In this document: positions 1 to 64,000 of the stretch, piece by piece
Numbering within the stretch: position 1 is the stretch's first letter
Layout of the letters: each line of letters starts with the position of its first letter
Source of the DNA: an uncultured Planctomycetales bacterium
GTDB lineage: Bacteria; Omnitrophota; Gorgyraeia; Zapsychrales; GWA2-47-8
DNA length: 64,000 bases
NCBI GenBank assembly: GCA_964499685.1
Contig: CAZCLW010000001.1
Coordinates: 119,859 to 183,858 of the forward strand
Reading direction: 5' to 3'
Notes under the pieces: generated by a model
What the model saw: only the letters and a program-made list of their open reading frames with translations
Told to the model about the DNA's origin: nothing
Database searches by the model: none
Program-made: the position numbers and the translations under genes

Positions 1-40
1 CGCCTCGGTCCTTGAGCTGCATCATGAGATATGGGCCGTC

Positions 41-3000
41 TTGAACCCGACCAAAACCCACGGCCGCAATCCATATCAATGGGTCGAACCTCAGGAGGGC
101 CGCAAGCGTCTCGGCCAGCATATTGAAGCCATACTTAAAGGCCGCGGTTCAGAGAAGACCGCCGGCCTTTTAAGACCGTTTAAAGTCCAGGCCAAGGCCC
201 AGTCCCGTGCGCCGCAAAACGGTTATATATTCATCGGCGCGGCGAATAAGAAAAATATTGTCATTAATTCAAGTCAATTTAAACCGGATTCATGGATCGA
301 AATAATCCCGATGTTCATTGATTCGAATGACCTCAGTAAAGGTGCTTATCTGTATTTTGTGACTGAGGATAAAAAGGTGCTGGAATATGAGTTCCATGCC
401 GACGGCAGATATGTCCGGCCCAGAAAGACCGACGATGAGAGAGCACAGGAAGACAGCCTGCAGGCCCTTCGCAATTATATTGAAGCCCTTATCAGCGGCC
501 GTCCTCTGACCGAAGCGGCATTGGCATTAAAGACATTTACGTTAAAGGCACGCAAACAGCAAGGCGCACGCGGCGGTTACGGCCAGCTCTACTTTGGTTA
601 TGTGGAAGGCCGCGCCGTCCTTATTACCTCCAAAAAATTCAAACCGGGCAAAGCGTTCGTCATCGAACCCGTCTTGATCGACCCTAAGGATGCTTCCAAA
701 GGTATCTATCTGCTTGTAAAGGTCTCCCGCAAAGAAGCGGTCCGTTATAATTTCAACAAAACCGGGGTTCCTTTCTTTACAGCTGTTGATCAGGAGGCCG
801 ATGAAAAGCAGCGCGGCAGCCAGGCCATCAAGAATTACATTGATGCGCTCTTAAGCGGAGAGGACCTCGCAGAGGCCGCCGAGGCTTTACTGGAATTCAA
901 AGTAAAGGTCCATAAGGACGCTGATACCGGAAGGATCGATCTTGGGCTATATCGGGGAGGTTTGATCCAATTGACCCGTCGGGAATTTGTGCCCAGGACA
1001 TTTGCCGTGATCAGGCCGGTCTTTGTCGATCCGCAAGACCACTCCAAGGGCGCTTTCTTTGAGATCATTCAGGAGGAGAAGAAATTTGTTTATGAGTTCA
1101 CAGCGCATCGTAGGCCGTACATTGAGGAGAAAAAATCCGATAAGGTCAAGGCATTGCGCGACAAGACCAAGCCGATCGTTGAATACGTCGCAGCTTTGGT
1201 CAAGCGGCAGAATTTACGGACAAAGACGGCGAATCTTACCGGATTCGATATGAAAGTCGGGTCGAACGGCCGGAAATCCAAGAAAGGTAAGCTTTATTTC
1301 GGTGCCTTTAAAGGGCGCTCAATTGCCATTCTGTCGAGCCGTCTTAAGCCGGAGACAACCGTCCGTATAGAACCTGTTCTGCATGATCCTCAAGATCTCA
1401 GTCTCGGAGTTTACTTGAAGGTCTTATTGCCGACCGGTGAAGATTTGGAATATGAGTTCTATAAAGAATTTGCGTATTTAAGAGTAAAATCGGATGCGCA
1501 GACGACGGCGTTAAGAAAGAACATTCAAAACATCCTTGATTATATCGACGCGCTTATCCGGAAGAAGAATTTGACCGTTTTTGTCGAAACCATGGCCTCC
1601 TTTACGATGCCGGTCGGTAAGCTGGACAAGGAAGGAAATTTCGGCAAGCTCTTTTTCGGTAAAGTCAGGGCCAATCGCATAGCTGCGATAGGCAATCAGC
1701 AATTAAAATATGGCACCAATGTTGTCGTCAACCCTGTCCAGGTCGATCCGAGTGATCCTTCCCGCGGCGTCGAGCTTCATATTATGCTGCCGGAAGGCAC
1801 AATTCTTGTTTACAAGATCAGCAAGACTCGCACACACTTCTTTGAACTCAAGAAGGATACGGTCAAGACCACCCGGCTCAGCCGGGGAAATGCCTTGGCG
1901 GATATCAAGAAACCAAATGTCGAATGGAGACGGGTACCGCTGACGATCAAGAAGGAGCTTGTTCAGGAATTGGCACGGCTGCTTGGCAAGCGTCCTTCCG
2001 AACTCATTATCAAGGATTTTGGCCGCAAGATTCCTTCCGTTGGCCGGACGCTTAACGGCTTGATCGACTCATACAGACAAGAAGGAGATGACCGCTTTGC
2101 CGCCGTCAGTCGATTGCAGGAAGATTTAGGGTTTACCCACAAGGTAACGGTCGAGGAATACCGGTGGGAAGAAAAATACCGGGACGAGGAGAAGGTCAAA
2201 GAAGCCTTAGACCTGAAAGACATTTCGCCAGCCGCTATGGAAGCCGTGGGTCTAAGCGGCGGTGTCAATAAGACGACGGAACGAAAGCTTTTTGCCGAAG
2301 TTAATAGAGGTAATGCGGCCGCGCGCGATGCCGCTTATCATTTATACCGCAATCTGGTCCCGGCCGCTTTGAGACGTATTGATAATGCTGTCGCCAATGC
2401 CAACGAAGGCGAATTTATCGCCATTGGTGACGCCGAACTTTTACGGCGTATCGATACATTCGGTCTGCGCCGAAGAAATTACAGGCTTTCGACCTATGCG
2501 TGGAAATCCATTACTAAGGTATTGCTGGACCATGCCAGAAAGTTCACGACTATTTCACTGGACAGCGCCATGGGTAAAGATGGGGATATGGCATGGAAGG
2601 ATATCGTTGTCAGCAGCCGTTCATTTACCAATAACGATGGGCACCGCCATAAACATCTAATACAGGAAGGCGGGTCCGATGTTGATGAAGCGGTCAAGCT
2701 TCTGGAAAAGAACCATGAGCCCAGCCGGAAGATCGAGGCCTTTATACTTCTTGCCCAGGGTGCGACGGTCGCCGATCTGGAAACAGAATATATTTTCGGT
2801 GATGAGTCTCTTCAGGCGATGCTGCGGCGCCAGATCAACATCATTCAGCACAATTCTCGCTGGGATAATACGGTGCTAAGAACGGCGCCAAAAGCCCATA
2901 AAGATCGCCATAAGCCTCGGAAGAATAAAGCCCCGGCCCTGCCGGTCAGCGATCCTGCCAAACCGCGTCCCGGAAAGACTGAAGCTGATGTCATTCAAGG

Positions 3001-6000
3001 TCTGCAAGAGCTTGCGGAAAAGGCTCTGGCGGGATGGAAAGCGGTCAGCGCAAAAGATCTGCCGAGTTTTGTCAAAGAGGTCCTGCAGTATTTCAAATAT
3101 ATCGGCGATGAGGTCCGTTATAAAAGACTGATGGCGCTGATCAGCACGAACCGTCTGATGATCGGCGATGATCATATCTTCTACGGCGCGAACGATTTTG
3201 ACGGAACAAACGAAGACACTTTCCGCATCTTTATTGCCCTTAACGATAATCCCGACCCTGCCGCAACCCTTATTCATGAATTAAACGGTGAAGATCACCA
3301 AGCCAATCTGGAAGCTGAACGACGCTTCCGCAATGTCGTTAAGAGCTCGTTAAATCCGGGCAAAACCATGTCCATGGGAAGTCCTTTCAGGGTTTATGAT
3401 CTTTCTCTTCCGATCCTCCTTGCCGGCCTGGGAATACCGTATATCTTGGCTTTATCCATGCCGGCCACAATTGTTTTGATTGTTATTGTCTTGATTGCCT
3501 TCTTAGCAGCCCTAAGTGATGCCGAAAATGTCGGAGACGTGATCGGAAAAACGATAGTTCTTTCAGTTGTTCTTCTGCTTATCGTTGCGGCGGCTTATTA
3601 TGTGGTCTGGCCTGTTGCGCTATTCGTTCTAAATCTCGCCTGGAGTGCGGTGTCATTTATCTTTACGATCATCGCGTATCCTTTTGTGGTCTGGTATGAC
3701 TTGTTTGTCATGTTTCAAGAAGAGCCGTACGGTTTCGGATGGCTAAAAGCAGCATTCATTGCTCTGGTAGCGGAAGGCGCTATTGTCGGTGTTATCAGTA
3801 AGGCGTTGACTTTGTTCTTTTCTTCAAAGGATAAAAAGGAAAAAGAAGAAGAGTTTGCGGAGGAAGATGCTATTTCATTATATGCCGTTATTTTTGGTAT
3901 CCCTGCGCTTGTCGGGCTTCCATTTATTATTTATGCGAATTGGGGCTCGATCCTTTCCAGTATAGGGATAGGAGCGGAATATTTCATTGGCTGGAATTTG
4001 CACTATTTGTTAGGTGCTCTATTGGTCATCGCCGCTGTTGGTCATATTTATAAGAAATTATCTCAAAATTATGATCCCAAAGATGTATCGACTATTATGT
4101 ACTTCCTGGCAGCTATTGTTGCGCCTGTGGGAGAAGAAATTGTCTTCAGGTGGCTGTTGTTTAATTTATCGATCTGGTTATGGATAGACTATTTCGGCCT
4201 TACACAAGAGTTTGTATATACCCTTCCCCTATTTGGGTACACCATTGATGGTATATCTCTCGGTCTCTTGATCGCTGTTCTTGCTAATGCCGAACTTTTT
4301 TATAAAGCACATGGTAGCGGTAAGTGGTTCCATCATTGGTTAATTGGAGTGGTTGCCTCATATTCTTATTTCAAGACCAACTCTTTGGTCGTTCCTATTG
4401 CAATGCATTTTATTTGGAATGCGACTGCCACAATCGTTGCGGTCCTGCTCAATGCGGTTGCACCTTTATCCATGGTCGATTTAAAAGGTATGTTGGGGTC
4501 TTCGGACGGGAAAGCCGTCGAGACAAAGAAAACCTCCTTCCCGCACGTTCTTATTCTCGGCAAGCCGGGCAGCGGCAAAAGCGAGGCGGGCAGGCGTCTG
4601 GCCCAGAAATACGGAGTTCCGTTCATTGATATCGGTGAAATTCTACGGCAAGAGCGGAATGCCCAAGCAAGACAAGAGAAAGTTCCTACCGAGAACGACT
4701 TTAAGCCCGGCATAGAGGCCTTAAAGGCCAGGCTGGCCGATTCGACATTGGTCCAAAGCGGTTTTGTCCTGGTGTGGGCGCCGCGCGATGAGGCTCAAGC
4801 TGAGTTCTTCACCGAATATCTAAGAAAGAACAAGATAGAAGACAGGTTGCTGGTATTTTGGATCCGGCTGCCTAACGCCGTGGCCAAAGAAAGAATACTT
4901 AAACGTGGATTGACTTCCGGCCGGACTGAAGACAAAGAGGCGGGTAAAGTTGCCCGCCGGCTGGCAAGGTTTTATCAATACGGGCACCCGGCGATCAAGC
5001 GAATGATGGAGCTCGCCGGATTCAAAGTGTTCTTTATTGAGGGGAAAAAGAGCGCTGACAAAGTATTCGTGTCCATGGTTAAAGCGGTGGACCGCCGTTT
5101 AGATAGGCAGCGCACTGAAGACCCAGTTCTTTTGGCCTTGGCCCAGATCGGCGAAAAGGAATTCCCGTCGTTCACTGAAGAAAAGTCCTCTCCCGAAACA
5201 TTCTTTATGCAAGCCTTAAAGGCTATTCATGAGTTGCTTAACGAACGCGCCCGGATTATGAGCGATCTCTTGCCGGCTTCCGCTTCTGCGGATGGACTGA
5301 AACGCTTCGGCGAAATTCTGCGCACTCATCAGTTGCCCGGCCTTGATGTCAAGGCTGTCTTGGATCAAATTTATGACAAAGCGGCCTTTATTGATCGCGA
5401 TGGGACTCGGCTGGAAGAGCCCGGGATGCTTCATTATGTAAAGATCGTTCAGGGTGCGGTCCGCCACTTCGACCAGTTCAAGGGCGACTTAGGATTGATC
5501 CAGAGAGCCGCCCGCACCATCTTCGATTATTACATTTTTTATCATTTAGCTCTGTTATCATTGCGGCTCTGGGACGATCCGGATAGTGCCGATAGGAAAT
5601 TGGACAAATTGCAAGGCCTGCTCGACCGGCTTCAAGGCCATGAAGGCAGCGGTCAGCAATTTACCGTGCATGCTGTTTCGCTGATTTCCTTCCCGATCGC
5701 CAAGCCCTCGCGCAATGAACAGCAATACATCGACCTCTACGGCCGTATCGCCGCTCTGGATCCCCGGCACCAGCTTCCGTTCCGCAAAATCCAGGCCGTC
5801 AATAACGGGCGGCATCTTCTGACGCAATTGACCGTCGCCGAGGAAAGTATCGTCCGTCAGGCCAATCGGGTGGATTATTTCATGATGCTCCATGATCTTG
5901 CGGCTTTGTTGAAAGTCTATGCTTCTCTCGGGCATCTTTCCATGCAGGACCATGCCAAACGGGAAGTCGTGGAAGGTATTCTTGCCATCCTTTCCGGAGA

Positions 6001-9000
6001 TATTGAAGCGTTTGTCGACGGCAGTATTTTCCGCGCCCTTCGGCCGTATAGTCCGCCCGAAGAAGTAGCGGTCTTTATTCAGGCTTTGGAAAGATTGCAA
6101 GAAATAACGAAAGAGGCGCTGATGCGCGATATGGAAGTATTGAACCCATCGACGCAGATCTTCTCACCGCTGGCGGAATTGATCATGATGCCGCATACGT
6201 TCCTGAATGCAATGGTCATGGCCTCGCTCTTCGAACGCGGACTCGAGGTTTTTGCTTATGACGATATTCACTTCAGCCGGGCTCAAGCTGTGGAAAATCA
6301 GCGCAGATTGGCGTGGGCCGAACGGGTCAATCCGTTGTGGCAAATGATCCAGGTCAGGGTCTTCCGCTATGATGTTAATACCGCACAGGATCTATTTGAT
6401 CAAACGCTTAATTACCTCCGGCACTCTTCTTCAGGTACCGTGACCGGTGCGTCTAAACCCGCAGTCGCCCATCTCTCCCTCGCCCAGATCGGCGAAGAGG
6501 AGTTCCCGCGGTTCAATCTGCTGCTTCGCTGGGTCCTTATGCTAAGCGGCGTCATCATGCGGCATGAGTTGGGCCATTTGATCGGCGCTATTCTATTCCA
6601 ACAGAAATTTAAGACTTCACTTAAGGAAGTCGTTTACACTGGCCGTATTACGGGAGTGCGCGGCCTTCCGCTCACCTTCGGGTTCCTGGCCAATCTCTTG
6701 ACCGCCACGGCCGCTTTCCTTCTCACGCTTTACTCTTATCCGTCTCATGGGCATCTGACCCTTGCCTTGTTTACCATCGGCACATTGGACTTCATAGCCG
6801 CTGTTGTGGAGCTGGTCGCCAAAGAAGGCGATCTTTATAAATACGCGCCGATCATCCGCGGCCGCCTGAAGCTCAGCGTCGGTTCCTTGCGCCGGATGCC
6901 GTATTTGGCGCATTGGCTGAAGATGGAGGAAGGGACTCTCTCCCGGCTGCTTTCCAGCCGCGATCCGAAAGACCTTAAGGAAATATTCAAGGTCATCGGC
7001 CGACGCGCCGGCCGCACCTACGGCGCCGATGGACTCCACGAAGTAAGCTGGCGCCTGGTGGATTATTTTGAATATCTGGAACGTGTCCAGGCCTCACCGT
7101 TTGCCAAAGTAAAGCCCTACAATCCGGAGAAGGAAAATAGCGCGGTCGAAGTGCAGCCGCTTGAAAAAGAATTCCGGACGAAGTTCGGCGAAAAATTCGT
7201 CTTTGAGCGGTATTGGAAAGTGATCCTGCGTATCGTCGAGGACAATCTCTCCCGCGGCCTGAGCCAAGAAGAATTCGCCGTCCTGCAGAGCTTTATCGCC
7301 CATAATCCGCTGATGGCCAATTATCTGTTCAACAGCTATCTCCTGAAAAACCAGGGGCTCTATGTGCCGCTGTGGATGTCTTACTCGGAGGGAGTGCGTT
7401 TCGGCAAACGCTGGAGAGAACTGCGTCGAAAGCATAAAGAAGCCATTCAGGCAGGCTTAAGAGGTATTTTGTCGACGAGAAAGATCGAGCAATATGCCAA
7501 GGGGATGATCGTTCCTTTGGAAGCGTATATGGAACATTCCAAATATCTGCAGCAGCAGTTTGCCGGCCGCAATTTCAGCGCCGGATTTTATCTGCAGTAT
7601 TTGGCCGAGACCGACTACTTCGACCTGGAAGCGACCGCGAGCCGCATCGAGGATTTATTGATCCTTATCCAAAAAGAGTCGCACCGCAAGAAATTCAGGG
7701 TCCTTCTGGCGGCCTATGACCGCTTGAGGGCCGTGCCCAGTATCGTCTTTGCCGCCGAGATGGTCAAATTCATCCTCGACCGGCAAGATCTTACTTTCGA
7801 GATCATCGGGCTGGATACGGATCCTCTGAATGTGTTGCAGGGCCGTGAAAAACTGGCCCGCTTCGGTATGGAAAATGCCGTGAGCCTCGTTGGGCCGGAC
7901 AATGTCCGCCTCGGCGAGATGGTCCGTAATCATGAAAGTATCGAGGCCAACGACCTGCGTGAATTGTTGTTCCAGACTGAACTGATCGAAAGCGGATTCG
8001 ACCTCATCATCTATTATGATCCGGGCCAATTGGTGGATCCGGGCCCGCCTTTGGCCAATACACGAAGGACGGCCGAGAATTTTGAATATGTCCTGAATCA
8101 AAACGGTTTATTGCAGCTCTTTGTCCGTGAATCGAAACTGCAAAAGAGCCTGGCGTTCCGTCTTTTGACACAGGCCGCCTGGATTCCGGTCCGTCAGGGT
8201 GTCGTCAGCGCTGTCCAGCCTACGGCGCGATGGGACCTTCCGTATAATCGGTATACCTTCGATAAGAAGGGTCTTATGGAGTTCAATGACCGGTTGTCCC
8301 TCCTCGGACAGGAGACAAACAAAGTGGGAGATCCCCATTACACAGCCGAACAGCTGGAGAATCTGGCTACATTGGGCGAGATAAAGCGCCGGATCGATAA
8401 CAGACGCCTGCGCACTGAGGCCGCCATTTCGGATTGGAACGGCGATAAAGCCCTTTGGTGGGAGAAGATCGTTATTGAATACCGCCGGGCCTTTACCGAA
8501 TACATCGCCCGCGGCGGGGAGCGGGACAGGTTTACCTTCGATGTCTTCCTCAATGGTGATGCTCTCTTTGCCGAATATAGAGAAGGACAGCCTTATCCTG
8601 ATGATCCATGGAGTGTCTTTAAGCTTCTTTCCGGCATGGACCCGAAAACAGGTGAAAAGATCGAGAATAAAGGGACCCCCGAAGGAATGCAGTTCCATTT
8701 GATCCTGGGTATGAACGAATATCTATTCCTGGCCGCCAAGATGGAGAATGCGATAGGCTTGCGGCTGATGCTGGGAGATAAATTCCGGCCCGGATTCGAG
8801 CGTCTGGGTGTTTCGGGCAACAACTTTGACGAAAGAAAACAAAGCTTTTTGAGCAATCCGGCCATCGATAGAATTTACCGCTGGATCCGTCAGAATGCGC
8901 ATTTGTTCAAGATCGGCGCCAACGGTACGTTATATATAAGCGGCGGTGCATCGATTGCCGTCAGCATGCAGAACTTTGACGAGACATTGTTCACCCAGTT

Positions 9001-12000
9001 GATGAGACTCGAGGAACATTTGCGCGAAGAAAAGAACGGACGCTTTGTTTACACGCTGACCAATGATCCGCATCTTCAGGCCATGGCCGGCTCCAAAGAA
9101 ACACTCGATTCCCAGTTCCGTCTTGGGCCGCGGCATCTGCACAGGCTGAGCACGCTCTTTTCATCGCCGTTCATTTGGCTCATTAATAACAGCCGGTTGA
9201 ACCGTGAGAACCTGCAGGGCGGCATCATCGGCGCCGGCGACGGTATGGTGACCATAGGACAAAAAGGCATCCGCTATTATACGCAGGCAGGATCCTCCGA
9301 AGGCCAGAAAAGCATAAAGAAAATTAAACTCCTCACAGGTGAGGAATTTGTGAAACAGTTGCACCAGCTGGTCGTTGAATTAAAGACCCTTGAGTATGAC
9401 CGGGGCCGCATGGACGAAGCCGCCAAGCGGCTCAGGCCGGGATTTGAAAGAGCGGTAACGTCTATTCTTAATCTGGCATCGGAGATCGGCCTCGGGCGTT
9501 ATAAATTGGGTACGCTGCGGGATAAGGTCCCGGAGAATATGAAATTCAAGATCCGCCGGGTCCTGGCCGGCCTGGGGCATTTCGTGTCGCCTGACAGTAC
9601 GCAGCGGCGAAAAGAGATCAGAGCGAAACGGCAGGCCAGATTGGATGAAGCCAAGCGGCGCCTTCAAAAATCAATAGACGCATTCGATATGGATGTAGTT
9701 ATCAAGGAATTGGAGGCCCTGGAAAAGGACCCGCGCAACGATGAGCGCATATTGGAAATGGGCGGTTCGTTTACGATAGAAGTCGAGATCAAGAACCGAA
9801 AGGGCATGCATTTGCGGCCGTCCATGATGGCCTTCACCCTCTTGGCCAGCTTTTTGGATCAAGTGACTGTGACCATAAAGAATGTCACTACCGGCAGCGA
9901 TGAGATAGACGGCCACACGCTGATGCAATTCCCGATGTTGGCGGCCAAAAAAGGCGACCGCCTTCGGGTTGTTATCGTGGCAAAGGATCCGCAGTACAAG
10001 CTGGAGATGTTGCAGGCAGCGGTTGCCTTAAAGATCCTTATTGAAGAAAGAATTTTCGGAGAAGTTGAGGGTCTTGAGAGGGAAGCCGAGGAGCTGTATA
10101 GCGCCAATCCAGAGGAGATCGTCAAAGAAGTTACGGCGTTCAGCGCTGATCAACTTTTTGAAAAACTGCAACCTCGGCCATCCGAAGGTCATGGTGAGCT
10201 CAAGACCGCATCCTGGGCCAGGGCGCCCTTAAACGGCCCGTTGCCGAGAAAACCCGGAATATATATCGATGCGGAGCGGACCATGCTCCTGCGCGATGAG
10301 GATATTATCGCTTTACGGCAGCAGGCAGAGGCGGCCTTGGCCAAGGAACCGTTGGCAAAAACCGTGACCCTTGACCTGCCGCGCGGCGGAGCGCTCAAAT
10401 TCTCCGTCTTCCATCTTGACCGGAAGATATTCCTGCTGCCTTTGAAGATCGCTTCCGACGGACGCTTAGGCGCGGACTTGGCCAGGGCCTTGGCCATGAC
10501 CGGCATCATGCTGTTCTATGATCTGTTCATTGTCCTTCCTGCTTCACATATCATCTCGCCGAATTTCTCAGATCACTTAGCTGCCAGTATCCCCGAACAT
10601 CAAATTATCGTTTTACACGATCGTCTGATACCGTTGATGCGCAAGCTCGACCGGATATTACCTGGCACCGGTTCGACTTTCCGTCAAGTTCTTCTGATGC
10701 ATGAATTGCGCCATGTCTTAAGATCGCTAGGACAAAGAGATGACGAAGAACATCATGAGCAGCTTGACCGCATGCAACTGAGGGTCTTATCGGTGTATGA
10801 GCAGTTTGATATTGGGCCATTAATGTCCTTGCTCTTGGAAGAAGGTGTCGTTGACGCGGAATTCAACCGACGGCTTGGTGCTGAGAATGCGGTCAATGTG
10901 AATCGTTTGCCGGAGCACATTGACATGGTAGAGATCATCCACGCGGATGAATTTTTCAAGGATTTGAGCCGATGGTTAGGTAAGAACGGGGATATTTCTT
11001 GGGATGGCGGAGAACGTTACGGAGTGGTCTGGGCCCGCCTTGAGTATGTTAAGAAGCAAGAATTTCATTCCATCCAGGTAATGGCGGAAGACGACTGGAA
11101 AGGCCGGTTTGCCGAAATGGCGATTTTGGACAAAAACCGCGGCGTCTGGTATCCGGAAAGAGGCGCTTTCGGTCAGCTTATTCTCAGCACTTACCGTTAT
11201 CATGACGGCCGCATCGCTGTATTGATAGAAGAAATTCAGCCTGACCATTACCGCAAACTGAGCCATACCCGCCGCCGGCATCTGGATATGTGGCGGCAAA
11301 AGGCGGTTCAAAAGATCGCGGAGTGGGTGGTTGCCAACGGCTATGAGCTTATCGCCGCCGGGCCGGAAATGATAAGGTCCGTTTACCGCAAGAAAAACGG
11401 AAAGACCTTATCGGATTTTGAAGTACGGAAAAATTATATGGAGCCTTATGATCCCGACTTGTGGAAAACACGACGGTTCATTACGCCGCACTTCCCGGAA
11501 TACGAAGCATTGTACGTATTCAGGAATGGACATCATCGGCCCGGTACCGCCAACGGGGACCGGCAGCCGCTCGCCATAACAACAATACCAACGATGGCCC
11601 ATTCTATCTCCTCTTCCGGCATGTTGGCGGTCGCCCAACGCTTTAAAGATGACCCGTCCATTGCCAGCCACTTCAGGATATTAGGCGATGCGCTGAAAGT
11701 GCTTGAGGAATATATCGCTTCAAGCGGCAAAGTGACAGGGCCGCCGATTGTGGCTTATAGAACCACAGACGGACAAGTCATCTGGAACTTAACCACAGAA
11801 AAAATCTTCGAGATTCTACTGGAACGCGGGCATAACAACGGCTTCATCCGCTTCGTCATCGATCAAATCAAATTGCATGAATCAAGAGAGACGGAAGCCG
11901 CCGCCATCAAAGCCCAAGTGGATGAAATGGCCGCTTGGTACGGCCGTCATCTTTCCGATAAGCGCCGTCAGGCCTTGTCCAGGTCCAGCAAAAGCCTTGC

Positions 12001-15000
12001 CCGCCTTGTTGCCTTCCGCCGGACTTATGAATATTTAAGCGCCGCTCTCCTCATTGAGCCAGAAGATCCTCAATGCACCGAAAATCTTTCCACTGCCGCG
12101 TTCTATCTTGCCAAAACGCGCACGCATCTGGCCTATATCGCGGGTATTGTTGATCTCCTGGAGAGAAGCTTCGGTCTGGATACAGAAAACCTCAGCGCCG
12201 AGCGTAAACGTCTCATGCTCGCCGCCGTATATTCCATCGGTATGAAAAAGGCCATTGTCCCGGCGCAGGAAATAATAACTATCCTTGAACAGGTCATGAG
12301 GAGCCGGTTCGACCGCCTGGAAGATGCGGCCTTGCGCGATAAGATGCTGGTTGCCGTCTATAACGTAGCCATGAAAAAAGCACAAAGCTCCCTGATGACG
12401 GTCATTGAATATTTCTGGGAACAATTCGGTATCGATATCGGCCAAGAGAAGGATGCGGCTTTGAGAGATCAAGCCATCATCGCCATGTATACGATCGCTT
12501 CATGGAAAGCGGAAGATCTGTTGCAGCTCATCACAGGCATTCTTAAAGAACGGATAGACACACCGCCCGATACTCTTCCCGTTTTAGCCAGATTGAAGCT
12601 TGTCAGATATATTTATCGCTTCATTCAGGATAACCGCAAAGAATTTAATGCGATAAATGATGCCGAGTCGAAGAGGGCACGCGCGAAGGAATTGATGGAC
12701 CCATCCGCTATCGCGAAGATCCTGAACCCTGCGCCGGTCAGGAAAGCGGTTGTCGGCGTAAAACGGCCGAAGGCCAAAAGACCGGCCCATGTCCCGATGC
12801 GCTATAAGACCGTCGATGTGATCAAGCTTCAAAGCCGACAGGAGCTGCTCAGTAAACAGATTTACAAAGAACTCAGGGATGAGGAAGGCGTTGTCCGTAG
12901 TACGGCATCCTATGTGTATCGGATATTTGAGATCAATTTGGATTCGGATATCCTGGTTTTATTGATGTTGCAGGAAGTGTTCGGCGACAGGATCAAGATC
13001 GAGAGCCTTAAATATAAACGGGACCTGGCCGGAGAAGGAAGCTTTTATCTGGGCGTGGTTGAGGAAGAACGCGTCGATCCTGTTTCGTATGAGGAATATC
13101 TGGTGATCGAGCCGATCGCGCTCTTTTTCGCCCACGAACCGACACGCACCCTGCTTTACGCCCAGATGCAGCATTGGGATGCATTGATGAGCTGGCAGGA
13201 CAATGATGCGCGGACTTTAACGGAATTGCTCCATGAAAAATTATTCTGGCCGCAACAACACAATGTTTTCGTGAACGGGCGTCAATATGATGTGAGCTAC
13301 AGCTATGTGGATATAGAGGATAGACCCGTATCCCTCGAATCGGATGCGCGCTTTTGGGCTGTCCTGCATGATGTGAGCGTCGGGTTCACCAAAGATTCCG
13401 GACTTTCTAACGATGACATAAATGGCGGCCGGTTGTTGGGCCTGTCCTGGCCGCTGTATCCGTTTATTTTCGCCTCAATGATTGATTCCCCGCAGGCCTT
13501 GATGCAGTTATTCGCTATGGCGGCATTAGCGATCTTGCTCCTTTTGGGCTACTCGGTGTATAGGCACAAAAATAGCCCGATAGTCATTAACAGAGGACGC
13601 GGCTCCATTGATATGGGGCCGGAGCATCCCATTGCCGATGAGCATGTGCGGATGATGGACCATCTCAGTGCTTATGAGCTCGCCGGATTGACCAAGGGAT
13701 TGCCGGTGGTCATCCTTAATTTTGATCCGCACCATGATAAATATGTCTCGGCGGCGAGCGATTTCCATAGTGCCGGATCGCATAACTGGGCGTATTTGGC
13801 GGAATTGGAAAAGCGCGCTATCGTGATCACCGTTATCGTCGCTGATGGAAAAGAATCCCGCGGCGGCTTTATAGGTAAGAATGGAGAATGGAAAGAGCCG
13901 CGTGGTACGGTCAAGGCGATTGATTACCGGCCCATTACGGCAGAAAACTATACGATCCTGCCTGAACTGAAAAATGTCCGTGTCGCCGCGGGCGGCCGCA
14001 TGTATTCTTTTGCCGATTATCCCGGATTGGTCGTTATCAATGTCGATTATGATTTCTTCAGCTTAAAGCCGAGACAGGGAAGAAAAGGCGACAGGATCAT
14101 TGACCGCAAAGGCTATCATCTCTCCGAAGGGGACGTCGCCGCTCAATTTGAATATCTGGAGCAATATCTGCTTCGGCAGAAGATCCGGGCTGATGATGTC
14201 GTCGGTTTTGTCTCGCCGAGATATTTGAACAGACAGCATGAGGACTTTCATCCCGCCTGGGTGCCGATGGTCGGGAAGCATTTTCTGAAATTCCGTAGGG
14301 CTATGCTCCATAAGGCGCCTCCGGCGGTCCAGCATATATCCGGCGTCAGACAGCTGTTTCTTGCGCTTGCTTTTAGCGCTTTGTCCATGTTGTCTCTCAG
14401 TCTTCCCGGGTGCTCGATCCCGCCTCAACCTTCGGAAACACCGAAGGTGCACGAGGTCATTTTCTTGTCGCCGGAAGAAAGAGTCCGAAGTCTTCTGCAG
14501 GGGATCCCCGGGAACAACAATAGCGATCAGCTCGTCGACATAACAGGAAGATTGGTGGACTTCGGCGACAGGGCCCTGGAACCTTTGATCCAGGCCCTTG
14601 ACCATGAGCATGAAAAGGTGCGCCAAGTGGCCATAACGGCTTTGGCCGAGATCAGCAGTGAACGGGCACAACAGGCATTAGTGAACGCCGTTTCTAATGA
14701 AAAGATCGCGTCCAATGAAGACAACAGGCTTGCCTTGAGCCGGGTCATCGAAGACAAGATACTGCCGGCCGCTGTCGAGCCATTGCTTGAGATCTTGCGG
14801 AATTCAGGCAACAGTAATTTTGTGGCTGCCGACATCTTAAGCCGCAGTAATGATGCGCGGATCATCGAACCTTTCTTAGGCCTCTTGAAAGATGACAATT
14901 CCAGCAACAGGCTTCAAGGAACGGCTGTGTATGGATTGACCGCCTTCCAAGACCGGCGCATTACTACCGCCTTATTGCACATCGTGGATACGGCCGACAT

Positions 15001-18000
15001 CGCGCATTTGAAAATTAAGGAAGGCCAGGCTGATATAGAGGACCGCAATAGTTACCGGCTTTACATGACCCTTCTTAATCTCGATGCCCTCAGGGTCGAA
15101 CAAGATGAAGCCCTGCGGGTGATCCAGTCCATCATGCCTTTATTGGCCAACGAGCAACTGCCTGAAGTTTATGCCGTTCCCGCCTTTAAGGTATTGGCCA
15201 GCATCGTCACAAACCATCCCCAACAATTTGCCGATCATCCGCAAACAGACGTTCTTGGCCCCGAAGCGGTCAGCCGCACGGTCCGCCGTATCGCCGGGAC
15301 CGGCGTGCTGGAGAAAGATTACAGTGAATTTCCCATGCATGAAAAAACAGCTGCCGTCAGGATCATTTCCGCACTGGGGACATTCGAAGAATTTAAGACG
15401 TATTTGGCCAAAGATGCGGTCGGCTTGCATGATCCCCATCAGGACATCAGGACCGAAGCTTATAAAGGTTTGAGACGTTTCGGTAAAGATGCCCTGCCTT
15501 TATGGCTCGCCGGATTAAGGGATACCGAATTAAAAGTCTGTGACCTGTGCGTGAACGCTCTTATAGCCATCGGCAAGGAAGTTGAGCCGCATGTCTGGGC
15601 GATCATAACCGATCCGGCGGAGACCATACAGGCAAAAGCCCAAGCCTTCAGGATCATCGTTGAATTCGAGCTTGGGGCCTCCGACGAGGCGACAAAATTT
15701 ATTGAGTCTTTATCGCATCCTCTGCCTTTCGATCTCATCCGGGCTTTGGGCCGGACAGGTAATACCGCTGCCGTTCCGACCTTGATCGAAGTCATGAAGA
15801 ATAAGGACGGCCATTACGGCAATATAGACTGGCGCGAAGAGGCCGCGAAAGGATTAGGCAGGCTTAATGATGCCCGCGCGGTCGAGCCGCTGGTCAGGTA
15901 TCTGTTCGATGTCGGCAGTTTTGAAAGAAGCGCCGCGCGTCATGCCCTGACCCAGCTGTCGCGGCTTACCGCCCAGGAGATCGTTCCCGGCGTTTTTGAT
16001 AAAGCCCAATTAAAGGTCCTCAACACCAAGCGGGCCCGTCAGGTCCTGAATATCTTGCATGAAAGCGTTCCGACCGTCGATTATTCCATTGAATATATCG
16101 GACAAATGCTCACCCAGAACGATAACGAACAGCTTCGCGACGCGCTGGACCTGTTCAAGAAAAGTAAAGAGCTTAACATTCTTTATCCGTTCCGGTTCTG
16201 GGACGGGGATATGGACCTGGACCTTATGCGGCTCGTTATCCAGAACAGGCTCGATCATCCGGCTGAAAAAGATGAGCGGCCGCTGGCTGTCATCATTGTC
16301 CCGCGCAGCGACTGGAATGCTGCGTTTGACAGCGATGCCCTGAGAAAAACGATCAAGGAATTAAATAAGTCTTATTATGTTCTTTATTATGAGGTTTCGA
16401 ACGAAGATGAGATGATCAGAAACTTCCTGGCGGCAACGGAAAAGAAAAAAGCCTCTGTCCTGCTTTTGGGCGGCCATGCGAACATGTCCAGCATGTCCTT
16501 CGGTGCGGAAGATCCGGCGCAGGCGGCGGTCAAAGAAGAAGATGAATGTCTCGTCATTTCCGTCTCAGATAAGGACAAATTGCAAAATGCCGGGATTTCC
16601 GTCCGTCTGGAAGACGGAGGGATCGTCATTCTCGGCGCCTGCAGTTCAGGCAAGGGTAAAGGAAGGGAGCAGAACCTGGCCAACATGTGGCGGGAAATAT
16701 TCCCGCAGGCCCGGGGTATCTGGTCGCCTGTCGAGCCCACACCGTTACCGGATTTCAAGTTTAACGCCGATGGGAAAGTGGAGGAGGTCAAATATCCTTT
16801 CAGCGACACCTATATCGGCTGGATCGATCAAATGATCGAAAACGGCGTTATCCAGCCTGACTTTATTAAAGAGGAGAAGCGAAGCGGTGCCCTTGCTTCG
16901 ATGTATCCGGGAGAAAGATCGACCTTGTGGCCGTTCTTGCTCATGGCCAGCGCGGGCGTCGTGATGATGATGTCCTCGAGCTTCAACCGGCGCAAAGAGG
17001 ATGATTTTGATCTGGAAGGGGATGTCAATGACCGGCCGTCCCTGACTTCGCCTTTCGCCATCCCGCACGTAAATAAAGCGCCCGATGCCAAACGGATCTT
17101 GTTGGAAAAGTTATTGGCAGCCTACGGTCTGCAGCCTCTAAGCGAGAATCTTGGCAGAGAGCACATTATGGTCATCCTGGCGGAATGCAATTGCGACCAA
17201 GGTTGGGTGGTTTTCAAGACCCCGCGTTTCCGTGCGGGCGAGAAAGAATTTGAAGCCGAGAACCATTTGATCGCTTATCTTATCGGCCAGGGTGTTCCGG
17301 CTGCCGCTGCTCTTAGAAATAAAGAAGGCAAGATCGGGACGGATATCGAGGGAACAATCTATGTCGCTTATCCGTATATTCAAGGACGCCATGTCGAGTT
17401 AGGCGTTATGTCGCCTGAAGAAAGACGCAGCGCCGCGCAGGCCTTGGCCCGGCTTCATAATGCAACCGCCAAGTATCAGTCCTTGCCGGAGTTGGGAGCG
17501 GATGAATTCCGTAACGGACTTTTGCATAAAGGCATATGGACCATGGGAGAACTGGTCGCCGGTTTACCGTTATCCGAAAGGCCCAAGAGCGCGCTGGAAG
17601 AATTTGTGGAAGAAAATGTTGTTGAACTGATTGAAGAGCTGACCCGTCTTGAACGGGAATTGCCGTCGGAAGTTTATACGACGCTCCCCAGTCAGGTCAC
17701 CCATGGGGACCTTCATCCGGGCAATATCCTGTTCCGCGAAGAGAAAGTGGCCGGCATCCTCGATTGGGAGTTGGCGCACTACGGGCCGCGCCTCGGCGAT
17801 GTGGCTGGTCCCATGTCCTACAGCCGGCCCGAGGACGGGACTTTGCTGGACCTGAATGCGGTCCGTACCTTTATTACCGCCTATCAGGAAGCTGCCGAGC
17901 GAAAACTGACCAGAAGAGAGCTTGAGCTTCTTCCGGTCTTTTACAGACGGGATTTTCTCGGCACTATCCTTTATCTGGTCCAGTTCCATCTTAGGGATGA

Positions 18001-21000
18001 TTATCAAGGAAATTTTGTGAAAGCGGTGCTGGCCAGTTTGCGCAAAATAGACCGGCTTGATTGGGATAGCTTGCATGATCTTTCCGCGGATTCCCGCGCT
18101 CCTCTGGCTGTCAGCTGGCTGTGGCTGCCGGTCATCACATTGCTCCGGCGCGTTATGGGTGACCGGGCCATTGCGGTCACCATCGGTATTATTGAAGAAG
18201 TGCTGCTCTCGGCGCTGGTCGGTTATGTCTTCTACCCGCTTTTCGGCCGGGTCTATGCCCACTTAATGCATTATCCGCCGGGCATTTATGCGCCTGGCTC
18301 TTCGCTTTGGGCGGCCGGCTTTGCATCCGCGGCAGGAATTCTGCTTGCCATTTTATTGCATACCCAAAAGACCTACAGATTGGTCGATGGAAAATTGATC
18401 CTCAGCGAAAAAGAAGTCGGGCGGCCTCATTATCCTTTACGCATGCTGGAAATTTTTGCCGAAGAAAGGGCCCCTAAGGACCTCAAAGTCCTGGCCAAAA
18501 TTTTCAGTATTATCCGCATTGTTTCGGGCGGCTTTCTCTATATATTAGGCCCCATCCCGTCGATCTTGACCGCGGCCCTGATGCACGGCCTGTATAACGG
18601 CTTGATCGCGCCTGTTTTTGGCGCGCCCCTGGCCATGGCGGACATAGTAGATATCGGAATAATCTCCGGTACTGTTGATGAGCGTCTGGCCGAGATCGCG
18701 AAGGTCGGTCGTGACCGGTCCAAGTTCGAAGATGTGAAGGCTGTGGGCCATGTGATCATCGCAGGGACCTTGCCCAAGTCGGGGAATCTGGATATCGGGA
18801 AACGTCTTGGAAAATTCCCGCTGCATGGTGGAGAAAAATATGAATTGGAAATGGCCGGCGGCTTCCCGGTCAGGATTACTTTCAACCAAAGCGGCCGGAT
18901 ATATCCGTTTTATCGTATCTGGAATGCCCGGACGGGTGAATTGATCGATACACATACCGGAAAGATGACACGCGCGCGTATGCTGAACTACGGAGATATT
19001 GTCACGGAAACACAATTGAACGAAGCAGGGAAACTCTCGCTGGGCGGCGGGCGGCCACGGGTCAATGGCCTTATGCCAAGGCCACAAAAGGCCTGGGCCA
19101 GGATAGAAAAACATGCCGAAGAAAGAGTTATGCTCTATGTGCATGGGGGGCTGGTTGTTAAGATCTGGTCGATGACTTCTGATCTTAATGAAGACTTTGT
19201 TCTGGTCTGGGATAAAAAACAGCGCCGATTTATCTCCTCCTATCTAAATTATTTGCCCTCCGACGAATATGCCCTGGTGACATCCGCACATGAGTTTTAT
19301 AAAGAACGCCTGACCAAATACGGTTATCTGACGTTTGGCGGCCGCGAAAATGCCGTTTATTTCGGTGAGGAGTATGCTTACGGAAGGGTCATCGTCCGCA
19401 AAGTCCGTTCGGCCGCTGCCGGGCGTATTTTATTCGGCGAAGCGGTTGCGCTTAAAGATGGTTCGACCCGGACTTTGCGTCCTGTGTATCGCGTCAATCC
19501 TGGAGCGGCGGAGGATTCCTTTGAACGCGGTGAATTGATCGAAGGGGTGAATGATCTTGGCCGGAATTTGCAAAATGAATGGAAGGATTTTATCGTAGGT
19601 GAGACGGTTTTAACGGACAGCGCGCTCTATCAGGCGGGTTATCTTGGACGGTTCTCCTACTTCCCGGATGCGGTCGTGGAATTGAAGTTTATCGACGGAC
19701 AGGCGCGCTATGTGCGGTTCATCCGTGATGCACAAGGAAATCCCGTTACCGATATCCATGGCCGCGATCTCGTCGTTGATCTTCGCCGGGATATTTTGGA
19801 GCAAATGAAGCAGCATTCAAAGATTTATTTTGAACGGAAGATCCATAAGGCCCAAGAGCTGCTTGTCCTGCCGGGACAAAGGCAAAACCTGGTTGAAGCC
19901 CGCCGCATGCTGACGCGCCGCGTACTAGAACGCGTTCCGGCCGGAACGGAGATCGCAGAAGCCGCCGACGCTGTTCATCAAGCCATGGGTGCAAAATTGC
20001 ATTCCCTGCGGGTAAGTCAGGGCACTTATTGGGCTGTTACCAGGGCCGGTGCCGCCCTGGAGAGAGCACAGGTCTCCGTTCAAAGCGGAAATCATGCCAA
20101 GGCCGTCCGTCTGGCGCGCGATCTTCTGGAAAGGATCAGGCGGTTCAAAAAACTTAACCCGTCGGTAAACGGAGAATTTGATGATATTGTCGCGGCGGCC
20201 GAATTTATTCGTCGGACAGCTCTGGCCGGCGTTGAGAATGGACGAAAGGTGGAAGTTGATTCCATCCATACGATTTATAGAGAAAAGCCGGTGTATACCC
20301 AGCCGGAAGAGGAAAGGCTGTGGAGCCTGCTCGCGGACGGCCAGAACCATGCCCTGCTGCCATTGACGGATATATATATTTGGGAGATCAAACAGATCGC
20401 CAAAGAATTCACCTGGGAATACAGCGATTTTTATGAAGATCTCGTACATGAAGGCATTGTGTACTTCTTGGAAACCGCCGGAACATACGGTCTGTGGCAG
20501 AGAGAAAGCCTGCGTGAGCTCATTTTTGCCCGATTGCGTCAGAGGTTTGATGAATTAAGAAAAGAGCGCAACCGTATCATCTACCGGACCAGATCTTTGC
20601 AGGCGCCGCTGGGCGGAAATCAGGACGGAAAACCGTTCACTCTGGAATCTTTACTTTACACAGAAGATGACATTGACACGACGGAAACTGTCGAAACTTC
20701 GTCGAGATCGATGTCTTTGATAAAGCCGGCCGTCTTCACGGTCTTTTTGGCCGGATTATTAACGACCGGCGCGAAGGCGCAAGCGTTGGGTAATGATCTT
20801 GCCGTGCAATCGCAGGGGGCAGATTGGCCGGCCATATGGCACGCCTTGGGCGCGAGCGCTATCTTATTGATCGTATTTGTTGCACAAATGATCCTCGTTG
20901 CTTTATGGCACGAGATCGGCCATGCGCTCCCTACGCTCTTATTCGGCGGAAAAACAAAGATCAGGCTCACGTGGAGCGGCGCCGAGACCGTGCGTGATAT

Positions 21001-24000
21001 CGATCCGCGCGTATTCGACGGATGGAGGGGATGGAAAGGCTTCTTGATGGACGCCGGCGGCCCGCTCTTTACGTTCTCCCTCATTCCATTGAGCATTTGG
21101 ATGATGACGTTGGAATGGGGCGCCCTGGCTTTCCCGGTGGAACTTATCCTTTGGGCTGTCTTGCTGGAGAATGTGATGATCGGTTTTATGAATGCCGTAC
21201 CGGGAGTGTTATCGGAAGAAACCCACGGCAAGACCGACGGGAACAGAATAGCCGACCGCATTCTGGAGAGGCGTATCCAGCGCTCCTTTAAGCGTCTGGA
21301 GCGCGCAGGGAAACTGAAAGGCGCTCTTATTTCTTTGGATCTGGGTCCTCATCTCTCCCTGATTCGCGCCAGAGGATTCGTTGCGGTTGCGCAGGCTTTG
21401 GCCTATGTACGGTCAGGGGTCAAGGTCCGCGCCGGGCCGGCGGAATTTTTTGCCCGGAATCCCGGTAAATACGTTGTCAGCTATAAAGGTACCCTATACA
21501 TCACTCCTGAATTCCAAGACAATGTCCACTTGTTAAGGTTCCTGATCATCCGGGAACTGACAAGCCTTTTAGGTTTCCCTAAACATTTCAAAGACCAGTT
21601 TTATAATGTCATCAGATCGGGCCATCCCGATGAAGAGATCCAATTGTGGGCGGAGCGCCTGGCGATCGCGCCAAAGCCGCCCGCGAGATCACCGCTCCTG
21701 CAGCTCGATTCCACGCGGACGATCGGATATAAGTTCTTCGCCCGTTATTTCGGCTGGCATGCGCCTCCGGCATGGCTCATTGATATTGTCTTTACCGCCG
21801 CGTATGAGCTTCCGCAGACCTTCCGCCCCATCCATTTCTATCTTAAACACGATAGCCGCACACTGTCGCAAAAAATTTCCCGCGCCGCCGGTATCGCCGG
21901 AATTTTGACCGGAATGCTGGCGGCGGGCATCCTTTTCCATTGGATGATCATGCCATTGGCTAATGTGTTCGTTCACGCTTTCTATAATATGTTCTTCGCC
22001 GCTAACTTATCGCTGCCGAAGCGGCCCTCCAAGGCCGAGCGGGAATGGGAGACCAGGCCTTTGGACATGATCATGGCCTTTTTCCGCGATATCATGACGG
22101 TCAATTTTGACGCCATTGAAGTGATCACCGCGCGCAAAGATAATCCCGAGGATACCAAGATCAAACGGCGTTTCACGACGGTCAGAAAGCGCCTGGAACG
22201 CCTGCATCAGCGCCTGAGCGATTGGAAGACAAGTACAAATTTGTCCTTGGCCCGCAATGCCCGTCCGGAACGAGATCAGATCTTACGTGACCGCCTGGCC
22301 TTGATCGAAAAATCCCTGCAAAGGTTCGAAAAGGCCGTTGAATTTTTCCAGAAAGGTAACGGCCCTGTGGTCGGCCAGATCCTTTTCGCCGTCACCGGTA
22401 CGCTCATGAACGAGTATGAAAGAATTTCAGACCAGCAGATCGCGCGTTCCCGCCAATACCGCGCCCGGCAGAACCTGGATTATCCGACGGGACGGGGACG
22501 CATTTGGAAAGACAGGCGCACGCGTCAATTCATCCTCTCCAAATGGGGCCATCGCCAGGTCGAGCCGGCCAAAGGCGTTAAAGTGACCCGCCGCGTTCTA
22601 CAGGAGATCCTCTTCGATACGTATTGGGAAATGCTGCGCTCTTTGGATCACACCTTTGATTCCCAATTCAAGAACCGGGACCACATAAGCAATATCCTGA
22701 AAGCGTTCAAGGCGCTCAGCGACCGATTGTCCTCTCAGTCGGGAAGAAAGCTTTCCGATGATCTGGTCAAAGAAATTTCAGCGCAATTGGAAGCCCTTCA
22801 AAAAATGGTATCCGGTCCGCGTGTCATCATTGAATTAAAATTGGCCCAATCGGCAGTGGCGACCGCACAATATTTATTCGAACGAGGCCGGTGGCGCTTC
22901 AGCCTTAAGATCATCTTGCTGGCGCAGCGGTTTTTTGCCAAGCGCCTACAGGAGATCGGCTCGATGATCGGCCGGAACGAAGACGGTAAGCTGGCCGTCA
23001 TCCGCAACATGATAGCGGAAAGAAACCGTTATATCCTGGCCCGCATCGCAGACATCAGGGCAGGGAACCGGAAAGCGGCTTTAGGATTGGCCAGTTATCT
23101 GAAAAACAATAAAGACCCGGATCTGGCCGGCGTGTACACATTGATCGTTGCGGCCAGGCAGGCGCAGGAGCAAGGCCGCCATGAAGACGCCCGGCGGTAT
23201 TTGCTCTGGGCCGAGCGCCGGGTCATCATCTCCACCCGTTTGCATGAATTTATGGCCGATTACCGCGATCGGGTCAAGGACTTGAGGCTTTCCGGTACGG
23301 AAGAAGCTGAGGCCTCGGCCAAAGCCTTCCGCGAGGCTTTTGAAGGATTATTCAAGGAATACCAAGACGAAAAACGCCATAAAAAACTTTGGGCTTACCG
23401 TCTTTATCAGGCGGTATTCGTTTCTTTGCGCATCAACAGTCCGGCCGATCCCCAAAAACGCGTTTCCAATCCGCTGTTTGAATTGTTCTCCGTCTTTATC
23501 GGTATCCTTGAGCTCAAAGAGATCAAAGATATTTTAAGGGCTTCAAGACTGGTCAGTAAGCGCCGTACACCGCAACTTTATAAATTCTTGGAGCAGATGC
23601 AGAAGAAATATTCTCAGATAAGCCAACTATCAAAAGAGGAAAGGCATCGCCTGATCGTCCTCATCGCCCAAGACCGTCAAAAGGAAGCAGGCGGACTGTT
23701 CGGTCCGCGCGTTGACTTCCTGGCGGAAGTCCGGAAAGCGGCGGTCCTAGCCGGGCTGACCAATGGTTTTAACGGCGTTCCGCAGGACGCCTCTTCCAAC
23801 GGAGAAGACAGGGAAGCGGTCATGCGGAAGATCGAAGAACTCGGCGGACTTATTGCCATCGCCGTTCTTTACGGAGGATTTATCGAGCGCGAGGAGATCG
23901 TGAAATTGTACGATGTGGAACGAATGGTCCGTCGGTTGCAGGAACGCGTTTATTTCCTGCGCGGCCCGCCCGAATTGGACGTTGTCAATGTGGTCGAAAC

Positions 24001-27000
24001 AGGAAAGCTCATTCCAAAGGCCACGTACATCATTATTCCGCCGAATGCGCCGGAATGGAAAGTCCAGCATGAGATCTGGGCCGTCTTGACCGGCAGGCCC
24101 CACGCCGAAAATCCATTTACATCACCGTCAAAACGTGCGCTAGAAAGATTATTTGAATCCGTCAATCGCGATGTCCGGCAGATCAAACCAGAGGATGTCG
24201 AGGTGCTCTTTCAGCAGACGCGGGTCCGGCGTTATTTATACTGGATATTCTTTTATTCGCGCATCCAAAGATTATGGGACATTTCCCGTGAATACCGTTT
24301 CGACCAGCGTAGGCTCTCTTTGGAGATCTACCGTGAATTCAAGACAGCCATCGAATCGATCAAAAGAAAGACGCGTCAAAGGTTTATGTCCATGCTCAGA
24401 AGTCTTCCGGAATTTGAGGCTCTTGAGCACATTGAGAAGGCGCATATCGTCGACACCCTGATCGTCCATGAGAAAAAGCGGATCTTGACGGCCATCCCGC
24501 AGGACATTGTGGTCATCCCGGCCGACGGTGAAATGTTTATCTTTTACCGGAATCTATTTTTGCGGCTCTTTGATCCTGAGGATCCCCGCAACGATGATCT
24601 GTTGTGGGTATTCCGGAGAGAAGGACATATCCGGTCTTTGGTCAAAAGGACTATTCTTCATAGCAGACAAGGCCTGGCCATAGGTATCCAGGTTTATAAG
24701 AGCGACGCTTCTTTTGCGGCCATGATCGCCCGGCTCTTTAACGGCAATCATCACAATATCTGGGAACACCTTAAGAAAACCGCCAAAGAAGCCCGCGGCT
24801 CTTCTTCGATGGAACCGCTGGTGAGAGAATTTGCCCAGCTGCTGGCCGTACACCGTTCTCTGCGCTTATTATTTGAGCCTGTATTCACTGAGCATGAAAT
24901 GGCCACCCTTGTCCGTTATGGAATCAAAAACCATGATCGCGACTGGGAAAGTTTCCAGCGGAAAATATTTGCGGCTATCGGCGCCTTTCATCTCTTGAGT
25001 CCGGAACCGGCGATGCATGTTAAGAACAACCACCGCCATGATCAGGTGATCGAATTCGAGGTTTTTAAAGGCACAAAGGTGCGCGGTATTTTCAAGAAAA
25101 TGCCGGGACATGAGTCTGAGCGATTGCCGGTCATCATCCTTACTCCTAATCACGCTCCGCCCGGGTTCCATGACATCCAGAATTTCCTTAAGGTGCACGT
25201 GCTGCAGTTGGAATCGGTGGCTACCAATGATCATATTGTGATCACCACGTTCGGCTATATTGAAAGTGAGAACATCATGATGGTCATCGAACAGCTCCGG
25301 CAACGTAACGATATCGATCCCGACAATATCGTGCTCTGGGGACTTTCCGCCGGGGCCAACCGTGCTTTGTTGGTCAATAATAAAATGCATCAGCAGGGAA
25401 TAAAGCTCCCCAGGGCGATCATACTTGATTCTTTGATCGATGACACACTGGACGGGCTCCGGCGCGGATTCGGATGGATGGGCGGCGGTATAGACAAGCG
25501 TTATGCCAAAGAAGCGATCCATTATGCCTCGAAGATGGTCCGGGAGCATTTACGGCGTTTGGGGATCGAAATGGATATCGATCTCCTGGTTAGAAGATCG
25601 ACGGATGTCTCCCGCATCGCCACAAATACCCTGATGGTCTTTGCCTTGCTGGATGACTATACCAATCAGGATGAAATGGACAAATTCATACGTAAATTGG
25701 TCCGTCTGCGCGGGACCAGGGAGTTCGGCGCGAAGCATGTTTCCTTCAAGATCATCGCCTATAACAACCGGCACGCCCACGGCTTCCAGGATTACCGTGA
25801 TTTCGCCATATTATTCATTCATTCACTGCTGCCCGTCGAATACCGTCTTGAACGTCCCGGCAGGATGGAGGATGCCCGCCGGACGGTCGCCGTCTACGGC
25901 GATGATTATCTCAAGCAGCCGCCGGGATCATTGGCGAATAAATTCAGATCCAAGAGAGATCCCGCGCGTCCATTGCCGGGCAAGGCGATGCCGGCGCGGT
26001 CGGTTATCGAACGCGAACTGGAAACACAAGATTTAGATAAGCTTTCGATCATTGAAACTTCTTCTACGATTATAAAGGCGGCCGTGGCTATATTGCATAT
26101 GCTCGGCGAGCACAAGATGGCCAAGCACTTGTTCTGGATGGCCAGACAGGGCCTGATCCGCGCCGGTCCTTTTGCCAGATATTTAGCAACAACCTATTCC
26201 CGTAATGGGAAAGAATACCTGATCCTCAGTAATTATTATCAAAGTCATAATAGTTCTCTTCAAAGGGTCTTAAGTCTTATCCATGAGATCGGGGCCACGG
26301 CGCCGTTCGATCTCTCCCACGAAGCCAATCTTTCCAGAGAAGAAACAATCCACCAGTGGATACAACGTTCATCTTTGACCATTATTCGGATAGCGGCCCC
26401 TGAGTTCCGCCGGCCGCGGCGCCTGGCGGACCTCGAAAATTATCAAGAAGGATCGATCGCGGAAGAAGAGATTGTCAGCTGGTGGGAGAAAGGGGAACGT
26501 CTGCTGCCGGTCAATCAAGTCATCCCGGGACACGTAAGAAGTATTACCCCGACGGTACGCCGCAAGTCGGCCAAGTACCGGCATAGTCCCTATAAATTCC
26601 TCGTCGAAGGATTCCGCGCGTACGTCATGGTCACCCGTTTTGCGGCTAATCGCGGTCCGGTCGTTGATCTTTATGAACGGAAGAGGTCGCGTCTTAAATT
26701 CGTGGCCGCTTATCAATTCGTTGCGTCGTTCAACAGGACGGTCCAGGTCAACTTGGCCGCATGGGATATCTGGGATTACATCCATGGCCGGGAAGATCTG
26801 ATTCCCGTTGAAGGGCGATATTTTGAATCCACCATTGTGAACGAATCCTCTTATCCGGATTCTTACCGTACCAGCGTTTACCTCAAAACATCCAGCGACC
26901 GGCGTTCCGAGCAAGACATAAGGATCCGGGTTTCCCCCGAACATATCAAGCATAGGAATTATAAGGGCCGCAAGGTGGCGATCGCTTTGGAAAACGACGC

Positions 27001-30000
27001 CGACCACGGCTTAGTCGTTAATGCTTACTGGCTGGAAGATTATCTGCTGGGTCCCCGAAGACGGTGGGGAAAAGAGATCGGATCCATGATCTTTGACCGC
27101 GCAACAGGTAAATACCGTCCAGCGGACCTTCATCGTCACTCGGTCTTCGGTGTCCTGGAGGGCCGTACAAATATCCGTCCGGGCCGTTTTGTCAGGGCCA
27201 ACATCAACCGCGGCGAGAACGGCGGCAGCCGCGTTTCGCTCAATTCCGATCACCGGATGCGCACCATCAGCATTTCCGGTGGATTAATGAAAACGCACGG
27301 CTTAAAGATCGGACAGGCCATGATCGTCCGCGTTGAAAAAGACCGGCACGGGGTTTATTTGGCGCTCTATAAGGCTTCTGACCTAGACCGTCTGGATGAG
27401 GTAAGTTCGATCCTGACGACCCGATTCATGCGGTATAGCGGCCAAAGATCCAGGAACAGAAGCCGCCTCCGAGGACAGATGTGGCAAGTCGATCCCGCAT
27501 TGACCGACATATTCAATCTCGGCCGCGGTAAACGCAATGTTCGCCCCGGTCTCGGTATAACGCGGCCGCTTAAGAATTTCAGGCCGCACAATAAAAGCGG
27601 CTATCAGATCAAGTTGGTCTCCGAGGCGGAAAATGTGAAGACGGTCCATTTATTCCTGCCGATTTCCAAAACGGATTGGATCACTTCGGTCAAACAAAAG
27701 AATCCAAAAGCAGTGTTTGTGATCAATATTCTGGAAGATAAAGATTATGGTCCTTACGTGGAGGTCCGGCTTGAAGGGGCACTGCTTAGTCAGCACTGGT
27801 ATGACCGTCAAAGGAAAGAATTTAAGCGGGTCGATCTTAATATAAAGAGACTGATCGATTGGGTCCATCGGCAGAAGAACATTCATGGCGAAGAGATCGA
27901 CCTTGCTGGATTTGATCACTCTTTGGAAGATATTTCCAAGGGAGGTTTTGATCGATCTTACAACGCCCGTCGGATAAATTTGAGGAATGAAAGACTTTCC
28001 GGAAGGCGCCTGCGCATTGTGTCCAAGGATGGCCGGACCATCAAGTTATTTGACGCCGATAAACCGCTTAAGGGGCAGCGGCCGTTGGGTATCTATGTTC
28101 GCCATCCGGTTGAGAATAAATTGGTCAGATGGGAAGGAGAGCAAGACATTCGGGAAAGTGCACCCAAAGGTTATTGGGGTGACTTATCGAGCCATCATAT
28201 TGAAGATCTGGAAAGAATGGTCAAAGAAGGGAGCTATCGCGCCGTTGGCCGGTTTAATGCCTTTAAGTTGCGTATCGGTAAAGTACGGGTCAGATTCTTC
28301 TATTTAACCGGTAAATTACCGATGCCAGAAGATAAAGAAGACCGCCATTTGACCCCGCCCAGGAAATTTATCTGGGGCCAATCAAGAGGTAAGAGGGGAA
28401 CGGTTTTACACGTTTACTTCTCATCCCGTGATTTAGCCGAGCAGATACGACATATGTTTAAGATGAAAGAAAATTTGCATGAAGCGCTTTCGGCCATTGC
28501 TTTGCATGAGCTTATCGAAATAAAAGCGGATAAAAAATACGAGGGAAATACTCAGCGCGGATCATTAGCGCATGAGTTGGCCGAGCGTGTCGTTTACCGC
28601 CGTTACAGTAAAGCGGCCGCCCGTCTTTTTGAATTGACCAGTCCCACAAAAGGACTGCGGGAAGCCAGGAAGGATTTCCGGAACTACAGGGAAGTCGTCA
28701 GCGATCACCTTAAAAAAGGGGATTTTGCAGCCTTGCAATATGATAAGGAAAGACAGGGATTCGTTATTGCGAATGCAATAGGCAAAGACGGGGTTGTCTA
28801 TGCAGGTAAAGGTCTTTTTAAGCGAGGTTTGAAATGGCTGAATGCCCTTTTTGACCTTTTAGCTTCCATTGATCCCGAGATTTTCAATACTTTTGCAGAA
28901 GACCCTGAAGCCCGCATAATCTTCATCCCGAATATGGGGAATAAGGCCCAGGGGAACAAACATAGTTTTGGCCCTAGTCTTTCTTACCATTGGGCCGGCC
29001 GTCCGGTTTATTTCTTTGATCGGAAGTTATTGAATTATTTGCCGGATTTCTACGAAAATTTACGGTTCGAGATACAAGAAGGCGCATATGCCTCCGCCCG
29101 CTTTACACTTTCGGAAAAGTCCCGCTTAAAGACGGGTCATGAGACCTCCGCCTTGCGAAAGAAAATAACCATGATCAATGAAGGCAGAGGTTTACGCAAT
29201 ATCGGCTTTAGTATGCGGCACAATCGCGATCGTATGCAGGAAATCGCAAAATTAGCGATCGTTCTTGAAGTGGAACGGCTCTTCGGGAAGAAATACGACC
29301 CGGATGATTTCTTAAAAGCTTTGCGCATCCTCTCTCATTTTGTGAACAAGCAGGGGTTTGCGCATCAAGGAGCCATCAGGCATTTTCTTTCTCAGAATGA
29401 AATATTCTTTTTGGCGTTTTCTGCAGATCCAAAAATCCTGCCTGTCACCCTGAAAGTCTTTACAGAGCTTATAAGATCAGGATCGGATAAGTTTTCTTAT
29501 CATACGAATACCATCTTGGAATTGCTTGCCCCTCAATTTTATGGATCAAACAGTGCACGGTTCCGTTATGAATTGTTGAGATTCATACGTTTCCATATGG
29601 AAAGTTTACTTGCCGGTCTTTTGAAGAAGAAAGAGGGCGCGGACATCCTTCGTTATGATTGGTTCGTGCATGACCTTGCCGCCCCCGTCTGGCAGATGGT
29701 CGAGTATGCCCATCAAAATGTTCAAACCAAGCAAGTTCGGGCGGAACTCAATGCACTGCTCCTTAGAATGGTTTTGGTGGTGGCCTTGGCAGCTAAATTC
29801 ATTTCAGCCGAGGAAGCAAAGGAATTAATGGCAGCCGATGTCGGTGAAAAAACACACCAAGAGGTATTGGAGATGCTCGTGCCTTATTTGCGGGATTTTG
29901 TGATCAATGAACGTCAGGATCTTCCTTTGAGCGTCACGACCATGGGTCTGGTAGGGTTATCCGCAGTCAGCCGTGTTGTCCCTGAATTCAAAGAAGAAGC

Positions 30001-33000
30001 GGATAAGGCTGCGGAAGCATTCATTTTCGGAAAGAATGGGGCAGATAACACAACGCGGACCGGTTCCAAATGGTTCAATGGTTCCATGGATCAAATAAGA
30101 GAAGAGATGCCCACGTTAAGCTTGATTCTGGGTAACCGGAAGTATTTGGCCCGGCTCTTGCTTGTTCTGGGAACATTGCGGCTTTTATACGATTATCAAA
30201 AAGCGAACGCGTCGAATCTGACGCCGATCGAGTGGGCGGAGGCCAATCAGGTCATTTTAAAGGTCCGGGAGCTCTATATTGCTCCGGTCAGCGAATCGTT
30301 CCGCCGCCATATTGTCTATACAAAGGACAATGATGGTCTTAGATTTGCTCTGGAGATCAAGATGCCCGGGCAGGATTATGGACGTGATACCATTTGGGCC
30401 ATACATACGACATTTGCCCAGAGGTATCGCGAGCATTATGGGGAAGAGGGCATGGTCAAACCGCTCTTCTATATAGGCCTTCAGGGTAAATACATGCTTT
30501 ATGATCACATGAATACCGACAGAGAAAAGAGCGGGATCGTCGGATTCGATTACTTTGAAGGGAAAAGATTGAAAAATGTGCTTGAACATCGCGATGCAGA
30601 AGGGTCGTATTTTGAAATGGTGGCCAACAAGAATGGAATAAGTAAAGAAGACCTGCTGGTCCGAATTTTTTTAGATATTTTGACGTTTATCTTGCGCATT
30701 CACCTTTTAGGCTATTTGGGGACAAAGCCGACTCTCAATGATCTGCACTACGAGAATTTTGCTTTATTACCTGACGGATCACTGAGGGTCATCGGGGATT
30801 TCGGGGCGTTCCGTTATTTGGGCCGCACGTTGACCATGCGGCTAAGAAAAGAGGAGACACGCGACCGTATTGTTGATCCCGGCGCCATGTCTCTTGCCGA
30901 CGGTGTATTTGAGCCCCAGAAATTAGGCCCTGATTATTTAGCCAAAGTATTGGATGCAGTCCTTGAGAGGATGCTGAAAGATGCCTCATCGGAGAAAGAG
31001 CGGGAGAACATTGTTCGCTCTGTATTAGAGGAAGTCGGATCCGTCTTCGTCGAGATAGGGCTGCCACAGGAGCGCTTAGACCAAATTGTGGCTTCCCATA
31101 AACTCGAAACCGCCGGCTCCCACAACATCACTGTCCGCGGATTGCGGCACGCCGCCGATAGATACCGTACAGCCGAGCCGGAGGTTGCGGAGCAATTCGA
31201 CTGGCTCGCCGATATTTTAGAAGAACTCATCGGCTATTTGATCAAGTCAGGGAAGATCCGCGGCGAGCCGGAAGATACGGTCGAGAATTTTGCCGTGGCC
31301 AGTCGTATCGACGGTGAAATATTGTGGAGCGGAGAGATCGGCGGCCGGGAAGGCCTGAAGAAAACATTGCGTAAAGCAAGCCGGAAACTTCATCTGACCG
31401 AAAAAGATATTGAGAACATACTTACCCACATTGATGTCCACGAAGCACAGCCCACGGAGCAAGAGGCCATTGAAGCCCAGCGCGTCTTGATCCTAAGGCA
31501 ATTAGCCGCGGGTCAAGCCGGACAAAGGGCGCCGCCCCGCAGAGCATGGTATGCCTTGCCGCTCATTATTTTTGCGCTTGTCTCTGTATTCGCTTTAAAA
31601 CAAGACACTCCTTTATTAAGACTTGCCCCGTCCGTTCAGGCCGATCCGATCCGGGAAAATCTTACTCCCCTTTTTGAAAATGAATTTAAGGACATTTCCG
31701 TTCTGGGTTATGAAGAGTGGCAAGAAAGAGCGGACCGGTTATTAGAATTACATGACCGCGACAAGCTTAATGACTACACTTTAGAATATCTGATCGCCCA
31801 ACAGCTTGTTGAGCATTATTTCCGGGAATTCTTTGGCCAACTCACGTCGGCGGATGCCCAGCGGTTAAAGAAGCTTCTCACCATTGAACAGCCCAGCGTG
31901 GAATTTGTTATTGAGGGATTGATCCATAAGCTCGGCAGTCCTTTTGACCGTGAAAAAGTAGAGACCCTTGTCCCTGCCTTTTATGCCACCGCTGATTTTC
32001 TGGAAAAGATCATCATTCAATTGAACGCGCATACCGGGCCCCCTGAGGGCCTCCAGGAACAAGCCGAGTCGGCCTATCTGCAGCTTATTGCCGATATTGA
32101 TTTTTATGATGAAGGCAAACGGATCAACGCTTTTCTTGATCTTCTTAAGGAGCAAGGATCGTTCGCGGCGGCCCAACGCCTTCTTTGGGATTACAGGATG
32201 GCCCAGGACCAGTGGAAAGAATTCACGGGCATTCCGATCGAAAATTTTGGGACCGAAACAGAAGCCTATTTACAGACGGTCGTTTCGCAGACCATGCAAT
32301 ATGCGGTTGAAAATCATGCCGAGGATATTAACAGGATCGGCAATGCGGAAGGTTTCAATGCTCTTATCGTTTTGCGGCCGACTAATCGGGACATCCGCTA
32401 TCTGAATACGGACGGCGTTGTAAGGGCAAGCATCGGTTTCTTGGGCCATACCCAGGATTATCCCGACGATCAAAGGCCGTACAGTGTTTATTCCGACCGC
32501 AATAATATCGTTATATGGAAAGGGGAGGAACCGCAGCATGTGATCTGGAGAGGGACGCCGGAAGAGAGAATGATCGAAGCCGAGATATCCAGAATGTCGA
32601 GCGAAATGCGTTTTGGCCGGCCGATCCCGTCCCAGTTGTACCGGCACATCCCACCCTCTGAATTGACGAGGGATTTCCTGATCAAGGCCGCCGACAGTTA
32701 TCTGCGGCTCCGTTTCCGTTTTGATCCTGAAGGGAAATATGAAACCCCGTGGGGCCGTGTTTCCATCCGGCTGGATGATCTGGAAGAAAACCGTCGGAGT
32801 TTAGGCGATGTTGTGCGGCCAAGAACTGTACGCGATCCATGGACATCTCTCTCTCCGGCGGGTGAAAAATCTGTGCCCCAGGCTGTGCCCGCGGGCCCGG
32901 GCGGAAATGATCCTGCCTCCCTGATGAACCGCTTAAAGACCCAATCGACATGGCTCCTGACTGCCCTGTTTGGCGGCACTCTGCTTTTTGTGTTTTTAGT

Positions 33001-36000
33001 CATCGTTCTCTTTACCGCGCTCGCGGAGATAGTCTTCATTCCGGATAAAGAGGATCATTCTGACCCCAGGGCGGATATTTGGCGCGGGGAGAGGTTGTGG
33101 CTTTTCAGGATACTGACTTTTTCAGTCATCAGCGTTTCCCTGATACCGATCGGCAATATTGTGCTTACCGAATTGATTGGTAAGGATATCTCGACCCTCT
33201 ACTCAGCCATCTATGATCATAATCCATCCCTGGCCACTATAGTTGAATGGACCGCCTATATCCTGGCCGGACTGGACATATTTTTATTGGTTGTTTTTGC
33301 GGCCTTTGCCGTTGTTAAGAAGATCAAGATGATCAAGCGGCTTGATGAGTATGTCCATGTCAGGACATGGGGGAGATTGAAGGAAAGATTGACCAGTAAC
33401 GGTCTGAACAGTCTCATCATTATCGGTTGGCCGGGTTCGGGCAAAAGCTATTTGGCGCAGTGGTTGAAACAGCAGTGGGACAATCATGAAGAGCATGTGG
33501 AGGTCCTGCAGGCTGACATGTTCTTTAAAGAGCGGGTCCACATCTTGCCCATGGTGCTCCTGCAGTCTTTGGGCTGGATCCCGGTTGTCTGGTGGCAAAA
33601 ATGGATAAGCCGCCGGATGATGAAAAGAAGGATAGACGGCGAGAAGTTACAGGCTTTCTTCGAGACACTCACGGCCTACCGCGAATCCTTGCAACACGAT
33701 CCTGAGCACGCGCTTCAGGTGCGGTTGCAAGTCAGAAAGCCTCATCCGCCGCTGTTTTCACCTTCGATCATCGATATTGAACTTAATTTGACACCAAAGA
33801 CCATCTTGGTCTTTGACGGATATTTCTTCGCTTATTATCTGGAACAGGTCCCCCATCCGCATATCTTATTGTTGAAAACATCTCTTTTCCGTTCCTTCCT
33901 GAACTATGTCCATCGCCACCGCAAGGTCAACGGTGCAAAAGGGTTCGTAAAAACAGCCATATCTTCTTTGGCCTCTGCGGCAGGGATCCTGATCGATTAT
34001 CCGGTCATCCAAACTTCCCGTCACATCGGGACCGAATACATCATTGATTTTAACGGCCACGAAGAGCCTCTTTTATTGAAGAACGGCAAGAACGGCAAGC
34101 ATAACGGACGGAAGGGACACAAGAATGGCGACCATGACAAAACTCCGCCGCAAGACCGCAGCGGGGTCCATGTTAATATGCCGGTATTTACCGTCGGGAT
34201 CGCAGGTTATATGGCCGCGCAAGCCCTGCCTCTATCCCCATGGGTAGGAGTCGCATTCTTGGCCATTACTTTTATTGGTTTGATCCTTTGGGCTTTGCCC
34301 GCCGACCCCCGTCGATACGACCGCAAGTCCTATGAAGATTATAAAAATACGCGCGGAGAATTGGGCGATGTTTACGCGTTCTTTATCAAAGAAATCATTG
34401 TTCCGCATCTAAAACCGGAAGATGTGGTGGTCGAGGTGGGTGCTGGAGCGGGAGGATTAAGAGAATTACTGGGGAATACTTTACCGGAAGGGGTCCGTTG
34501 GATCGAGACCGATTCCAGCCAAGAAGCCCTTGATTATCCTCGGCGCTTCCCGACAGAAAGACAACAGGTAGTCTTGCCGCAGCTGCCGTTTGATCCGGAT
34601 TCTGTTTCAACGGTTGTCGGATTATCCTCGTTAAGCTCTCTCAATCAGCCGACCATAGTTAGTTCTCTTCAGGAGATTTTCCGCGCTGTTCAGCCCGGTG
34701 GGAAATTTATTCACATTATGGATCTTATCCCTCCGGCCGGCGAGGAATGGGAAAAAGCCCAAAAGGAAGGGCTTTTCCTGCTTCCGCGCGTTGCCGATAT
34801 TGCGGGCGGCCCCCTGTCTCTGGGATTGCTGTATGTCAGTCAGGAAAGATTGTCTAGGCAACCTGCTCTGGTGGAGCAGGCCATAGAGTTTATCCGTATT
34901 TTCAAGACAAACAATTCCCGCGGATTTCTGGATGATGCCATGGTCCAAAAGTTGAGGCGTTTCGAGGAGGAGCTGGACCGTGCCCAGGTCGTGGTCCGCA
35001 AAGAAAACAGTATGATCGAGGTCAAGGACCGGGAAATCAAGGCCGCCGTCCAGGAAGCGGGCTTCAGGACCCTTCAGGCCGGTTTATTCCAGATTAACTT
35101 TGCTGTCGATAGAAAAGATGTTTCCGGGCTGGCGCCATCTATCAACACGGTGATCTTTGACCATGGCAAGATCGGCCGGTATCATTTCCCGGACGTTCCG
35201 GGCGATAAGGTCCAGATCTTTATTGCCGTGACAGCGCTTGTCGCGGAAAAACCCCTACCGCCTCCGGCGGACCAAACAGAAAATGCGGCCAATGACTGGC
35301 TAGCCAAAAGACTTAACAGTTTTGCCCGGCTCTGGCAGGGCGCCGATCCTGCCCTGCAAGAACGGTTCCGCGAAGAAACCGCCTTATTGAACGCGATACT
35401 TGATCAGCAGGAGACCGAGATAGGCCGGGATTATTTGGCCCGGCTCATCGGATTGCAGGAGGCATACAACCACTTCCATCGTCGGGGTCTTTCGCCCCAT
35501 AGGATGCCTGAAGGGATCGAAGAGACGAATTGGAAAGGTTATGAAGGAGTGGATCTTCACGGTTGGTTTTGGAAAGCCGAAGGCAGTGAAGAAAGACGTC
35601 CCGCGGTTGTTTTGTTGGCTCCATGGGGTTTTGATGCCACATGGAATCTCCCTCTCGCCCAGCGCTTAAGAGAACACTGGAACGTTCATTTTGTGTTCAT
35701 AAGTCTGCGCGGCCACGGAAAGAACGGTTCTTCGCTGACAACGTTGGGGATCGCCGAAAGCCTGGACTTGCAGGAGATCGTCGGACAATTGGCGGCGCGC
35801 CATGATGTGGATCCGGATAGCGTCATGGTCATTGGTCATTCGTTGGGCGCGATCAGTTCCATTATAGCTCAGGCGAGAAAACCGCTCTTTCGGAAGATCG
35901 TTGCGGTCGGTCTTCCGGCGACCTACCGCGCCGCTGTTTCCAGCTGGATAAGGAATCTGGTCCTCTCCCAGCAGCGCTATCGCCGGGCGTTTGCCCAGTT

Positions 36001-39000
36001 CCCGGTCCCGGAAGAGTTGAACGAGGCGGTGGTTTTGGCAGCAGGGAACGCGGTGGAAACGATCCGGGAGTGTTATGTGAAGGAAATAGGCATTGATATA
36101 AAAAATTGGACCGTGGCTGGTATAGCTGAACCGGTCGAGGCCATCCGTCACATCAACGCACCTGTCCTTTTAGCCGTGGAGTCCGATCAGATAGTCGTTA
36201 ATGCCGCACAGCGCGAAGCTTTTGCGGGATCTGCAGGGAATTCAGTTTCCATCCGTACATATGCCGGGACGCATAACGGGATCTTAACGGGCGAAGACGG
36301 GGAGCGGTTTATTCAAGACGTTGTGGCGTTCTTATCAGAAAGCATACCGGCCGCTCCGGTCACGCGAGAAAGATTCATTGATTTCTTAGATCAGCGCGCT
36401 GTAATTTGGCAAGTCCTTTCAGCTCTGGAAAGCTTCCGCGCGGAGGGGATGATCCGTGGTTACGGTATATCCGGAAGTTTTTCGCGCGGCGAACTCCGTC
36501 TGGATAACGGTCACGACCTGGATATCGCGCTTTTGCTCAAAACCCGTCCGCAATTCCCCGAAAGACTGATCAGATACATTGATCAGGTCAATAAAGATCA
36601 CGGCGATGCCGTACATATTACCCTTGAGGCCTTTGGACCGGCCTATCGCTTCGACCCACAGACCGGATCGCTGCGGTTTGAGATGGTGCGCGGCCGGGAG
36701 ATTGTCCGGTCCCAGATCGGATCCGGTAAATATAAAGGAAATAGATTTATTCAGCTTTCAGATTTGCCCATTACTACGGATGTCCTGTGGCAGTTGTATC
36801 AAACATTGGCCGCCTTGGGCCCGCTGACAACCGATGAGGTCCGGGCGATGCTGGATGTGGAAGCCTGTCCCAACTGTGTCCTTAAATTACTTTCTCCACA
36901 GCGCGCCGTTGAAGTTTACATGCAATTGCAAAAAGATCCGCAGCGTAATATCCGTTTTGTCGAGGGCCATCCTTATTTTAACGTTCAAGCTTTACTGGAA
37001 ATTCTCAGGTCCGATGAGATCGAGCGCATCTTTGTCGAACCGGACCCAACCGCCCCGGGGCGCGGCTGGCATGCCACCTCACGTAAGACCGGCGTCCGGC
37101 TGACCGATATTCCGGACCCGGCCAACGCCTGGGTGGGGGCCGCAGAAGATACATTGGGTGGCTGGTCAAAAATTTTGTTGGATGGCTTAAAAAAGGCAGG
37201 ATTGGCGTCAAAGCAGTCGTTAAGGATCATCGATTTGGGGACCGGTTACGGATATTTCTTGCAGCATTTTGGACGACTTCTCAAGCAGTGGGGCTATCGC
37301 GTTGAGGCTTTGAAGGGCATCGATTATGACAGCGGTTTGGCTAATGCCCATCAAGTTTTGCGCGAGCGGTCTGCGGAATTGCCGTTAATTTTTGCAACCG
37401 CCAGAGTGGCGGAATACAGCGATGACCAGGAATACGATATCGTGTCCATGAACGCCCCGCATACCCAGGTCTTGGAAGAATTTACTTTACGCGCTCTGCA
37501 GTTGGTCAAAACAACCGGAATTATCTGGATCCGGATGGAGCAAACACAAGAAGACTGGTTTGTCTCTGCCATGACGGAATTGAGCTATCATTTCAAGAGA
37601 ATACCTAAATTTGCCGGAATGGAACTTAAGGAAATGGAATTGGTTGTGGGGGACGGTCTCGTGGACAATGAATGGAGTAAAAGTCCCGTCGTTCATTTAG
37701 TCTATTTTACTTCTTCAAGGCCTTCGAATTTGCGCGATGATCCTAACGGCCGGGTGGGGGCCAAAACAAGAAGAGAATGGCAGCCGCACGAGATCCGTCA
37801 GTGGCTTTTGGAAGAACTCGGAGAAGAATTAGGCATTGCTTTTGTGAGGGTTTTGATTGAAGGGTATGAAAAACTTCTTAACGGTGAGAATATTGATAAG
37901 GTCACACTAGCTGGTCTCTCCTATCAGCTGCGCACGGACCATTTTCTGGTGGCGGGATTGGGGAGAGTGATCAAATATCAATTCGAAAATTCACATTATG
38001 AGGCTGTCATCCGTTTATTCGACCGTCTTCCTTTAGCGAAAGGAAATTTTGTTCGTTTTACGGCCGGAGAAAAACGAGTCCGGCCGGAGAAAGATCCCTT
38101 TGCCGCACAAAAAGAGATCCGCCGGCGTTTGGCGTATTTGAGCGGCGCTCCTTGGATCGCTACCCTTGTTGACGAATACGAGATGCTTCCTGACAGCGGC
38201 GGAGACCCCCATACAATCGACCGCCTCGCGCAGACCGCCTATCAGATCAGAAGAGGGCATTTGCATATATCCAGCTTGAAGGATGTTTTGACCAAAGGCT
38301 TCGATGGTGATCCCCGCCAGGTGATAATGTATGCCTTCCCGCGGCTTGCGCTCAAAGAAGAAGGCTTCAAGGTCGTCCTGAAGGTCGATAAAGACCACTT
38401 TTATCAACGGGTTTACCGGATCAGCAAAGACCCGGCGACAGGGAAGGAACTCCGAGAACTGGTCAATGTGGAACGTCAGAGTGCGACATTTTCCTTCCTT
38501 GATACGCCGGGGCCGCATCTACGCCGCACATTTTTGGCGCAGGATGGACGTATCTATCTGTGGCCTAAGAAATTCGTTGGGCCGCTTAGGGTCATTAAGG
38601 TCAATGGCCGGAGCCGGCCGGATCCGGCCTTGACCGGAAGAGCGGTGGATATTTATTATGATGCCGACAATATTCCACGCCGGCTCGTGATCTATGAAAC
38701 ACCCGAGCGGATCAAACTCTTGGATTCCATTCATCTCCACCCTATATTGACCGTCCTGGATTCAGGGAGGACCCAGCTTCACGATGTTTATTATCGAGGC
38801 TATCCTTCCCAAAAGCGCCAAGCCCTGACGAACCATGTTGTCGAAGGAAGATTGAGCCCTCAAGGGACTTTTTCATTCGCGAATGATAATAAAGAGGCTT
38901 CCGGTGCCTGGGCCAGATTTGGGTTGAGGGCCGATCACACTATAGATCCTTCTTATGCCGGCGCGGCATACTCCGCCTATTTTAAGGATGGCTATCCTCT

Positions 39001-42000
39001 GTGGGCCGTTATCTATAAAGAAGGCCGATTGACCGAGGAAGAAGGTGAGCTGCATATTTTCCAGCGCATTCTAAGACAAAAGGACCTGAAAGTGGTCAAA
39101 ATTTTCGGTACAACGATATCCATGGCTACCTGGCCCACGATTTTATCCGAACATGGGCCGATCTTCATTGAAGGCAGTTATGTCGCCGATAAAAAGGGTA
39201 TTATTACTATCGCCGGCAGAAAACTGCGTTCTAGGGAATTGGCTGGCCTTCCTGTACTTATGAAAGCCGATGAGACCGGCCGTTTTTATGCCATGCCGAT
39301 GATCGTTCCCGATAGGATGAGAAAATGGAACCATGCGGTTTTTGCGGCCCAAGTGAAAAATATGATGGCGCAAGAACTGACCCGCGCCCCGGCTGAGCGT
39401 GTGCTCATTGTTCCGGAAGGCATCGATGAAAAAAGCCGGTCATTTTATGAGCAGCTATATCGGAAGGAAAGATTAAGCCAAAAGGGCGTGGTTTCCTTGT
39501 ATGAAGACATTATCTATTTAGGGGATTTTGCCCTGGATCAGATCTTGCGTGGAGTTCCTGAGGACGTCTTGAATTACAGAATTAAGTCGGGGGATAGGGA
39601 AGATACGATCAGGGAATTCATACGTCAGGTCATTCGCCATGGCGTGGTCAGTATCAATCGCGGAACTTTGGGCCCAGCCCATGAACGTCTGGGCCGGGAT
39701 ATCAATCTGCGAGAAAGGCCAAGGATCGCGCTTATGTCGTTTGTTTTGCGGGCAGAGGCCGCGAAGGACCTGATCTGGGCCAGCCATGCTTATCTGGTTT
39801 CAGAAGAGATCGCGCGGGTCCGGGCTGCGCGTCACCTTAAGTTAAATGGAGAAGACTGGGAAGAATTGCATGCGATCGGGTTAAACGTATCGCTGAGGAA
39901 GGCTGTCCAGTTTTATAACATTTATGATGCGCGGTCTAGGAAGGCGACATTTGTTACATATGCCCGCAAGATCATCGAGCGCGATATGCTCAAGGCCCTT
40001 ATCAAAATTTCAAAAGTAAGAAAACGGATGCCTTTGTCATTGCATCATCCTTATGGACCAGAAGCAGAGGGGCGGCAGTGGTCGTTGCTTGATGAGATCG
40101 TGGATGAAAGGACCGGCGTAGTAACAGAAAGCTTTACACCGACGCAAGGTTCCGCCAAAGATGGATTTTATGCAATCATGCAAGGATGGCGCATTCTGGA
40201 CGAACGTACCGCGGAAATGCTTTGGTTGAGATTTTTGCATTATTTTGGTTTTGAAAGATGGACTTATCAGCAGATCGGAAAAAAATTCGGTGTAAGCCAT
40301 GAGACCGTCCGCTTGACCGTTTTATCGCTTTTAGAGGCATTATTCCAAAGACCGGAGATCATCGTCGATATCGGTGCTTTATTCGGCATTCGATTGGATG
40401 CGGATACGCTTGTCTCGCTCTTGGAGCGCTGGAACGGCAACGGTAACGGTAGCGGAGAACATAACGGTGATGATGAAGGTTTGAAAGGAAAACAGGCCAA
40501 TGCCCTGGCCTGGCCGGTCATGGCTTTGGTCCTCTTGTACATTTATCCTTCCCTGATGACCTTGGCAGCGATAGCGCTCCTGGTGGTTTTGTCGGCAGTC
40601 GTTTGGTATAAAAAGCCGCGGCCGCGCGAAGTTGCTTTAACACATTTTCGGAAAAACCTGCGCAGGACAGTCATGTTTAACAATGATACTGCGGGCTATT
40701 CCTTATGTTATCCCACCAATGAGGATTATCTTGGCGCGCAGATCCCTGGTTTACGGCAGATGGTCGAAGCGAAAAAAGCCGCCGGAGAAACGACTGTGGC
40801 CGTTTCCGTGTCCGTGGACCAAACCCTGGGCTTTTTAACGCTTTTTGACCGCGTCTATCTCCTGGATAATACCGCCGCGGTCGTTGAATTGGCTTTTCCG
40901 GCGATGATCAAAATGATCATGGAGGCGCAAAGCCGGGCTGATTTTGCGGCACGGCTTTTCTGGAGGGAATTGAGTCCGGAGCAGTTAAAGGATTTGGAAC
41001 ACGCCCCGTTATCCGCGATCGAAGAATATTTAAGGGATGATGATCGCTTTGCGGATCGCGGCGTAGATCGAATGTCCTATGTGGTGGAGCTTCTTTATGG
41101 GATCGCGACCCGGAAGATGCGCTGGACATTATTGAGAAAGAGGGAATTTGAGGATGCTGTTTATGAGTTGCGCAAGTTGTTCTTCGGCTGGATCAGGACC
41201 GAAGAAGATCTTGATTATGCACCGGAAAAGAGATTATCCGCTTTTGCCGCGGCAACATACTTGAAAGATGAGGATTCTTTCCGGACGCTGAAGACGAAGC
41301 TGGCATCGGGCGCATTGCTCCCTGTGCTCGGCGAAATAGAGGGGGAAGGCTTAAGATATGTCACAAATGATCTGCAGGAGAAAGGATGGACGGCGCATCT
41401 GATCTATATTTCAAACAGTCTGGAATTGGCCGGCCTGTTCGGCAACACAGGGCTTATCGACCACGACATTTTTGCGAAGTTCAGGGCCAATCTCAGGCGT
41501 GCCAGGGATAAAAGGGTCATTGACAGCCGGACATTGATCTCCTGGGGTATCGAAATTGACAGGATGCGTCTGAATACCCTGGAAGAATTCTTTGGCGTTG
41601 ATTTTCCGCTCGACGAGGAGTTTTTGGGAAGTAAATCGCACAAGGCTGTCGTTTATCACGCTGATACCAAGATTTCCCGGAGGCCTTATCGTCCGAAAGC
41701 ACCGGAAGAGCGGTATACGGACGTGGATCAGTACCTTCTCGAGAAAAGGATCGATCCGCGGGTATTAAGACAGTTGGTGAAGATCAACAGGAGCAAACTC
41801 AATGTCTCGATCGTTATCCCGACGACAAAGAGCAGCCGCCACTTAAGAGAGACCGTCGAGCATGTGGCCAAGCAGTTTTCTTTTATACGGCAGCAGCGTC
41901 CGGGCTGGACGGTCGAGTTGATCCTGGTTATCAGCGGCGAAGAATTGGACCGGACGCGGGAAGCGGCTTTAGCTCTTCAAAATGAATTTTTCTTTGCCGG

Positions 42001-45000
42001 AATCAGGGAATTCACCGTTATTGAGTTAGATGTACCGGGAAAGGTCAATGCCATGAATGCCGCTGCTGAATACGCTAAAGGAAAGGATTCTGATGTAATC
42101 GGGTTCATTGATGATGACGTACGGTTCCTGGATGAAAATATGCGTTTAGACCGGACTGTATTCATACGCAGCGTTCAGCATTTGGTCGACACCAAAGAAG
42201 CTTATTTTGTGGGGCCGGACCTTCACATTCTCGCTTCTGAAAATCGCAGCGGCCTGATCACCCGGGCCGAGCAGGCCTACCGCGAACGCCGCGCGCATTT
42301 GGCGCTAAGGTTCCCGGTGGGCGCCGCCATGTTCATGCTGACCAAAACTTTCGCGCCCATGCCTTCTTCAACGATCAGCGATGATATGGCATTGCGTTAT
42401 TATTATGGCGATCCTTATATATTGGAACAGCGCGTTCAAGTCGTGCCCAAAACAGCCGTATACGCCCGCGGCGAAGGAAGTTTCGGGGAGTATTGGAAAC
42501 GCCGTTTCCGCTTGAGCGTCGGGAATAAACAAGCCGAAGACTTCTATAGGGAGAAATACGATGCCATAAGAAAGCTGCGGCCTGCCCTTTCCTCATTTTG
42601 GTTAAGGACCTATCTCTCTGGATTGAATAAGCAGCAAAGAGGTGAGGCCCTGAAAAATCTTTTTGTGCTCCTGATGGCCGGCGGCTGGCTGCCGATCCAC
42701 ATTTATGTTGTTCTGCGTACGCGTTTCAGAAAAATCCTTCATCTTGATCCCTACCGCACCAAATGGCACGCCGTATCTTCATCGACTCAATGGGAAACCT
42801 CTTCAAAGCAAGTGAATGTCCTGGCCTGGCCGGTCATGGCCGGGACGGTGGTCTATCTCTACCCGTCCCTCGTGACGCTTGCCGTGATAGTCGTTCTCAG
42901 TATACCGTTTCTGGTCTATTGGTTCAGAAAAGAAAAAGCCCATCGGCCCCGTCATGAATTGACCGCCAAACAGGAAGAGGCTTGGAGCTATGACCGCGCC
43001 GTCGACTGGGACCTTTACGGTGCCGTCGAGGTCCGCGCCCTTCTCAGACGTCTGGAAGAGGAGAACAAGCTAGGGGAAGTGATCGTCGATGCGGGATCTT
43101 CTTATAGCCCGGTGACCCGCTTATTGAAAGATAAAAAGGTGATTGCCGTTGATGTAGCGGCCATGAAGCCCAGTGAAAATATCCGGTCCGCCGTTGCCAT
43201 ACCTGTTGATTCGCCCACGATCCTTCTGCAAGGAAATATCCAGCAGCCGGAAAAGATCACGGCGATCGAGGAGGCCCGTTCTTTGCTTGGCGCCGCTGAG
43301 CACATTAAAAATCTTGATGAATTATTGGGTACGCGCGTCGATACGGTAGTTCTTTCCCGTATCCTCAATTATGTGGATTACGAGCATGTTATCGCAAAAG
43401 TCATTGCGTGGCTTAAACCGCAGGGCCGCTTGATCGTGGCGAATGATACCCGTCAGGGATCGCGCCGGCGGTTCAGTTCCGGCGGCCTGAAGAACAACCG
43501 GCGGTTCGTGGCCTTTTTGAAGTCGCAGGGCTTTGCGATCGAAGAGCTCGCCCCTGATCCCGTCGGAAAACGTAAAGATGTCATGCTTGTTGCCCGTTAT
43601 GATCCCGGCGAGGTTCTGTTCGGACACCAGGGTCATGCCCAGGGAGAGCATAAGTTGTCTTTGGAAATAAGGACGGCGGATCCCAAGCAGTGGATACGGC
43701 AGCGTTTGGTTCCTGCTTACCTACACGAGGGTTTCAAATTAAGTCTGGCTCTTAACGAGCCTAATTATTTGCGCTTTGCCCTCAACCCTGTTGAGGCGCA
43801 GAGTGATGATGATTTACGCATGTTGGTCCACCTTAAAGCCCAAGAGGATATTGTTTACATGTACGGTGGAAAATTGCGCGACCGGCGCGGCAAACTGAAC
43901 TGGCGGGTGATCGAAAGATACCTCAAGGAAGCCTTGTTCCCGTTCCTGCTTTCCCGCGGATTCAAGATGGTCTATGTTCCGATCGTGCATAAACATGCCA
44001 AAGCGCGCCTTATCAACATGGGCTTCAGGCGCCATGGCGACGGAACGCTAAAATATGAATTGGCGCCGGACCTTCTTCCGGAAGCGAAGGGCTCGCTCAG
44101 CGGAATGGGTTTCGCCGTCGTCCCGCTGTTTGCTGGCATGCCTGACGGCATGGTGAGTTTATTGATCACATTCATGGTGTTTGCTATCGGAATGATGTGG
44201 ATGGTCAGCGGAAACGGGAACGGATACGGCCCGCGGCGGGAACGCCTGCGCAGATTGTTCGTCCAGAAGAACCTTAATCCCAAGACCGCGAAGGGCGACC
44301 GGACCGCGCATGTTTATTCGGTGACAACGGTCAACCCTGCCGAGAAACTGATCTTCCATACGGCGCAATCCGATAAGGGGATCGAGCGGCTGGAGAACAG
44401 CTTTGATATTCTGCACGCGCTGCAGTCGGAAGGAAGGCGCGAAGATCTTCCTCATCTCTTAACGCCCATCCGGCGGTGGGAGCCAACCACGATTGACGGT
44501 AATAATTTGCGGCTGTTTGAGATGGACCGCGACGGCGAACAGCACGGATTTATCACCAACTATGTCTCGGGAGTGAACGGTTATCGGGTCCTGTTCAGGC
44601 ATGTTGTTCAATTTTACGGCGCGCCGACGGCCTGGCAATGGCTGGTCTCCTCGGCCGAAGTCCTGGCTTTCTTGCATAAACGAAGCGACGGTAAACCTTC
44701 CATCGTGCACCGCGACATCAAGCCGGGTAATTATGTCATTGATGTGATCGACGGGAAGATTTCCGTTGTGCTGATCGACTTTGAGTCAGCGGTCGAAGCA
44801 GGAAGACGTTTTAACGACCGGGAAGAGATACATCTTTTCACTGAGGATTTCTCGGAACGGGAACTTGCCAGACGGGGCGTGCCTCTCGTATCTTTTGATC
44901 AGACCGCGCGTCACGCGTTTGATATTTTCGGCTGGGGGATGACAACCTACTATTGGATGACAGGGGACTTTCCGTACGCCGCCGCCAAAAGTATGAACAT

Positions 45001-48000
45001 TGCCACCTTGTTCAGGGCTTGGAAAAGAAGATTATTGCGGGCCGGGGCTTCTGCGTCTACTCCTGTCATCCTCAGGGCCATGATGCCGTTCCGCGATATG
45101 CGTTACCGCTCCATGGACCATGTGGTAAGGGACCTGCATAAACTCGGCCAGGCGCAGGGATTAATCGTCCCTAACGGCGATAACGGCAAAGAACATAGAC
45201 CGCTGGGTTTTGCGCCGAGAGGGTTCTTGTCATGGCTCTACTCCATTCTTCCCGACGGGGCTCTCGGATTTCCGTTCCGCGTGGCGTTGGCGGGGATCGT
45301 GATCCCGATCTGGGAAGGTATCAAAGATTTTGCGTTGCCGTCCTTAATCCTTGTCTTAAGGCGCAAGGTGAGTTTGTTCGATGTCAAGGGCCTTATACGG
45401 ATCATGCACCGCTTTAGGGCCATGCATGAGGACCAATTTTTTGTTGCCAACAGCCGTGTTGCCTTCCATAAAAATGATTTTACCGAGGAAGAACAACAAA
45501 GAATCAACAGGGCCATCCGGTCCTTCTCACGGATCTTTATCCTGCCCTATTTAGTATGGCTGAGGTGGATGCGCGGCTGGATGGTCTTTGTCGGCGTGAT
45601 CAACGCCTACCTGGGCGTGGTCGCTCTGGCGATAGGAAGGCCCATATTTCCTTATCCCTTCGCTCTTTTTGCAACGGCCTTTATTCTGGTCCTGCCGATC
45701 ATCCTGGCGACGGTCCATTCCGTCGTTCTTCACATTTCTTACAACCTTTCCGTCTTGCTTTTAGACGAAATAATCCCGCTGGCCATGGCCAGTCCGCTTA
45801 AAGAAAAACGCGGAAAATTGATCAGAAAAGTCATAGCCGACTTAAAAAAGAAGGGCGTTAAACCATTGGCCACGGCGGTTACAGAAGAGATCCGGAGGAG
45901 GGCCGCTGAAAATTCTAAGATAGAAGAGTTGACATTCGATCAAGTCTGGAGCACGGCCGAGGAATTAGGTATTGAATTTGAGACACGGTCCATCGATAAA
46001 AAGGAACGTGTTAAACAGATCAAGCGATTGGCGGAAGATTTTCTCGCCAAGAATAAGCGCAAGCCAACGCTTCACGAAATGGTCGATCTGCTTAACACGG
46101 ACAACAAAGGTACGGATGTCACGTATCAAAATTTGTTCAAGTGGTTTGAGGGCCATGATGTCGATTATCAGCGCTTGGGCATCGTGAAAGTCGAGCGCAG
46201 CATGGAAAATTCCCTAAGCCAGATCGTCGAAGCCGCCCGCGCGCTCCAAGAGGAACGGTCGAGCAATGAGATCACGATGGCGGAGATCAGGAAAAAAATG
46301 GGTGTTAAGAATGCGGCTTTCTCAAATCGTCTCAGAAGATTGAGGGAAGCCGGCAAGGATGCCCAGGCCGAATTAATTGCGGCCGGGTTTGTGTTCAAGC
46401 AACCGCCGCCCAAGCGGGTCAAGCCGCCGAAGGCCCAAAGGGAAAAGAAGACGCCGGTCATGAAAGTCCGCAAGGTCCGGATCCCCAAGGAAAAGCGTCA
46501 AGGTGTGGGGAAGGGCCAGCCTCTTCACGTGCGCAAATTGATCCGCCGGGGAGAATTTGAAGAGGCTGAGAGGATATTGAACGAATGGGATGAAAATAAG
46601 ATGGGATCGGTCAAGACCAACGCGAAATTACGTCAGGAGCTTGAGGCGCAGAAGATCGCTGGTCCTGTCCCTGTCCATGTTCCTAAAAAACGGGAACGGG
46701 TTGTCCGCGTCAAAAAGCCCGGCGTGGGGCGGGGGAACATCGGCCGTATCCGCAAAATGATCCGTCTGGGAGAATTTAACGACGCGGAAGCCATGTTAAA
46801 CGATTGGGAGGCAAAGCAATTGCTGCCGGCGTCGCAGATTGCCGGATTCCGAGAGAGCCTAGCAGCCGGAAAAATAAAAGCGGAACAGGAAAACGCTGAG
46901 CGAGAAAGATTGGAGGCCGAGCGTGTTTTAGAAATTGAACGCGCGAGAAGGGCTGAAAAAGAAAGATTGGCGGCCGAGATCGCAGAAGCCGAATTCAAAA
47001 TGAAAGCTGACTCGGAAAGACTTCAAGACGCCGCGGAGCAATTAAGGACGGCCCAGGAAGAAAGATTGAATTTGGCCAGAGAGCAATTAAGCAGGCAGGA
47101 GGAAGCTTTGCGGGCCGGGTCGGGCAATTTGCGCCGGCAGCTGAACGATCATCGTGCGGCCTTGGAGGATCTCGAAAGAAGATTGGAAGAACAGGGCCAG
47201 CGTTTACAAAGGAGAGTGCAGGCCCTGCAAAGAGAAGAAGAAAGGAAACAGAAAGAGATCGTCCAGCTTATCGAGCGGATCAATGAGCATTTAACCCAAC
47301 ATATTTTCTTTGAGGCGGGAGCGCGCAGGGCCTTAACGCGGCTCAAAGAACTTTTGCCGGGCGACGATGAGCGCTTGGCAGTCCTTGAAAGCAAATTAAA
47401 CGAAAGAGCGGTATTGGAGCGGGACAACGCCATTATCCGGGCCATGTGGGATGCAATTGAAAAGCAGGAGTTCGATCCGAATGCGGCCGGTAACGCCATT
47501 GAAAAGCTGAGGAAAGGTTTGAGCCGGGACCGCCCTGAAATTGTCCGCATCCGCGAAGCCTTGGTCGTAAGAGACCGAATGGAGAGGGGAATTTACGAGC
47601 AGACCGTTAAGGTCAAACCTATCGGAAAAGCTGTGCCGCTCAAGAAGGCTGATGAAAAATCTGCACAAGCACCGACCATCGAGCAATTGATCGAGAAGGG
47701 CGATTATGGCACCGCCCGCGCAGTCCTGGGCGGTCTATCCGAAGAAGATCGGCTGCAATGGGAAGAAAGAATAAATATAGAAGAAGGGTGGCTCGAGATC
47801 GTCAATTTGATCGCTGCCATCCGACGGGAGATCGTGCATTTGCCCGATACAGGTGACATCACCGAAGAATTGAATGCTCTTAACCGCAGTATCGACCGGC
47901 TCAAAGAACTGGAAGAGAAACATCCCTATTCCAAAGACCGGGAAAAAATGGCCCACATGGAATTGAGGGAAAAGGTGCAGGCCATCCAGGAAAAATGGAA

Positions 48001-51000
48001 TAAACGTAAGGCCGATATCGAACGCCTCCGCGCGTTGATGGACAAGGAATCAAAGAAGAAAAAAGATTCATGGGTTAAGCCCAAAGGGAAACCGTTGTAC
48101 GCCATTGCGTTCCCGTTGTACGGCCTTGCGGCTTTAGACCCTGCACAGATGTTCTCGGCCGACATGCAGTCCATTTTCGGAATTTTATTTGCGGTTTTTG
48201 CTGCTTTTACGGTATTTGCCGTGTCGGGAGGAAAAGGGAGGAAGAACGAAAATATTGATGAACGACTCACTATTTTATTAAAAGCAGCCGGTTCTTTCAT
48301 CAAGCATGCGCCCGACGGCCGTGTGGAAATATGGGCAGCCAGCCGCGATTGGTTCCTGGAGCAGTGGGGGCGTGATACTTTTATCGCTTTGCCAGGACTT
48401 CTTTTGGTCACGGGCAGATTTGAGGAAGCAAAGAATGTCATCGCCGGTTTTGCCCGGTATGAAAATAAGGGACTTCTCCCTAATCGTATTTTACCGGGCG
48501 ATCAAATTATGGAATATAACAGTGCGGACGCGCCCCTATGGTTTATGCAGGCAGTCAAAGAATACCTTAATTACACAAGCGATTGGGATTTCCTCATGGA
48601 AAATGACGGTCTGATTTTACGGACGATGCGCAACATCATTTTTCATTATAAAAACGGAACAGATTATCGGCGGCATGGAAAAGAGCGGCGTATAACCATG
48701 GATGAAATTGATGGATTGATCATCAGTCCGTCCCAAGCCACCTGGATGGATGCCGATCCGAACGGACAAGATCGTCCCGTCACACCGCGCGACGGGAAAG
48801 CGGTCGAGATCAACGCGCTCTGGTATCTCAATCTGAGGTTTATGGTCGAGGTTGGAATAAAATTCGGTGATATCAACAGTGCGGCAGAGCATCAAAAGCT
48901 TGCCGATAAAGTCAGAAGATCATTCAATGAAAAATTTTGGAATCCGGCCTTTGAGCATGATCCGTCAGCGACTCCTCTGTTCGATGTTATAGAGGGGGAC
49001 CCGCATAAAGGCGCCATCCGTCCGAACATGCTTTTTGCCGTCGGCCGCACAAGCGACCTTCTTTCCATTGAGCGCCGGAAAGCGGTTGTTGATGTGGCCA
49101 CCCAAGAACTGCTCACGCCTTACGGCTTGCGCACGTTATCGCCGCGCGATTCGCATTACCATGACGTCTACGACACGACAGCGCCCGTTGAGATCAAAGA
49201 CCAGGCTTATCATCAGGGGACTGTCTGGCCGTGGCTCATCGGTATTTATATCGACAGTCTGGCGCGTGTCCGAAAACTTGAGCGGGAAGAAGTTCGAAGA
49301 TTGCTTGACCCTCTCCTTGAGTTCCTGATGAGCAGCCCGGCAGGGTCTTTACCGGAAGTTTTTGACGGCGGCGATATCAGCGGCATTCAGCCGCAAAAAC
49401 CCGGCGGGACCTCTTCGCAGGGTTGGAGCGTGGCCGAGGTCCTGCGTGTCGCGGGAGAGTATGGCCTTGCTGGTCTCGGGCCAGGCCGGACCCGCGATGA
49501 ACAAGAAGCGGCTGAGGTCGACAAGCGGTTGCTCGTCGATGAACTTGTAGGATTTTGGAAGAATTTGACCCCGGGACAGATGTTCGCTTTGATGAAAAAG
49601 GACTTGCCGGGAGAAGAAATCAATAAAAGGTCCAGAGCCTTGATCAAGGAGACGTGGGGGGCCGAGGACAGCAATGAATATGGCCCGGAATTGTTCGGCT
49701 ACAGGATGACCCCGGACCAGCTCAATGATATTTTTGACAAAACGGGAATAAGGGCCGGAGATACGGTCCTTGAAATCGGGCCGGGATGTTCGCCCTTGAG
49801 CATGATCGCCGCTTTACGCGGGGCCCATGTGACGGTCATTGAAGCATTTGAATTGTTTGCGATCCGCCAGCATGTCATGTTTGAACATAACCGCACGGCG
49901 ATCGAGCTTGCGGGCGGAAGCTTCGACTATATGGTAGGCGGCATCTTTAGAGAAGATGTGCAGGCTAAACTGGCGGATAGAAAATTCGATCACATTATTA
50001 TTTTAAATGTCCTGAACCCTCGTGACGTAACCGATCCGCGGTTATCGGCGATAGCGGGATCGTTAGGAGAAACAGACCTCACATCACCGCATTTTGGGAT
50101 CCTTGACGCACAGGAAGTGGGTAAAGTGTTAAAAGAGATTGCACGTAGAAAGGCCCCTTCCGCAGGATCCATACTGTTCAATGTCAATACTTCCTACTCT
50201 TTCAGCATGTCCCGGATGTTAAACCTGATGACGGAATTTAAGGGTTGGCTAACGGCTGAGGGCGTTAAATTATCTTCGGTTGCCGGATTGACCTGGACAC
50301 CCCTCGGCGAACACACGGCTGTAGTTTGGCCGACCGAAGGTATAAATGAGAATAAAAATGCAGGACAAATACTTCCAGGTATCAATTTATCATGGGGTTT
50401 CCTTGCCCTGGATCCAATGGGGATGTTCAAGCCGGGGATGGAGAAGTTCTTCGGCACCGTCTTTTTATTGGGCCTGATTTTCCTGGGATGGTTTATCTTT
50501 CATTGGTGGAAAAACTACCCATTAAGAAGAATACGAAATATAGTCCGTCAATACCGTCTCGGGGCGTTTGATCTTCCTGTGGCGTTGGCATACTTGGCGA
50601 AAGACAGTGCGTATTTTGACATAACTCTTTTCCATGAAGGCCCGGAAACCAAGATCAAGGCTTTGATAAGGAATATTTGGAAACAATCGACGGGCGAGCC
50701 GTTGCCTTCTTGGGTAGAGATACGGAAATCCACAACTGCGTTGACGCCCAATCAGATCAGGGAATATGTAAAAAAGGTAGAGTTTCAAAAACTCGCCTTT
50801 GGTCTACATAATATGGCCTTCATTGTGAGCTTGAGGGCCAAGCAGGCGGATACGATTGAGTATTTAAGAAGGCTTTCGTATGGGATGACCTTGAGGGACG
50901 CCCGCAATTCCATTGCCTTCAAGGCTGAGGTCCTTGTAGACTCTTTGGGCCGAACCGGGCAGATCCGGTGGGTGGACGGCCGGATCACCACGTACCGTTG

Positions 51001-53044: not shown

Positions 53045-53046
53045 TT

Positions 53047-53460
53047 CTATTGAAATCCCGCAAAAACACCGGTGCCGAACTTTTCCAGTACTTCATCCAA
53101 CACTTGCACAAAACAGATCTGGCTTGTGTTATCGCCCCCGTCAAGAGTATTCCGTGTGGCGCAGAGGGTATAGCTGGTGCCGTCGGAGGCAATATCAATG
53201 CTGTAGGTAAAGTGAGAGTTCGGCATATTGAGATCGGGCGTAAGAAAACTCTGACTGATATCGCAATTATAAACTGCCGAGCCGGAAAGCCCATGGCAAT
53301 GTTCAAAGCTGCGCCGTAATTGCATCATTATGTTGAGCGCCTCGGCGCTCCGGGAATATTCGATCATACGGTACATGCGCGGCAGGCCCAACGCAGCCAG
53401 GACGCCCACGATGATAATGACAATAATGACTTCCAAAAGAGTAAAAGCTTTCTTATTCAT
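53047..53460 (-). CDS. Divergent prepilin-type pilin-like protein, paralog 4 (about 137 aa from MNKKAFTLLE; the ORF extends to 53487).
   Basis: MNKKAFTLLEVIIVIIIVGVLAALGLPRMYRMIEYSRSAEALNIMMQL.... It lacks the C-terminal YEGMEW motif of paralogs 1-3. TGATG coupling at 53460. Its stop at 53047 is 2 nt from the giant gene's stop (convergent). Confidence 0.7.
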   Translation of the reverse strand: MNKKAFTLLEVIIVIIIVGVLAALGLPRMYRMIEYSRSAEALNIMMQLRRSFEHCHGLSGSAVYNCDISQSFLTPDLNMPNSHFTYSIDIASDGTSYTLCATRNTLDGGDNTSQICFVQVLDEVLEKFGTGVFAGFQ

Positions 53461-53978
53461 CACCATTCCATCCCGTCGTAAATGCAATAACCTTTAATAT
53501 GGGTGCCGTGGGAAGAGCTGGAAGACAGGCTGATCCCGCCGGGGTCATCATTGACTAACATTGTTGAGCTCACAAGACTGCCGACCGTAAAAACCACGTT
53601 AGCTAAACAGTCCCCGTATATTCCGGAATCATCATCCCGCCAGGCGAATAAGGCATACCCCACGGACCCATCGGAAGGGTCGGTTACGGCCGATAAAAAT
53701 TCATACACAAATTTACTGGGCCCGGAAGGATCGTCAATGCCGAGCGCGGAAAAACTAAGGCAGTTTGTGTAAGCGGTCGTCCCGCCGCCTTTCATTAGGT
53801 AACACCGCTCAACGGCCGCCCGGATATTGCTGAGATGATTGATGGCCTCGATGGCGCGGGTGCGCTCGACCATGCGGATAAAACGGGGAAAGGCGAGGCT
53901 GGCCAGGACCGCGATAATGATGATGACGATAATGAGTTCAAGGAGAGTAAAGCCGGATCCCAGGCGTTTATTTACCAT
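53460..53978 (-). CDS. Prepilin-type pilin/pseudopilin-like protein, paralog 3, 172 aa.
   Basis: MVNKRLGSGFTLLELIIVIIIIAVLASLAFPRFIRMVERTRAIEAINHL...GYCIYDGMEW. It has Gly at -1 before Phe+1. It overlaps the upstream gene's stop by 7 nt. Confidence 0.8.
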   Translation of the reverse strand: MVNKRLGSGFTLLELIIVIIIIAVLASLAFPRFIRMVERTRAIEAINHLSNIRAAVERCYLMKGGGTTAYTNCLSFSALGIDDPSGPSKFVYEFLSAVTDPSDGSVGYALFAWRDDDSGIYGDCLANVVFTVGSLVSSTMLVNDDPGGISLSSSSSHGTHIKGYCIYDGMEW

Positions 53979-54493
53979 TCCATGCCTTCATACACACAGT
54001 GGCCGGTTATTGTTATTCCTTCATCGTTGCAATTGTGAAAGAAAATGACGCCTAGGGAATCGGGATGTGTTTGTACTCCCGAACCGCCGCAACCGCTCCA
54101 GGAAAGGGTGCAATCGGACGTAGTGGTGCCGCCATCCCGCGTATTGCGTACGGCTGTTAATCGATAGCCTATATTGGAAGAGGAGCCCCAGATACCGAAT
54201 TCAAAATGGCTGTTGGGAGCCGAAAATGGATTTTCGATCCCCAGCGTATTCCATAAACTCGGTGTCGGGGAGCCGGAGGCTGTCAGGCATGCCTGCAAAG
54301 CATTGTATCCTCCGCCGCGCATCAAATAGCAACGGTCGACAGCGGCCCGGATGGTCTGGAGTTGATTGATCGCCTCCAGGGCACGGGAGCGCTCGACCAT
54401 GCGGAAAAAACGGGGCAGGGCCAAAGCGGCCAGGACACCGACGATAATGATGACGATAATGACTTCAAGGAGGGTGAAAGCATTTTTGCGCAT
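53972..54493 (-). CDS. Prepilin-type pilin/pseudopilin-like protein, paralog 2. The ORF extends to 54520 as MCLRRHGMV...; the start at MRKNAFTLLE is preferred.
   Basis: MRKNAFTLLEVIIVIIIVGVLAALALPRFFRMVERSRALEAINQL...GHCVYEGMEW. The TGATG stop/start overlap with the upstream gene at 54493 gives a typical short leader peptide. Confidence 0.75.
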   Translation of the reverse strand: MRKNAFTLLEVIIVIIIVGVLAALALPRFFRMVERSRALEAINQLQTIRAAVDRCYLMRGGGYNALQACLTASGSPTPSLWNTLGIENPFSAPNSHFEFGIWGSSSNIGYRLTAVRNTRDGGTTTSDCTLSWSGCGGSGVQTHPDSLGVIFFHNCNDEGITITGHCVYEGMEW

Positions 54494-55002
54494 TACCATT
54501 CCATGCCTTCGTAGGCACAATAGCCTTTGATTTTAATGCCTCCGGAATTATTTCCCATCATGGCGACTCCGGCAACCACCGGCGCTCCCCAAGTCCAGTC
54601 GAAGCTGGTTACACCGTAGGGTGCGGTATCACCCATTACGCATGTGGATGAAATTCCCAGGTCGCGCGTGTTGCGTCTGGCATGCAGGACCCAACCGAAA
54701 GAGGTCTGACTGCCGGCCCAGGAGGCGTCATAATCGAAATGACTGTTGGGGCTGTTGGCCGGGTTTTCCGCGGCCCATACAATTTGACGGCAGTTGCTCC
54801 ATCCGGTAATGCCGCCGGTGCTTCCCAGATAACAGCGTTCAATGGCCGCCCGCAAACTGCTCAGCATACTGATTGCCTCCACAGCGCGGGTGCGCTCCAC
54901 CATGCGGAAAAATTTAGGCAAAGCAATGCTGGCCAAGACGCCCACAATGATAATGACGATAATGACTTCCAGAAGAGTAAAAGCTTTTTGTTTTTTAAGC
55001 AT
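54493..55002 (-). CDS. Prepilin-type N-terminal methylation-domain protein (type IV pilin / T2SS pseudopilin-like), paralog 1, 169 aa.
   Basis: N-terminus MLKKQKAFTLLEVIIVIIIVGVLA has the class-III signal/prepilin motif (FTLLE with Glu+5). A Cys pair brackets the C-terminal region. The C-terminal motif is GYCAYEGMEW. Its stop overlaps the next gene's start (TGATG). Confidence 0.8.
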   Translation of the reverse strand: MLKKQKAFTLLEVIIVIIIVGVLASIALPKFFRMVERTRAVEAISMLSSLRAAIERCYLGSTGGITGWSNCRQIVWAAENPANSPNSHFDYDASWAGSQTSFGWVLHARRNTRDLGISSTCVMGDTAPYGVTSFDWTWGAPVVAGVAMMGNNSGGIKIKGYCAYEGMEW

Positions 55003-55077
55003 ATATTTACCTTTATTTAAATTATAACATTAACTTATTTCGCGCTATTACGAAAATAAAAAAATCGATAGATGGTC

Positions 55078-55106
55078 TTGCATGCTAAAAATCACAATGT
55101 TATAAT
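55078..55106 (+). promoter_or_regulatory. Sigma-70-type promoter candidate for the + strand operon: -35 TTGCAT (55078-55083), 17-nt spacer, -10 TATAAT (55101-55106).
   Basis: Read directly in the sequence: ...cttgcatgctaaaaatcacaatgttataattcc.... An AAGGAG ribosome-binding site (RBS) lies at 55141-55146, before the GTG start at 55156. Confidence 0.4.
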
Positions 55107-55155
55107 TCCTTTAGTTTCTAAGGGTTATTGAAAAAAATTTAAGGAGATTTTAAAG

Positions 55156-56310
55156 GTGCATCTGATAAAGATCTCTTCCATAGTGTTCTTTTTGACCATC
55201 GCCGCGGGAACTGGTTTTGCCTCTCCCGTGGCAATGACTTCCCAATATTATGCCCAAAGAGGCCGTGAACTTTATGAAAAAGGCAAGCACGAGGCCGCCA
55301 TTACGGAATTCCATAAGGCCCTTCAGTCAGACCCTTCCAATCTGGAAGCCAAGCAGTATTTAGAAAAGCTCGGTGTCATGCCGGGAATCCTCTCTCGTCC
55401 GGAATCCACTCCCGTCAAGATCGCCAAATTAACACAAGAAGTAAAGGTCTATCAAGGCAAGCTGGCCGATTTGGAAACGGTCAACCAGTACTTGTCCTCC
55501 GACAACGAGCGATTGTGCGCGACCATGGAGGACAAAAATGAAGCGCTGGACGGCATGGGTATGCGGGTGAACATGCTGAAAGAAAAATTAAGCGAGATCA
55601 ACAGTCATCACAAAAAGCGTCTGGCCCGATACAAAAAACTCAACGACATTCAGAGCGATCAGCTTGAATTTCTGGAGCGCATGGTGCACCGGCAGAGAGA
55701 ATTGGTCGATCAGCGCGATCTTCTTCTCGACGAGCAGGAAGAAGAGCTTAAGGGCCTGAGCGACCATTTGGATTCTGTCAAGGATGTTTCCTTGGAAGAG
55801 ATCTATCGCGTCGAAGACCTGCGCCAGCAGGAAAAGGACCGGTATCAGGGGATGATCGCGGACCTGACCCGGAGTCTCCGGGAGAAAGAATGGGAGCTGG
55901 CGTCCTTGATCCCACCGGCGGAAACAGTTGAGAGCGATCTTTCAGCGCCCTACGCGGAGTTGGAGGAAAAGGTCCAGCTTTTGAAGAAAAAGGACAGCGA
56001 CATCGCGGCTTTAAAGGAAAAATTGGTCGAGGCCCGCGAACAGATCGGCCGATTGGAACAAAAAACGATAGGGGCGGAGGAGTCGCAGCAGGTTGACGCT
56101 TTAAAGTCCAGGGTAGAGACCATTCAGGGTGAATTGGACCAAAAGAACATTTCTCTCTCGGCCCAGGAGAATGATATTGCTATTCTTCAGGAACGGCTCA
56201 GCGATGCCCAGGAACAGCTGGGTATTGTCCAGGCCATTGTCGAAGATAAAGAGGGCCAGATCCTGGCCCTCGAAGCAGAAGTCAAGCAGATCAGACAAAG
56301 GTGCGAATAG
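55156..56310 (+). CDS. Secreted TPR-like / long coiled-coil protein (384 aa, GTG start).
   Basis: N-terminal signal peptide MHLIKISSIVFFLTIAAGTGFASP. TPR-like YAQRGRELYEKGKHEAAITEFHKALQSDPSNLEAKQYL. The rest is heptad-rich coiled coil. Confidence 0.7.
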   Translation: MHLIKISSIVFFLTIAAGTGFASPVAMTSQYYAQRGRELYEKGKHEAAITEFHKALQSDPSNLEAKQYLEKLGVMPGILSRPESTPVKIAKLTQEVKVYQGKLADLETVNQYLSSDNERLCATMEDKNEALDGMGMRVNMLKEKLSEINSHHKKRLARYKKLNDIQSDQLEFLERMVHRQRELVDQRDLLLDEQEEELKGLSDHLDSVKDVSLEEIYRVEDLRQQEKDRYQGMIADLTRSLREKEWELASLIPPAETVESDLSAPYAELEEKVQLLKKKDSDIAALKEKLVEAREQIGRLEQKTIGAEESQQVDALKSRVETIQGELDQKNISLSAQENDIAILQERLSDAQEQLGIVQAIVEDKEGQILALEAEVKQIRQRCE

Positions 56311-56313
56311 TCA

Positions 56314-57048
56314 ATGCCTCTTAGCCGGTCCGAAACCCTTCTGGCCATAACCAATCTTCTTGAAGAAAAAATTTCTCAAGCCAAGATCTATGAATGGGCC
56401 CTGGCCCAGGCCGTTGCCAAGGACTATGACGTTGTCGTCAAGGATGATCCGCTTTTAGGCGAGACCATCCAGGTCCTCATCGACATGAACCATCAGCAGG
56501 GATATGTCCCCACCCGCGAAGACCTGCAGTATTATAAAGACTGCCTCGAGGGTAACGCGGATTTTGAACCGCTTGCCGTCCGTCTGGAAAAGACAAAAAG
56601 AGCCAAGCAGGCCGAGGCTGAAAAAAAGCGGGCCCAACCGCAGCCGACCGCCGGCGCAAGGCCCAAAACGATCCCGCGCAAGATCATGCGGGTTTACGTC
56701 GTTCTTTTTGCGCTGACCTCCTTGATCGTCAACATTACGGGCATTATTAAGCCGGGTTATTACCGTCCTGAAGATATCGTTACCAGGGCCGATGCGATCA
56801 AAGAAGCCATTCCCCATTTTATCTACATTGCCTTTCTGCTTATGCCGCCGCATAGATTAGCCGCCGGCTTTCTTTCTTATCTGGCCTTGCCGGTATTGTT
56901 CTTCGGGACCATTTTTTATTTCTACATCACTGTTTCCATCGTGTTCCAGCAAAACCTCAATCCTCTGCTGTTATTGGTTTACGCTCCTTTTGCCCTGATC
57001 CCGGCCTTGTTGGCCCTGTGGCTTCTCATTACCGAAAAGAAGCATTGA
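56314..57048 (+). CDS. Membrane protein with a soluble N-terminal domain and three or four C-terminal TM helices (244 aa).
   Basis: ATG 4 nt after the preceding stop. C-terminal hydrophobic helices VYVVLFALTSLIV, FIYIAFLLMPP, LALPVLFFGTIFYFYITVSIVF, LLLVYAPFALIPALLALWLLI. Confidence 0.65.
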   Translation: MPLSRSETLLAITNLLEEKISQAKIYEWALAQAVAKDYDVVVKDDPLLGETIQVLIDMNHQQGYVPTREDLQYYKDCLEGNADFEPLAVRLEKTKRAKQAEAEKKRAQPQPTAGARPKTIPRKIMRVYVVLFALTSLIVNITGIIKPGYYRPEDIVTRADAIKEAIPHFIYIAFLLMPPHRLAAGFLSYLALPVLFFGTIFYFYITVSIVFQQNLNPLLLLVYAPFALIPALLALWLLITEKKH

Positions 57049-57142
57049 GCATTGAAGAACAAAATATTCATGTTGGGTGTCCTGGTGCTGGCCGCACTCT
57101 TCGGCGGGATTTTTTTACCCCTCGATCAAAGCGAGGATTTTA

Positions 57143-57774
57143 TGGCCGAGCGTAATAAAATGGTGGAAGAGCAGATCATCCGTCGGGGCATTGATGATGA
57201 AAACGTCATCAAGGCCTTGCGCAAGGTGGAACGCCATCTTTTCGTCCCGCCAAATGACCGGCCCCTGGCCTACCGCGACCATCCCTTGCCTATCGGGTTC
57301 AATCAAACCATTTCCCAACCTTATATTGTCGCGTACATGTCGCAGGCCGCGCATTTGAAAAAAGATGACAAAGTTCTGGAGATCGGAACGGGCTCAGGGT
57401 ATCAGGCTGCGGTCCTCGCCGAAATCGTCAGGGAAGTCTATACGATCGAACTGATTGAAGGGTTGGCCAAAAGCGCCCAAGAGCGGCTGGCCGAACTTGG
57501 TTACACAAACGTTTTTGTGCGTCACGGCGACGGTTATCAGGGCTGGCCCGAACATGCGCCTTATGATGTCATCATCGTCACGGCCGCACCCGAAACCATT
57601 CCACCCAAACTAATCGAACAGCTTAAACTCGACGGACGCATGGTCGTCCCCATCGGTTCCGTCTATCAGGAGCTTTATTTGATCACCAAAACACCGACCG
57701 GTGTCGTTCAGGAAGCACTGCTTCCGGTGAGATTCGTGCCTATGGTGCCCGATAATGGGGAAAATAATTTGTAA
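57143..57774 (+). CDS. pcm: Protein-L-isoaspartate O-methyltransferase. The track ORF begins at TTG 57052 and would add a hydrophobic 30-aa N-terminal extension. The ATG at 57143 gives the canonical ~210 aa.
   Basis: MAERNKMVEEQIIRRGI.D..V..A...V.RHLFVP, motif I VLEIGTGSGYQAAVLAEIV and PYDVIIVTAA...P..L..QL..DGRMVVPIG are the hallmark PCMT blocks. Confidence 0.8.
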
Positions 57775-57840
57775 CTCAGCAGTGAGATCTGCGTTTAAAG
57801 TATAGCGACGGACATTTCGTTTGAAGAAAGGACTCCCCTT

Positions 57841-59295
57841 ATGATAAGAAAATACATCCTTGCAGTTACTGTTGTTTTGGCATTGAGCGTACCGCAAACC
57901 GGCTTTTCCCAGGAACCTCTCACAGGCAAGACTCCTCCCGGCGTGATCAAGAGCACGGTCCAGGACCAGAAAAATGTGGCCGTGACCGTTTACAACAATA
58001 ATCTCGCCTTGATCAAGGACACGCGCGAGATCGATCTTCCCAACGGACAGGCGGAGCTGAGGTTCATGGATGTGGCCGCGCACATCATGCCGGTCACGGT
58101 CCTTATCAAATCGCTCAATGACCCGGATAAATTCTCCGTGCTGGAGCAAAATTATGAATACGACCTGATCAGCCCGCGGAAACTTATGGACAAGTATGTG
58201 GGCAAAAAGATCAAGATCATCGATTACAACGCGTATCAGGATAAGAAAGAAATATTGGAAGCCACTTTGCTCAGCAATAACGAAGGCGAGATCTACCGGA
58301 TCAATGATGAGATCTTCATCGGCCACGCCGGATACAAGGTCCTGCCGGAAATTCCCGCCAATCTCATCGCCAAGCCGACGTTGACCTGGCTTTACGCGAA
58401 TTCGGCCAAAAGGCCGCACCGGCTTGAGGTTTCTTATTTGACCAATAATCTGAACTGGAAGGCCGATTATGTCATGTCGGTCAATGACAGCGACACGCTG
58501 GCTGATCTTTCCGGCTGGGTGACCTTGGATAACAAAAGCGGGGCGACCTACACCGACGCGAAATTGAAACTTGTCGCCGGAGAGGTCAATCGGGTAGCCG
58601 ACTCTATGTCGAGAGCCAAGGCCGGAAGAATGGAATTTGCCATGGCGGCAGAAGCCCCGGGCTTTGTCGAAAAATCTTTTTTCGAATATCACATCTATGA
58701 CCTGCAGCGGCCGACCACCATCAAGGACAATCAGACCAAACAGGTGAGTTTGCTGGAGGCAGGCGGCGTCAAAGTGGAAAAAGAAATGACCGTGCGCGGC
58801 AATCAATATTACTATTATTCCTCTTACGCGGCCCAGAAAATGAAAACGCCCGTCGAGGTATATATCAAATTCAAGAACAGCCAGGACAATAACGTCGGGA
58901 TGCCGCTGCCGGCCGGCACCGTGCGCTTGTATAAAGCGGATTCCGACAAAAGCCTGCAGTTTATCGGCGAGGATGCGATCGAACACACACCCAAGGATGA
59001 AGAGGTAAAACTCAGGATCGGCGAGGCCTTCGATGTGGTCTCGGAGCGCGTGCAGACGGACTTCAAGATCGTGGCCTCCAATGTGTATGAATCAGCGTGG
59101 GAGATCTCGCTGCGCAACCATAAAAAAGAAGCGGTCACGGTCGGCGTGGTCGAGCCTTTGACCGCGGACTGGCAGATCCTGGAATCAACCCACTCTTATA
59201 ATAAGGAGAACGCGTTCACCATCCGCTTTGACGTCCCCGTTGCCCCCGACGAAGAAGTGAAGGTCAAATACCGTGCGCGGGTAAGGACACATTAA
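57841..59295 (+). CDS. Secreted protein, possibly of the DUF4139 (mucoidy-inhibitor MuiA-like) family (484 aa).
   Basis: Signal peptide MIRKYILAVTVVLALSVPQTGFSQ. Internal LSGWVTLDNKSGATYTDAKLKLVAGEVNRV resembles the conserved core of DUF4139 proteins, recalled from memory and not verified. Confidence 0.5.
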   Translation: MIRKYILAVTVVLALSVPQTGFSQEPLTGKTPPGVIKSTVQDQKNVAVTVYNNNLALIKDTREIDLPNGQAELRFMDVAAHIMPVTVLIKSLNDPDKFSVLEQNYEYDLISPRKLMDKYVGKKIKIIDYNAYQDKKEILEATLLSNNEGEIYRINDEIFIGHAGYKVLPEIPANLIAKPTLTWLYANSAKRPHRLEVSYLTNNLNWKADYVMSVNDSDTLADLSGWVTLDNKSGATYTDAKLKLVAGEVNRVADSMSRAKAGRMEFAMAAEAPGFVEKSFFEYHIYDLQRPTTIKDNQTKQVSLLEAGGVKVEKEMTVRGNQYYYYSSYAAQKMKTPVEVYIKFKNSQDNNVGMPLPAGTVRLYKADSDKSLQFIGEDAIEHTPKDEEVKLRIGEAFDVVSERVQTDFKIVASNVYESAWEISLRNHKKEAVTVGVVEPLTADWQILESTHSYNKENAFTIRFDVPVAPDEEVKVKYRARVRTH

Positions 59296-59411
59296 AGATT
59301 CTTCTTTTTTCATTTTCTTTTAATCCGGTCTTAATTTACGATAACTATAATAAAGCGTTGTTTGAGGGAATGACCCGGAACAGGCCCCGCCACGGCGGGC
59401 AGGGAGAGCGG

Positions 59412-60017
59412 ATGAAAAAAGAATTACTGGCGGGATGTTTGGCTGTCGTCCTTGTCCTGTTGTGGAAGGCAGAGGGAGCAGCCCAGGACCAGGAACTTAA
59501 GAAGGCCATCGAAGACAGCTATGTACAGGAATTTCCGGAGCTAGGGCTGGTCCGGGAACAAATGGAGAGGGCCGAAGAAAAACGCGCGGCCAAAAACGGC
59601 ACGCTGGCGGGTCTTGTTGAGGATAAGGTCGCCCAAGGGCAAGAGGTGGAAAAAGATGAAATGATGGAGGCCCTGGCCGAATCCGTTTCGACCGATGCCG
59701 AAAAGACCTTCAAGGCTTACATTGCCGATCCCGTTCCTCAAACGGTCAAGATCATCGAGGGCGCCAGTCAGCACTGGCAGGGATTTTCAGCCTCTCTGGT
59801 CTTTACCGCGGATCCCGCGACTTTCGATGAATTGAAACTTGGATATGACCGGATCCCTTTTGAGGGGATCAAGCCGTTGGTGGCTGAGTGGTTCACGGAA
59901 GATATTTCTCATAAAGCTGATATTCTGGTTTATTTCCGCCATGATAATTTGAATAAGTATTACCTCCTCCTAGACCCTTCCACAGGAAAGATCTTTTTTA
60001 AAGGTCTTTCAGCCTAA
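59412..60017 (+). CDS. Hypothetical secreted protein (201 aa from MKKELLAG; the track ORF starts at 59358 without an RBS).
   Basis: RBS AGGGAGAG at 59401-59408. Signal peptide MKKELLAGCLAVVLVLLWKAEGAAQ. TATAAT at 59346-59351 upstream. Confidence 0.6.
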   Translation: MKKELLAGCLAVVLVLLWKAEGAAQDQELKKAIEDSYVQEFPELGLVREQMERAEEKRAAKNGTLAGLVEDKVAQGQEVEKDEMMEALAESVSTDAEKTFKAYIADPVPQTVKIIEGASQHWQGFSASLVFTADPATFDELKLGYDRIPFEGIKPLVAEWFTEDISHKADILVYFRHDNLNKYYLLLDPSTGKIFFKGLSA

Positions 60018-60152
60018 TCTTGTAACATACTGTAAAATAATAAGTTAAGAATAAATCTACTGGAAAGACCAGCCGGTATTTATCTGTGGTTGGCCTTCTT
60101 ATAATATGGCATACTTTAAGTAAGAAATGCGGTGAAGAAGGAGGTGGTAAAA

Positions 60153-60452
60153 ATGAAGAGAGCTCTTAGTTTAGTCATTGCATTGGTTTTTGTGGTGACT
60201 ATGACAGCTCCGTCATTTGCCCTCCCCGAGCCGGTAGATAAGTCGCTTCACAAGATCAAGAAGGGCGTATGGGATATCGCGTCCATTCCCTATGATCTTG
60301 GTAAAGGGACTTATGATGAAGCCAAGTCCTCTAGTTTCAAGCCGTTTGGTTTGTTAGGGGGCGTATTAAAAAGCTCGGCTGAAGGCGTCAAAAAAGCTGT
60401 CACGTCAGCGGTCGATATCGCGACGTTCCCGCTCGACATGGTCAAGAAGTAA
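60153..60452 (+). CDS. Small secreted protein (99 aa). The ATG at 60153 is preferred over the GTG at 60132.
   Basis: Strong RBS GAAGGAGGTG (60136-60145) 7 nt before the ATG. Signal peptide MKRALSLVIALVFVVTMTAPSFALP. TATAAT at 60100-60105. Confidence 0.6.
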   Translation: MKRALSLVIALVFVVTMTAPSFALPEPVDKSLHKIKKGVWDIASIPYDLGKGTYDEAKSSSFKPFGLLGGVLKSSAEGVKKAVTSAVDIATFPLDMVKK

Positions 60453-60510
60453 TTACCACCTGCCTCGCCCAAGTGCGGGGCTTGACTAGCCGCAGAAGTG
60501 TTTTGGAGAA

Positions 60511-60546
60511 GGGGGTCAATACGCAACGTTTGGCCCCCTTTTCATT
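60511..60546 (+). terminator. Rho-independent terminator after the small secreted protein gene.
   Basis: GC-rich stem GGGGGTCA (60511-60518) pairs with TGGCCCCC (60531-60538), including one G-U pair, across a 12-nt loop. A T-tract TTTTCATTT follows. Confidence 0.55.
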
Positions 60547-60608
60547 TATCCTGCCTTGAAAAGCCCCTCTATATATGCTATCTTTTTAACAGTTTTTAAA
60601 CTAATACT

Positions 60609-63600
60609 ATGTTTAGACACCTGCATAAAAGGCTTAAAAAAGGCCCGTTCCGGGCTTTATTTTTTATTTTTATATTTTCTTTCCTTAACTTGAACGTGCT
60701 TCCGGCGCAGGCTCAAACTTTGCCGATTTTGCCTCAACCCGGAAGCATGCTTCCGGTCAGCCCCGGTTTTGCCCCGCCTCACCTTAAGGGCATCAAAGTT
60801 TTCAGCGATAACCCGCTCCACTTTGATTTTTTCGTGCACCGCGGCGATACAGGTCTTTCGCAGGCCGAGATCCGCCAGGAATCCTTGAAACTGATCAAAT
60901 ATTTTTTGGCCACGCTCACCATCCCCGAGGATGAGCTTTGGGTCAACCTTTCTCCCTATGAAGAAAACCGCATTATCCCGGAACGTTTCGGCCAGACCGA
61001 AATGGGCCGCGATCTTTTGGCCCAGGATTATCTGCTCAAACAGCTGACCGCTTCTTTGATGTATCCGGAAGACGACCTGGGAAAAGAATTTTGGGGCCGC
61101 GTCTATAAGCGTGCGTATGAACTGTACGGCACAACGGAGATCCCCATCAATACTTTCAATAAAGTCTGGATCGTCCCTGACAAGGCCGTGGTCTTTGAGG
61201 ACGGCGATACGGCCTATGTCGTCGAAAGTCATTTGAAAGTCATGTTGGAAGAAGATTACGTTTCCATCAAGAATAATTTAAGCGACAAGCAGCGCGGCAC
61301 CGACCGGCTCAAAGAAGACGATGTGCGTATTTTGAGCAACGTCTCTTCGGGGATCGTCCGGGAGGTCCTTATCCCTGAGATCGAAAAAGAGATCAACGAG
61401 GGAAGGAACTTCTCCGGTTTGCGGCAGATCTATCATTCCATGATCCTGGCGGCCTGGTTCAAGCAGAACCTGAAGCAGTCGCTTCTGGGGCAAGTGTATG
61501 TCGACCAAAAGAAGACCAAAGGCATCGACACGGAAAATCCGCGCGATAAAGAGTTCATTTATGAGCAGTATCTGGAGGCGTTCCGCCGGGGCGTTTACAA
61601 TTTCATCAAGGAGGATTATGACCCGGTGACCCAGGAAGCCGTTGCGCGGCGTTACGTTTCGGGCGGCTTTCAGGGCGATGCTTTGTTCAGCCCGCAGGTG
61701 CTCAAGGCCGTCAATCGTGACCGTGTTTTTCAGCCTGACGGGCGGATAAACCCGGCGATGCTTTCAGTCAGGGCCCAGCAGAACATCGTGGCCCTGCCGC
61801 AGACCGCCGCCGAAGGCGACCTTTTCCGGGTGGAAACTAATTTTTATGAATTCGGCCGGCAGGCCGATCGACAGGAAGTCCGCCGTATCGCCCGAGGCAG
61901 TCAAGCCAACCCTGCCATGCTCGGTAAAAAACTGAGCAGCTTCCCGCAAGGAATAACACATCCGCGTTTAACGGAATTCAGGGAATTGGCCGCGGCCTTA
62001 TCCGAAAGGACTCTTCTCAGGGCAAGGTCTCTCCCTGAGGTCGATCAGGATAAAAGGAACTTGAGTTATGAATTGAGTTATGTCCTGTTGACTTCCGCGG
62101 CCTTAGGTGACCGTCAAACCTTTGAAGAAACGATGCGAAAAATGGAGGCGATCGTCGGTCAACCTTATACGGATGCCAATGTCCGCAGCAATGATCACAA
62201 TGCTTGGATGATGTGGATGCTCGGGCGCATGATGCTCGCCGAGGCCATGATCTCAGGGTCGAAGTCTCAAAAGATGAATGACCTTCAGGCCAAGATGGAT
62301 GAATTTTCACCATGGGCCTACAAAGGCCATCCCATGACGATCTGGGGAGAGGGCTACCGTCTCATGTGGCATGCGGTCGAGAACTCGGCTGAATATGACC
62401 GCCTCAAGTCTTCGATCGGAGAAAGATTGGGCGCCATGCCGGAGCGGAATCCCGATGAGGTCGATAATAAAGCCTGGGCCCACGTTGAGACATTCTATGC
62501 CTCTGCTTTAGCGGGTGACTTAGATACATATGACGGATTGGAAGAAGATACATTGCGTCTGGTCAGGTCCATGCGGCGGGTGGAAGGGTTCCAGGCCTGG
62601 GCGCTTGGTCAAATGCGCCTGGCAGCGGCTTTGATGAACGACCGGGTTTTTATCGAAAATACCGCGGAATTTGCAAAAGATATCATCGATCGTCCCGATA
62701 TACAGCCGCTCGACAAAGTAATGGCCCTGAACATGACCATTGCGGCGGATGCCGTGTCTGTCAATCCCGCGATGTTGGCCCAATCGCCTTCTGAAACGCC
62801 GGATGACTGGGGAAGCGAACGGGGCAATCTGGCTAAGAAATTGGGCGCCATTCCACACCGTGAGGTCAAAGGAAGACCGGAAAATTCTTACAGCGTGAAC
62901 CGGGCGGTGCGATTGGCTTTTGAAGCGAACAAGACTGAAGAAATACCTGAGGAGATCCGGACTGCTTTAATGGAATATTTGGACGAAGAGGAAGTTGCCA
63001 TGGCAGTCGGGGATACAGGTCTTACAGCGAAAATATTGCAGGCCAAGGCGACTGACGCCGAGACACGGCTCATCCTCGTCGAGGATATACAGGCCAATTC
63101 GCCGGCCATTGTCATCCGTGATGCCGATAATTTTCAGGTAGCGCATATCGGCCCTTCCCGGCAATCGCTCTATCTGGGTAAAAGATTCGTCGAGCAGCTC
63201 CATCAATCAAATTCCGCGGAGGACAAGGAGATCTTGAACGCGTTTTTGACCCGTGAACTGGTAGCCCTGGTCAAGTTCAATGAAGTTTACACCGGGAACA
63301 ATTATGACGACGCGATCCGCCAAGCCGAGGATATAGCCGAGAATTTTGAGAAGATGCTTTTATCCCGACGCTTAGGGAGTGCAGACCGTTTGGACGGCCG
63401 TTTGCGGCAGGCGGTGAATGAGTTCCTGGAAGTCGGCCGGCCGCAATTCCATTTTGGTATCCGTAGCGGCCTGCAGTTGATGGCCGGTCGTCACAATATC
63501 AGTCTTACATCCGACCCGCTGGATAATCTTGCCGTTCACAAGGAGTTTATCGAGAAGGCCTTTAATTTGCCAGTCTCTCAGCAAACAACGCTTCTGCGGA

Positions 63601-63999
63601 ATTACCGCAGCTTTATTGACACTAACCGGGTTTTTATCGACCTGTTCTTTTCTCCGGATGAACGGCAGGGATTGGAGCAGCTTAGGCCGCGTATCGGTTA
63701 TTATCAGGGAGACCACTTGACCTCCTTCCCTGCGCAGGAATTAATGGCCTTTGACCATATCCGCCGGACCCGGCCGCAAATGGTTGAACAAGAAATTGAA
63801 CTGGCCAAAAGAGATATCCCGCCGATCACGGCGGAACTTCCCTCTGAGGAGCTCTTCCGTCGTTTGCGGGAGCATTCGCAGAATATTTTGTCCGGGCTGG
63901 CCATCCATCCGACCCTCCGGAACCAGCTCACGCAGGAAGTAGAAAGCCATCTGTACAAAGAGCTTATTAGCCGTCCCTCGACGGACAGACGTATTGTGT
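60609..63999 (+). CDS. Large secreted protein, 3'-truncated by the window edge (>=1130 aa). Unknown function; possibly a second giant gene.
   Basis: ATG at 60609. I translated the frame by hand and found no stop through nt 63999. The N-terminus MFRHLHKRLKKGPFRALFFIFIFSFLNLNVLPAQAQT is a signal peptide (AQA|QT). It is absent from the ORF track only because it has no stop in the window. The minus-strand ORFs 60657..61232, 61278..61508 etc. are shadows. Confidence 0.75.
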   Translation, partial: MFRHLHKRLKKGPFRALFFIFIFSFLNLNVLPAQAQTLPILPQPGSMLPVSPGFAPPHLKGIKVFSDNPLHFDFFVHRGDTGLSQAEIRQESLKLIKYFLATLTIPEDELWVNLSPYEENRIIPERFGQTEMGRDLLAQDYLLKQLTASLMYPEDDLGKEFWGRVYKRAYELYGTTEIPINTFNKVWIVPDKAVVFEDGDTAYVVESHLKVMLEEDYVSIKNNLSDKQRGTDRLKEDDVRILSNVSSGIVREVLIPEIEKEINEGRNFSGLRQIYHSMILAAWFKQNLKQSLLGQVYVDQKKTKGIDTENPRDKEFIYEQYLEAFRRGVYNFIKEDYDPVTQEAVARRYVSGGFQGDALFSPQVLKAVNRDRVFQPDGRINPAMLSVRAQQNIVALPQTAAEGDLFRVETNFYEFGRQADRQEVRRIARGSQANPAMLGKKLSSFPQGITHPRLTEFRELAAALSERTLLRARSLPEVDQDKRNLSYELSYVLLTSAALGDRQTFEETMRKMEAIVGQPYTDANVRSNDHNAWMMWMLGRMMLAEAMISGSKSQKMNDLQAKMDEFSPWAYKGHPMTIWGEGYRLMWHAVENSAEYDRLKSSIGERLGAMPERNPDEVDNKAWAHVETFYASALAGDLDTYDGLEEDTLRLVRSMRRVEGFQAWALGQMRLAAALMNDRVFIENTAEFAKDIIDRPDIQPLDKVMALNMTIAADAVSVNPAMLAQSPSETPDDWGSERGNLAKKLGAIPHREVKGRPENSYSVNRAVRLAFEANKTEEIPEEIRTALMEYLDEEEVAMAVGDTGLTAKILQAKATDAETRLILVEDIQANSPAIVIRDADNFQVAHIGPSRQSLYLGKRFVEQLHQSNSAEDKEILNAFLTRELVALVKFNEVYTGNNYDDAIRQAEDIAENFEKMLLSRRLGSADRLDGRLRQAVNEFLEVGRPQFHFGIRSGLQLMAGRHNISLTSDPLDNLAVHKEFIEKAFNLPVSQQTTLLRNYRSFIDTNRVFIDLFFSPDERQGLEQLRPRIGYYQGDHLTSFPAQELMAFDHIRRTRPQMVEQEIELAKRDIPPITAELPSEELFRRLREHSQNILSGLAIHPTLRNQLTQEVESHLYKELISRPSTDRRIV

Positions 64000-64000
64000 T

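Follow-up and report, generated by a model that had tools for sequence, protein, structure and literature searches.

The window analysed here, a stretch of 64,000 nucleotides, carries a giant gene whose product holds sigma-70-family modules (NCBIfam SigK, E 1.4e-10) and an intramembrane protease (Pfam Rce1-like, E 8.1e-10) in one giant membrane protein, as the original prediction had proposed. The complete sigma copy, here called module 2, is judged from its sequence to derive from a SigE/SigK-type sigma-70-family gene and to keep sigma-2, a sigma-3.2-like linker and sigma-4. We tentatively propose that it is a membrane-tethered, sigma-derived docking module for RNA polymerase. The positions of all features are summarized in Table 1.

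Table 1. Features located in the window
Feature	Position (nt)	Strand	Residues (aa)	Remarks
Giant ORF	41..53044	+	17,667 in total	Multi-pass membrane mosaic protein
Sigma module 1	2270..2590	+	744-850	Region 1.2-like lead-in, sigma-2, degenerate linker motif
Claimed region 4.2 HTH of module 1	2693..2851	+	885-937	Unsupported
CPBP (Rce1-like) glutamic intramembrane protease	3458..4489	+		In a cluster of 9-10 hydrophobic helices
Adenylate-kinase-like module	4547..5095	+	1503-1685	Whole-enzyme size
Third "region-2-like" stretch	20399..20695	+	6787-6885	Directly N-terminal to S2P-like domain
S2P/M50-like membrane metalloprotease	20711..21238	+	6891-7066	Probable
TM-free stretch 5' of the ~900-aa unit	34427..37453	+		Two SAM-methyltransferase-like domains (11463-11554, 12379-12471); alpha/beta hydrolase (11863-12078)
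Conserved unit of ~900 aa	37775..40471	+	12579-13477	Module 2 in its C-terminal part
Sigma module 2	39743..40345	+	13235-13435	Region 1.2-like lead-in, sigma-2, linker, sigma-4 HTH
Low-complexity linker, then hydrophobic anchor and basic flank	40433..40606	+		Linker NGNGNGSGEHNGDDEG
GDE_C amylo-alpha-1,6-glucosidase module	48293..49447	+	16085-16469	Whole stand-alone enzyme; Pfam E 3.6e-100
Four consecutive pseudopilin-like ORFs	53047..55002	-		N-terminal methylation motif, N_methyl E 5.5e-8 to 1.1e-5

The modules had been described as parts of a single polypeptide, and this was borne out. The plus-strand ORF contains no in-frame stop, where base composition would predict about 840; 754 and 958 stops occur in the other two forward frames, and coding statistics are uniform, with GC1, GC2 and GC3 even in all 17 windows of 3 kb. 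An ORF intact over 53 kb implies selection against stop codons across the whole chain. Since the frame is stop-free back to nt 2, the gene may in fact begin beyond the window and the N-terminus may be cut; the size of the gene is thus a lower bound, at least 17,667 codons. The protein has about 45 hydrophobic segments (Kyte-Doolittle) and only 15 Cys residues in 17,667 aa, a 12-fold depletion relative to the 1.0% in neighbouring genes. Cysteine depletion is a trait of exported proteins. The four pseudopilin-like ORFs converge on the 3' end of the giant gene.

About 80% of the giant protein has no match to any known family, and the remainder is a string of whole-gene equivalents, comprising adenylate kinase, HPr, glycogen-debranching enzyme, kinases, methyltransferases, a GT2 glycosyltransferase, an alpha/beta hydrolase and the membrane proteases, CPBP and probable S2P-like. 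The adenylate-kinase-like module (ADK, E 1.5e-9) matches TIGR01360 at E 1.2e-14 over model positions 4-187 of 188, and the GDE_C module shares 55-57% identity with proteins of 400-420 aa that stand alone, and among named matches the best come from Candidatus Omnitrophica. Built in this way, the protein looks like the giant mosaic proteins of Omnitrophota, which have been described as highly diverse in their domains (10.64898/2026.06.07.730766).

The segment at 39,650-40,345 had been predicted to contain regions 2 and 4 of the sigma-70 family, and both were recovered in module 2. Pfam Sigma70_r4 matched nt 40196-40312 (E 6e-7; 29.3 bits against a gathering cut-off of 24.1), the SigK match extended over model positions 67-212 of 235, and TIGR02937 gave E 2.8e-8 at 33.6 bits, below its cut-off of 42.9. 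The full-length curated cut-offs are missed by the sigma modules, and Pfam Sigma70_r2 gave no report for module 2 and a sub-cut-off one in module 1. Searched exhaustively against 1.84 billion proteins, module 2 matched six SigE/K-type sigma factors with E values from 1e-5 to 7e-4. Against a local six-sequence SigE/K profile it scored 57.6 bits, the 60 shuffles giving at most 7.0; a further local-profile shuffle control gave 26.5 bits against at most 13.5. Single-sequence searches of the PDB with the sigma segments reached E 0.04-0.3, and a profile made from the two window segments alone retrieved from the whole PDB only the SigE N-terminal domain (E 0.0015), Pro-sigmaK (E 0.0021) and RpoD. The predicted fold of module 2 and the fold searches agree with a sigma identity; the AF2 models of modules 2 and 1, with true sigma factors in both alignments, have mean pLDDT values of 62 and 58, respectively.

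The original prediction regarded the modules as ECF-like, an assignment that found no support. The top-scoring models are those of the sporulation group-3 sigmas SigK, SigE and SigG; region 4 of module 2 matches Sigma70_r4 rather than the ECF-typical Sigma70_r4_2, which gave only E 0.16; and the linker of about 58 aa (SLHHPYGPEAEGRQWSLLDEI) has the SigE/K-type motif "SLxxPxGxxxEGxxxxLxD". By these sequence features the copies resemble sporulation-type SigE/SigK and not ECF sigmas. Module 2 retains 23 of the 58 SigE/K-invariant columns, among them IG..L, TYA and SL..P.G...EG....L. The recognition helix of its region 4.2 reads GVSHETVRLTVLSLLEAL, against "GISRSYVSRIEKRALxKL" in SigE/K, and most of the basic residues are gone; thus, recognition of the -35 element may be lost.

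For the segment at 2,320-2,850, also predicted to combine regions 2 and 4, only the first half of the claim held. Module 1 matched the NCBIfam models SigK (E 8.5e-6) and SigG (E 1.9e-5), scored 20.4 bits with the SigE/K profile (shuffles, at most 7.0) and has the degenerate linker motif ISLDSAMGKDGD. The AF2 pLDDT across its sigma-2 is 75-91, and Foldseek matched the model to 8b3z, the N-terminal domain of SigE, with a TM of 0.81 and a superposition at 2.1 A. For the claimed region 4, a Pfam search returned no match at E <= 10, the region-4 profile scored -1.4 bits and pLDDT is below 50. Without sigma-4, module 1 cannot be a complete sigma, and the likeliest reading is a sigma-2-only copy that has decayed or become specialised. 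A third region-2-like stretch, claimed at 20,400-20,560, was discarded: it gave NCBIfam E values of 0.048 and 0.079, its score of 3.5 bits lies inside the shuffle range, and hhalign aligned the 27-column linker motif alone (P 0.016), so that its motif-level likeness is indistinguishable from chance.

The predicted CPBP protease was confirmed, since the Rce1-like match (aa 1351-1461, nt 4091-4423) reaches 39.3 bits against a cut-off of 22.4 and all three motifs, EExxxR (EEIVFR 1365), FxxxH (FYKAH 1421) and HxxxN (HFIWN 1456), are present; NCBIfam MroQ also matched (E 1.4e-4). The M50/S2P domain claimed at 20,800-21,270 stood as to its motifs but fell below threshold in HMM support. Its motifs HEIGH (6957-6961), DPRVF..W..GGPLFTF (6988-7012) and NAVPGV...TDG (7050-7066) are collinear, and hydrophobic helices occur at 6891, 6935, 7024 and 7039. 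The Pfam matches, M50 (E 0.0054), M50B (0.0087) and DUF3267 (0.07), are all below cut-offs, and the sole relevant PDB sequence match is the Aquifex S2P aq_1964 (E 0.09), with the GGPLF motif aligned. Its identity as an S2P/M50-like domain is therefore given as probable. Some 6,300 residues separate module 2 from the S2P-like domain and some 11,800 separate it from the CPBP domain, and no anti-sigma domain, cleavage site or site-1 signal could be located beside either sigma module.

The unit of about 900 aa containing module 2 is homologous end to end with a stand-alone protein, P0001 (1,285 aa, MAG contig JBDRMW010000083.1), the only relative of the unit found in public data. The tblastn comparison gave 29% identity (E 9e-79) with a second piece at E 4e-31, and exhaustive phmmer gave E 3.5e-29. 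In another MAG, P0001 has a gene of its own, with a stop that coincides with the low-complexity linker of the giant protein, where the homology ends. The anchor that follows is hydrophobic and 35 residues long (aa 13484-13522), and may be one helix or a hairpin; it starts 49 residues past the last sigma-4 residue, is flanked downstream by the strongly basic KKPRPR, and is repeated at aa 14256-14305 with 52% identity. Module 2 belongs to some 2,090 consecutive residues that have no hydrophobic segment and also include the two SAM-methyltransferase-like domains, which places them in the same compartment. The sigma region of P0001 has no Pfam match and is more decayed than module 2. P0001 begins with a signal-peptide-like leader, from which a location outside the cytoplasm would follow, and it also carries a shared [FL]L[AST]PP motif. 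Its gene is one of eight such genes arrayed together, and one member of the array has a Fic-like domain (E 1.1e-4, just under the Pfam cut-off).

In our proposal module 2 would be held at the membrane as an RNA-polymerase docking module. Its best-conserved parts are region 2.1-2.2, the "TYA" of region 2.3, the linker and the sigma-4 fold, and these make sense only in contact with the polymerase core. The sigma linker threads towards the polymerase active site, and its motif is not known to have a role outside polymerase. Core binding has probably been kept, and the tethered module would then hold or sequester the core. It could work as a free initiation factor only once excised, as with Pro-sigmaK and IutY, and the embedded CPBP and S2P-like domains would be the obvious candidates for cutting it out. 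The built-in proteases could plausibly release module 2; that it is indeed set free by a protease of its own chain we consider doubtful. Against docking stand the signal-peptide-like leader of P0001 and the decay of its sigma region, as read from sequence, and the cysteine depletion of the giant protein. Reuse of sigma folds as RNAP- or DNA-binding modules, the second option of the original prediction, fits at least as well as a proteolysis device, because the recognition helix has lost most of its basic residues and P0001 is exported-looking with a more decayed sigma domain.

It is somewhat unlikely, though the likeliest of the alternatives, that the copies are captured, decaying sigma genes without polymerase function, passengers with no more than a role as helical spacers or as interaction domains of a generic kind. 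The loss of sigma-4 from module 1, the noise-level third stretch, the loss of most basic residues from the DNA-reading helix of module 2 and the lack of a Pfam match in P0001 all suit such a history, as does a giant gene that accretes many kinds of genes and mixes unrelated housekeeping-type enzymes, Omnitrophota giants being very diverse mosaics (10.64898/2026.06.07.730766). Against it, module 2 still matches SigK models at E 1e-10 and real sigmas at E 1e-5 among 1.8 billion proteins, its linker motif is well kept and the 53 kb ORF is intact.

Phage-encoded sigma factors block or redirect victim transcription, and in the same manner the protein or its fragments, exported and delivered into another cell, might act as a prey- or host-directed effector whose sigma-like module would bind the RNA polymerase of the victim. 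We consider this improbable. ATP- and SAM-dependent modules would find their cofactors inside a victim cell; the exclusion of cysteine, the pseudopilin-like genes directly downstream, and the leader, motif and Fic-containing array of P0001 point the same way; and giant Omnitrophota proteins near secretion and pilus genes have been interpreted in published work as predation effectors. However, the giant protein has no visible secretion signal (its N-terminus may be off the window), and its many hydrophobic segments point to a resident membrane protein.

A strict reading of the original prediction, a self-contained device in which CPBP makes a site-1 cut and the S2P of the same chain then cuts the tether of an ECF sigma, is very improbable. 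Sigma, anchor, CPBP and S2P-like domain do share one chain, the CPBP helices lie about 200 residues downstream of module 1, the weak third stretch is immediately upstream of the S2P-like domain, and IutY/RseP and Pro-sigmaK/SpoIVFB offer separate-chain precedents. However, the sigma modules are not of ECF type, the protease-adjacent pieces are the incomplete module 1 and the unsupported third stretch, the complete module 2 is thousands of residues from both proteases, the S2P-like domain is under every curated threshold, and a search for an anti-sigma or sensor domain found none. Resemblance by chance, or an artefact of assembly or reading frame, to which the sub-cut-off Sigma70_r2, the weak single-sequence PDB matches and the near lack of relatives in public data might point, stands for the third stretch and is for practical purposes refuted for module 2 and the sigma-2 of module 1 by the shuffle controls, by E 1e-5 after correction for the full 1.84-billion-protein library, and by the stop-free, uniformly coding frame.

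The arrangement had also been called unprecedented, a description that the literature does not support. Pro-sigmaK is a sigma precursor cut by the S2P protease SpoIVFB (PMC11486902); IutY is a sigma fused to a membrane-spanning extension and cut by Prc and RseP, and sigmas with such an extension also occur in groups ECF48, ECF52 and ECF53 (PMC8999054). In IutY/RseP and Pro-sigmaK/SpoIVFB, sigma and protease are on separate chains, whereas the giant protein has both in one chain, and only the presence of the protease in the same chain as the sigma would be new.

The window contains a single ORF on the + strand that extends from nt 41 to nt 53,044 and comprises 17,667 codons. No in-frame stop codon occurs in it, compared with about 840 expected from the base composition and with 754 and 958 in the other two + frames, and the GC content at the three codon positions (about 0.57/0.38/0.57) is constant in seventeen 3-kb windows along its length. 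Because of the lack of stops and the constant codon-position GC, we concluded that this giant ORF is a real coding region and neither a chance ORF nor a chimera. Its frame is free of stops back to nt 2; therefore, the true start, together with a signal peptide if there is one, may precede the window. The first methionine is residue 91. The product, hereafter the megaprotein, has about 45 hydrophobic segments by hydropathy, which are clustered, and its membrane topology is ambiguous by hydropathy and the positive-inside rule and is taken here as evidence for neither side of the membrane. Cysteine makes up 15 of its 17,667 residues (0.085%) as against 1.0% in ten flanking ORFs. Near-exclusion of cysteine is typical of exported proteins or of those facing an oxidising compartment, and it bears on the location of the sigma modules described below. 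Four consecutive small pseudopilin-like ORFs with the prepilin N-terminal methylation motif (nt 53047-55002, - strand) are convergent with the 3' end of the giant gene, and beyond them lie TPR, PCMT and DUF4139 genes. No rRNA, tRNA or Rfam family was detected in the window.

The Pfam and NCBIfam models were run on overlapping pieces of the megaprotein, and Pfam also on 5,000-aa pieces and on shorter tiles. The domains recognised are listed in the table together with the other features of the chain, about 80% of which is without any family match. The shorter Pfam tiles added almost nothing, whether at the HELGH of aa 2175, in the 654-aa N-terminal part of the unit that ends in module 2 or in the N-terminal repeats; sequence searches of the PDB were also empty for that part of the unit and for the repeats. 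Along its whole length the GDE_C module shares 55-57% identity with ordinary glycogen-debranching enzymes that stand alone at 400-420 aa, and the chain therefore contains this enzyme complete; its best named matches belong to Candidatus Omnitrophica (55-56% identity), the only taxonomic hint obtained.

Features of the megaprotein, with residues numbered along the chain and nucleotides along the window
Feature	Residues (aa)	Nucleotides	Remark
Tandem repeats of about 118 aa	16-650	86-1990	at least five copies
Module 1 (sigma-2)	744-850	2,270-2,590	
CPBP / Rce1-like protease	1351-1461		inside helix cluster 1140-1483; above Pfam cut-off
Adenylate kinase	1503-1685		model positions 4-187 of 188
HELGH region	2160-2259	6518-6817	
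HPr	3246-3328		
Internal duplication, first pair	3853-3959 and 10360-10480		
HEAT repeats	4842-4885 and 5233-5303		
APH / homoserine-kinase-like	5724-5950		
Third stretch		20,400-20,560	
S2P/M50-like domain (probable)	6891-7066		HEIGH at 6957-6961
Internal duplication, second pair	8331-8448 and 11820-11946		
P-loop	about 11,124		weak
SAM methyltransferase-like	11,463-11,554; 12,379-12,471; about 14,330-14,480		second and third below Pfam cut-off
Alpha/beta hydrolase	11,863-12,078		
Unit homologous to P0001	12,579-13,477		ends in module 2
Module 2 (sigma-2 and sigma-4)	13235-13435	39,743-40,345	
Sigma70_r4	13,386-13,424		above Pfam cut-off
Extension after sigma-4	13436-13464	40346-40432	about 30 residues
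Hydrophobic element, first copy	13484-13530	40490-40606	
GT2 glycosyltransferase	13,923-14,032		
Hydrophobic element, second copy	14256-14305	42806-42955	
Protein kinase	14,825-14,986		just below Pfam cut-off
Purine-rich stretch	about 15,320-15,990	46001-48000	
Duplicated segment	15480-15539 and 15553-15612		
GDE_C	16,085-16,469	48293-49447	E 3.6e-100

Several stretches of the chain are repetitive. The N-terminal tandem repeats, which lie directly upstream of module 1, are mutually 29-32% identical (E down to 5e-35) and have no Pfam, NCBIfam or PDB match. The two distant internal duplications are 29% identical (E 1e-7 to 1e-8), and in the second pair the downstream copy runs into the beginning of the alpha/beta-hydrolase domain. 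A second hydrolase-like module is suggested by a weak Peptidase_S9/Abhydrolase_3 match (E 0.007/0.013) near aa 8,400. The protein sequence encoded by the purine-rich stretch (AT skew 0.28, GC skew 0.17) is rich in E/R/K and coiled-coil-like, and includes short repeats that are basic and proline-rich. Low-complexity linkers were considered as regular separators of the modules and rejected, as no regular separation was seen.

The original prediction had placed sigma region 2 and region 4 in the segment nt 39,650-40,345, and this was borne out. Module 2 matched the NCBIfam SigK model in one piece at E 1.4e-10 (model positions 67-212 of 235), and its region 4 matched Pfam Sigma70_r4 at E 6e-7 with 29.3 bits, above the gathering score of 24.1. 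Its match to TIGR02937 (E 2.8e-8, 33.6 bits) is under the curated cut-off of 42.9, the score against the SigK model NF004471 was 40.8 bits compared with a cut-off of 252, and Pfam Sigma70_r2 was not reported for this module. The two domains are joined by a linker of about 58 aa, close to the 60 aa expected, which bears a SigE/K-type sigma-3.2-like motif (SLHHPYGPEAEGRQWSLLDEI, compared with VSLHDPIGTDKEGNEITLQDIL in SigE/K).

An exhaustive phmmer search with module 2 against 1.84 billion representative proteins gave nine matches: P0001 as the one true relative, six sigma factors of SigE/SigK type that are 178-280 aa long (E 1.3e-5 to 6.8e-4, 31-33% identity to module 2) and two tandem-repeat artefacts, P0002 and P0005, which were discarded; a word-indexed homologue search with the module gave no match. 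A profile made from the six SigE/K-type sigma factors alone scored module 2 at 57.6 bits as against at most 7.0 bits in 60 shuffles of the whole megaprotein, and a region-4-only profile gave 26.5 bits, compared with at most 13.5 in shuffles. The module keeps 23 of the 58 columns that are invariant in the six sequences, including IG..L, TYA and the linker motif. The recognition helix of region 4.2 reads GVSHETVRLTVLSLLEAL, where sigma factors have 'GISRSYVSRIEKRALxKL', and most of the basic residues are lost. The AF2 model, for which the alignment held eight sequences with real sigma factors among them, has a mean pLDDT of 62, with values of 62-82 in the two helical domains and below 50 in the linker; when it was compared with the PDB by Foldseek, the top 50 matches were all sigma chains of polymerase holoenzymes.

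The label 'ECF-like' given to the modules in the original prediction is not supported. The best models for them are those of the sporulation-type factors SigK, SigE and SigG (NCBIfam), the top database matches of module 2 are of SigE/K type, as is the motif in its linker, and the ECF-typical model Sigma70_r4_2 matched its region 4 at E 0.16, as opposed to the far lower value obtained with Sigma70_r4. On neither side of the two modules did Pfam detect an anti-sigma family at E <= 10.

Region 2 and region 4 had also been proposed for the segment nt 2,320-2,850, where region 2 stands and region 4 does not. Module 1 matched NCBIfam SigK at E 8.5e-6, all ten families listed for it being sigma factors, and scored 20.4 bits with the SigE/K-type local profile (shuffles at most 7.0); with Pfam Sigma70_r2 it reached E 0.055. 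Its model has pLDDT 75-91 over aa 740-835 and superposes on the N-terminal domain of SigE with a TM of 0.81 at 2.1 A. The sequence where region 4.2 would lie (aa 885-937) had no Pfam match at E <= 10, a score of -1.4 bits with the region-4 profile and pLDDT below 50, and a region 4 in module 1 was thus rejected. A profile made from the two window segments alone and run against the whole PDB matched only SigE-NTD (E 0.0015), Pro-sigmaK (E 0.0021) and RpoD (E 0.31); therefore, the two modules are akin both to one another and to region 2 of sigma factors. Direct BLASTP between them was not significant (E 1.6), and their kinship is visible only through profiles.

A third region-2-like stretch, at about nt 20400-20560, did not withstand the shuffle controls and was rejected as a sigma-like module. 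It is the best remaining tile with the region-2 profile, at 3.5 bits, which is within the shuffle range of up to 12, and with NCBIfam models it gave E 0.048 and 0.079. When module 1 and this stretch were compared with sigma alignments by hhalign the probabilities were low, partly because alignment A2 carried the full-length P0001; for the third stretch only a 27-column 'SLxxPxGxxxxG' linker motif was aligned (P 0.016). The motif-level resemblance of the stretch and its place directly before the S2P-like domain are noteworthy.

The CPBP motifs proposed for the same polypeptide are present. The domain scored 39.3 bits against a Pfam cut-off of 22.4 and carries EExxxR (aa 1365), FxxxH (1421) and HxxxN (1456); it shares the passing of the cut-off and the three catalytic motifs with CPBP/Rce1-like proteases such as MroQ, and differs from them in being embedded in a giant chain. 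PrsW, a distant relative of the CPBP family, is the site-1 protease for anti-sigmaW, and a link between the CPBP domain and sigma processing is a conjecture.

The M50/S2P-like domain that had been proposed has its motifs in order, and its scores do not reach the Pfam gathering thresholds. Its HEIGH follows a hydrophobic helix (aa 6935-6953), and after it come DPRVFDGWRGWKGFLMDAGGPLFTF and then 'FMNAVPGV...TDG', in the order of the S2P family. The last segment, FMNAVPGVLSEETHGKTDG, which aligns to positions 160-199 of the M50 model, has the N, the P and the DG, with 11 residues from P to DG compared with the usual 3-4 or so. With Pfam the domain gave E 0.0054 for M50 (16.5 bits vs 27.2), 0.0087 for M50B (16.2 vs 26) and 0.07 for DUF3267, and its only meaningful PDB sequence match was the Aquifex S2P aq_1964 (E 0.09), aligned on the GGPLF motif. 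From these motifs it is probably an S2P/M50-like protease domain. In common with RseP, RasP, SpoIVFB and aq_1964 it has HExxH at the end of a helix, 'F..W..L..GGPLFN/TF' and, with its unusually long spacing, a motif resembling 'N..P....DG' in that order, but it is without a PDZ or CBS domain. HExxH occurs four times in the megaprotein, compared with about 0.7 expected by our own composition estimate. One further occurrence, HELGH, has hydrophobic surroundings (LMLSGVIMRHELGHLIGAILF) and two hydrophobic helices after it; the region may be a second membrane-embedded zinc protease, but it is without HMM support.

Module 2 is the C-terminal end of a unit of about 900 aa that is homologous from end to end to P0001 (29% identity; E 9e-79 and E 4e-31), a stand-alone protein of 1,285 aa encoded on the MAG contig JBDRMW010000083.1 (37.6% GC). 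P0001 ends, with its stop codon, at precisely the position that the linker NGNGNGSGEHNGDDEG takes in the megaprotein. This linker is followed by a 35-residue hydrophobic anchor (aa 13,484-13,522), which begins 49 residues past sigma-4, and then by a basic flank. Since the unit stands alone as P0001 and GDE_C is like stand-alone enzymes, the giant gene looks like a concatenation of whole-gene equivalents. The sigma region of P0001 alone had no Pfam match. Scans of genome, metagenome and viral contigs with module 2, with the unit alignment and with the module 1-CPBP-ADK stretch found only JBDRMW010000083.1, and a word-indexed homologue search with the unit alignment gave no match.

Two elements adjoin the sigma domains of module 2. 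The extension after sigma-4 (QRPEIIVDIGALFGIRLDADTLVSLLERW) is conserved in P0001 (QPEILCRFFELLGFDVDIDRVKSLAEKWL) and without family match; it may be a regulatory appendage of the sigma module. The hydrophobic element 'LAWPVMA..V.Y.YPSL.TLA.I..L' occurs twice, the copies being 52% identical, and looks like a membrane-anchor or hairpin cassette reused between soluble modules.

In the region L001 (positions 1-23858 of contig JBDRMW010000083.1), which holds P0001 and its neighbours, eight of the nine co-directional genes, including that of P0001, start with a signal-peptide-like leader followed by the motif [FL]L[AST]PP[GAS]. P0001 and the next ORF have the C-terminal tail 'INRSxGxIDxA' in common, and nearby genes encode, among others, a transketolase-like giant, a signal-peptidase-II-like membrane protein and a protein whose Fic-like domain scores just under the Pfam cut-off. 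The array has the look of a group of cargo proteins that are exported by means of one shared sorting signal. The 'LAPP' leader motif was not found in the megaprotein.

The results showed that one giant membrane protein harbours both a SigE/K-like two-domain sigma module and a module with sigma-2 only. The original prediction is thus borne out in part, for sigma modules, a CPBP domain and a probable S2P-like domain in one chain, and is not supported as to the ECF type, the region 4 of module 1 and the third module. We favour the view that module 2 would be a sigma-derived docking module for the polymerase core, tethered at the membrane, because its polymerase-contacting parts are best kept and its DNA-reading helix is degraded. 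Proteolytic release of the module would be plausible in view of the parallels with Pro-sigmaK, cut by SpoIVFB (PMC11486902), and with IutY/Prc/RseP and the ECF48/52/53 fusions (PMC8999054); the complete sigma module is thousands of residues from either protease domain.

Among other explanations, the protein may be an effector aimed at the polymerase of another cell, with which the exclusion of cysteine from the megaprotein, the pseudopilin neighbours and the exported-looking P0001, standing in an array with a common leader in which one gene has a Fic-like domain, are consistent. The sigma modules may also be decaying passengers. That the sigma module is a working part of a new kind of device, be it a one-chain regulated-proteolysis switch, in which a pro-sigma is freed by the intramembrane proteases of its own polypeptide, or a hijacking effector delivered by a predator or episymbiont into another cell to capture its RNA polymerase, seems to us rather unlikely.

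If module 2 does bind polymerase, as the favoured docking reading would have it, it would tie transcription control to the giant proteins of host-dependent bacteria, which are still unexplained, either in the producer, as a stored pro-sigma, or in the prey, as a hijacking factor, and it would be the first case of a sigma, a membrane tether and candidate processing proteases as one gene product. The module would also be a way into the function of a class of proteins otherwise about 80% without family matches. Even if it is a mere decaying passenger, it still shows giant genes growing by swallowing whole genes, with one unit found separate in a related locus. To our knowledge, the sigma factors described so far are free subunits or, at the most elaborate, fusions with a membrane-spanning regulator that measure a few hundred residues. 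Pro-sigmas and tethered sigmas are known; the variant that is new is a sigma module carried within a giant membrane protein of many enzymes, the chain of which also holds candidate processing proteases.

The closest known counterparts of both modules, by best-matching models and sequences, are SigE and SigK (group 3 sigma-70), and the motifs 'GEDxEDLxxIGxxGLxKA', 'TYA' and 'SLxxPIGxDxEGNExxLxD' are shared with them; Pro-sigmaK (8vjl_B) is among the top sequence and structure matches. SigE and SigK are made as membrane-associated pro-proteins, and Pro-sigmaK is cut by the S2P metalloprotease SpoIVFB (PMC11486902; PDB 8vjl). The parallel in concept is a sigma precursor that stays inactive and membrane-associated until an intramembrane metalloprotease activates it. 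The differences are that module 2 is preceded by about 13,200 residues and followed by about 4,200, whereas SigE and SigK have a pro-sequence of 20-30 residues; that its recognition helix is short of basic residues and a sporulation context is lacking; and that the candidate protease is in the same chain, whereas SpoIVFB is a separate protein.

Fusions of a sigma factor to a membrane extension include IutY (ECF243), which is cut by Prc and RseP, and ECF48, ECF52 and ECF53 such as SCO4117, for all of which proteolytic release is the established or proposed mode of activation (PMC8999054). As in these, the sigma domain of module 2 is followed by a transmembrane segment within tens of residues in the same polypeptide. 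These fusions are, however, of ECF type, measure a few hundred residues and carry an extension that can be recognised as anti-sigma (ZAS) or sensor, whereas module 2 is SigE/K-like, has no detectable anti-sigma domain and stands in a chain that runs on in both directions for thousands of residues.

Giant multi-domain membrane proteins, the 'Archaeovorins' of West-Roberts et al. and related ones, have been described in Omnitrophota (10.1101/2023.11.21.568195; 10.64898/2026.06.07.730766). Sigma-factor domains are not mentioned in the main text of these two papers or in one supplement, and a literature search for sigma factors in giant Omnitrophota proteins gave nothing relevant. The domains SecA-like, C39, dockerin and NUDIX are used in these papers to define classes of giant proteins, and the Pfam search found no SecA DEAD-like, C39 or S8 peptidase, dockerin or NUDIX domain in the megaprotein, although its N-terminus may fall beyond the window; the part of it seen here is shorter than the 30,000-aa class of these giants. 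The megaprotein is like them in being the product of a very long single ORF with many transmembrane segments and large regions without family, and in its mix of glycosyltransferase, methyltransferase, glycoside hydrolase, peptidase, HEAT and kinase domains, and its locus has neighbour genes of secretion or pilus type, as reported for giant Omnitrophota genes.

Follow-up and report, generated by a model that had tools for sequence, protein, structure and literature searches.

Five candidate protease modules of three mechanistic classes within one giant, membrane-embedded protein of the Candidatus Omnitrophota kind

Giant proteins of Candidatus Omnitrophota have been described in two studies (West-Roberts et al. 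2023, bioRxiv 10.1101/2023.11.21.568195; Nielsen & Lui 2026, bioRxiv 10.64898/2026.06.07.730766), with embedded peptidases of the C39, S8 and signal peptidase II types, and both papers openly ask whether these proteins are single molecules or cut pieces. Self-cleavage by the embedded C39 and S8 peptidases has been proposed, as have predatory roles for the giants (10.1101/2023.11.21.568195). A text search of the two papers gave no match to CAAX, Rce1, M50 or CHAT, whether by name or by Pfam number. Two further described systems are relevant here, the CPBP/Rce1-like proteases, recognised by EExxxR, FxxxH and HxxxN/D motifs that each occupy a hydrophobic helix of their own (PMC6588880), and the DUF4347 proteins Tce1 and Tce2, putative cysteine proteases that fold like the TcdB protease and have 54 residues between the His and the Cys of their dyad; Tce2 is delivered as a toxin, and mutation of its active site abolishes toxicity (PMC13323088).

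The window, the whole 64-kb (64,000-nucleotide) stretch of DNA analysed here, contains a giant open reading frame (ORF) whose product is a membrane-embedded, multi-enzyme protein of the Candidatus Omnitrophota kind. Its reading frame is stop-free from window base 2 to base 41 and thus open to the edge of the window, so the gene may extend further. Features are listed in window coordinates.

41..53044, +: giant ORF, 17,667 aa; more than 53,000 bases, many hydrophobic segments, multi-enzyme
3392..4477, +: hydrophobic helix cluster closing with CPBP module 1 (CPBP1), aa 1118-1479
4091-4423, +: Pfam Rce1-like match in CPBP1, aa 1351-1461
4133-4150, +: EEIVFR of CPBP1, aa 1365-1370 (E1365/E1366/R1370)
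4298-4312, +: FYKAH of CPBP1, aa 1420-1424 (H1424)
4406-4420, +: HFIWN of CPBP1, aa 1456-1460 (H1456/N1460)
6485..6853, +: HExxH module 1 (HExxH1), degenerate M50-like, aa 2149-2271
6563-6577, +: HELGH of HExxH1 (H2175, E2176, H2179), two hydrophobic helices after it
16214..16810, +: soluble His/Cys domain, aa 5392-5590
16310-16327, +: DWNAAF of the His/Cys domain
16475-16477, +: H5479 of the His/Cys domain
16568-16570, +: D5510 of the His/Cys domain
16640-16642, +: C5534 of the His/Cys domain
18092..18640, +: CPBP module 2 (CPBP2), putative and divergent, aa 6018-6200
18194-18199, +: E6052/E6053 of CPBP2
18359-18361, +: H6107 of CPBP2
18584-18598, +: HGLYN of CPBP2 (H6182, N6186)
18716..20680, +: conserved unannotated middle domain between CPBP2 and the following M50-like module, aa 6226-6880
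20831..21265, +: HExxH module 2 (HExxH2), M50/site-2-protease-like, aa 6931-7075
20909-20923, +: HEIGH of HExxH2, aa 6957-6961 (H6957, E6958, H6961), hydrophobic helix (2.55) directly before it
21002-21076, +: DPRVFDG...GGPLFTF of HExxH2
21191-21241, +: NAVPG...TDG of HExxH2 (N7051, P7054, D7066)

Pfam domains in the ORF include Rce1-like, adenylate-kinase-like P-loop, HPr, HEAT, APH, methyltransferase, alpha/beta hydrolase, GT2, Pkinase, GDE_C (E=2e-100) and Sigma70_r4 domains. The Sigma70_r4 helix-turn-helix, at aa 13386-13424, has a hydrophobic segment after it, and downstream of the ORF are three pilin-like genes. PADLOC returned no matches, and cysteine accounts for only 15 of the 17,667 residues.

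All of the protease-like motifs share the one uninterrupted frame of ORF 41..53044, in line with the original prediction that a single protein holds three protease classes, and their sequences suggest five protease-like modules in three mechanistic classes: two CPBP intramembrane modules of the glutamate/histidine type, two site-2-protease (M50)-like zinc modules and one soluble His/Cys domain, the last corrected here from CHAT-like to DUF4347/Tce-like. The modules are interspersed among enzyme domains and hydrophobic segments. The HMM check proposed with the prediction gave strong support for CPBP1, sub-threshold matches for M50 and CHAT, and none for CPBP2. Membrane placement was judged from the mean Kyte-Doolittle hydropathy of 19-residue stretches, with a threshold of 1.6. 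The motifs fall inside hydrophobic segments or at their edges in CPBP1 (1.67-1.91), CPBP2 (1.6-2.0) and HExxH2 (2.55 for the helix before HEIGH), whereas the helix ahead of HELGH in HExxH1 scores 1.32 and falls below the threshold.

Judged by its sequence, CPBP1 is a genuine, canonical CPBP/Rce1-like module. The EEIVFR, FYKAH and HFIWN motifs are all found where CPBP/Abi motifs had been predicted (4133-4420), with the three hallmarks intact, and the match to Pfam PF02517 (E=2.9e-10, 40.7 bits) exceeds the curated cut-off of 22.4. NCBIfam MroQ also matches (E=2.8e-5), far under that equivalog's own cut-off, and a homologue search with CPBP1 found none at database-wide thresholds.

A degenerate second CPBP copy had been placed at 18100-18650, and there the Glu-Glu, the two His and the Asn are indeed carried by hydrophobic helices, at 18092-18640; the HMM match is what is missing. 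CPBP2 and three homologous modules have no Pfam or NCBIfam match at E<=10, CPBP2 is without the Arg of EExxxR, alignment of its family to CPBP1 by hhalign gives no signal (probability 0.1), and a Foldseek search of the PDB with a CPBP2 model found no match. E6052, E6053, H6107, H6182 and N6186 are nonetheless invariant across the four CPBP2-type modules at 24-32% identity, and CPBP2 is probably a divergent CPBP module that retains its catalytic residues. The same variant, which escapes current HMMs, recurs in two other large proteins, P0006 and P0011; P0011 has one Pfam-significant CPBP and two CPBP2-like modules. Counting CPBP motif triplets by regular expression did not tell real from shuffled sequence.

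HExxH2 combines an HExxH and its transmembrane helix with a later-helix NxxP...DG that supplies the Asp expected as third zinc ligand, the pattern expected of a site-2 protease. The HEIGH follows the hydrophobic helix at 20909, 8 nt from the 20901 originally given, and the predicted M50-like NxxP...DG is present as NAVPG...TDG, with N7051-x-x-P7054...D7066-G7067 placed where a helix scoring 1.89 ends and containing a 7-residue insertion. Colinear Pfam M50 matches cover the HExxH part and the NxxP..DG part, both sub-threshold: Peptidase_M50B (PF13398) at E=0.029 (14.5 bits, cut-off 26) and Peptidase_M50 (PF02163) at E=0.065 (13.0 bits, cut-off 27.2; profile positions 160-201). A phmmer search of the PDB with HExxH2 gave a single match, Aquifex RseP 9j82 (E=0.07), and the two-sequence profile A5, built from HExxH1 and HExxH2, matched the same entry in two colinear stretches at E=7.1e-4, with an active-site E-to-Q mutant of 9j82, at a lower score (E=0.0048), as the sole other match. 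Together these support the reading of HExxH2 as a nearly complete site-2-protease (M50)-like module.

HExxH1 is weaker. Its HELGH is exactly at the predicted position, 6563, but the preceding helix is under the hydropathy threshold of 1.6. The stretch aligned to the NxxP position reads AAVVELVAKEGD, with N and P lost; GD (D2264) is retained. Pfam Peptidase_M50 matches at E=0.04 over profile positions 3-30, and no homologues were found at database-wide thresholds. HExxH1 and HExxH2 match each other (BLASTP E=0.002) and are 29% identical in the colinear alignment A5; the M50-like reading of HExxH1 would depend solely on this resemblance.

The third class is a putative His-then-Cys (caspase-type, MEROPS clan CD) cysteine protease, a type marked by an invariant His behind one strand and an invariant Cys behind a later strand; it is nearest to DUF4347/Tce1. 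A CHAT-like HG...C dyad had been predicted at 16461/16626; the His-then-Cys pair is invariant and consists of H5479 and C5534, which begin at nt 16475 and 16640 and are thus both offset by 14 nt, and the His motif is GGHA rather than HG. The match to CHAT (PF12770; E=0.019) is 14.9 bits, short of that model's cut-off of 24, and two relatives match the same part of that profile at E=0.19 and 0.096. The nearest named family is DUF4347, and we do not regard the domain as CHAT proper. It defines a small unnamed family of 12 sequences at 20-35% identity, related to the DUF4347/Tce effectors, in which DWNxAF, the His and the Cys are invariant (His and Cys in 12/12, 55 residues apart in the window) and the pattern is DWNGAF...GGHG...SCSTG, with GGHA in the window and GGHG in relatives. 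Members are always fused to larger proteins or lie within other giant ORFs.

No Pfam model scores the window domain above threshold, those for DUF4347, CHAT and caspases included. To DUF4347 (PF14252) it has no match at all, and it is tied to that family through the alignment of its own family. One relative, L013, reaches 25.5 bits (E=1.2e-5) against the DUF4347 cut-off of 24.6 as an isolated 190-aa domain and 21.6 bits, under the cut-off, as the whole 1,450-aa ORF; L007 and L008 match at E=0.047 and 0.11. Searched against the PDB, the 12-sequence profile matched designed TIM barrels alone, which we take as spurious, and the L013 sequence had no match. An AlphaFold model from two sequences has a pLDDT of 51, and its structural matches are generic Rossmann-like apart from Tce1.

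Three other assignments for this domain were rejected. An alpha/beta-hydrolase with a Cys nucleophile fits poorly, as there is no conserved His or acid after the Cys, which argues against such a triad, and the position two residues ahead of the Cys varies. A phosphatase-type CxxGxxR loop appears as CSSGKGK in the window and P0001 only, with Lys replacing Arg, and the ten other members have neither residue at the Arg position. A Walker A loop is incomplete and unconserved.

Could the weak motifs be chance occurrences in a very long hydrophobic sequence, with the N-terminal part of CPBP2 being a sigma-70 region-4-like helix-turn-helix? Every Pfam M50 and CHAT match is sub-threshold (E=0.02-0.07), short motifs are expected somewhere in 17,667 residues, and the only PDB matches of the CPBP2 family profile are weak ones to sigma-factor region 4 (E=1.2-1.4). 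However, HExxH is found four times where shuffled sequence predicts 0.81 (P=0.0095), the M50 profile match (E=7e-4) picks out a site-2 protease and nothing else, the motif residues are the invariant ones in the family alignments, and Sigma70_r4 is not among the Pfam matches of CPBP2 even with the limit relaxed to E<=10. We consider chance very improbable; for CPBP1, HExxH2 and the His/Cys family this reading is already largely refuted.

Some or all of the divergent modules (CPBP2, HExxH1 and possibly the His/Cys domain) may instead be inactive relics that serve as anchors, scaffolds or binding modules, for which APH-1 and SpdC, fold relatives of the CPBP/Rce1-like proteases, are precedents within the CPBP fold. 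Relics usually lose their catalytic residues, yet E-E/H/H-N is invariant in the four CPBP2-type modules, and the His and Cys are invariant in all 12 family sequences, in a protein otherwise almost free of Cys; loss of activity is improbable in our judgement.

From the observed motifs, conservation and family resemblances we infer catalytic activity and substrate. Self-processing is plausible, and maturation of the giant protein itself would be the likeliest role of the five modules (probability roughly 0.4). The intramembrane CPBP- and M50-like modules would cut within or beside the transmembrane linkers near them and the Cys domain those that are soluble, so that the kinase, HPr, methyltransferase and glycoside-processing modules would be freed or rearranged. 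We favour this role because one protease class is repeated along a single polypeptide, both in the window and in P0011, where a foreign substrate would need one copy; because the modules are set among enzyme domains and hydrophobic segments; because the His/Cys family is found only in fused or giant contexts; and because there is the precedent of C80 domains, which autoprocess giant toxins, along with the existing proposal for Omnitrophota giants. Counting against it are the absence of NxxP from HExxH1, with its weakly hydrophobic preceding helix (1.32), and the sub-threshold Pfam scores and low model confidence (pLDDT 51) of the His/Cys domain. CPBP and M50 enzymes, moreover, normally cleave other proteins (anti-sigma factors, prenylated proteins and peptide precursors), which also counts against self-processing.

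The giant protein could be no more than a membrane scaffold for active proteases with other substrates. These would be either proteins that the cell itself makes (secreted, pilin-like or membrane-tethered regulatory ones) or those of prey or host. Rce1, MroQ, myxosortase (PMC11980579) and RseP, which acts on anti-sigma factors, all work in trans, Tce2 is delivered (PMC13323088), predation has been proposed for Omnitrophota giants (10.1101/2023.11.21.568195), and both Sigma70_r4 with its hydrophobic segment and the pilin-like genes are at hand. Repeated copies of a class are unnecessary for a trans substrate, however, no candidate substrate motif was identified, and intramembrane active sites would be out of reach of a prey cell; we regard action in trans as possible, if rather unlikely.

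The strongest form of self-processing would be a bacterial polyprotein with its own three-mechanism processing kit, in which CPBP and site-2-type modules cut their own transmembrane linkers, a toxin-style cysteine protease cuts the soluble linkers, and one translation product, 17,700 aa or more in length, becomes a set of separate enzymes. We think this unlikely and offer it tentatively; if true, it would be a cell's counterpart to the maturation of viral polyproteins and to MARTX/TcdB autoprocessing. Specific candidate proteases and residues for mutation (E1365, E6052, H6957/E6958 and C5534) make the cut-or-whole question testable on expressible sub-segments.

Among the closest known systems are the Omnitrophota giants, with which the protein shares a single ORF of more than 10,000 aa, many transmembrane segments, many unrelated enzyme domains, HEAT scaffolding and nearby pilin or secretion-type genes; unlike in those giants, a domain search of the 64-kb window detected no C39, SecA-DEAD or dockerin domains. 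A search of 1.84 billion representatives with aa 6000-7199 matched the middle domain alone, leaving CPBP2 and HExxH2 unmatched; its 56 representative homologues (best E=4e-126) connect the giant protein to other large proteins, and the two relatives with a named source are both Candidatus Omnitrophota. The self-cleavage idea is already published for these giants, and the CPBP, M50-like and His/Cys candidates differ from the C39 and S8 peptidases invoked there.

CPBP/Rce1-like proteases (PF02517; Rce1 4CAD, MroQ, myxosortase) are free proteins of ~250 aa, whereas here they are modules inside a 17.7k-aa polypeptide, and CPBP2 differs further in lacking the Arg and in escaping the family HMM. The His/Cys spacing of 55 is close to the 54 of Tce1 and Tce2, although the window family differs from DUF4347/Tce and from the C80 domains of TcdA/TcdB and MARTX in its own invariant DWNGAF, and the inositol-phosphate activation of C80 domains has no counterpart evident from the sequence of the window domain. 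Unlike site-2 proteases (MEROPS M50; RseP, Aquifex aq_1964 9J82; PF02163, PF13398), the M50-like modules have no PDZ or CBS domains. HExxH2 has seven extra residues between NxxP and DG, with an N-to-D spacing of 15, where the canonical spacing is 8 in RseP and the M. jannaschii enzyme. The likeness lies in an HExxH that ends a transmembrane helix and in the RseP order that HExxH2 follows: HExxH, a GG..K stretch, DPxxF...GGPLFxF and a later-helix Asn/Pro...Asp-Gly.

The giant ORF is one unbroken frame at 41..53044 (+), coding for 17,667 aa (numbered here as aa = (nt-41)/3+1), and because the frame is stop-free from base 41 back to base 2, the start of the window, the giant gene may start upstream of the window and exceed 17,667 aa. 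A Pfam scan resolves it into a patchwork of unrelated enzyme domains, and a hydrophobicity scan shows dozens of clustered transmembrane-like segments. Run SRR10807893 contains a fragment of the contig.

Features of the giant ORF
aa 1351-1461 (+), CPBP1, the first CPBP module (Pfam: Rce1-like/CPBP)
aa 1503-1653 (+), adenylate-kinase-like P-loop (Pfam)
aa 2149-2271 (+), HExxH1, the first M50-like module
aa 3246-3328 (+), HPr (Pfam)
aa 4842-4885 and 5233-5303 (+), HEAT repeats (Pfam)
aa 5392-5590 (+), His/Cys domain
aa 5724-5950 (+), APH-type kinase (Pfam)
aa 6018-6200 (+), CPBP2, the second CPBP module
aa 6226-6880 (+; window 18716-20680), middle domain
aa 6931-7075 (+), HExxH2, the second M50-like module
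Elsewhere in the ORF (+), methyltransferases, alpha/beta hydrolase, GT2, protein-kinase-like domain, Sigma70_r4 and a strong GDE_C glycosidase match, E=2e-100 (Pfam)

Apart from a few short pairs, the only internal duplication is a set of ~120-aa repeats at aa 16-650. These repeats (window 86-1990) open the visible ORF as about five tandem copies with 28-32% identity and have no family match; a repeat of ~47-50 residues, 52% identical, joins aa 13484-13530 with 14256-14305. Two related alpha/beta-hydrolase modules (mutual E=1e-8), at aa 8331-8448 (window 25031-25384) and aa 11820-12078 (window 35498-36274), may add a fourth class of hydrolase or peptidase to the protein. Both have weak Peptidase_S9 matches, and Hydrolase_4 (serine aminopeptidase S33) matches the latter above the Pfam cut-off (E=3.4e-7).

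The original prediction placed three classes of intramembrane or membrane-proximal protease motifs in this protein, and every motif that it listed was found, either exactly or no more than 14 nt away. HExxH occurs four times in the giant ORF, compared with 0.81 expected from shuffles (P=0.0095). The predicted association with transmembrane helices holds in that the motifs are within hydrophobic segments or at their ends, but it fails for HExxH1, whose preceding helix (1.32) falls below the hydrophobicity threshold of 1.6. Two more HExxH sites are at window 10700-10714 (aa 3554-3558) and at aa 4733; the former reads LLMHELRHVL, lies ~50 residues past a hydrophobic segment (aa 3480-3505), and matches no family in Pfam or NCBIfam.

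CPBP1 is a bona fide CPBP module (PF02517, E=2.9e-10, 40.7 bits versus a cut-off of 22.4), and is also matched by the NCBIfam MroQ model. Its EEIVFR, FYKAH, and HFIWN segments are all intact, and are of the EExxxR, FxxxH, and HxxxN/D types that define the family (PMC6588880). We call it very divergent, since a search of 5.8 billion sequences recovered no protein at E<=0.01. The proposed second copy has no Pfam or NCBIfam HMM match, and neither BLASTP nor hhalign matches it to CPBP1, but it retains the catalytic set in alignment with its homologues in P0006 (one copy) and P0011 (two copies), both large proteins recovered through its neighbouring domain. The four aligned sequences, 24-32% identical, share among other invariant positions E6052, E6053, H6107, H6182, and N6186. 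These correspond to the CPBP catalytic set, and each falls within a hydrophobic helix; EExxxR lacks its Arg. We accept CPBP2 as a putative, probably active CPBP-fold variant rather than a demonstrated family member. P0011 also has a canonical, Pfam-significant CPBP (E=2.7e-6), so the pairing of canonical and variant copies in one giant protein recurs.

HExxH1 and HExxH2 resemble each other by BLASTP (E=0.002) and are colinear over ~120 residues (29% identity). HExxH2 has three sub-threshold Pfam matches, all to one family and on the expected parts of the profiles, including M50B on the HExxH helix (E=0.029) and M50 on the C-terminal NxxP..DG (E=0.065), and among all PDB sequences it matches only RseP, the site-2 protease of Aquifex (E=0.07), pairing DPRVFDGWRGWKGFLMDAGGPLFTF with DPRAFSTKKPWQKILIALGGPLFNF. 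A joint profile of the two modules improves the RseP match to E=7.1e-4, and both the HExxH helix and the GGPLF region align colinearly; the RseP chain with the active-site E-to-Q mutation scores lower. These alignments support the M50-like reading of HExxH2, with the hallmarks H6957/E6958/H6961, the GGPLF helix, and N7051..P7054..D7066-G7067; seven extra residues precede the Asp. In HExxH1, for which no homologues are detectable, HELGH and a GD remain but the Asn and Pro are gone; we regard it as a degenerate copy.

The dyad described as CHAT-like lies in LLLGGH(5479)A and ILGAC(5534)SSGKGKG. It stands as a candidate His-then-Cys protease, but CHAT itself is sub-threshold in the window (E=0.019), DUF4347 being the closest named family. 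The first homologue, P0001, is a standalone 336-aa protein with DUF4116 repeats and the His/Cys domain, and a metagenome scan gave 12 loci. Across a 12-sequence alignment (20-35% identity) DWNxAF, H5479, C5534, and G5537 are invariant, and P5421, G5478, D5510, and S5535 nearly so; the whole ORF has just 15 Cys (0.085% of 17,667 residues), of which C5534 is one. Paired Cys occur at 5167/5170, 5716/5718, and 12276/12279. With Pfam run on each member, DUF4347 matches three (best E=1.2e-5, 25.5 bits versus a cut-off of 24.6), CHAT three, and caspase (Peptidase_C14) one. The DUF4347 proteins Tce1 and Tce2 are reported to share their fold with the cysteine protease domain of TcdB, with a His186/Cys240 dyad in Tce1 and a predicted active site needed for Tce2 toxicity (PMC13323088, 2026); together with the Pfam matches, this places the candidate protease domain nearest DUF4347 rather than CHAT proper. 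Members lie at the C-terminal ends of 450-1450-aa proteins, after DUF4116 or HEAT repeats, and HEAT repeats likewise precede the domain in the window. In two other very long ORFs the domain is internal, with the pattern DWNGAF/GGHG/SCSTG (L005 1-12204, >4068 aa; L014 1276-9321, >2682 aa; lower bounds, as each runs off its locus); the L005 ORF also has a methyltransferase domain.

A search of 1.84 billion representatives with aa 6000-7199 gave matches only between CPBP2 and HExxH2. This middle domain has ~400 conserved aa followed by ~100-aa repeats (aa 6742-6877), lacks a Pfam family match, and recurs in 56 representatives (best E=4e-126), often 2,000-7,640 aa long; it adjoins CPBP2-like modules in both the window and P0011. 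The two named relatives are from Candidatus Omnitrophota, and the relative P0004 carries a sigma-70 family annotation.

The five modules carry residues required for three kinds of peptide-bond hydrolysis, and conservation picks out those residues; even so, they may be inactive scaffolds like APH-1 and SpdC. We tentatively favour self-processing, with a probability of about 0.4, in which the five modules would be active and their substrate would be the giant protein itself. This is suggested by repetition of the same protease class along one polypeptide, in both the window protein and P0011, by the placement of modules between enzyme domains and hydrophobic segments (aa 5392-7075 holds one of each class), and by the constant fusion of the His/Cys family to larger proteins. 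C80 domains, which cut giant toxins into modules, offer an analogy. The modules may alternatively act on substrates in trans, one of which could be a sigma-like, membrane-tethered module in another part of the protein: a Sigma70 region-4 helix-turn-helix at window 40196-40312 (aa 13386-13424; E=4e-6, above cut-off) is followed by a transmembrane-like segment (aa 13504-13522), forming a possible membrane-tethered regulator that the site-2-type modules could conceivably cut.

Close to the giant gene are a protein-L-isoaspartate O-methyltransferase (protein repair) gene (57052-57774, +; E=4e-62) and then a DUF4139 gene (57841-59295). Directly downstream of the giant gene, three successive small genes with a prokaryotic N-terminal methylation (pilin-like) motif (53460-55002, -) fit the published Omnitrophota giants, which also share with the window protein multi-enzyme tiling with HEAT scaffolding and many transmembrane segments (10.1101/2023.11.21.568195; 10.64898/2026.06.07.730766). 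Cleavage of these giants has already been raised as a question, with C39 and S8 peptidases proposed; neither paper mentions CPBP, M50, CHAT, or DUF4347. The predicted motifs are confirmed, and the interpretation placed on them is borne out in part. We class the window protein with the giant multi-enzyme proteins of Omnitrophota type that contain embedded peptidases, and it supplies concrete, mutable protease candidates for the question of cleavage.

Follow-up and report, generated by a model that had tools for sequence, protein, structure and literature searches.

An HPr-family domain with an intact active-site loop in a giant multi-enzyme protein without identifiable PTS partner domains

Regulatory HPr proteins, HPr fusions and giant proteins

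Regulatory versions of the PTS that lack transporters have been described from Planctomycetes and Chlamydiales (PMC2405797; PMC13104625), and the NPr protein is known to regulate LpxD through direct binding (PMC13104625). The HPr and NPr proteins couple the PEP/pyruvate status of the cell to enzyme activity. When HPr is found fused to other modules, as in FPr, MTP and DhaM, its usual partner is an EIIA domain, to which EI may be added (PMC2405797). The giant proteins of the Omnitrophota, a class termed 'Archaeovorins' or multi-enzyme metabolic cluster proteins, are described in the main texts of two preprints (bioRxiv 10.1101/2023.11.21.568195 and 10.64898/2026.06.07.730766). Neither main text mentions HPr or the PTS among the domains of these proteins, one supplementary file of the latter preprint contains no HPr/PTS match, and no paper that connects Omnitrophota with the PTS came up in our literature search.

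A single giant ORF in the 64-kb stretch of DNA analyzed here (the window) contains an HPr-family domain, and its main features are as follows:

2..53044, + strand: giant ORF, with no stop codon in 53 kb and still open at the 5' end of the window
9767..10060, + strand: HPr-family domain (aa 3243-3340), with a Pfam envelope of aa 3246-3328 (nt 9776-10024)
9803..9820, + strand: active-site loop G-M-H-L-R-P (aa 3255-3260)
9917..9919, + strand: Thr3293, aligned with the regulatory Ser46 position, where H-T is found in place of the K-S of canonical HPr

The HPr-family domain and its active site

The preliminary description of this DNA had proposed an HPr-like domain with an equivalent of His15 in the segment 9755-10040. 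Position 9755 falls in the reading frame of the giant ORF (41-53044), and the segment corresponds to aa 3239-3333, EMGGSFTIEVEIKNRKGMHLRPSMMAFTLLASFLDQVTVTIKNVTTGSDEIDGHTLMQFPMLAAKKGDRLRVVIVAKDPQYKLEMLQAAVALKIL, with the domain itself having slightly wider bounds than those first noted. The PTS-HPr profile PF00381 recovered it with a significant score (43.7 bits, E 3e-11, against a gathering cutoff of 23) over positions 3-79 of the 81 in the profile, that is nearly the whole model, and the match persisted at 36-38 bits when the domain was embedded in pieces of 1000 and 4700 aa. The stricter NCBIfam model for HPr, TIGR01003, gave 39.5 bits, which is below its cutoff of 47.9, and the domain is hence a divergent member of the family. 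A phmmer search of the PDB had E. coli NPr as its top match (E 4e-5), and a search of 1.84 billion representative proteins returned free-standing HPr proteins with library-wide e-values of 1e-4 to 5e-5. In pairwise BLAST comparisons such free-standing proteins were 35-41% identical to it across the full domain, with nine of them aligning over their full length at E 1e-14 to 1e-17. When the giant protein and all six frames of the window were searched with a custom HMM for a further, degenerate copy of HPr, none was detected. Together with the intact G-M-H-L-R-P loop, the profile match bears out the original proposal, and at the level of sequence comparison the segment is confirmed as a genuine, if divergent, HPr-family domain.

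A word-indexed homologue search with a 295-aa query, a 103-aa query and a two-sequence alignment found nothing, and as a consequence AlphaFold was run on the single sequence of the domain, without an alignment. The resulting model (pLDDT 75, pTM 0.69) displays the HPr order of strands and helices, namely the beta-alpha-beta-beta-alpha-beta-alpha arrangement of an open-faced beta-sandwich. When this model was compared with the PDB using Foldseek, the top 25 matches were all HPr, Crh or NPr (TM 0.5-0.58), so that the predicted fold agrees with the one that had been anticipated.

The G-M-H-L-R-P motif occurs only once in the giant protein and conforms to the G-[LIM]-H-x-R-P pattern of the family (G3255-M-H3257-L-R3259-P3260), with His3257 (nt 9809-9811) being the equivalent of His15 and Arg3259 that of Arg17. 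In an alignment of 12 HPr-family sequences, which included the relative from an Omnitrophota giant protein discussed below (its loop reads SGYHMRP), the G, H and R are invariant and the P is nearly so. The regulatory position presents a different picture from canonical HPr: the K-S-[IL] context in which HprK/P acts on Ser46 is replaced by H-T-L, and in the Omnitrophota relative a Pro or Met is found nearby, indicating that the site is not conserved. Likewise, the E-G-x-D turn that is usual in HPr is replaced by A-K-D-P. Helix 2, a part of the EI-binding face, closely resembles that of free HPr (TLMQFPMLAA as against SIMQMSMLAA in the latter), but has diverged strongly in the sole homologous giant protein.

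The giant protein and its conserved module

The giant ORF encodes at least 17,667 aa (nt 41-53044), counted from the first listed start, a TTG at nt 41; upstream of this the frame has no stop codon and is open to base 2 of the window, and the start of the gene may lie further upstream. Hydropathy analysis revealed about 50 hydrophobic, TM-like peaks scattered along the protein, and about a dozen domain types (HEAT_2 included) scored above their own Pfam cutoffs. The Pfam domains recovered comprise Rce1-like, ADK, HPr, HEAT, APH, methyltransferase, alpha/beta-hydrolase, Sigma70_r4, GT2, Pkinase and GDE_C modules. The protein thus combines the features typical of the Omnitrophota giant multi-enzyme proteins, which are a single ORF of more than 10,000 aa, many TM helices, diverse enzymes and HEAT repeats. 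The evidence for its origin is indirect, in that the sole relative of the HPr-bearing module comes from the MAG Candidatus Omnitrophota STC_8. It is probably a membrane-associated multi-enzyme protein of Omnitrophota origin.

The placement of the HPr domain between TM blocks and kinase-like domains, as first described, applies only over distances exceeding 1,000 residues. The nearest recognized kinase-like domains are an adenylate-kinase-like P-loop domain (aa 1503-1653) and an APH domain (aa 5724-5950), and the nearest hydrophobic blocks lie at approximately aa 2160-2259 and 4486-4504. For the membrane side of the HPr domain, hydropathy and the positive-inside rule gave contradictory indications, with K/R-rich sequence behind the TM block at ~aa 2241-2259 as well as behind that at 4486-4504.

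The HPr domain terminates a larger module, whose parts and downstream neighbors are the following:

6971..10063, + strand: conserved module of ~1,030 aa (aa 2311-3341) delineated by BLASTP, with the HPr-like domain at its end
8681..9445, + strand: orphan 'domain X' (aa 2881-3135), on the side adjoining the HPr-like domain, 39.7% identical to the Omnitrophota relative
9446..9766, + strand: linker of variable, charged sequence (aa 3136-3242), with 29% identity and 44 gap columns in the comparison with the relative
10196..10876, + strand: orphan domain further downstream (aa 3386-3612), carrying the HExxH-like motif HELRH, with the relatives P0022, P0026, P0027 and P0029
10946..11440, + strand: recurrent orphan domain (aa 3636-3800), for which the search returned more than 20 relatives with E-values from 1e-27 to 1e-8 (P0002-P0021)

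The module aligns with a 4,757-aa ORF on the Omnitrophota MAG contig JAQUAH010000031.1 (L002) at 27.7% identity over 1,141 columns (E 5.5e-80), and the alignment ends directly after the HPr domain. This ORF was the only relative recovered in a genome scan with the module and is the same sequence as protein P0001; scans of metagenomes with the module alignments brought in no further relatives, and all statements on conservation between the giant proteins are accordingly comparisons of two sequences. The sole annotation of this ORF is 'alpha-amylase family glycosyl hydrolase', which illustrates how current annotation conceals such domains. Both giant proteins carry alpha-glucan-processing domains, GDE_C here and the alpha-amylase family domain in the relative, at distances of 900 to 13,000 residues from the HPr domain.

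The best conserved part of the module is domain X, which is typified by the motifs SFLSN..IDRIYR, SGGAS, EEHLR and LKTLE.DR common to both proteins. It had no sequence match in Pfam, NCBIfam or the PDB, and an AlphaFold single-sequence model of aa 2850-3345 (domain X with the HPr domain) was unusable at a pLDDT of 39. The linker is probably helical, judging from the long helices that it forms in the low-confidence AlphaFold model. The HPr domains of the two proteins share 35.5% identity, rising to 44% in the N-terminal half that contains the active site. The order of domain X followed by the HPr-like domain is collinear in both proteins, whereas the domains downstream are shuffled, and in the Omnitrophota relative an additional ~1,300 aa separate the HELRH domain from the HPr domain. 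Pfam gave no match for the HELRH domain, and none of the nine scanned relatives of the downstream orphan domains contained a Pfam family. Neither Pfam nor NCBIfam had a match in the flanks of the HPr domain, and only the HPr part was matched when a profile of the module was run against the PDB.

We also sought the partners through which HPr exchanges phosphate. No EI, PEP-utilizer, EIIA, HprK or Dha domain was detected in the 17,667 aa (Pfam, E <= 0.5, in 1000-aa pieces), and the other ORFs of the 64-kb window encode no EI, EIIA or HprK. The same window contains no EIIA-Ntr, EI, hpf or rpoN near the HPr domain. In the upstream 2,600 aa of the Omnitrophota relative, no PTS partner was detected and only an aromatic amino-acid lyase domain is present. 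With EI, EIIA and HprK all undetected in the giant protein and the rest of the window, the phospho-relay within the megaprotein that had been suggested earlier is unsupported. Given that a partner in cis is missing, the donor, if the domain is phosphorylated at all, acts in trans or lies upstream of the window.

Possible functions of the HPr domain

In our best explanation, to which we give about an even chance of being right, the domain is a tethered phospho-histidine switch that is charged in trans. His3257 would be reversibly phosphorylated by a soluble Enzyme I, with PEP as the source of phosphate, and the phosphorylation state of the tethered domain would then modulate neighboring enzyme domains, either by contact or by phosphoryl transfer to a histidine on a partner. 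Free HPr and NPr are precedents, regulating glycogen phosphorylase and LpxD in such a manner. The domain would thus be a built-in sensor of PEP/pyruvate status rather than a component of sugar transport, and the explanation includes its descent from the regulatory (NPr or 'group R') branch of the PTS. We infer that the domain is phosphorylated, which donor does so, that it lies in the cytoplasm and what it regulates; if it were instead extracytoplasmic, PEP-dependent phosphorylation would be ruled out. In favor of this explanation are the membership in the family with NPr as the top PDB match, the regulatory-type operons of the free relatives, the invariant residues of the active site and their retention in the Omnitrophota relative, the predicted fold, the precedents of regulatory PTS and the alpha-glucan-processing domains of both giant proteins. 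Weighing against a switch charged in trans are the lack of EI, EIIA and HprK in the window, the diverged helix 2 of the relative, the two sequences behind the conservation, the TIGR01003 score below cutoff, the contradictory indications of membrane side and the remoteness of the alpha-glucan domains from HPr.

Several of these points are consistent with a possible but rather doubtful alternative, in which an HPr-derived domain that is no longer phosphorylated, a structural remnant, binds proteins or acts as a scaffold, making contacts within the giant protein or with other proteins. The absence of PTS partners in cis and in the window, the divergence of the domain (including A-K-D-P for E-G-x-D) and the great difference between the two giant proteins in helix 2 and at the Ser46 position would all fit such a role. 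Contacts without phosphoryl transfer also have precedents in Crh and in unphosphorylated HPr and NPr, and for the latter two regulatory binding partners are known. Crh, which is among the PDB matches of our domain, is an HPr paralogue that works without histidine phosphorylation and has lost His15. By contrast, both giant proteins retain the G-x-H-x-R-P loop unaltered despite an overall identity of ~28%, and the half with the active site is the best conserved part of the HPr domain, which argues against the loss of phosphorylation.

An improbable reading is that domain X and the HPr-like domain together constitute a new phosphotransfer unit independent of Enzyme I, with X being a novel enzyme that donates phosphate to the HPr-like domain or accepts it from it. 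Their adjacency and collinearity amid shuffled downstream domains, the conservation of X above the remainder of the module and the fact that described HPr fusions usually adjoin their phosphotransfer partner (PMC2405797) speak for such a unit. However, X has no match to any kinase, PEP-utilizer or PTS family and no P-loop discernible by eye, its structural model cannot be used, and two sequences are too few to separate functional linkage from shared ancestry. It is similarly a long shot that X, the linker and the HPr-like domain form a self-contained phospho-histidine switch that controls the membrane-anchored megaprotein outside the classical PTS, a situation that would amount to HPr chemistry having been recruited outside the PTS.

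The earlier suggestion of mimicry, whereby an HPr look-alike displayed or delivered by the giant protein would disturb the PTS of a bacterial host or prey, fares worse still and appears very improbable. The membrane topology around the domain leaves either side possible for it, and the main text of one preprint proposes that Omnitrophota giant proteins act on prey cells (bioRxiv 10.1101/2023.11.21.568195). Yet the hosts proposed there are archaea (Methanosarcinales), and among 19 archaeal genomes surveyed PTS proteins were found only in Haloarcula (PMC2405797). Moreover, the best identity among the 1.84 billion representatives is at most ~41-44%, so that recent capture from a host is not indicated; the domain is part of an old module common to another Omnitrophota giant protein at 28% identity, and its closest relatives are HPr proteins of the regulatory PTS rather than the sugar-PTS HPr of a particular host. 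Chance resemblance or a false-positive profile match is effectively ruled out by a Pfam score ~20 bits over the gathering cutoff, the full-length pairwise BLAST matches, library-wide e-values below 1e-3 and the catalytic motif at its expected place.

The presence of this domain suggests that central-carbon status may act, by way of histidine phosphorylation, on these little-understood megaproteins. What is new is an HPr domain with an intact loop in a giant multi-enzyme protein that has no PTS partner, an arrangement that recurs in a second Omnitrophota giant. The significance is moderate, for these proteins were known as many-domain mosaics before, and HPr adds one more type to the mosaic.

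Comparison with known systems

Among described proteins, the free regulatory HPr/NPr proteins (PtsO-type) are the closest to this domain, sharing with it the active-site loop and a common helix 2 of the form (D)G(K/H)(S/T)(I/L)MQ...MLAA; its C-terminal tail, L(I/V)EE..FGE, matches that of some free HPr proteins, such as P0034. The free forms are proteins of ~90-118 aa, whereas here HPr is one domain in more than 17,000 aa, and the K45-S46 and E-G-x-D positions differ as noted above. In those free-standing relatives whose gene neighborhood was read, the context is hpf-EIIA (Ntr-type)-HPr, in some cases with EI: P0040, P0045 and P0047 are encoded in hpf-PTS_EIIA_2-HPr operons of the regulatory type of PTS, with Enzyme I following directly on the contigs of P0047. 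Because its closest free relatives have this hpf-ptsN context, the domain can be said to share the NPr lineage. It is not an NPr equivalog, scoring 35.4 bits against a cutoff of 119 with the NPr (PtsO) model NF008146, and there is no ptsN or hpf nearby of the kind seen in the rpoN-hpf-ptsN-npr context.

The preliminary description had regarded HPr as normally a stand-alone protein, which does not always hold, since in FPr/FruB, MTP/PtsA and DhaM the HPr fold is likewise part of a larger polypeptide, and tandem-HPr, FruB-like proteins (P0025, P0032, P0033) are detectable relatives of our domain. These fusions usually carry EIIA and/or EI, whereas no PTS partner domain is detectable in the giant protein; within the 17,667 aa seen, HPr is not joined to the EIIA and/or EI of a multiphosphoryl transfer protein, and scores with the NCBIfam equivalogs for such proteins were tiny relative to their cutoffs. 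Another parallel is P0035 (925 aa, GCA_964374045.1), an HPr fusion whose polypeptide likewise lacks PTS partner domains and whose HPr domains are 30% identical to that of the giant protein. It is much smaller, with two C-terminal HPr domains, the second of which has H-M-R-L in place of H-x-R-P, and its orphan N-terminal region shows no relationship to any part of the giant protein.

In overall organization, the counterparts are the Omnitrophota giants. PPDK-type domains, reported to be frequent in Archaeovorins, were not detected in this protein, but it resembles them in its very long ORF with many TM-like helices and in the HEAT repeats and glycosyltransferase, methyltransferase, kinase and sugar-metabolism domains that tile it. 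The domain family is known, and it is the architecture in which it occurs that is new.

The HPr domain of the giant protein

The giant protein is listed with 17,667 aa from a TTG start at nt 41. No in-frame stop occurs from window base 2 to nt 41, with ASVLELHHEIWAV translated ahead of the listed TTG, and the gene may continue 5' of the window to encode a still longer protein. The preliminary description had assigned an HPr-like segment with the signature G-M-H-L-R-P to this protein, and two of the checks it proposed, a profile search and structure prediction, favor the assignment. Position 9755, where the segment begins, is in frame with the giant ORF, placing it at aa 3239-3333, and its translation contains GGSFTIEVEIKNRKGMHLRPSMMAFTLLASFLDQVTVTIKNVTTGSDEIDGHTLMQFPMLAAKKGDRLRVVIVAKDPQYKLEMLQAAVALKILIEERIFGE. 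The signature occurs once in the giant protein, intact at aa 3255-3260 (nt 9803-9820), with the equivalent of His15, His3257, encoded by nt 9809-9811. The PTS-HPr profile (PF00381; Pfam gathering cutoff 23 bits) matched the 95-aa segment significantly with 43.7 bits (E 3e-11, profile positions 3-79 of 81), and the match was also recovered with the domain inside 4,700-aa and 1,000-aa pieces. A custom HPr HMM detected no second copy in the giant protein. As word-indexed searches returned no homologues, AlphaFold was run without an alignment; the predicted fold supports HPr, though it is not decisive by itself. Taken with the profile match, it speaks against both grounds for refutation named in that description. 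We consider it almost certain that the segment is a genuine HPr-family domain. It scored 39.5 bits against the stricter NCBIfam HPr model (cutoff 47.9) and far under the respective cutoffs of the equivalog models for NPr, FruB and DhaM, and is therefore a divergent member of the family that is not orthologous to any named PTS protein.

To place individual residues, an alignment was made of this domain, the HPr-like domain of the Omnitrophota relative described below, five free-standing relatives, both HPr domains of a further fusion protein (P0035), and three reference sequences (E. coli HPr, E. coli NPr and B. subtilis HPr). No variation was seen at G13, His15, Arg17 and two positions further along, and almost none at Pro18; the window domain carries every one of these residues. 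Its helix 2, TLMQFPMLAA, is similar to SIMQMSMLAA, the counterpart in the closest free HPr proteins. Where the regulatory Ser46 would lie, the domain has Thr3293, preceded by His where Lys is usual, and the turn ahead of the last helix reads A-K-D-P against the usual E-G-x-D.

Features of the window and Pfam domains of the giant protein (also scanned as 1,000-aa pieces at E <= 0.5)
nt 41-53044, +: giant ORF, 17,667 aa as listed
aa 1351-1461: Rce1-like
aa 1503-1653: adenylate-kinase-like P-loop
aa 3246-3328: HPr
about aa 4850-5300: HEAT repeats
aa 5724-5950: APH
several sites: methyltransferases
about aa 11860-12080: alpha/beta hydrolase
aa 13386-13424: Sigma70 region 4
about aa 13923-14157: GT2
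about aa 14825-14986: Pkinase
aa 16085-16469 (window 48293-49447), +: GDE_C (amylo-alpha-1,6-glucosidase, glycogen debranching), 336 bits, near the C-terminus
53047-55002, -: four tandem type IV pilin-like genes with N-terminal methylation motifs FTLLEVIIVIIIVGVLA (Pfam N_methyl), directly 3' of the giant gene and oppositely oriented
60600-64000, +: ORF of at least 1,133 aa with a signal-peptide-like N-terminus and no Pfam match, running past the 3' end of the window

The remaining window genes encode a TPR/coiled-coil protein, PCMT and a DUF4139 protein. About 50 hydrophobic TM-like peaks are spread over the giant chain, and the ~1,000 residues flanking the HPr domain in each direction match nothing in Pfam or NCBIfam. 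K/R-rich sequence follows the TM block at ~aa 2241-2259 and also that at aa 4486-4504, so that positive-inside predictions conflict as to which side of the membrane the HPr domain occupies. Two HExxH motifs were seen: HELGH in a hydrophobic three-helix block (window ~6520-6820, aa ~2160-2260) resembling intramembrane (M50/site-2-like) metalloproteases, and HELRH in a soluble orphan domain (window 10196-10876, aa 3386-3612) common to the Omnitrophota relative. There is also a weak Peptidase_M50B match at aa 6949-6973. For a recurrent orphan domain at window 10946-11440 (aa 3636-3800), over 20 relatives were found (E 1e-27 to 1e-8), in proteins ranging from 259 to ~2,900 aa; no Pfam family was found in any of the nine relatives scanned, and it may represent an undescribed domain family.

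A module shared with a second giant protein

In an exhaustive phmmer search of aa 2901-3800 against 1.84 billion representative proteins, the HPr part matched free-standing proteins 94-118 aa long as well as tandem-HPr proteins resembling FruB. The free-standing relatives align over the full length at 35-41% identity (pairwise BLAST, E 1e-14 to 1e-17). The sole relative of the surrounding sequence is MDD5238152.1 (P0001), annotated as 'alpha-amylase family glycosyl hydrolase, partial [Candidatus Omnitrophica bacterium]'; the entry names this hydrolase only, leaving its HPr-like domain unannotated. The corresponding contig (JAQUAH010000031.1, MAG Candidatus Omnitrophota STC_8) is 14,271 nt long and consists entirely of one 4,757-aa ORF, identical to P0001 across their 2,159-aa overlap. 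Upstream of the HPr module, this ORF (nt 1-14271) encodes an aromatic amino-acid lyase domain (318 bits).

The alignment of residues 2311-3341 of the giant protein with this ORF spans 1,141 columns, 27.7% of them identical (E 5.5e-80), and stops with the HPr-like domain. The next window domain 3' of HPr sits ~1,300 aa further along in P0001, and hence domain order diverges past HPr. Within the module, the orphan domain X (aa 2881-3135, window 8681-9445) is 39.7% identical, the linker 29% with 44 gap columns, and the HPr domain 35.5%, with 44% reached in the half that holds the active site; the two proteins differ in helix 2 and at the Ser46 position. The relative's HPr-like domain scores a sub-threshold 20.5 bits in Pfam and retains S-G-Y-H-M-R-P. 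Domain X shares the motifs SFLSN..IDRIYR, SGGAS, EEHLR and LKTLE.DR between the two proteins, has no match in Pfam, NCBIfam or PDB, and gave a single-sequence AlphaFold model that is unusable, with a pLDDT of 39. A Rossmann or methyltransferase-like stretch (FEIIGLDTDP ... DLIIYYDPGQL; window ~7660-8140, aa ~2540-2700), undetected by any Pfam model, is likewise conserved in both modules.

Candidate function and origin

No EI/PEP-utiliser, EIIA, HprK or Dha domain was detected in the giant protein (Pfam, E <= 0.5, 1,000-aa pieces) and no PTS genes elsewhere in the window; the proposal of a phospho-relay within the megaprotein accordingly loses its partners in cis. The analysis shows a member of the HPr family whose catalytic loop is intact and whose predicted fold resembles HPr; a homologous protein at 28% identity keeps the loop, and no PTS partner lies in cis. 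The most likely mechanism is inferred. A soluble Enzyme I acting in trans would phosphorylate His3257 with PEP as the source, and the tethered domain would signal PEP/pyruvate status to adjoining domains, either by phospho-state-dependent contacts or by passing the phosphoryl group to a target His. We give this mechanism in full an even chance of being correct. Each output has a precedent: in E. coli, glycogen phosphorylase is bound by HPr and phosphorylated by it on a His (PMC13324651; PDB 9s8b and 9s8k are among the structural matches), and LpxD is inhibited via direct binding of NPr (PMC13104625). Both giant proteins contain alpha-glucan-processing domains, GDE_C here and the alpha-amylase family domain in P0001, but the link to HPr control of glycogen phosphorylase is thematic only, as these domains lie 900 to 13,000 residues from HPr (GDE_C ~13,000).

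The divergence of the domain and the missing PTS partners would also suit an HPr-derived scaffold that has lost phosphorylation, a possible but less probable reading given that the catalytic loop is unchanged. That domain X and HPr constitute a self-contained new phosphotransfer pair is unlikely, their conserved adjacency being its sole support. The suggested mimicry of a host HPr finds little favor and we regard it as highly improbable: the closest relative among the 1.84 billion proteins is at most ~41-44% identical, and the module is old. Chance resemblance to HPr can be practically discounted.

The best match of the domain among all PDB sequences is E. coli NPr (5t17, E 4e-5; phmmer), followed by HPr proteins. 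Among its closest free relatives, P0040 and P0045 lie in hpf (Ribosomal_S30AE)-PTS_EIIA_2-HPr clusters and P0047 in hpf-PTS_EIIA_2-HPr-Enzyme I. Genes of the regulatory PTS (PTS-Ntr or 'group R') are laid out in this way. Such systems are found in Planctomycetes, Chlamydiales and others without PTS transporters (PMC2405797; PMC13104625). Together with the NPr match, the gene layout makes a regulatory HPr/NPr the most likely origin of the domain, rather than a sugar-transport HPr.

Relationship to known HPr fusions

One other fusion without a PTS partner was found, the 925-aa P0035 (locus L004, 6001-8778; GCA_964374045.1), in which a ~790-aa orphan N-terminal region with a metallophosphoesterase-like GD..G motif precedes two C-terminal HPr domains, the second with H-M-R-L in place of H-x-R-P. 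In its architecture the giant protein corresponds to the very large multi-enzyme, multi-TM proteins reported from Omnitrophota (bioRxiv 10.1101/2023.11.21.568195; 10.64898/2026.06.07.730766). This correspondence and the sole relative of the surrounding sequence suggest an Omnitrophota origin for the window. HPr goes unmentioned in the main text of both reports and in one supplementary file of the latter. Since such proteins combine domains of many types, its presence is only a modest surprise; it offers a testable handle on their regulation. The domain family is known, and what is new is the architecture. The earlier statement that HPr is normally stand-alone needs qualification: in FPr, MTP and DhaM it is usually fused to EIIA, either alone or together with EI (PMC2405797). 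In contrast to these fusions, the HPr of the window lacks the usual EIIA/EI partners and is an orphan inside a protein of over 17,000 aa.

Follow-up and report, generated by a model that had tools for sequence, protein, structure and literature searches.

The window, the 64,000-nucleotide stretch of DNA that was analysed, is filled almost entirely by one giant open reading frame (ORF 41..53044 in the ORF list), and the encoded protein comprises at least 17,667 aa (Table 1). Because the frame stays open to base 2 and bases 2-40 contain no stop, translation may in fact begin before the first base of the window. Over the length of the giant ORF, whose composition is uniform, the ORF list contains nothing above 230 aa in any other frame, and the computed probability that a frame this long stays free of stops by chance is about 1e-373. 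Mapping with Pfam and NCBIfam revealed about 15 unrelated modules and long Pfam-dark stretches, and besides the modules in Table 1 the protein carries sigma-70, methyltransferase, GT2, debranching-enzyme, HEAT and S33/S9-like hydrolase modules. The sigma-70 region 2-4-like module lies between hydrophobic segments, the HPr-like module keeps the His-15 signature (GMHLRPS), and the CPBP/Rce1-like module, directly upstream of the ADK-like module, lies within the densest cluster of hydrophobic segments (aa 1118-1481). The four consecutive pilin-like ORFs run towards the 3' end of the giant gene on the opposite strand. The flanking genes were recovered exactly from two independent sequencing runs and were found only on short Logan contigs.

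Table 1. Features of the window, with nucleotide positions, strand and the basis of each assignment.
Feature	Residues (aa)	Position (nt)	Strand	Basis
Giant ORF	at least 17,667	2..53044	+	ORF list; TTG start at 41 assigned mechanically, frame open to base 2
CPBP/Rce1-like intramembrane protease module	1351-1461	4091..4423	+	Pfam Rce1-like, E 8e-10
AK1/UMP-CMP-kinase-like P-loop NMP kinase (ADK-like) module	1501-1685	4541..5095	+	Pfam ADK, AAA_17; human AK1
HPr-like phosphocarrier module	3246-3328	9776..10024	+	Pfam PTS-HPr, E 7e-9 to 7.5e-11; NCBIfam PTS_HPr_family
APH-family kinase module	5723-5951	17207..17893	+	Pfam APH; PDB MPH(2'), YtaA
Uncatalogued protein-kinase-like domain (HYEN..DFG)	10009-10280	30065..30880	+	conserved family, predicted fold
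P-loop NTPase module, NACHT-like vs nucleoside-kinase-like	11110-11340	33368..34060	+	sub-threshold Walker-A-centred matches
Hanks-type Ser/Thr protein-kinase module	14757-15040	44309..45160	+	Pfam Pkinase; PDB TBK1; PADLOC; NCBIfam
Four consecutive small ORFs with type-IV pilin/pseudopilin N-terminal methylation motif		53047..55002	-	Pfam N_methyl, E 5e-8 to 1e-5, 4/4

An earlier note had described an array of kinase-type domains within one membrane protein. All five signatures that it listed were recovered within a few bases of the positions it gave and inside ORF 41..53044; its range of 17150-45150 holds four of them, and the first P-loop (nt 4559) falls outside. The designation as a membrane protein is plausible, as 26-40 hydrophobic 19-mers, depending on the threshold, are present and probably span the membrane. 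Crude hydrophobicity counts gave odd numbers of segments between modules that are all expected to be cytoplasmic, which speaks against that sidedness.

The APH module scored 84-90 bits in Pfam against a cutoff of 23.2 (E 1.5e-23 to 2.5e-25), with nearly the whole profile covered. Its motifs are HGDLHPGN at nt 17702 and DWE at nt 17762, and the Lys/Glu/Asp constellation is present, consisting of K5726 (VVFK), H5888-G-D5890...N5895 and D5908 (DWE) together with the Glu-rich alphaC candidates E5734-E5740. PDB matches were MPH(2') and YtaA, and the YtaA alignment sets VVFK on VCLK. Among the NCBIfam families, type-II homoserine kinase, CotS and SrkA came nearest, and no subfamily cutoff that would assign a substrate was reached. 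This module resembles the APH family (PF01636: type-II homoserine kinase, CotS/YtaA spore-coat kinases, SrkA/YihE, macrolide 2'-phosphotransferase) in its complete Lys / HGDxxxxN / DxE set, whereas the known members are free enzymes and this one is an internal module. It is a genuine APH-family kinase domain of the homoserine-kinase-II / CotS / SrkA-like type. No relatives of the APH segment or of the Hanks-type segment were detectable in three large collections.

The first Walker A motif (GKPGSGKS, nt 4559, aa 1507) was correctly called NMP-kinase-like. Pfam ADK scored 38.6-46 bits against a cutoff of 26.8, AAA_17 was also above its cutoff, and human AK1 (1z83) aligned over its full length (E 2.4e-14). 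NCBIfam aden_kin_iso1 and UMP_CMP_kin_fam likewise aligned at full length (E 1e-13), with scores far below the equivalog cutoffs. K1513, R1536, R1582, R1622, R1628 and R1639/R1640 are kept. In common with AK1/UMP-CMP kinase (short-LID NMP kinases, PF00406) the module has the P-loop, the Arg of the NMP site, the arginines of the LID and the KRG..SGR..D..RL block; it differs in being embedded in a giant membrane protein and in carrying a Val (V1578) in place of the Asp of the GFLIDGYPR block, the (D)GFPR block of that family. It is a genuine short-LID AK1/UMP-CMP-type NMP kinase domain.

The second Walker A motif (GWPGSGKS, nt 33425, aa 11129) is a different matter: the NMP-kinase-like label is not shown to apply here, because chance alone would give 0.39 bare Walker A motifs in this protein. 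A possible Walker B (ILVFDGY) lies at aa 11255, with a hydrophobic insert between the two. Only sub-cutoff matches centred on Walker A were obtained (AAA_22, NACHT, nSTAND3), among which NACHT/AAA_22 outranked kinases; with the insert removed, NACHT scored 24.9 bits (E 2e-5; cutoff 26.7), and uridine kinase gave E 0.007. The best PDB match was shikimate kinase (E 0.09), and a single-sequence AlphaFold2 model had a pLDDT of 33.5, too low for use.

The Hanks-type module (HRDIKPGN at nt 44708, DFE at nt 44777) was only just above the Pfam Pkinase cutoff (31.9-35.5 bits against 31.7, profile positions 63-205 only). Ser/Thr-kinase models of PADLOC matched residues 34-311 of the segment (PD-T4-6, E 2e-14; MkoA, E 1.8e-10), PDB TBK1 matched with E 1e-5, and LanL and PknB-type kinases were matched in NCBIfam. 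The module contains H14890-R-D14892-I-K14894-P-G-N14897, D14913-F-E, FSE14939 (APE-like), D14961-IFGWG and R15021/R15023; of the Lys/Glu/Asp constellation, D14892, N14897 and D14913 are in place, while K14769, in the place of the VAIK lysine, and E14785 are a candidate Lys-Glu pair inferred from spacing, and no GxGxxG loop is present in the module. The HRDxKxxN motif, metal-loop Asp, APE-like Glu, subdomain IX D-x-x-G-x-G and C-terminal Arg are shared with bacterial Hanks-type kinases (PknB/Stk1, LanL kinase domain, PD-T4-6 and MkoA defence kinases), but the glycine loop is missing, DFE replaces DFG, and the N-lobe is left unaligned by Pfam. The module is a genuine Ser/Thr kinase domain with a degenerate glycine loop and a canonical C-lobe.

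The HYEN..DFG domain (DLHYEN at nt 30740, DFG at nt 30797), which the earlier note had called atypical, matched no family significantly, either by sequence or by profile; nevertheless it belongs to a conserved family and has a predicted kinase-like fold. Its high-confidence structure model was kinase-like by two methods, and hhalign aligned its D, N and D to the corresponding residues of the window's Pkinase and APH modules. In the family alignment the D/H/N/D and RR columns are near-invariant, the D-x-H-x-x-N catalytic loop and DFG metal loop are conserved, and an invariant Arg-Arg pair (SFRR motif) occupies the usual place of the glycine loop; a beta3 Lys is found in 78% of members and the Glu two positions before it (E10105) in 91%, and no conserved alphaC Glu is present. 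All near-invariant residues are kept in the copy studied here, which contains S10086-F-R10088-R10089-H, E10105-x-K10107-x-P-G10110, R10176, D10234-x-H10236-x-x-N10239 and D10253-F-G. Compared with the atypical minimal members of the protein-kinase-like fold (SelO, WaaP/RfaP, RIO, Bud32), the identity is only 11-15%, SFRR stands for the glycine loop, the alphaC Glu is not conserved, and an additional N-terminal four-helix bundle is present. The domain is predicted to be a member of an undescribed protein-kinase-like family. A motif sweep of the giant protein found further kinase-fold cores at a frequency not above chance expectation.

Members of the HYEN family come from Elusimicrobiota and Omnitrophota MAGs, some as soluble stand-alone proteins of about 1,000 aa and others as parts of very long ORFs, and the nearest copies are mostly in Elusimicrobiota MAGs. 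One relative (P0042) has adjacent HYEN and ADK modules, another (P0009) combines GT1, HYEN, methyltransferase and HEAT, and a third (P0003) shares HYEN and hydrolase; across 20 genomic loci compared, HYEN was the only module in common with the window. Single modules recur in varied combinations and the array itself is not shared: the modules shuffle independently among these relatives.

Giant multi-enzyme proteins are a described class in Omnitrophota, and one published giant carries a "kinase/phosphotransferase cluster" (10.1101/2023.11.21.568195; 10.64898/2026.06.07.730766), so the array is less unusual than had been proposed. The present protein resembles these giants ("Archaeovorin"-type, West-Roberts et al., 2023; "multi-enzyme metabolic cluster", Nielsen and Lui, 2026) in its single ORF of tens of kb, many hydrophobic segments, unrelated Pfam modules, HEAT scaffolding, methyltransferases, sugar-active enzymes, kinase/phosphotransferase content, long Pfam-dark stretches, and pilus/secretion genes in the flank, as reported for published giants (10.64898/2026.06.07.730766). 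It differs in that SecA_DEAD, with which most published giants are reported, dockerin and C39/S8 peptidase were not found in the 17,667 aa encoded in the window, in having no detectable full-length relative, and in lying, at 17,667 aa or more, below the 30,000-aa focus of West-Roberts et al. (10.1101/2023.11.21.568195).

With a probability of about 0.65, the window encodes most of one giant multi-enzyme membrane protein of the class described in Omnitrophota, with four genuine, unrelated phosphotransfer modules that would work independently and in no ordered cascade. Self-contained catalytic modules would be strung on one chain with hydrophobic segments between them, and each kinase-type module would act on its own substrate on the cytoplasmic side, which supplies the ATP, together with putative SAM-, UDP-sugar- and glycogen-acting modules. 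The signalling or modification cascade suggested earlier, in which the kinase modules, the HPr-like phosphocarrier and a tethered sigma-70-like module would form a coordinated membrane-bound system, is unlikely. In such a system a Ser/Thr kinase or an HPr-type phosphorelay might, for instance, govern whether the sigma-like module or nearby enzymes are released or active; one chain does combine three modules of kinase fold with an NMP kinase and with an HPr module that has its His-15 motif, the sigma-like module is placed between hydrophobic segments, the CPBP module could in principle free fragments, and P0042 has HYEN and ADK side by side. However, EI, EIIA, receiver, histidine-kinase and phosphatase partners were not detected in the Pfam/NCBIfam map of the giant protein, and the kinase-type modules, of unrelated families, are 3,500 to 4,400 residues apart with many non-kinase enzymes interleaved. 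Neither their combination nor their order is conserved in relatives, which share single modules only, and small molecules are the typical substrates of the NMP kinase and APH families.

Slightly less probable again is a polyprotein cleaved by host proteases or from within (CPBP/Rce1-like or alpha/beta-hydrolase-type modules); the kinases would then be independent, either free or separately anchored. CPBP/Rce1-like and S33/S9-like hydrolase modules are indeed present and HYEN is also part of soluble stand-alone proteins, but the giant protein showed neither repeated cleavage sites that could be recognised nor linker motifs between modules, and CPBP proteases are not known to process polyproteins. 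Self-cleavage was raised as a possibility for giant proteins by West-Roberts et al. (10.1101/2023.11.21.568195). Some kinase-type modules could be catalytically impaired, because the DGFPR Asp is missing from the ADK-like module and the glycine loop from the Pkinase module, which also has DFE for DFG. That most of the kinase-like modules are degenerate, as pseudo-enzymes, scaffolds or decaying fusions, or in the extreme that the giant ORF is an assembly artefact, is very improbable: these substitutions, a second P-loop that fits no family, and the lack of close relatives that could show purifying selection for most modules are set against a 53 kb stop-free frame that is impossible by chance and would be lost without selection, the complete catalytic set of the APH module, the fully retained near-invariant residues of HYEN, and the exact recovery of the flanking genes from both sequencing runs. 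On the preferred reading of independent modules on one chain, the protein would belong to a class of giant multi-enzyme proteins that is already known, and what is new here is one apparently undescribed kinase-like family.

Most of the window is filled by a single giant ORF of 17,667 codons, and a stop-free run of this length has a chance of about 1e-373 at this base composition. The other five frames contain no ORF longer than 230 aa over its span, and GC content is even (0.46-0.53). The frame is also stop-free from base 2 to base 40, so the gene start may lie upstream of the window. At its N-terminal end the ORF carries a ~119-aa repeat in about five tandem copies (29-32% mutual identity), an array that may likewise extend upstream. 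About 15 unrelated modules, none of them dominant, tile the product in searches against Pfam and NCBIfam, and most of the chain is without a family match. The features are collected in the table.

Features of the giant ORF and its immediate flank
Feature	Residues (aa)	Window (nt)	Strand	Source
Giant ORF		41-53044	+	
Tandem ~119-aa repeats	16-670	86-2050	+	
Rce1/CPBP	1351-1461	4091-4423	+	Pfam
ADK / AAA_17	1503-1653		+	Pfam
PTS-HPr	3246-3328	9776-10024	+	Pfam
Helical module, first copy	3853-3959	11597-11917	+	
HEAT	~4842-5303		+	Pfam
APH	5724-5950		+	Pfam
HYEN domain	~10009-10280		+	HMMER family
Helical module, second copy	10360-10480	31118-31480	+	
AAA_22 (weak)	11124-11157		+	Pfam
Methyltransferase	11463-11557		+	Pfam
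Alpha/beta-hydrolase	11863-12078		+	Pfam
Methyltransferase	12379-12471		+	Pfam
Sigma-70 family module, regions 2-4	~13263-13434	~39827-40342	+	
Sigma70_r4	13386-13424		+	Pfam
Hydrophobic segment with flanks	13484-13529	40490-40627	+	
GT2	13923-14157		+	Pfam
Hydrophobic segment with flanks	14256-14304	42806-42952	+	
Pkinase	14825-14986		+	Pfam
GDE_C	16085-16469	48293-49447	+	Pfam, E 1e-100
Four pilin/pseudopilin-like ORFs		53047-55002	-	

The giant protein contains 26-40 hydrophobic 19-mers on the Kyte-Doolittle scale, a count that varies with the threshold and is a rough guide to number and topology, and these segments are mostly grouped between soluble stretches. Segment counts between modules were internally inconsistent; a topology built on them contradicted itself from module to module and was dropped. 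Inconsistent output of TM predictors was also reported for other giants (10.1101/2023.11.21.568195). Two hydrophobic segments are 53% identical together with their flanks, which suggests that a membrane-anchor cassette was recently duplicated within the gene. The densest hydrophobic cluster (aa 1118-1481) encloses the CPBP/Rce1-like intramembrane protease module, directly before the ADK-like module. By far the best-conserved region of the protein is the glycogen-debranching-enzyme module, which is also matched by the archaeal-type gde model (E 2e-64).

Omnitrophota proteins of 10,000-147,000 aa with many TM helices, unrelated enzyme domains and HEAT scaffolding have been described. A "kinase/phosphotransferase cluster" is present in one of them, the topology of nearly half is TM-only, and 13 of 14 giants are flanked by genes for pili or secretion (10.1101/2023.11.21.568195; 10.64898/2026.06.07.730766). 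The present protein fits this giant multi-enzyme class by architecture and flank: like the published giants (West-Roberts 2023; Nielsen & Lui 2026), it is the product of a >10,000-aa ORF with many hydrophobic segments and many distinct enzyme Pfams, and it is flanked by pilin genes. The pilin/pseudopilin-like ORFs, which carry the N_methyl motif, are convergent with the giant ORF and directly follow its stop codon; TPR, PCMT and DUF4139 genes lie beyond them. A divergent SecA_DEAD domain was reported for most full-length giants (West-Roberts 2023; Nielsen & Lui 2026), whereas the present protein has no SecA Pfam match at E<=0.01 over aa 1-17,667 in the window, and, unlike in published giants, no dockerin or C39/S8 domain was detected in these 17,667 residues. 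No rRNA, tRNA, Rfam element or marker gene was found in the window. Two of the flanking proteins occur exactly on 1-2-kb Logan contigs of runs SRR10807626 and SRR10807893, which indicates a real environmental organism.

The earlier note had picked out five kinase-type motifs in this protein and had read them as an array of kinases that suggests ATP-dependent signalling or a modification cascade. As an observation this was largely correct: all five motifs lie within a few bases of where they were placed. The first P-loop (nt 4559) falls outside the range given for the array. The module at this P-loop scores 38.6-46 bits with Pfam ADK (PF00406), whose cutoff is 26.8, and aligns over the full length of the NCBIfam models for AK1 and UMP-CMP kinase (E 1e-13), at 51.8 bits against an equivalog cutoff of 284. 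Its best solved relative is human AK1 (E 2.4e-14, AK1 residues 7-192 aligned). Based on this alignment, the P-loop Lys and the Arg residues of the NMP site and LID are kept (K1513, R1536, R1582, R1622, R1628 and R1639/R1640). The NMP-site Arg lies in GEILR against GDLLR in AK1, the PR of the GFPR block is retained, and the LID block reads KRGLTSGRTEDKE..RRL against KRGETSGRVDDNE..KRL. In contrast to its PR, the (D)GFPR block does not keep its Asp: V1578 of GFVLVWAPR stands at the Asp position of GFLIDGYPR. The module is probably an active short-LID NMP kinase with one atypical substitution, as judged from these residues.

The APH module matches Pfam APH (PF01636) with 84-90 bits against a cutoff of 23.2 (E 1.5e-23 to 2.5e-25) over profile positions 23-236 of 239, and the NCBIfam families that come closest to it, all under cutoff, include type-II homoserine kinase, CotS and SrkA. 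Its beta3 Lys in VVFK (K5726) aligns with VCLK of YtaA, and the HGDLHPGN and DWE motifs supply D5890, N5895 and the metal-binding D5908 (DxE); the constellation of Lys and catalytic Asp on which the kinase reading had been made to depend is thus present. The Hanks-type module passes the cutoff of Pfam Pkinase (PF00069, 31.7 bits) by a small margin, at 31.9 bits in the whole chunk and 35.5 bits in the segment, and the alignment covers the C-lobe (profile positions 63-205), with the N-lobe unaligned. Bacterial Ser/Thr-kinase models of PADLOC match it at E 2e-14, of which the MkoA model reaches segment residues 34-311, N-lobe included; NCBIfam gives LanL-type and PknB-type kinases, and the PDB gives TBK1, TAK1, NEK2 and StkP (E 1e-5 to 1e-3). 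The catalytic loop H14890-R-D-I-K-P-G-N14897 is followed by D14913-F-E, an APE-like FSE, DIFGWG and a C-terminal Arg. The GxGxxG glycine-rich loop is absent from this module, the equivalent stretch being KTAKGDRTAHVY with one Gly. From spacing rather than alignment, we infer that the beta3 Lys is K14769 (PAEK) and the alphaC Glu E14785, a candidate pair placed by eye whose members are 16 residues apart; the distance in canonical kinases is 18-19. For the APH and Pkinase segments, neither a word index of 5.8 billion proteins nor the GTDB species genomes or JGI metagenomes yielded a close relative.

The second P-loop had been called NMP-kinase-like; its Walker A motif is present (GWPGSGKS at aa 11129, a bare pattern expected 0.39 times by chance in the giant protein), and a kinase type is one candidate for the module. 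The Pfam matches (AAA_22, NACHT and nSTAND3) are all centred on the Walker A motif and below cutoff. After removal of a hydrophobic insert in silico, NACHT reached E 2e-5, its 24.9 bits falling short of the cutoff (26.7), and nucleoside-kinase models reached E 0.004-0.007, uridine kinase among them at E 0.007; the best PDB match was shikimate kinase (E 0.09). NACHT thus ranks above uridine kinase and shikimate kinase, all of them under their cutoffs, and a single-sequence AlphaFold2 model had a pLDDT of 33.5 and was unusable for fold. Neither relaxed Pfam and NCBIfam thresholds nor insert removal, PDB search or AlphaFold2 separates a kinase from a STAND-type NTPase here. By its sequence the module is a P-loop NTPase, and a resemblance to uridine kinase/PRK seen by eye is offered as a lead.

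The most interesting part of the giant protein is a kinase-like domain, here called HYEN after its motif, whose family appears to be uncatalogued and whose nucleotide-binding lobe is non-canonical. In the window the motif reads D10234-L-H-Y-E-N10239, with D10253-F-G 14 residues on, which is the D-x4-N and DFG spacing of kinases. The window copy has no match in Pfam even at E<=10, nor in NCBIfam or PADLOC, and nothing was found among PDB sequences with either the single sequence or the family profile. HMMER, run exhaustively against 1.84 billion cluster representatives, recovered 149 proteins at E<=1e-3, 35 of them at E<=1e-30. These 35 members gave isolated Pfam matches at E>=0.018, none meaningful, and the three members found in an annotated database have neither a name nor a Pfam domain there. 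HYEN therefore appears to be a family outside the protein-kinase-like (PKL) families described in Pfam, NCBIfam, PADLOC and PDB sequences.

Conservation was counted over 119 aligned HYEN domains. Nearly invariant are R10089 and R10176 (118 domains each), G10110 (117), R10088 (116) and N10239 (114), followed by D10253 (111), E10105 (108), D10234 (105, with Glu in another 8), H10236 (102) and K10107 (93). No conserved acid was found at any alphaC position across the 119 domains, and the domain has neither the Lys-Glu ion pair nor the glycine loop, in place of which it carries SFRR. In the secondary-structure string of the predicted structure, SFRR stands ahead of a strand pairing with the ALEIK strand, and K10107 ends a beta3-like strand; the RR pair would thus occupy the usual glycine-loop site. 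The predicted structure has the bilobal fold of kinases. In hhalign the domain aligned non-significantly with the Pkinase module (E 0.5) and the APH module (E 0.1), and the sole alignment reported places its D, N and D in register with those of both. The "atypical kinase" proposed for this site is therefore right at the level of the predicted fold and of the D-x4-N and DFG residues. We give a probability of roughly 45% to the fuller reading, that HYEN is an undescribed, catalytically active PKL family, limited in the genomes sampled so far to Elusimicrobiota and Omnitrophota and found there both in soluble proteins of ~1,000 aa and as a module of giants, with an invariant RR clamp in place of the glycine loop and no strict need of the Lys-Glu pair.

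For locating the family in genomes, the profile was built from a six-sequence subset (A2), as patterns could not be designed from the full alignment of 35 sequences (A1) because of its diversity. It matched 20 loci in GTDB species genomes, of which the closest (32-39% identity) are mostly from Elusimicrobiota MAGs and the remainder from Omnitrophota MAGs. The domain lies at the end of soluble proteins of 900-1,100 aa in high-GC Elusimicrobiota, and no gene neighbour is common to these stand-alone proteins across divergent genomes. The ORFs that contain it in Omnitrophota MAGs, and in one single-cell genome from Elusimicrobiota, measure at least 3,600-6,900 aa, lower bounds because these ORFs run past the edges of the 10-20-kb loci. 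One locus, from an Elusimicrobia MAG (CAZMIB010000121.1), has a tandem pair of paralogous genes of ~900-1,100 aa (L008:4328-7594 and L008:7591-10254); both belong to the same BLASTP family as the stand-alone proteins, and the HYEN match is located in the first only. Cys makes up 0-0.27% of the stand-alone relatives, with a median of 0.45% over all 149 relatives, and is extremely depleted in the giant protein (15 of 17,667 residues, 0.085%). A paralogous helical module occurs twice in the giant protein (29% identity, E 8e-9), once directly downstream of the HYEN domain, and several of the long relatives have it too, at query positions 418-550 of the HMMER search. This paralogy hinted at another kinase-like domain, the sixth, ahead of aa 3853; the candidate was rejected because the duplication is limited to the helical module downstream. 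A kinase-fold pattern sweep of the giant protein gave three extra matches, which equals the chance expectation.

The interpretation of the array as a cascade over-reached. The idea that the kinase modules, the HPr module and a tethered sigma-70-like module act in a coordinated cascade draws on their presence in one chain: the HPr-like phosphocarrier module keeps the His-15 signature (GMHLRPS), and a Ser/Thr kinase is at hand. However, partner domains are absent, with no EI or EIIA partner of the HPr module detected anywhere in the giant protein, and the combination is not kept in relatives. The HYEN module alone is common to the window and the 20 loci, and the long HMMER relatives have one or two modules each in common with the giant protein, in other combinations: P0009 carries GT1, HYEN, methyltransferase and HEAT, and P0003 has HYEN and a hydrolase in common with it. 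We therefore consider the cascade unlikely. The Ser-46 position of the HPr module is not Ser. The sigma-70 module has SigK-like (E 6.7e-9) and ECF-type (E 1.6e-6) matches, and a hydrophobic segment follows it at aa 13504. The only recurring kinase-kinase pairing seen is that of HYEN and ADK in P0042 (867 aa), in which a HYEN-type domain at aa 340-614 has a strong adenylate-kinase domain directly after it, at aa 685-832 (Pfam E 4e-31). The best-supported view is that the giant protein would be a membrane-anchored chain of autonomous enzymes, in which the kinase-type modules may act as four independent phosphotransfer units rather than as a pathway, their activity, substrates and sidedness being presumed. 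The modules of such giants appear to be shuffled independently.

Giant bacterial proteins make up a large and nearly unannotated share of sequence space. Co-located kinases need not mean a pathway, and independent shuffling bears on how giants are annotated. As this case shows, a motif-level reading can rightly point to a domain of kinase fold for which no profile library gives a match. New kinase-like families keep emerging from structure-based surveys (e.g., 10.64898/2026.09.18.752743), so the discovery of HYEN is useful rather than startling. As a member of a sizeable conserved family, the domain of ~270 aa, with soluble stand-alone homologues, is an expressible biochemical target. If the fuller reading of HYEN is true, the RR clamp and the dispensable Lys-Glu pair point to non-canonical nucleotide handling by this family, which may carry out SelO-like NMP transfer or WaaP-like glycan phosphorylation instead of ordinary protein phosphorylation.

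Follow-up and report, generated by a model that had tools for sequence, protein, structure and literature searches.

A C-terminal enzyme block in a giant Omnitrophota protein, with a GH133 domain that may act on alpha-glucan

The window analysed here, a DNA stretch of 64,000 nucleotides, contains a single, uninterrupted ORF of 17,667 codons on the forward strand (nt 41..53044), whose translation has one terminal stop. The 15.8 kb that a preliminary description had set apart as a carbohydrate and nucleotide-modifying block belong to this 53-kb ORF (aa ~11,447-16,720). This makes the region the C-terminal third of a single protein, not a gene cluster. Hydropathy gives 29-35 hydrophobic segments in the giant ORF, the earliest at aa 1121, and no N-terminal signal peptide was found in its translation. 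The ORF carries HEAT repeats and many distinct enzyme Pfams; it also contains an Rce1-like intramembrane protease (aa 1351-1461), serine-hydrolase, adenylate kinase and HPr modules, and three type-IV-pilin-like genes flank it.

Neighbouring genes and the nearest relatives of its GDE_C domain place the protein in Omnitrophota. The PCMT gene next to the ORF has only Omnitrophica/Omnitrophota among those of its top matches that name an organism. The nearest GDE_C relatives come from Omnitrophota MAGs, and there too the domain is part of long open frames, at least 2,250-6,700 aa in length. The contig is metagenome-derived and the majority of the ORF has no detectable homolog, as might be expected of an assembly chimera or a non-functional ORF. 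We consider such an artefact scarcely credible, because a stop-free 53-kb frame would arise by chance with log10 P = -373 (about 1e-373), whereas in the other five frames of the same DNA the maximum open length is 206-1133 aa. Moreover, GDE_C, the hydrolase, the kinase loop and the GT2 DxD have kept their catalytic residues, the DUF4139 gene beside the giant ORF has an identical copy in an independent Logan assembly, and giant ORFs are common in the phylum.

Along the chain, the region carries eleven or more independent globular modules, which are split by hydrophobic anchors and a charged spacer; all features described below are on the forward strand. The motifs quoted in the preliminary description lie where it had placed them, all in frame of the one ORF. 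In the whole protein of 17,667 aa, a regular expression for methyltransferase motif I has exactly four matches, where 300 shuffles give an expectation of 0.16, and the four class I SAM methyltransferases claimed there are upheld. Ahead of MTase-1 (nt 34427..34711, aa 11463-11557) stands a 48-aa uncharged hydrophobic anchor with two halves around PLSP (nt 34160..34303, aa 11374-11421), seen by hydropathy and charge-free run analysis. MTase-1 has motif I VEVGAGAG (in VVEVGAGAG, nt 34427/34430, aa 11463) and an acidic beta-2 residue in WIETD. It passes Methyltransf_11 marginally (23.8 bits; cutoff 21.2), scores 25.7 bits with the Pfam family Methyltransf_25 and matches a SAM-dependent methyltransferase in the PDB (9fcs, E 0.034).

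The other three methyltransferases score only 20-22.5 bits in Pfam, under the cutoffs, and are recognised through relatives. MTase-2 (nt 37151..37555, aa 12371-12505; motif I IDLGTGYG in IIDLGTGYG, nt 37226, aa 12396; acidic GIDYD) is hit by seven methyltransferase families below cutoff, the best being Methyltransf_23 (21.5 bits); its relative P0021 (E 5e-21) has MTS at 23.8 bits (cutoff 23) in the matched stretch. MTase-3 (nt 43022..43585, aa 14328-14515) bears a degenerate motif I, VDAGSSYS (in IVDAGSSYS, nt 43082, aa 14348), where the family consensus is VDVGSG. Its own Methyltransf_23 score is below cutoff (20.2-20.9 bits); it has about 100 free-standing relatives of ~220 aa, down to E 8e-22, and two relatives, P0005 and P0006, pass Methyltransf_23 and Methyltransf_11. 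MTase-4 (nt 49559..50191, aa 16507-16717; motif I LEIGPGCS in VLEIGPGCS, nt 49766, aa 16576; acidic VTVIE) reaches 22.5 bits with RrnaAD (cutoff 24) and is related to P0011, P0038 and P0069, the last two of which pass RrnaAD/Methyltransf_11. Family profiles searched against the PDB lead from MTase-3 to NNMT (E 5e-5) and from MTase-4 to PRMT7 and METTL21 (E 5e-5). NNMT acts on a small molecule, PRMT and METTL21 on proteins, and these nearest solved relatives argue against the nucleotide or sugar methylation implied by the preliminary description.

The proposed nucleotidyltransferase is likewise supported by a relative. This Pol-beta-type module (nt 36353..36871, aa 12105-12277) has the motif GSFSRGx9DLD, read as GISGSFSRGELRLDNGHDLDI at nt 36466 (aa 12142), and its only direct Pfam match is Polbeta at E = 0.27. 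It is related to P0002 (E 8.5e-32), P0029, P0037 and P0071 (E 1.5e-10), and the P0071 stretch that it matches scores 40.8 bits with NTP_transf_2 (cutoff 21). The nucleotidyltransferase and MTase-2, -3 and -4 are thus putative assignments by transitive homology only. A single-sequence AF2 model of aa 12100-12700 has a pLDDT of 36.6. Between the nucleotidyltransferase and MTase-2, a ~94-aa module of unknown function (nt 36866..37147, aa 12276-12369) shows 56%, 38% and 30% identity (blastp) to three places in another giant protein, P0001.

Several features had gone unmentioned in the preliminary description: an alpha/beta-hydrolase, a sigma-70-like domain, a Ser/Thr kinase, the spacer and the repeated anchors. 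The hydrolase (nt 35615..36274, aa 11859-12078) passes Abhydrolase_6 (41.4 bits; cutoff 26.3) and Hydrolase_4 (31.7 bits; cutoff 27), matches PDB 7qjm (E 1e-6) and displays a triad that can be read off the sequence: the GHSLG nucleophile elbow, Asp in ESDQ and His in GTHNG. The sigma-70-like domain, covering regions 2-4 (nt 39827..40342, aa 13263-13434), scores 27.4 bits with Sigma70_r4 (cutoff 24.1), aligns to positions 67-211 of 235 of NCBIfam SigK (E 1e-9) and reaches 30.9 bits with TIGR02937, under its 42.9 cutoff. It is followed by the first copy of anchor motif A (LAWPVMA..YIYPSL..; nt 40493..40609, aa 13485-13523). The GT2 (GT-A) glycosyltransferase (nt 41804..42511, aa 13922-14157), already named in the preliminary description, is confirmed by Glycos_transf_2 (44.3 bits; cutoff 23.3), by Glyco_tranf_2_3 over profile positions 3-226 of 230 (21.1 bits), and by VSIVIPT (nt 41804) and a DDD as its DxD (nt 42110, aa 14024-14026). 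After it come a hydrophobic segment (aa 14206-14225) and the second copy of motif A (aa 14257-14295), together at nt 42656..42925; self-BLAST finds the two copies 53% identical (E 1.6e-10).

Beyond MTase-3 and another anchor with two halves, around MPDG (nt 44090..44233, aa 14684-14731; hydropathy and charge-free runs), lies a Hanks-type Ser/Thr protein kinase-like domain (nt 44513..44998, aa 14825-14986). It passes Pkinase (33.7 bits; cutoff 31.7), matches TBK1 in the PDB (E 1e-4) and has an HRDIKPGN catalytic loop, with DFE in place of DFG; the N-lobe Lys and the Gly-loop were not identified in it. Its NCBIfam kinase-family matches are weak and include T4SS effector kinases and toxin-associated families. 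A cluster of two or three hydrophobic helices (nt 45575..45763, aa 15179-15241; hydropathy) precedes the E/R/K-rich spacer of ~760 aa (nt 45818..48100, ~aa 15260-16020). The spacer has no Pfam match, its DNA is purine-rich (AT skew 0.28 and GC skew 0.17 at 46-48 kb), and from its composition it is probably helical or a coiled coil. Anchor motif B then brackets a unit formed by GDE_C and MTase-4, with one copy directly before GDE_C (GLAALDPAQMF..TM; nt 48119..48232, aa 16027-16064) and a second closing the unit (GFLALDPMGMF..TM; nt 50393..50509, aa 16785-16823), 36% identical by self-BLAST (E 0.009).

The GDE_C domain (nt 48293..49450, aa 16085-16470) is as the preliminary description had it, a GDE_C-like glycosidase, with 311.9 bits in Pfam (cutoff 21) and the motifs TWMD (nt 48740), EINALWY (nt 48806) and YHQGTVWPW (nt 49208). 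The three acidic residues used in catalysis by eukaryotic glycogen debranching enzyme are all retained in it: D16112, D16237 and E16439 align to CgGDE D1078 and D1241 and hsGDE D1261 and E1502, and these residues are conserved in 98-100% of 81 homologs. Its AF2 model (pLDDT 90.3) superimposes on the GDE GC domain with a Foldseek TM-score of 0.80 (E 3e-18). Residues and predicted fold together show a catalytically intact GH133 amylo-alpha-1,6-glucosidase domain. In four related Omnitrophota-type giant frames, a GH77 4-alpha-glucanotransferase directly precedes GDE_C; in three of the four, glycogen phosphorylase, alpha-amylase or GT5 starch synthase is encoded as well, and the stretch of glycogen enzymes is free of hydrophobic runs in L014 and L001. 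Because of these fusions we infer a role in glycogen or alpha-glucan metabolism, and not in the envelope or glycan remodelling that had been suggested. The domain would trim single alpha-1,6-linked glucose stubs off a glycogen-like alpha-glucan. No GH77 or GH13 partner was found in the giant ORF, and the gene neighbourhoods of free-standing homologs with GDE_C alone give no indication of the substrate. A loose label of glycan-active fits GT2 and GDE_C, but only these two of the at least eleven modules are carbohydrate-active; the serine hydrolase, the Hanks-type kinase, the sigma-70-like HTH, the Pol-beta nucleotidyltransferase and the four methyltransferases fall outside it.

The membrane topology given here is an estimate from a Kyte-Doolittle window combined with the positive-inside rule. 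SAM, ATP/NTP and NDP-sugars are cytoplasmic cofactors, unavailable outside the cell, and we know of no role for a sigma-like domain there. [quoted passage not shown] Several anchors are 39-48 residues long, uncharged and have a Pro/Gly turn in the middle, K/R residues are concentrated on the anchor flanks, and such anchors may be helical hairpins that bring the chain back to the same side. Against hairpins, the first halves have about 15 residues, too short for a bilayer span, and each anchor bracketing GDE_C and MTase-4 has only one full-length hydrophobic helix. This unit could be on the other side of the membrane from the modules around it; the anchor at aa 11374-11421 could be either a hairpin or single-pass. 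Nielsen & Lui likewise assign giants having only TM segments to the cytoplasmic side.

Published work favours an extracellular, prey-directed role for such giant proteins, as proposed in West-Roberts 2023 and Kizina 2022. The block would then be displayed outside the cell and remodel or degrade envelope glycans of a host or prey, an action on host surfaces also suspected in the preliminary description. The adjoining pilin-like genes, the bracketing of GDE_C and MTase-4 by single-helix anchors, and the many hydrophobic segments, which could expose alternate stretches outside, are consistent with this. We nevertheless find it unlikely, given the cofactors, the sigma-like domain and the absence of a signal peptide. 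MTase-4 shares its stretch with GDE_C, and the glycogen enzymes fused to GDE_C relatives include GT5, which uses NDP-glucose. Furthermore, domain searches of the region gave no lectin, Ig-like, dockerin, lytic transglycosylase or peptidoglycan-binding match.

The cofactor-dependent enzymes would be compatible with a host cytoplasm, if the protein or its pieces entered the host membrane or cytoplasm on contact, as a MARTX-like multi-effector. Kinase, methyltransferases, nucleotidyltransferase and GDE_C would then use host cofactors, modifying host proteins and draining host glycogen. The kinase matches, the adjacent pilin-like genes, the episymbiotic or predatory lifestyle reported for Omnitrophota and a lineage-specific mosaic content resembling polymorphic effectors point this way. 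However, no domain for translocation, autoprocessing or pore formation was identified, and a chain of 17,667 aa that contains about 30 hydrophobic segments would be hard to export. Known effectors also do not resemble the housekeeping-type modules of this protein (adenylate kinase, HPr, sigma-like), and we regard delivery as very improbable.

We give little credence, too, to a polyprotein that is cleaved into individual enzymes, partly soluble and partly membrane-anchored, with a module order that would reflect co-expression only. West-Roberts 2023 suggested cleavage by C39/S8 domains, an Rce1-like protease and serine hydrolases are present in the same ORF, and domain-sized, free-standing homologs of MTase-3 and of GDE_C are abundant. 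Yet C39, S8 and CPD-type autoprocessing domains were not detected in this ORF, no recurrent cleavage-site motif occurs between modules, and the two repeated junction motifs are hydrophobic anchors that were not found in other giant proteins.

Relatives of 1,000-6,600 aa share one to four modules with the block, non-collinearly. Other giant proteins thus carry these modules singly and in other order, which shows that they are drawn from a shared pool, and no evidence for a single pathway was found; most likely they act as separate enzymes. In the syntenic loci L084 and L085, seven of the flanking genes are retained with 46-76% identity, but the giant gene there (P0001: SecA_DEAD, PGK, DDAH) has no match to the C-terminal block, and because of this unrelated content we regard the block as lineage-specific. 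Overall, we lean towards the C-terminal third of an Omnitrophota giant multi-enzyme protein, with separate enzymes at the cytoplasmic face and GDE_C acting on alpha-glucan.

In comparison with known systems, the hydrophobic segments, HEAT repeats, diverse enzyme Pfams and flanking pilin-like genes match the class features given in West-Roberts 2023 and Nielsen & Lui 2026. SecA_DEAD and NUDIX, frequent in Archaeovorins, were not detected in this giant protein. Still, it fits a class already described, that of giant proteins with many transmembrane segments and many enzymes ('Archaeovorin'-like; 'multi-enzyme metabolic cluster' class). Giant membrane-tethered proteins that string together many unrelated enzymes are an already known kind, of which this one is a fairly ordinary member.

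The block at nt 34380-50200 belongs to one protein and does not consist of separate genes. All of it falls within a single plus-strand frame (nt 41-53044; 17,667 codons with one terminal stop, by ORF listing and translation) and corresponds to about aa 11,447-16,720 of the product. From the base composition, such a stop-free frame would arise by chance with a probability of about 1e-373, and the other five frames are open over at most 206-1133 aa. The start is uncertain: a stop directly precedes the TTG at 41, and no further ATG is reached until codon 91. Every motif quoted in the preliminary description falls in this frame: methyltransferase motif I at 34430, 37228, 43085 and 49771, the nucleotidyltransferase motif at 36466, the GT2 motif at 41803 and the GDE_C signatures at 48290-49470.

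Upstream of the block, Pfam scans of 1000-aa tiles identified domains of housekeeping type inside the giant protein: an Rce1-like intramembrane (CAAX) protease and, behind it, an adenylate kinase (4091-4999), a PTS-HPr domain (9776-10024), HEAT repeats (HEAT_2, 14564-15949) and an APH-type kinase (17210-17893, E 2e-25). Some five tandem repeats of ~120 aa make up the N-terminus (86-2050, aa 16-670; 31% identity, E 1e-52 by self-BLAST), and Pfam gave no match for them. Internal similarity was also seen between a second alpha/beta-hydrolase-like stretch (25031-25384, aa 8331-8448) and aa 11820-11946 (29% identity, E 4e-8), and between aa 3853-3959 and aa 10360-10480. Directly downstream of the giant gene, on the minus strand, are three consecutive type-IV-pilin-like genes with the N_methyl motif, one of them ComP_DUS-like (53460-55002). 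Beyond these lie TPR384, orf244, PCMT, DUF4139, orf219 and orf106 (55156-60452), and then a signal-peptide-bearing ORF, at least 1,130 aa long, which is cut off by the window end (60609-64000).

The enzyme identities proposed for the block held. The GT2 glycosyltransferase matches Glycos_transf_2 with 44.3 bits (cutoff 23.3), its DxD being DDD at aa 14024-14026, and GDE_C scores 311.9 bits against a Pfam cutoff of 21. The motif-I regular expression found exactly the four reported methyltransferase sites in the whole protein (aa 11463, 12396, 14348 and 16576, here MTase-1 to MTase-4), where shuffled sequences lead one to expect 0.16. All four carry motif I, (D/E)xGxGxG, and the acidic residue ending beta-2; in MTase-3 motif I is degenerate (GSSYS, family consensus GSG). 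By direct Pfam comparison only MTase-1 passes, marginally (Methyltransf_11, 23.8 bits vs cutoff 21.2), the other three scoring 20-22.5 bits, under the cutoffs. The Pol-beta-type nucleotidyltransferase (aa 12105-12277) has the motif hG[GS]x9-13Dh[DE]h, and its only direct match is Polbeta at E = 0.27.

To check these weaker calls, 1.84 billion representative proteins were searched exhaustively with HMMER, using aa 12100-12700, 14300-14600 and 16500-16797 joined as one query; this returned 191 matches. The nucleotidyltransferase stretch matches parts of the large proteins P0002 (E 8.5e-32), P0029, P0037 and P0071, and the matched stretch of P0071 passes NTP_transf_2 with 40.8 bits. That of P0021, a relative of MTase-2, passes MTS. 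MTase-3 belongs to a family of ~100 free-standing proteins of ~220 aa, two of which (P0005 and P0006) pass Methyltransf_23 and Methyltransf_11, while the MTase-4 relatives P0038 and P0069 pass RrnaAD and Methyltransf_11. We therefore take the preliminary observation as confirmed, with the identities of MTase-2, -3 and -4 and of the nucleotidyltransferase supported by transitive and not by direct evidence. A word-indexed protein search with aa 11420-12820 had given nothing at E <= 1e-3, because the word index misses modules as divergent as these; the exhaustive search did find relatives. Comparison of aa 13900-15180 with metagenome contigs gave no match, and the raw region, searched against PDB sequences, matched nothing but hydrolase, kinase and GDE entries and, weakly, one methyltransferase. 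A single-sequence AlphaFold model of aa 12100-12700, spanning the nucleotidyltransferase and MTase-2, reached a pLDDT of 36.6 and was left unused. Compared with the PDB, the MTase-3 family profile matches nicotinamide N-methyltransferase (NNMT, E 5e-5) and that of MTase-4 matches PRMT7 and METTL21 (E 5e-5), so that the description of the block as nucleotide-modifying is not supported.

Three further modules had escaped the preliminary description. An alpha/beta serine hydrolase (Abhydrolase_6, 41.4 bits) has GHSLG, Asp and His in place. A sigma-70-like domain covering regions 2-4 (39827-40342, aa 13263-13434) passes Sigma70_r4 (27.4 bits vs 24.1) and matches the SigK model at E 1e-9; several Sigma70_r4 copies also occur at aa ~1171-1562 of an Omnitrophota-type giant frame, L014. 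A Hanks-type kinase (Pkinase, 33.7 bits vs 31.7) carries HRDIKPGN and DFE; its activity is uncertain, since neither an N-lobe Lys nor a Gly-rich loop could be identified. As judged from sequence, the block contains an intact GH133 active site, a GT2 DxD, a hydrolase triad and a kinase catalytic loop.

With a 62-sequence alignment, AlphaFold modelled the GDE_C module at a pLDDT of 90.3 and a pTM of 0.92, and Foldseek matched the model to the GC domain of Candida glabrata glycogen debranching enzyme (GDE; 5D06) with a TM-score of 0.80 and E about 1e-17; human GDE (8ZEQ) and the amylo-alpha-1,6-glucosidase of T. gammatolerans (7VMA) were the other best structural matches. In profile-to-PDB alignments D16237 corresponds to human D1261 and C. 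glabrata D1241, and E16439 to human E1502 and C. glabrata E1492, the pair identified as acid/base by mutagenesis. D16112 aligns with C. glabrata D1078, which coordinates the glucosyl unit. The three acids are kept in 98-100% of 81 homologs. The module therefore shares with the GC (GH133) domain of GDE both the (alpha/alpha)6-barrel fold and the three catalytic acids. Unlike eukaryotic GDE, it is the barrel only, without the GH13 transferase half; it also lacks the N-terminal domain of the archaeal type (it covers only positions 259-566 of TIGR01561, with 221 bits vs a cutoff of 364) and, in contrast to GDE, is fused behind a hydrophobic anchor in a giant protein. It is ~51-58% identical to thousands of free-standing "predicted glycogen debranching enzymes" of 390-430 aa. 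Its closest relatives in species-representative genomes come from Omnitrophota MAGs (57-61% identity), where GDE_C is likewise part of a long open frame, the lengths ranging from at least 2,250 aa to at least 6,700 aa. A neighbour-joining tree places the window GDE_C beside that of L014, in a poorly resolved topology.

The context of these relatives points to alpha-glucan metabolism. In four of four related Omnitrophota-type giant frames, a GH77 4-alpha-glucanotransferase lies directly upstream of GDE_C, at approximately 7500-11200 of L014 (contig JAFGHI010000047), 980-3200 of L001 (JAQTPA010000011), 1660-4160 of L002 (CAZOGI010000005) and 8000-10565 of L054 (MNVP01000038). The same frame also encodes a glycogen phosphorylase and a GT5 starch synthase in L014, an alpha-amylase and GT5 in L054, and a dual-specificity (DSPc) phosphatase in L001; no hydrophobic run breaks the stretch in L014 or L001. 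Together, GH77 and GDE_C provide both activities of eukaryotic indirect debranching; in these bacterial giant proteins, glycogen debranching is thus laid out in two steps, as in eukaryotes. GT5 requires NDP-glucose. These fusions place the GDE_C module in alpha-glucan (glycogen) metabolism and in a nucleotide-containing compartment.

These frames resemble the window protein in their GDE_C (51-61% identical, within open frames at least 2,250-6,700 aa long) and in the occurrence of Sigma70_r4, Rce1-like and methyltransferase modules. However, the window has a charged spacer upstream of GDE_C, an E/R/K-rich stretch of ~760 aa (aa ~15260-16020) with no GH77 inside it. This spacer explains the strong purine bias at 46001-48000 (AT skew 0.28, GC skew 0.17). 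We considered that the window might keep the GH77-GDE_C pair and rejected it: a custom GH77 HMM gave -1.2 bits, and no Pfam match to GH13 or GH77 was obtained in the giant ORF. When the complete giant protein was compared with 80 GDE_C loci by tblastn, GDE_C alone could be aligned. Near free-standing GDE_C-only genes of one Elusimicrobiota and one Bathyarchaeota genome we found no glycogen genes. Because the ORF lacks GH77 and the context of free-standing homologues is uninformative, we can only infer from the relatives that the substrate of the window GDE_C is an alpha-glucan with single alpha-1,6-glucosyl branches.

Giant Omnitrophota proteins are documented and their function is not understood, the leading idea being the extracellular degradation of prey walls. 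The preliminary description had likewise read the block as an envelope or glycan remodelling toolkit, perhaps acting on a host surface. That interpretation is not supported here, as the relatives of GDE_C are fused to glycogen enzymes and the modules depend on cofactors. Extracellular remodelling of prey glycans by the block is a possible alternative of low probability. The recognisable modules of the block are nearly all cofactor-dependent and of cytoplasmic type.

The block also holds a series of hydrophobic anchors between its modules, and the protein is in this respect a chain of independent enzyme modules split by such anchors. Two of the anchor segments are duplicated. Motif A, LAWPVMA..Y.YPSL.., occurs at 40493-40609 and 42809-42925 (aa 13485 and 14257; copies 53% identical, E 1.6e-10). 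Motif B, G.xALDPxxMF..TM, brackets GDE_C and MTase-4 at 48119-48232 and 50393-50509 (aa 16027 and 16785). A comparison with 32 further giant or large proteins showed neither motif; they are therefore within-protein duplicates only, and the idea that they mark a family-wide junction or cleavage signal was rejected. It is possible, with a low probability, that the giant product is processed as a polyprotein.

We think that the modules would sit on the cytoplasmic side of the membrane, because SAM is needed by four domains of the block, ATP/NTP by two or three and an NDP-sugar by one, and a sigma-like domain is also present, because the window protein has no N-terminal signal peptide and the anchor flanks are rich in K/R, and because several anchors are uncharged stretches of 39-48 residues in which a Pro/Gly turn at the centre would bring the chain back to the same side. 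We infer this placement tentatively: the hydropathy is crude, the first halves of the putative hairpins are short, and the two motif-B anchors could each be a single-pass helix.

The composition of the block does not appear to be shared between lineages. Large relatives (1,000-6,600 aa) each have one to four of the window modules, in a different order. Seven successive flanking genes, TPR384 through the signal-peptide ORF, are preserved in the JGI metagenome contigs L084 and L085, with 46-76% identity at the amino-acid level. In the same contigs, MutS and MutL stand at the position held by the pilin-like genes in the window. Upstream, their giant gene P0001 (at least 6,608 aa) has SecA_DEAD, PGK, DDAH and lysine-decarboxylase-like domains, and shows no similarity to the last 1,667 residues of the window protein. 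Since the content of P0001 is unrelated and the relatives are not collinear, the enzyme block is lineage-specific and gives no sign of a conserved pathway. The exchange of modules, together with an unrelated giant gene in a syntenic relative, suggests fast mosaic evolution. A module of ~94 aa between the nucleotidyltransferase and MTase-2 (36866-37147, aa 12276-12369) occurs in three copies in P0001, at up to 56% identity, and may be a shared, uncharacterised domain of giant proteins.

The cofactor-dependent, cytoplasm-type modules make the question of localisation concrete and testable, and the GDE_C unit, short and well folded, is tractable for expression and assay. The category itself is unchanged: the window protein is one more entry beside thousands of catalogued proteins of at least 10 kAA.

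It is also conceivable, in our opinion with a low probability, that the block is part of a lineage-variable, contact-dependent multi-effector. Attachment would be mediated by the adjacent pilus-like system, and insertion of the anchors into the membrane of the host would follow. Using cofactors of the host on its cytoplasmic side, the kinase, protein-methyltransferase-like, nucleotidyltransferase and GDE_C modules would rewire its proteins and free glucose from its glycogen. Such a mechanism would bring the need for cytoplasmic cofactors into line with a predatory or episymbiotic lifestyle. MARTX and polymorphic multi-effector toxins are similar, by analogy only, in being one very long polypeptide with a lineage-variable array of unrelated enzymes. 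However, neither a repeat-mediated translocation region nor a cysteine protease autoprocessing domain nor a secretion signal was found in the window protein, which unlike MARTX has many internal hydrophobic anchors.

From its sequence features, we file the window protein instead in the known class of giant multi-enzyme proteins of Omnitrophota. Its relatives by GDE_C and by the neighbouring PCMT, for which all organism-named best matches are Omnitrophica/Omnitrophota, indicate, indirectly, that its source is an Omnitrophota genome. The Archaeovorins described by West-Roberts et al. 2023 (bioRxiv 10.1101/2023.11.21.568195) are giant multi-TM proteins of this phylum in which glycosyltransferases, methyltransferases, glycoside hydrolases, peptidases, NUDIX domains and HEAT repeats are a consistent feature; they often have SecA_DEAD and adjoin T2SS-like loci. 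Nielsen & Lui 2026 (bioRxiv 10.64898/2026.06.07.730766) catalogued proteins of at least 10 kAA, including a "multi-enzyme metabolic cluster" class, with a mean of 22 TM helices at that size and pilus or secretion genes flanking 13/14 giants. At 17,667 aa, the window protein is above the 10,000-aa threshold of the latter catalogue and below the 30,000 aa at which West-Roberts et al. call a protein giant. Its 29-35 hydrophobic segments, counted by hydropathy, agree with the class figure of about one TM helix per 400-800 residues. Its domains are distinct, with none dominant (Rce1-like, ADK, HPr, HEAT_2, APH, Methyltransf_11, Abhydrolase_6, Sigma70_r4, Glycos_transf_2, Pkinase and GDE_C), and its T2SS/type IV pilus-type flank consists of the three pilin-like genes. 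A divergent SecA_DEAD or SecA preprotein-binding domain is present in most full-length giants, and P0001 has SecA_DEAD as well; Pfam scans of 1000-aa tiles of the window protein matched neither at E <= 0.01, and no SecA match appeared when P0001 was compared with it by blastp. Pfam likewise matched no NUDIX domain, found in the relative P0029, and no N-terminal C39/S8 peptidase. The window glycosyltransferase is GT2 and not GT5 or GT1, and the protein also has GDE_C, the sigma-70-like domain and HPr; term searches of the two preprints for GDE, debranching and sigma found none of them. In summary, the window protein resembles the Archaeovorins and the class of Nielsen & Lui in being a single huge Omnitrophota ORF with tens of hydrophobic segments and HEAT repeats, in combining a glycosyltransferase, methyltransferases, a glycoside hydrolase, a protease and kinases beside pilin or T2SS-like genes, and in its poor conservation and shuffled modules.

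Follow-up and report, generated by a model that had tools for sequence, protein, structure and literature searches.

According to a review, bacterial type IV filament subunits have leaders that invariably end in Gly, a residue considered critical (PMC4471445). A type IVa-like pilus has already been described as near-universal in Omnitrophota, and conductive pilins were predicted in some members of the phylum (PMC10066038). The giant genes of Omnitrophota usually have T2SS/T4P-like genes and small genes for proteins with class III signal peptides in their flanks (10.1101/2023.11.21.568195; 10.64898/2026.06.07.730766). In those preprints the conserved locus, which has gspD/E/F among its genes, is upstream of the giant gene and pilZ genes are downstream of it, and the second survey found secretion or pilus flanks in 13 of 14 giants (bioRxiv 10.64898/2026.06.07.730766). 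The presence of pilus or secretion genes beside giant genes of this phylum is thus already published. Other closely related systems are alternative or tandem major pilins that share one machine, namely PilA4 and PilA5 of the wide and narrow pili of Thermus thermophilus and PilA1 and PilA2 of Legionella, described as a tandem pair (PMC13170364), and, from Neisseria, the non-core minor pilins PilX, PilV, and ComP.

Here we describe four overlapping prepilin genes that converge on a giant gene in an Omnitrophota genome. The stretch of DNA analyzed (the window) is 64 kb long, and the six-frame motif scan and the search for assembly genes covered all of it.

Organization of the pilin cassette

An earlier note on this DNA had described a translationally coupled operon of four pilin-like paralogs. 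The ORF listing confirmed four consecutive ORFs on the minus strand, with the coordinates and junctions given below.

54493-55002, minus strand: g1 prepilin, 169 aa; leader MLKKQKA, then FTLLEVIIVIII; C-terminus GYCAYEGMEW; long sub-type
53972-54499, minus strand: g2 prepilin, 175 aa (start MVMRKNA) or 173 aa (start MRKNA); C-terminus GHCVYEGMEW
53460-53978, minus strand: g3 prepilin, 172 aa; leader MVNKRLGSG, Gly at -1; C-terminus GYCIYDGMEW
53047-53466, minus strand: g4 prepilin, 139 aa; leader MVMNKKA; last gene of the cassette
54493-54499, minus strand: g1/g2 junction, ATGGTAA, 7-nt overlap; GAAGG 6 nt upstream of the ATG (direct reading)
53972-53978, minus strand: g2/g3 junction, ATGGTAA, 7-nt overlap; GAAGG 6 nt upstream of the ATG
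53460-53466, minus strand: g3/g4 junction, ATGGTGA, 7-nt overlap; SD-like GACGGG 6 nt upstream of the ATG
41-53044, plus strand: giant ORF, a single frame of 17,667 codons, convergent with the cassette

Three of the proteins are present in the public collection, g2 as P0002 (there 173 aa), g3 as P0121, and g4 as P0101 (there 137 aa). Each of the start codons of g2, g3, and g4 lies inside the E-W-stop codons of the preceding gene. The junctions had been described as either TGATG or 7-nt overlaps; the overlap of 7 nt is present at all three, and a TAATG or TGATG junction results only if the second ATG of g2 or g4 is used. With the g4 stop codon starting at 53047 and the last position of the giant ORF at 53044, the two stops are 2 nt apart, in agreement with the earlier statement. 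These 2 nt (53045-53046) are all that separates the convergent stops, and there is no terminator-like hairpin near them. Transcripts of either unit would run antisense into the opposite one. No terminator was found between the stops of g4 and the giant ORF, and terminator-like sites were no commoner than in shuffled sequence.

Direct reading of the region ahead of g1 suggested the following candidate signals.

55010-55029, minus strand: candidate g1 expression signals, extended -10 TGTTATAAT and AAGG

The TG of the putative extended -10 is at 55028-55029 and its TATAAT at 55021-55026, which places the -10-like box 18 nt upstream of g1; the AAGG (55010-55013) is 7 nt ahead of the g1 ATG. This candidate promoter was not called by the consensus scan because its -35 hexamer is poor. 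No Rfam elements were found in 52500-56000.

A gene divergent from the cassette (55156-56310, plus strand) shares with g1 an AT-rich spacer of 153 bp (55003-55155). Its product, of 384 aa, has a signal-like N-terminus, one sub-threshold TPR_11 match (25.7 bits, GA 26.8), and a long coiled coil weakly similar to the crescentin rod; the protein has no known pilus link.

Prepilin features and predicted fold

All four N-termini consist of a basic leader of 7-9 aa followed by FTLLE(V/L)IIVIII, just as had been noted from the sequence, and all four have Glu5 within a hydrophobic tract of about 21 residues, FTLLE(V/L)IIVIII(V/I)(G/A)VLA(A/S)(L/I)(A/G)(L/F)P. Scores of g1-g4 with the N_methyl profile PF07963 were 32.5, 25.2, 26.2, and 26.2 bits (GA 21.2), and those with TIGR02532 were 29.1, 27.3, 27.0, and 27.7 bits (cut-off 16.3), so that every protein is above the threshold of both models. 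The four proteins belong to the type IV pilin superfamily and have class III signal peptides. Since they pass the curated cut-offs and no other prepilin motifs were present in any of the six frames of the 64-kb window, the observation of four such genes in a row is more than chance. The earlier note had proposed a search with the N_methyl and T2SSG profiles. Scores with the GspG profile TIGR01710 were 27.3-41.7 bits against a cut-off of 88.85, with only profile positions 1-56 of 134 aligned. Equivalog models of GspH, ComG, and PilA likewise matched the N-terminal helix alone, far under their cut-offs.

Type IVa pilins are distinguished from type IVb pilins by a leader shorter than about 10 aa, Phe at +1, and a mature length of about 130-170 aa. 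The mature proteins of the cassette have 132-168 aa and begin with Phe+1 after their leaders of 7-9 aa, which are type IVa values. An AlphaFold2 model of g1, built on an alignment of 118 sequences, has a pLDDT of 80.5 and a pTM of 0.73. Residues 10-60 form a helix and residues 69-75 a short one in this model, which also has four strands and a poorly defined insertion at 121-140 (pLDDT 51-53). The predicted fold is the lollipop of type IV pilins, a long alpha1, including alpha1-C, packed on a four-stranded antiparallel beta-meander.

Could these be specialized pilins, either conductive e-pilins or DNA receptors resembling ComP? The aromatic content of the mature proteins, 11.9-12.3%, would suit the former, as would the fact that the best PDB sequence matches are N-terminal domains of geopilins, and there are weak matches to the ComP profile PF16732 (ComP_DUS). 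However, the geopilin matches run through alpha1 only, that is, through the N-terminal helix that is universal among pilins (the Thermus pilins 6xxd and 6xxe are also among the PDB matches), and the mature proteins with 132-168 residues and a full globular head differ from geopilins of 61-90 aa. The limit for an aromatic-free gap in e-pilin prediction is roughly 22 residues, and the longest such gaps here, 23-26 residues, are just above it. The ComP_DUS scores of 14.7, 20.1, and 19.1 bits for g1, g2, and g4 fall below the GA of 27.3, and g3 has no match. We give either specialized function almost no weight.

The residue at -1 is Ala in g1, g2, and g4 and Gly in g3, which agrees with the earlier count of three proteins with Ala. 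It is Ala in 17 of the 118 members in the family alignment (A3), and the distribution is uneven, 11 of 22 long members (at least 150 aa), a group to which the g1-g3 sub-type described below belongs, against 6 of 95 short members (Fisher p=5e-6, for sequences that are non-independent). Judged from the aligned sequences, the frequent Ala in long members would be a small departure from the bacterial "always Gly" rule. Ala is the only -1 substitution known to be partly tolerated by PilD of P. aeruginosa. Given that three of the four leaders deviate from the Gly rule, the efficiency of their processing is uncertain. The phylum is believed to use pili for attachment to other cells, and the substitution suggests either a permissive prepilin peptidase or a deliberately inefficient processing of accessory pilins.

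Cysteines, insertion, and C-terminal tail

Cysteines are found at positions 57, 71, 121, and 162 of g1, at 57, 71, 130, 137, 157, and 168 of g2, which has six, at 59, 73, 124, and 165 of g3, and at 57, 68, 102, and 118 of g4. A single Cys pair, implying a disulfide-bonded D-region, had been proposed; pairs do exist, but there are two or more per protein and not one.

Three of the proteins, g1-g3, form a long sub-type characterized by an insertion of about 30 aa, an extra Cys pair, and a tail with the pattern Y-x-G-M-x-W. The insertion follows the RNTxD strand and is accompanied by a Cys in the last strand, an arrangement common to g1-g3 and to two other family members, P0003 and P0124. C121 and C162 (g1 numbering) do not vary among g1-g3 and P0003. 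Other long variants also have the first of these two Cys, but the second is shifted to the preceding strand, where it belongs to an xLC motif. From this pattern of conservation, a second disulfide, C121-C162 in g1, probably staples the insertion.

The ending G(Y/H)CxY(E/D)GMEW that had been reported for the first three paralogs is present in each of them. A motif said to be shared by all four holds, in the form RMVER(T/S)RA.EAI...RAA.(E/D)RCYL, for g1-g3 only, whereas g4 has RMIEYSRSAEAL...RRSFEHCHG. It does not follow that g4 is the diverged copy, as had been supposed. It has a short head of the canonical type, without the insertion, and its C-terminus, FGTGVFAGFQ, retains the canonical GTGxFxG ending of the family; its nearest neighbors are canonical short pilins. 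For these reasons we regard g4 as the less derived copy. In the tree, g1-g3 cluster weakly with P0003 (77 of 200 bootstraps).

The tail deserves separate comment. Its YEG codons yield the SD-like GAAGG and its E-W-stop codons contain the ATG of the next gene, which raised the idea that it is conserved through dual coding. This was rejected as the main cause, since the tail is also present in the solitary genes of P0124, which ends GHCNYEGMEW and has no same-strand gene downstream, and P0122, which ends in YEGMKW. Many long variants of distant clusters share the Y-x-G-M-x-W ending, and many distant family members end in GM(K/S/R/Q)W. The tail is therefore a feature of the sub-family at the protein level, and the gene overlap merely exploits it.

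Pairwise identities among the four paralogs are 42-52% over the whole length and 51-77% across the first 53 mature residues. At the DNA level the copies are 71-78% identical even in the conserved 5' part, which indicates that the duplications are old. Given this low identity and the lack of any long inverted repeats, nothing points to active recombination, and recent duplication or gene conversion in the style of antigenic variation was set aside. Duplication of a two-gene unit (g1g2 to g3g4), hinted at by repeat D2, was not supported by the pairwise identities or by the tree.

Family members and their loci

A word-indexed search returned 127 relatives, and all organism names attached to them were Candidatus Omnitrophota. 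A profile search of 1.84 billion representatives gave 1,937 proteins at E<=1e-10, and the best match in a scan of GTDB representatives was 49% identical. The typical family member is 137-143 aa long, with two Cys in all (ERCYL...C) and GTGxFxGI(K/Q) at its C-terminus.

One such canonical member, P0036 (locus L083), is 46% identical to g1 and is encoded directly after the genes for PilM_2, PilO, Secretin, T2SSE (with MshEN), and T2SSF; four heterogeneous prepilin ORFs follow it. From this locus we infer that the family is that of the major pilin of the near-universal type IVa-like pilus of the phylum. In other Omnitrophota loci the canonical pilin is often present in tandem (L003, L005, L008, L013, and L043).

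Longer variants are found away from assembly machinery, either as orphan single genes or in tandem arrays. P0003, the nearest relative beyond the source contig, stands alone, with a TrkA-C-like gene on one side and a membrane-protein gene on the other, P0093 is one of an orphan pair flanked by ftsH and eno, and the contig of P0123 has four consecutive same-strand genes for proteins of 159-168 aa, the first junction of which is likewise a 7-nt overlap.

A gene for a PMT_2 (GT-C type) glycosyltransferase was observed in two unrelated loci with family pilins, at 13309-15114 of L083 after the cluster of pilin and minor pilins, and at 2650-4131 of L088 directly ahead of the solitary P0124. Such a placement hints at glycosylation of the pilins. 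Near g1-g4 no PMT_2-type gene was found in the window.

The tight coupling of the four genes could fit equally well with a minor-pilin priming or tip complex, such as FimU-PilVWXE or GspHIJK, in which the products would not be subunits of the fiber body. We consider this unlikely. All four are paralogs within the major-pilin family, 42-52% identical, similar in size, and with Glu5 kept; in the machinery-bearing relative the minor pilins are instead the separate four heterogeneous prepilins, which have other N-terminal motifs. A large partner resembling GspK or PilY1 is also lacking from the window.

The giant gene and the remainder of the window

Pfam matches within the giant ORF are diverse: an Rce1-like CAAX protease, ADK/AAA_17, HPr, APH, HEAT, several methyltransferases, an alpha/beta hydrolase, sigma70_r4, GT2, Pkinase, and GDE_C (amylo-alpha-1,6-glucosidase), which is strong at 336 bits. 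The protein has many hydrophobic segments. None of the Pfam domains found in it is pilus-related, and its last 698 residues have no homologs at E<=1e-3.

To the right of the cassette, the region 57052-59295 (plus strand) contains a gene for protein-L-isoaspartate O-methyltransferase (PCMT, 210 bits) followed by one whose 484-aa product, a DUF4139 protein, has a signal-like N-terminus. An ORF of more than 1,130 aa (60609-64000, plus strand) continues past the right-hand limit of the window; its N-terminus has a hydrophobic, signal-like segment, and it gave no Pfam match at E<=1e-3.

The earlier note had recommended looking for pilD/pilB/pilC or gsp genes nearby. The search of the 64-kb window was negative for gspD/E/F, pilB/C/D, and genes for a prepilin peptidase, an assembly ATPase, a platform protein, or a secretin, and what can be said about assembly is accordingly drawn from the relatives only.

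It had also been suggested that the pilins relate to attachment, or to display or export of the megaprotein. In one form of this proposal the four products are pseudopilins, and the T2SS-like system they belong to serves only to export, anchor, or display the neighboring giant protein. In its favor are the secretion or pilus flanks of most surveyed giants and the distance of just 2 nt between the stops of g4 and the giant ORF. No ORF of at least 2,000 aa was found within 10 kb of family pilins in 80 related loci, nor beside the closest relatives, and the suggested link is thus unsupported. We consider the dedicated T2SS-like system quite improbable. A more elaborate version, in which the four coupled pilins form a short pseudopilus or fiber that extrudes, tethers, or presents the membrane-spanning megaprotein of 17,667 residues in attachment to prey or host, with the long pilins having Ala at -1 as a separately processed class reserved for that purpose, is very improbable, and any dedicated link of the cassette to the giant protein would fall in the same range, from quite to very improbable. 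In view of the 80 loci and the closest relatives, we treat the adjacency as a coincidence, unproven as such and most simply a matter of gene packing.

Proposed function of the cassette

The cassette probably comprises four accessory type IVa pilin paralogs that are transcribed together and coupled in translation. Pilus-fiber variation or a dedicated pseudopilus had been offered as alternatives, and it is the accessory pilins that are favored, without a pseudopilus for the megaprotein. A single transcript of the four genes would start in the AT-rich spacer at 55003-55155. Translation would be coupled across the overlaps, and the 7-nt overlaps with the internal SD-like motifs would hold the products in fixed proportion. 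A prepilin peptidase encoded outside the window would cleave before Phe+1, after Ala or Gly, and a PilB/PilC/PilMNOPQ machine encoded elsewhere would polymerize the subunits. These may build alternative fibers or join the main fiber, where the variable, probably stapled insertion could alter surface or adhesive properties.

The cassette belongs to the normal surface-fiber repertoire of Omnitrophota. It is no new system, and not too much should be read into its placement next to the giant gene. Of modest interest to specialists are the recognizable long sub-type of Omnitrophota pilins, with its insertion of about 30 aa, second Cys pair, and Y-x-G-M-x-W tail, and the frequent Ala at -1 in long family members.

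Comparison with known systems

With the loci of West-Roberts et al. 2023 and the 2026 preprint, the present one has in common the phylum, the giant gene, and the adjoining small genes for class III signal peptides. It differs in that the neighbors of this kind visible in the window are four pilins only, convergent at the 3' end of the giant gene, the upstream side of which lies outside the window. The likeness to the pseudopilins GspG-K of T2SS consists of the class III signal peptide and of the N-terminal helix that matches TIGR01710 positions 1-56.

Several major-pilin-like paralogs per genome, some of them in tandem, are a feature shared with Thermus (PilA4/PilA5) and Legionella (PilA1/PilA2). 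In contrast to those pairs, there are four copies here, in overlapping frames and away from any machinery.

The closest resemblance in individual features is to the type IVa major pilins PilA and PilE of Pseudomonas, Neisseria, and Myxococcus. Common to both are the basic leader of 7-9 aa, Phe+1, Glu5, and the hydrophobic alpha1-N, a predicted head with alpha1-C on a four-stranded beta-meander, and the placement of a family member next to pilM/O/secretin/pilB/pilC. Sequence similarity of g1-g4 to solved pilins is restricted to alpha1. Three of the four proteins depart from PilA/PilE in having Ala at -1. The family-wide disulfide would connect the end of alpha1 with the alpha-beta loop (C57-C71) and would not lie in a C-terminal D-region, and the long sub-type adds to this a second Cys pair and the Y-x-G-M-x-W C-terminus.
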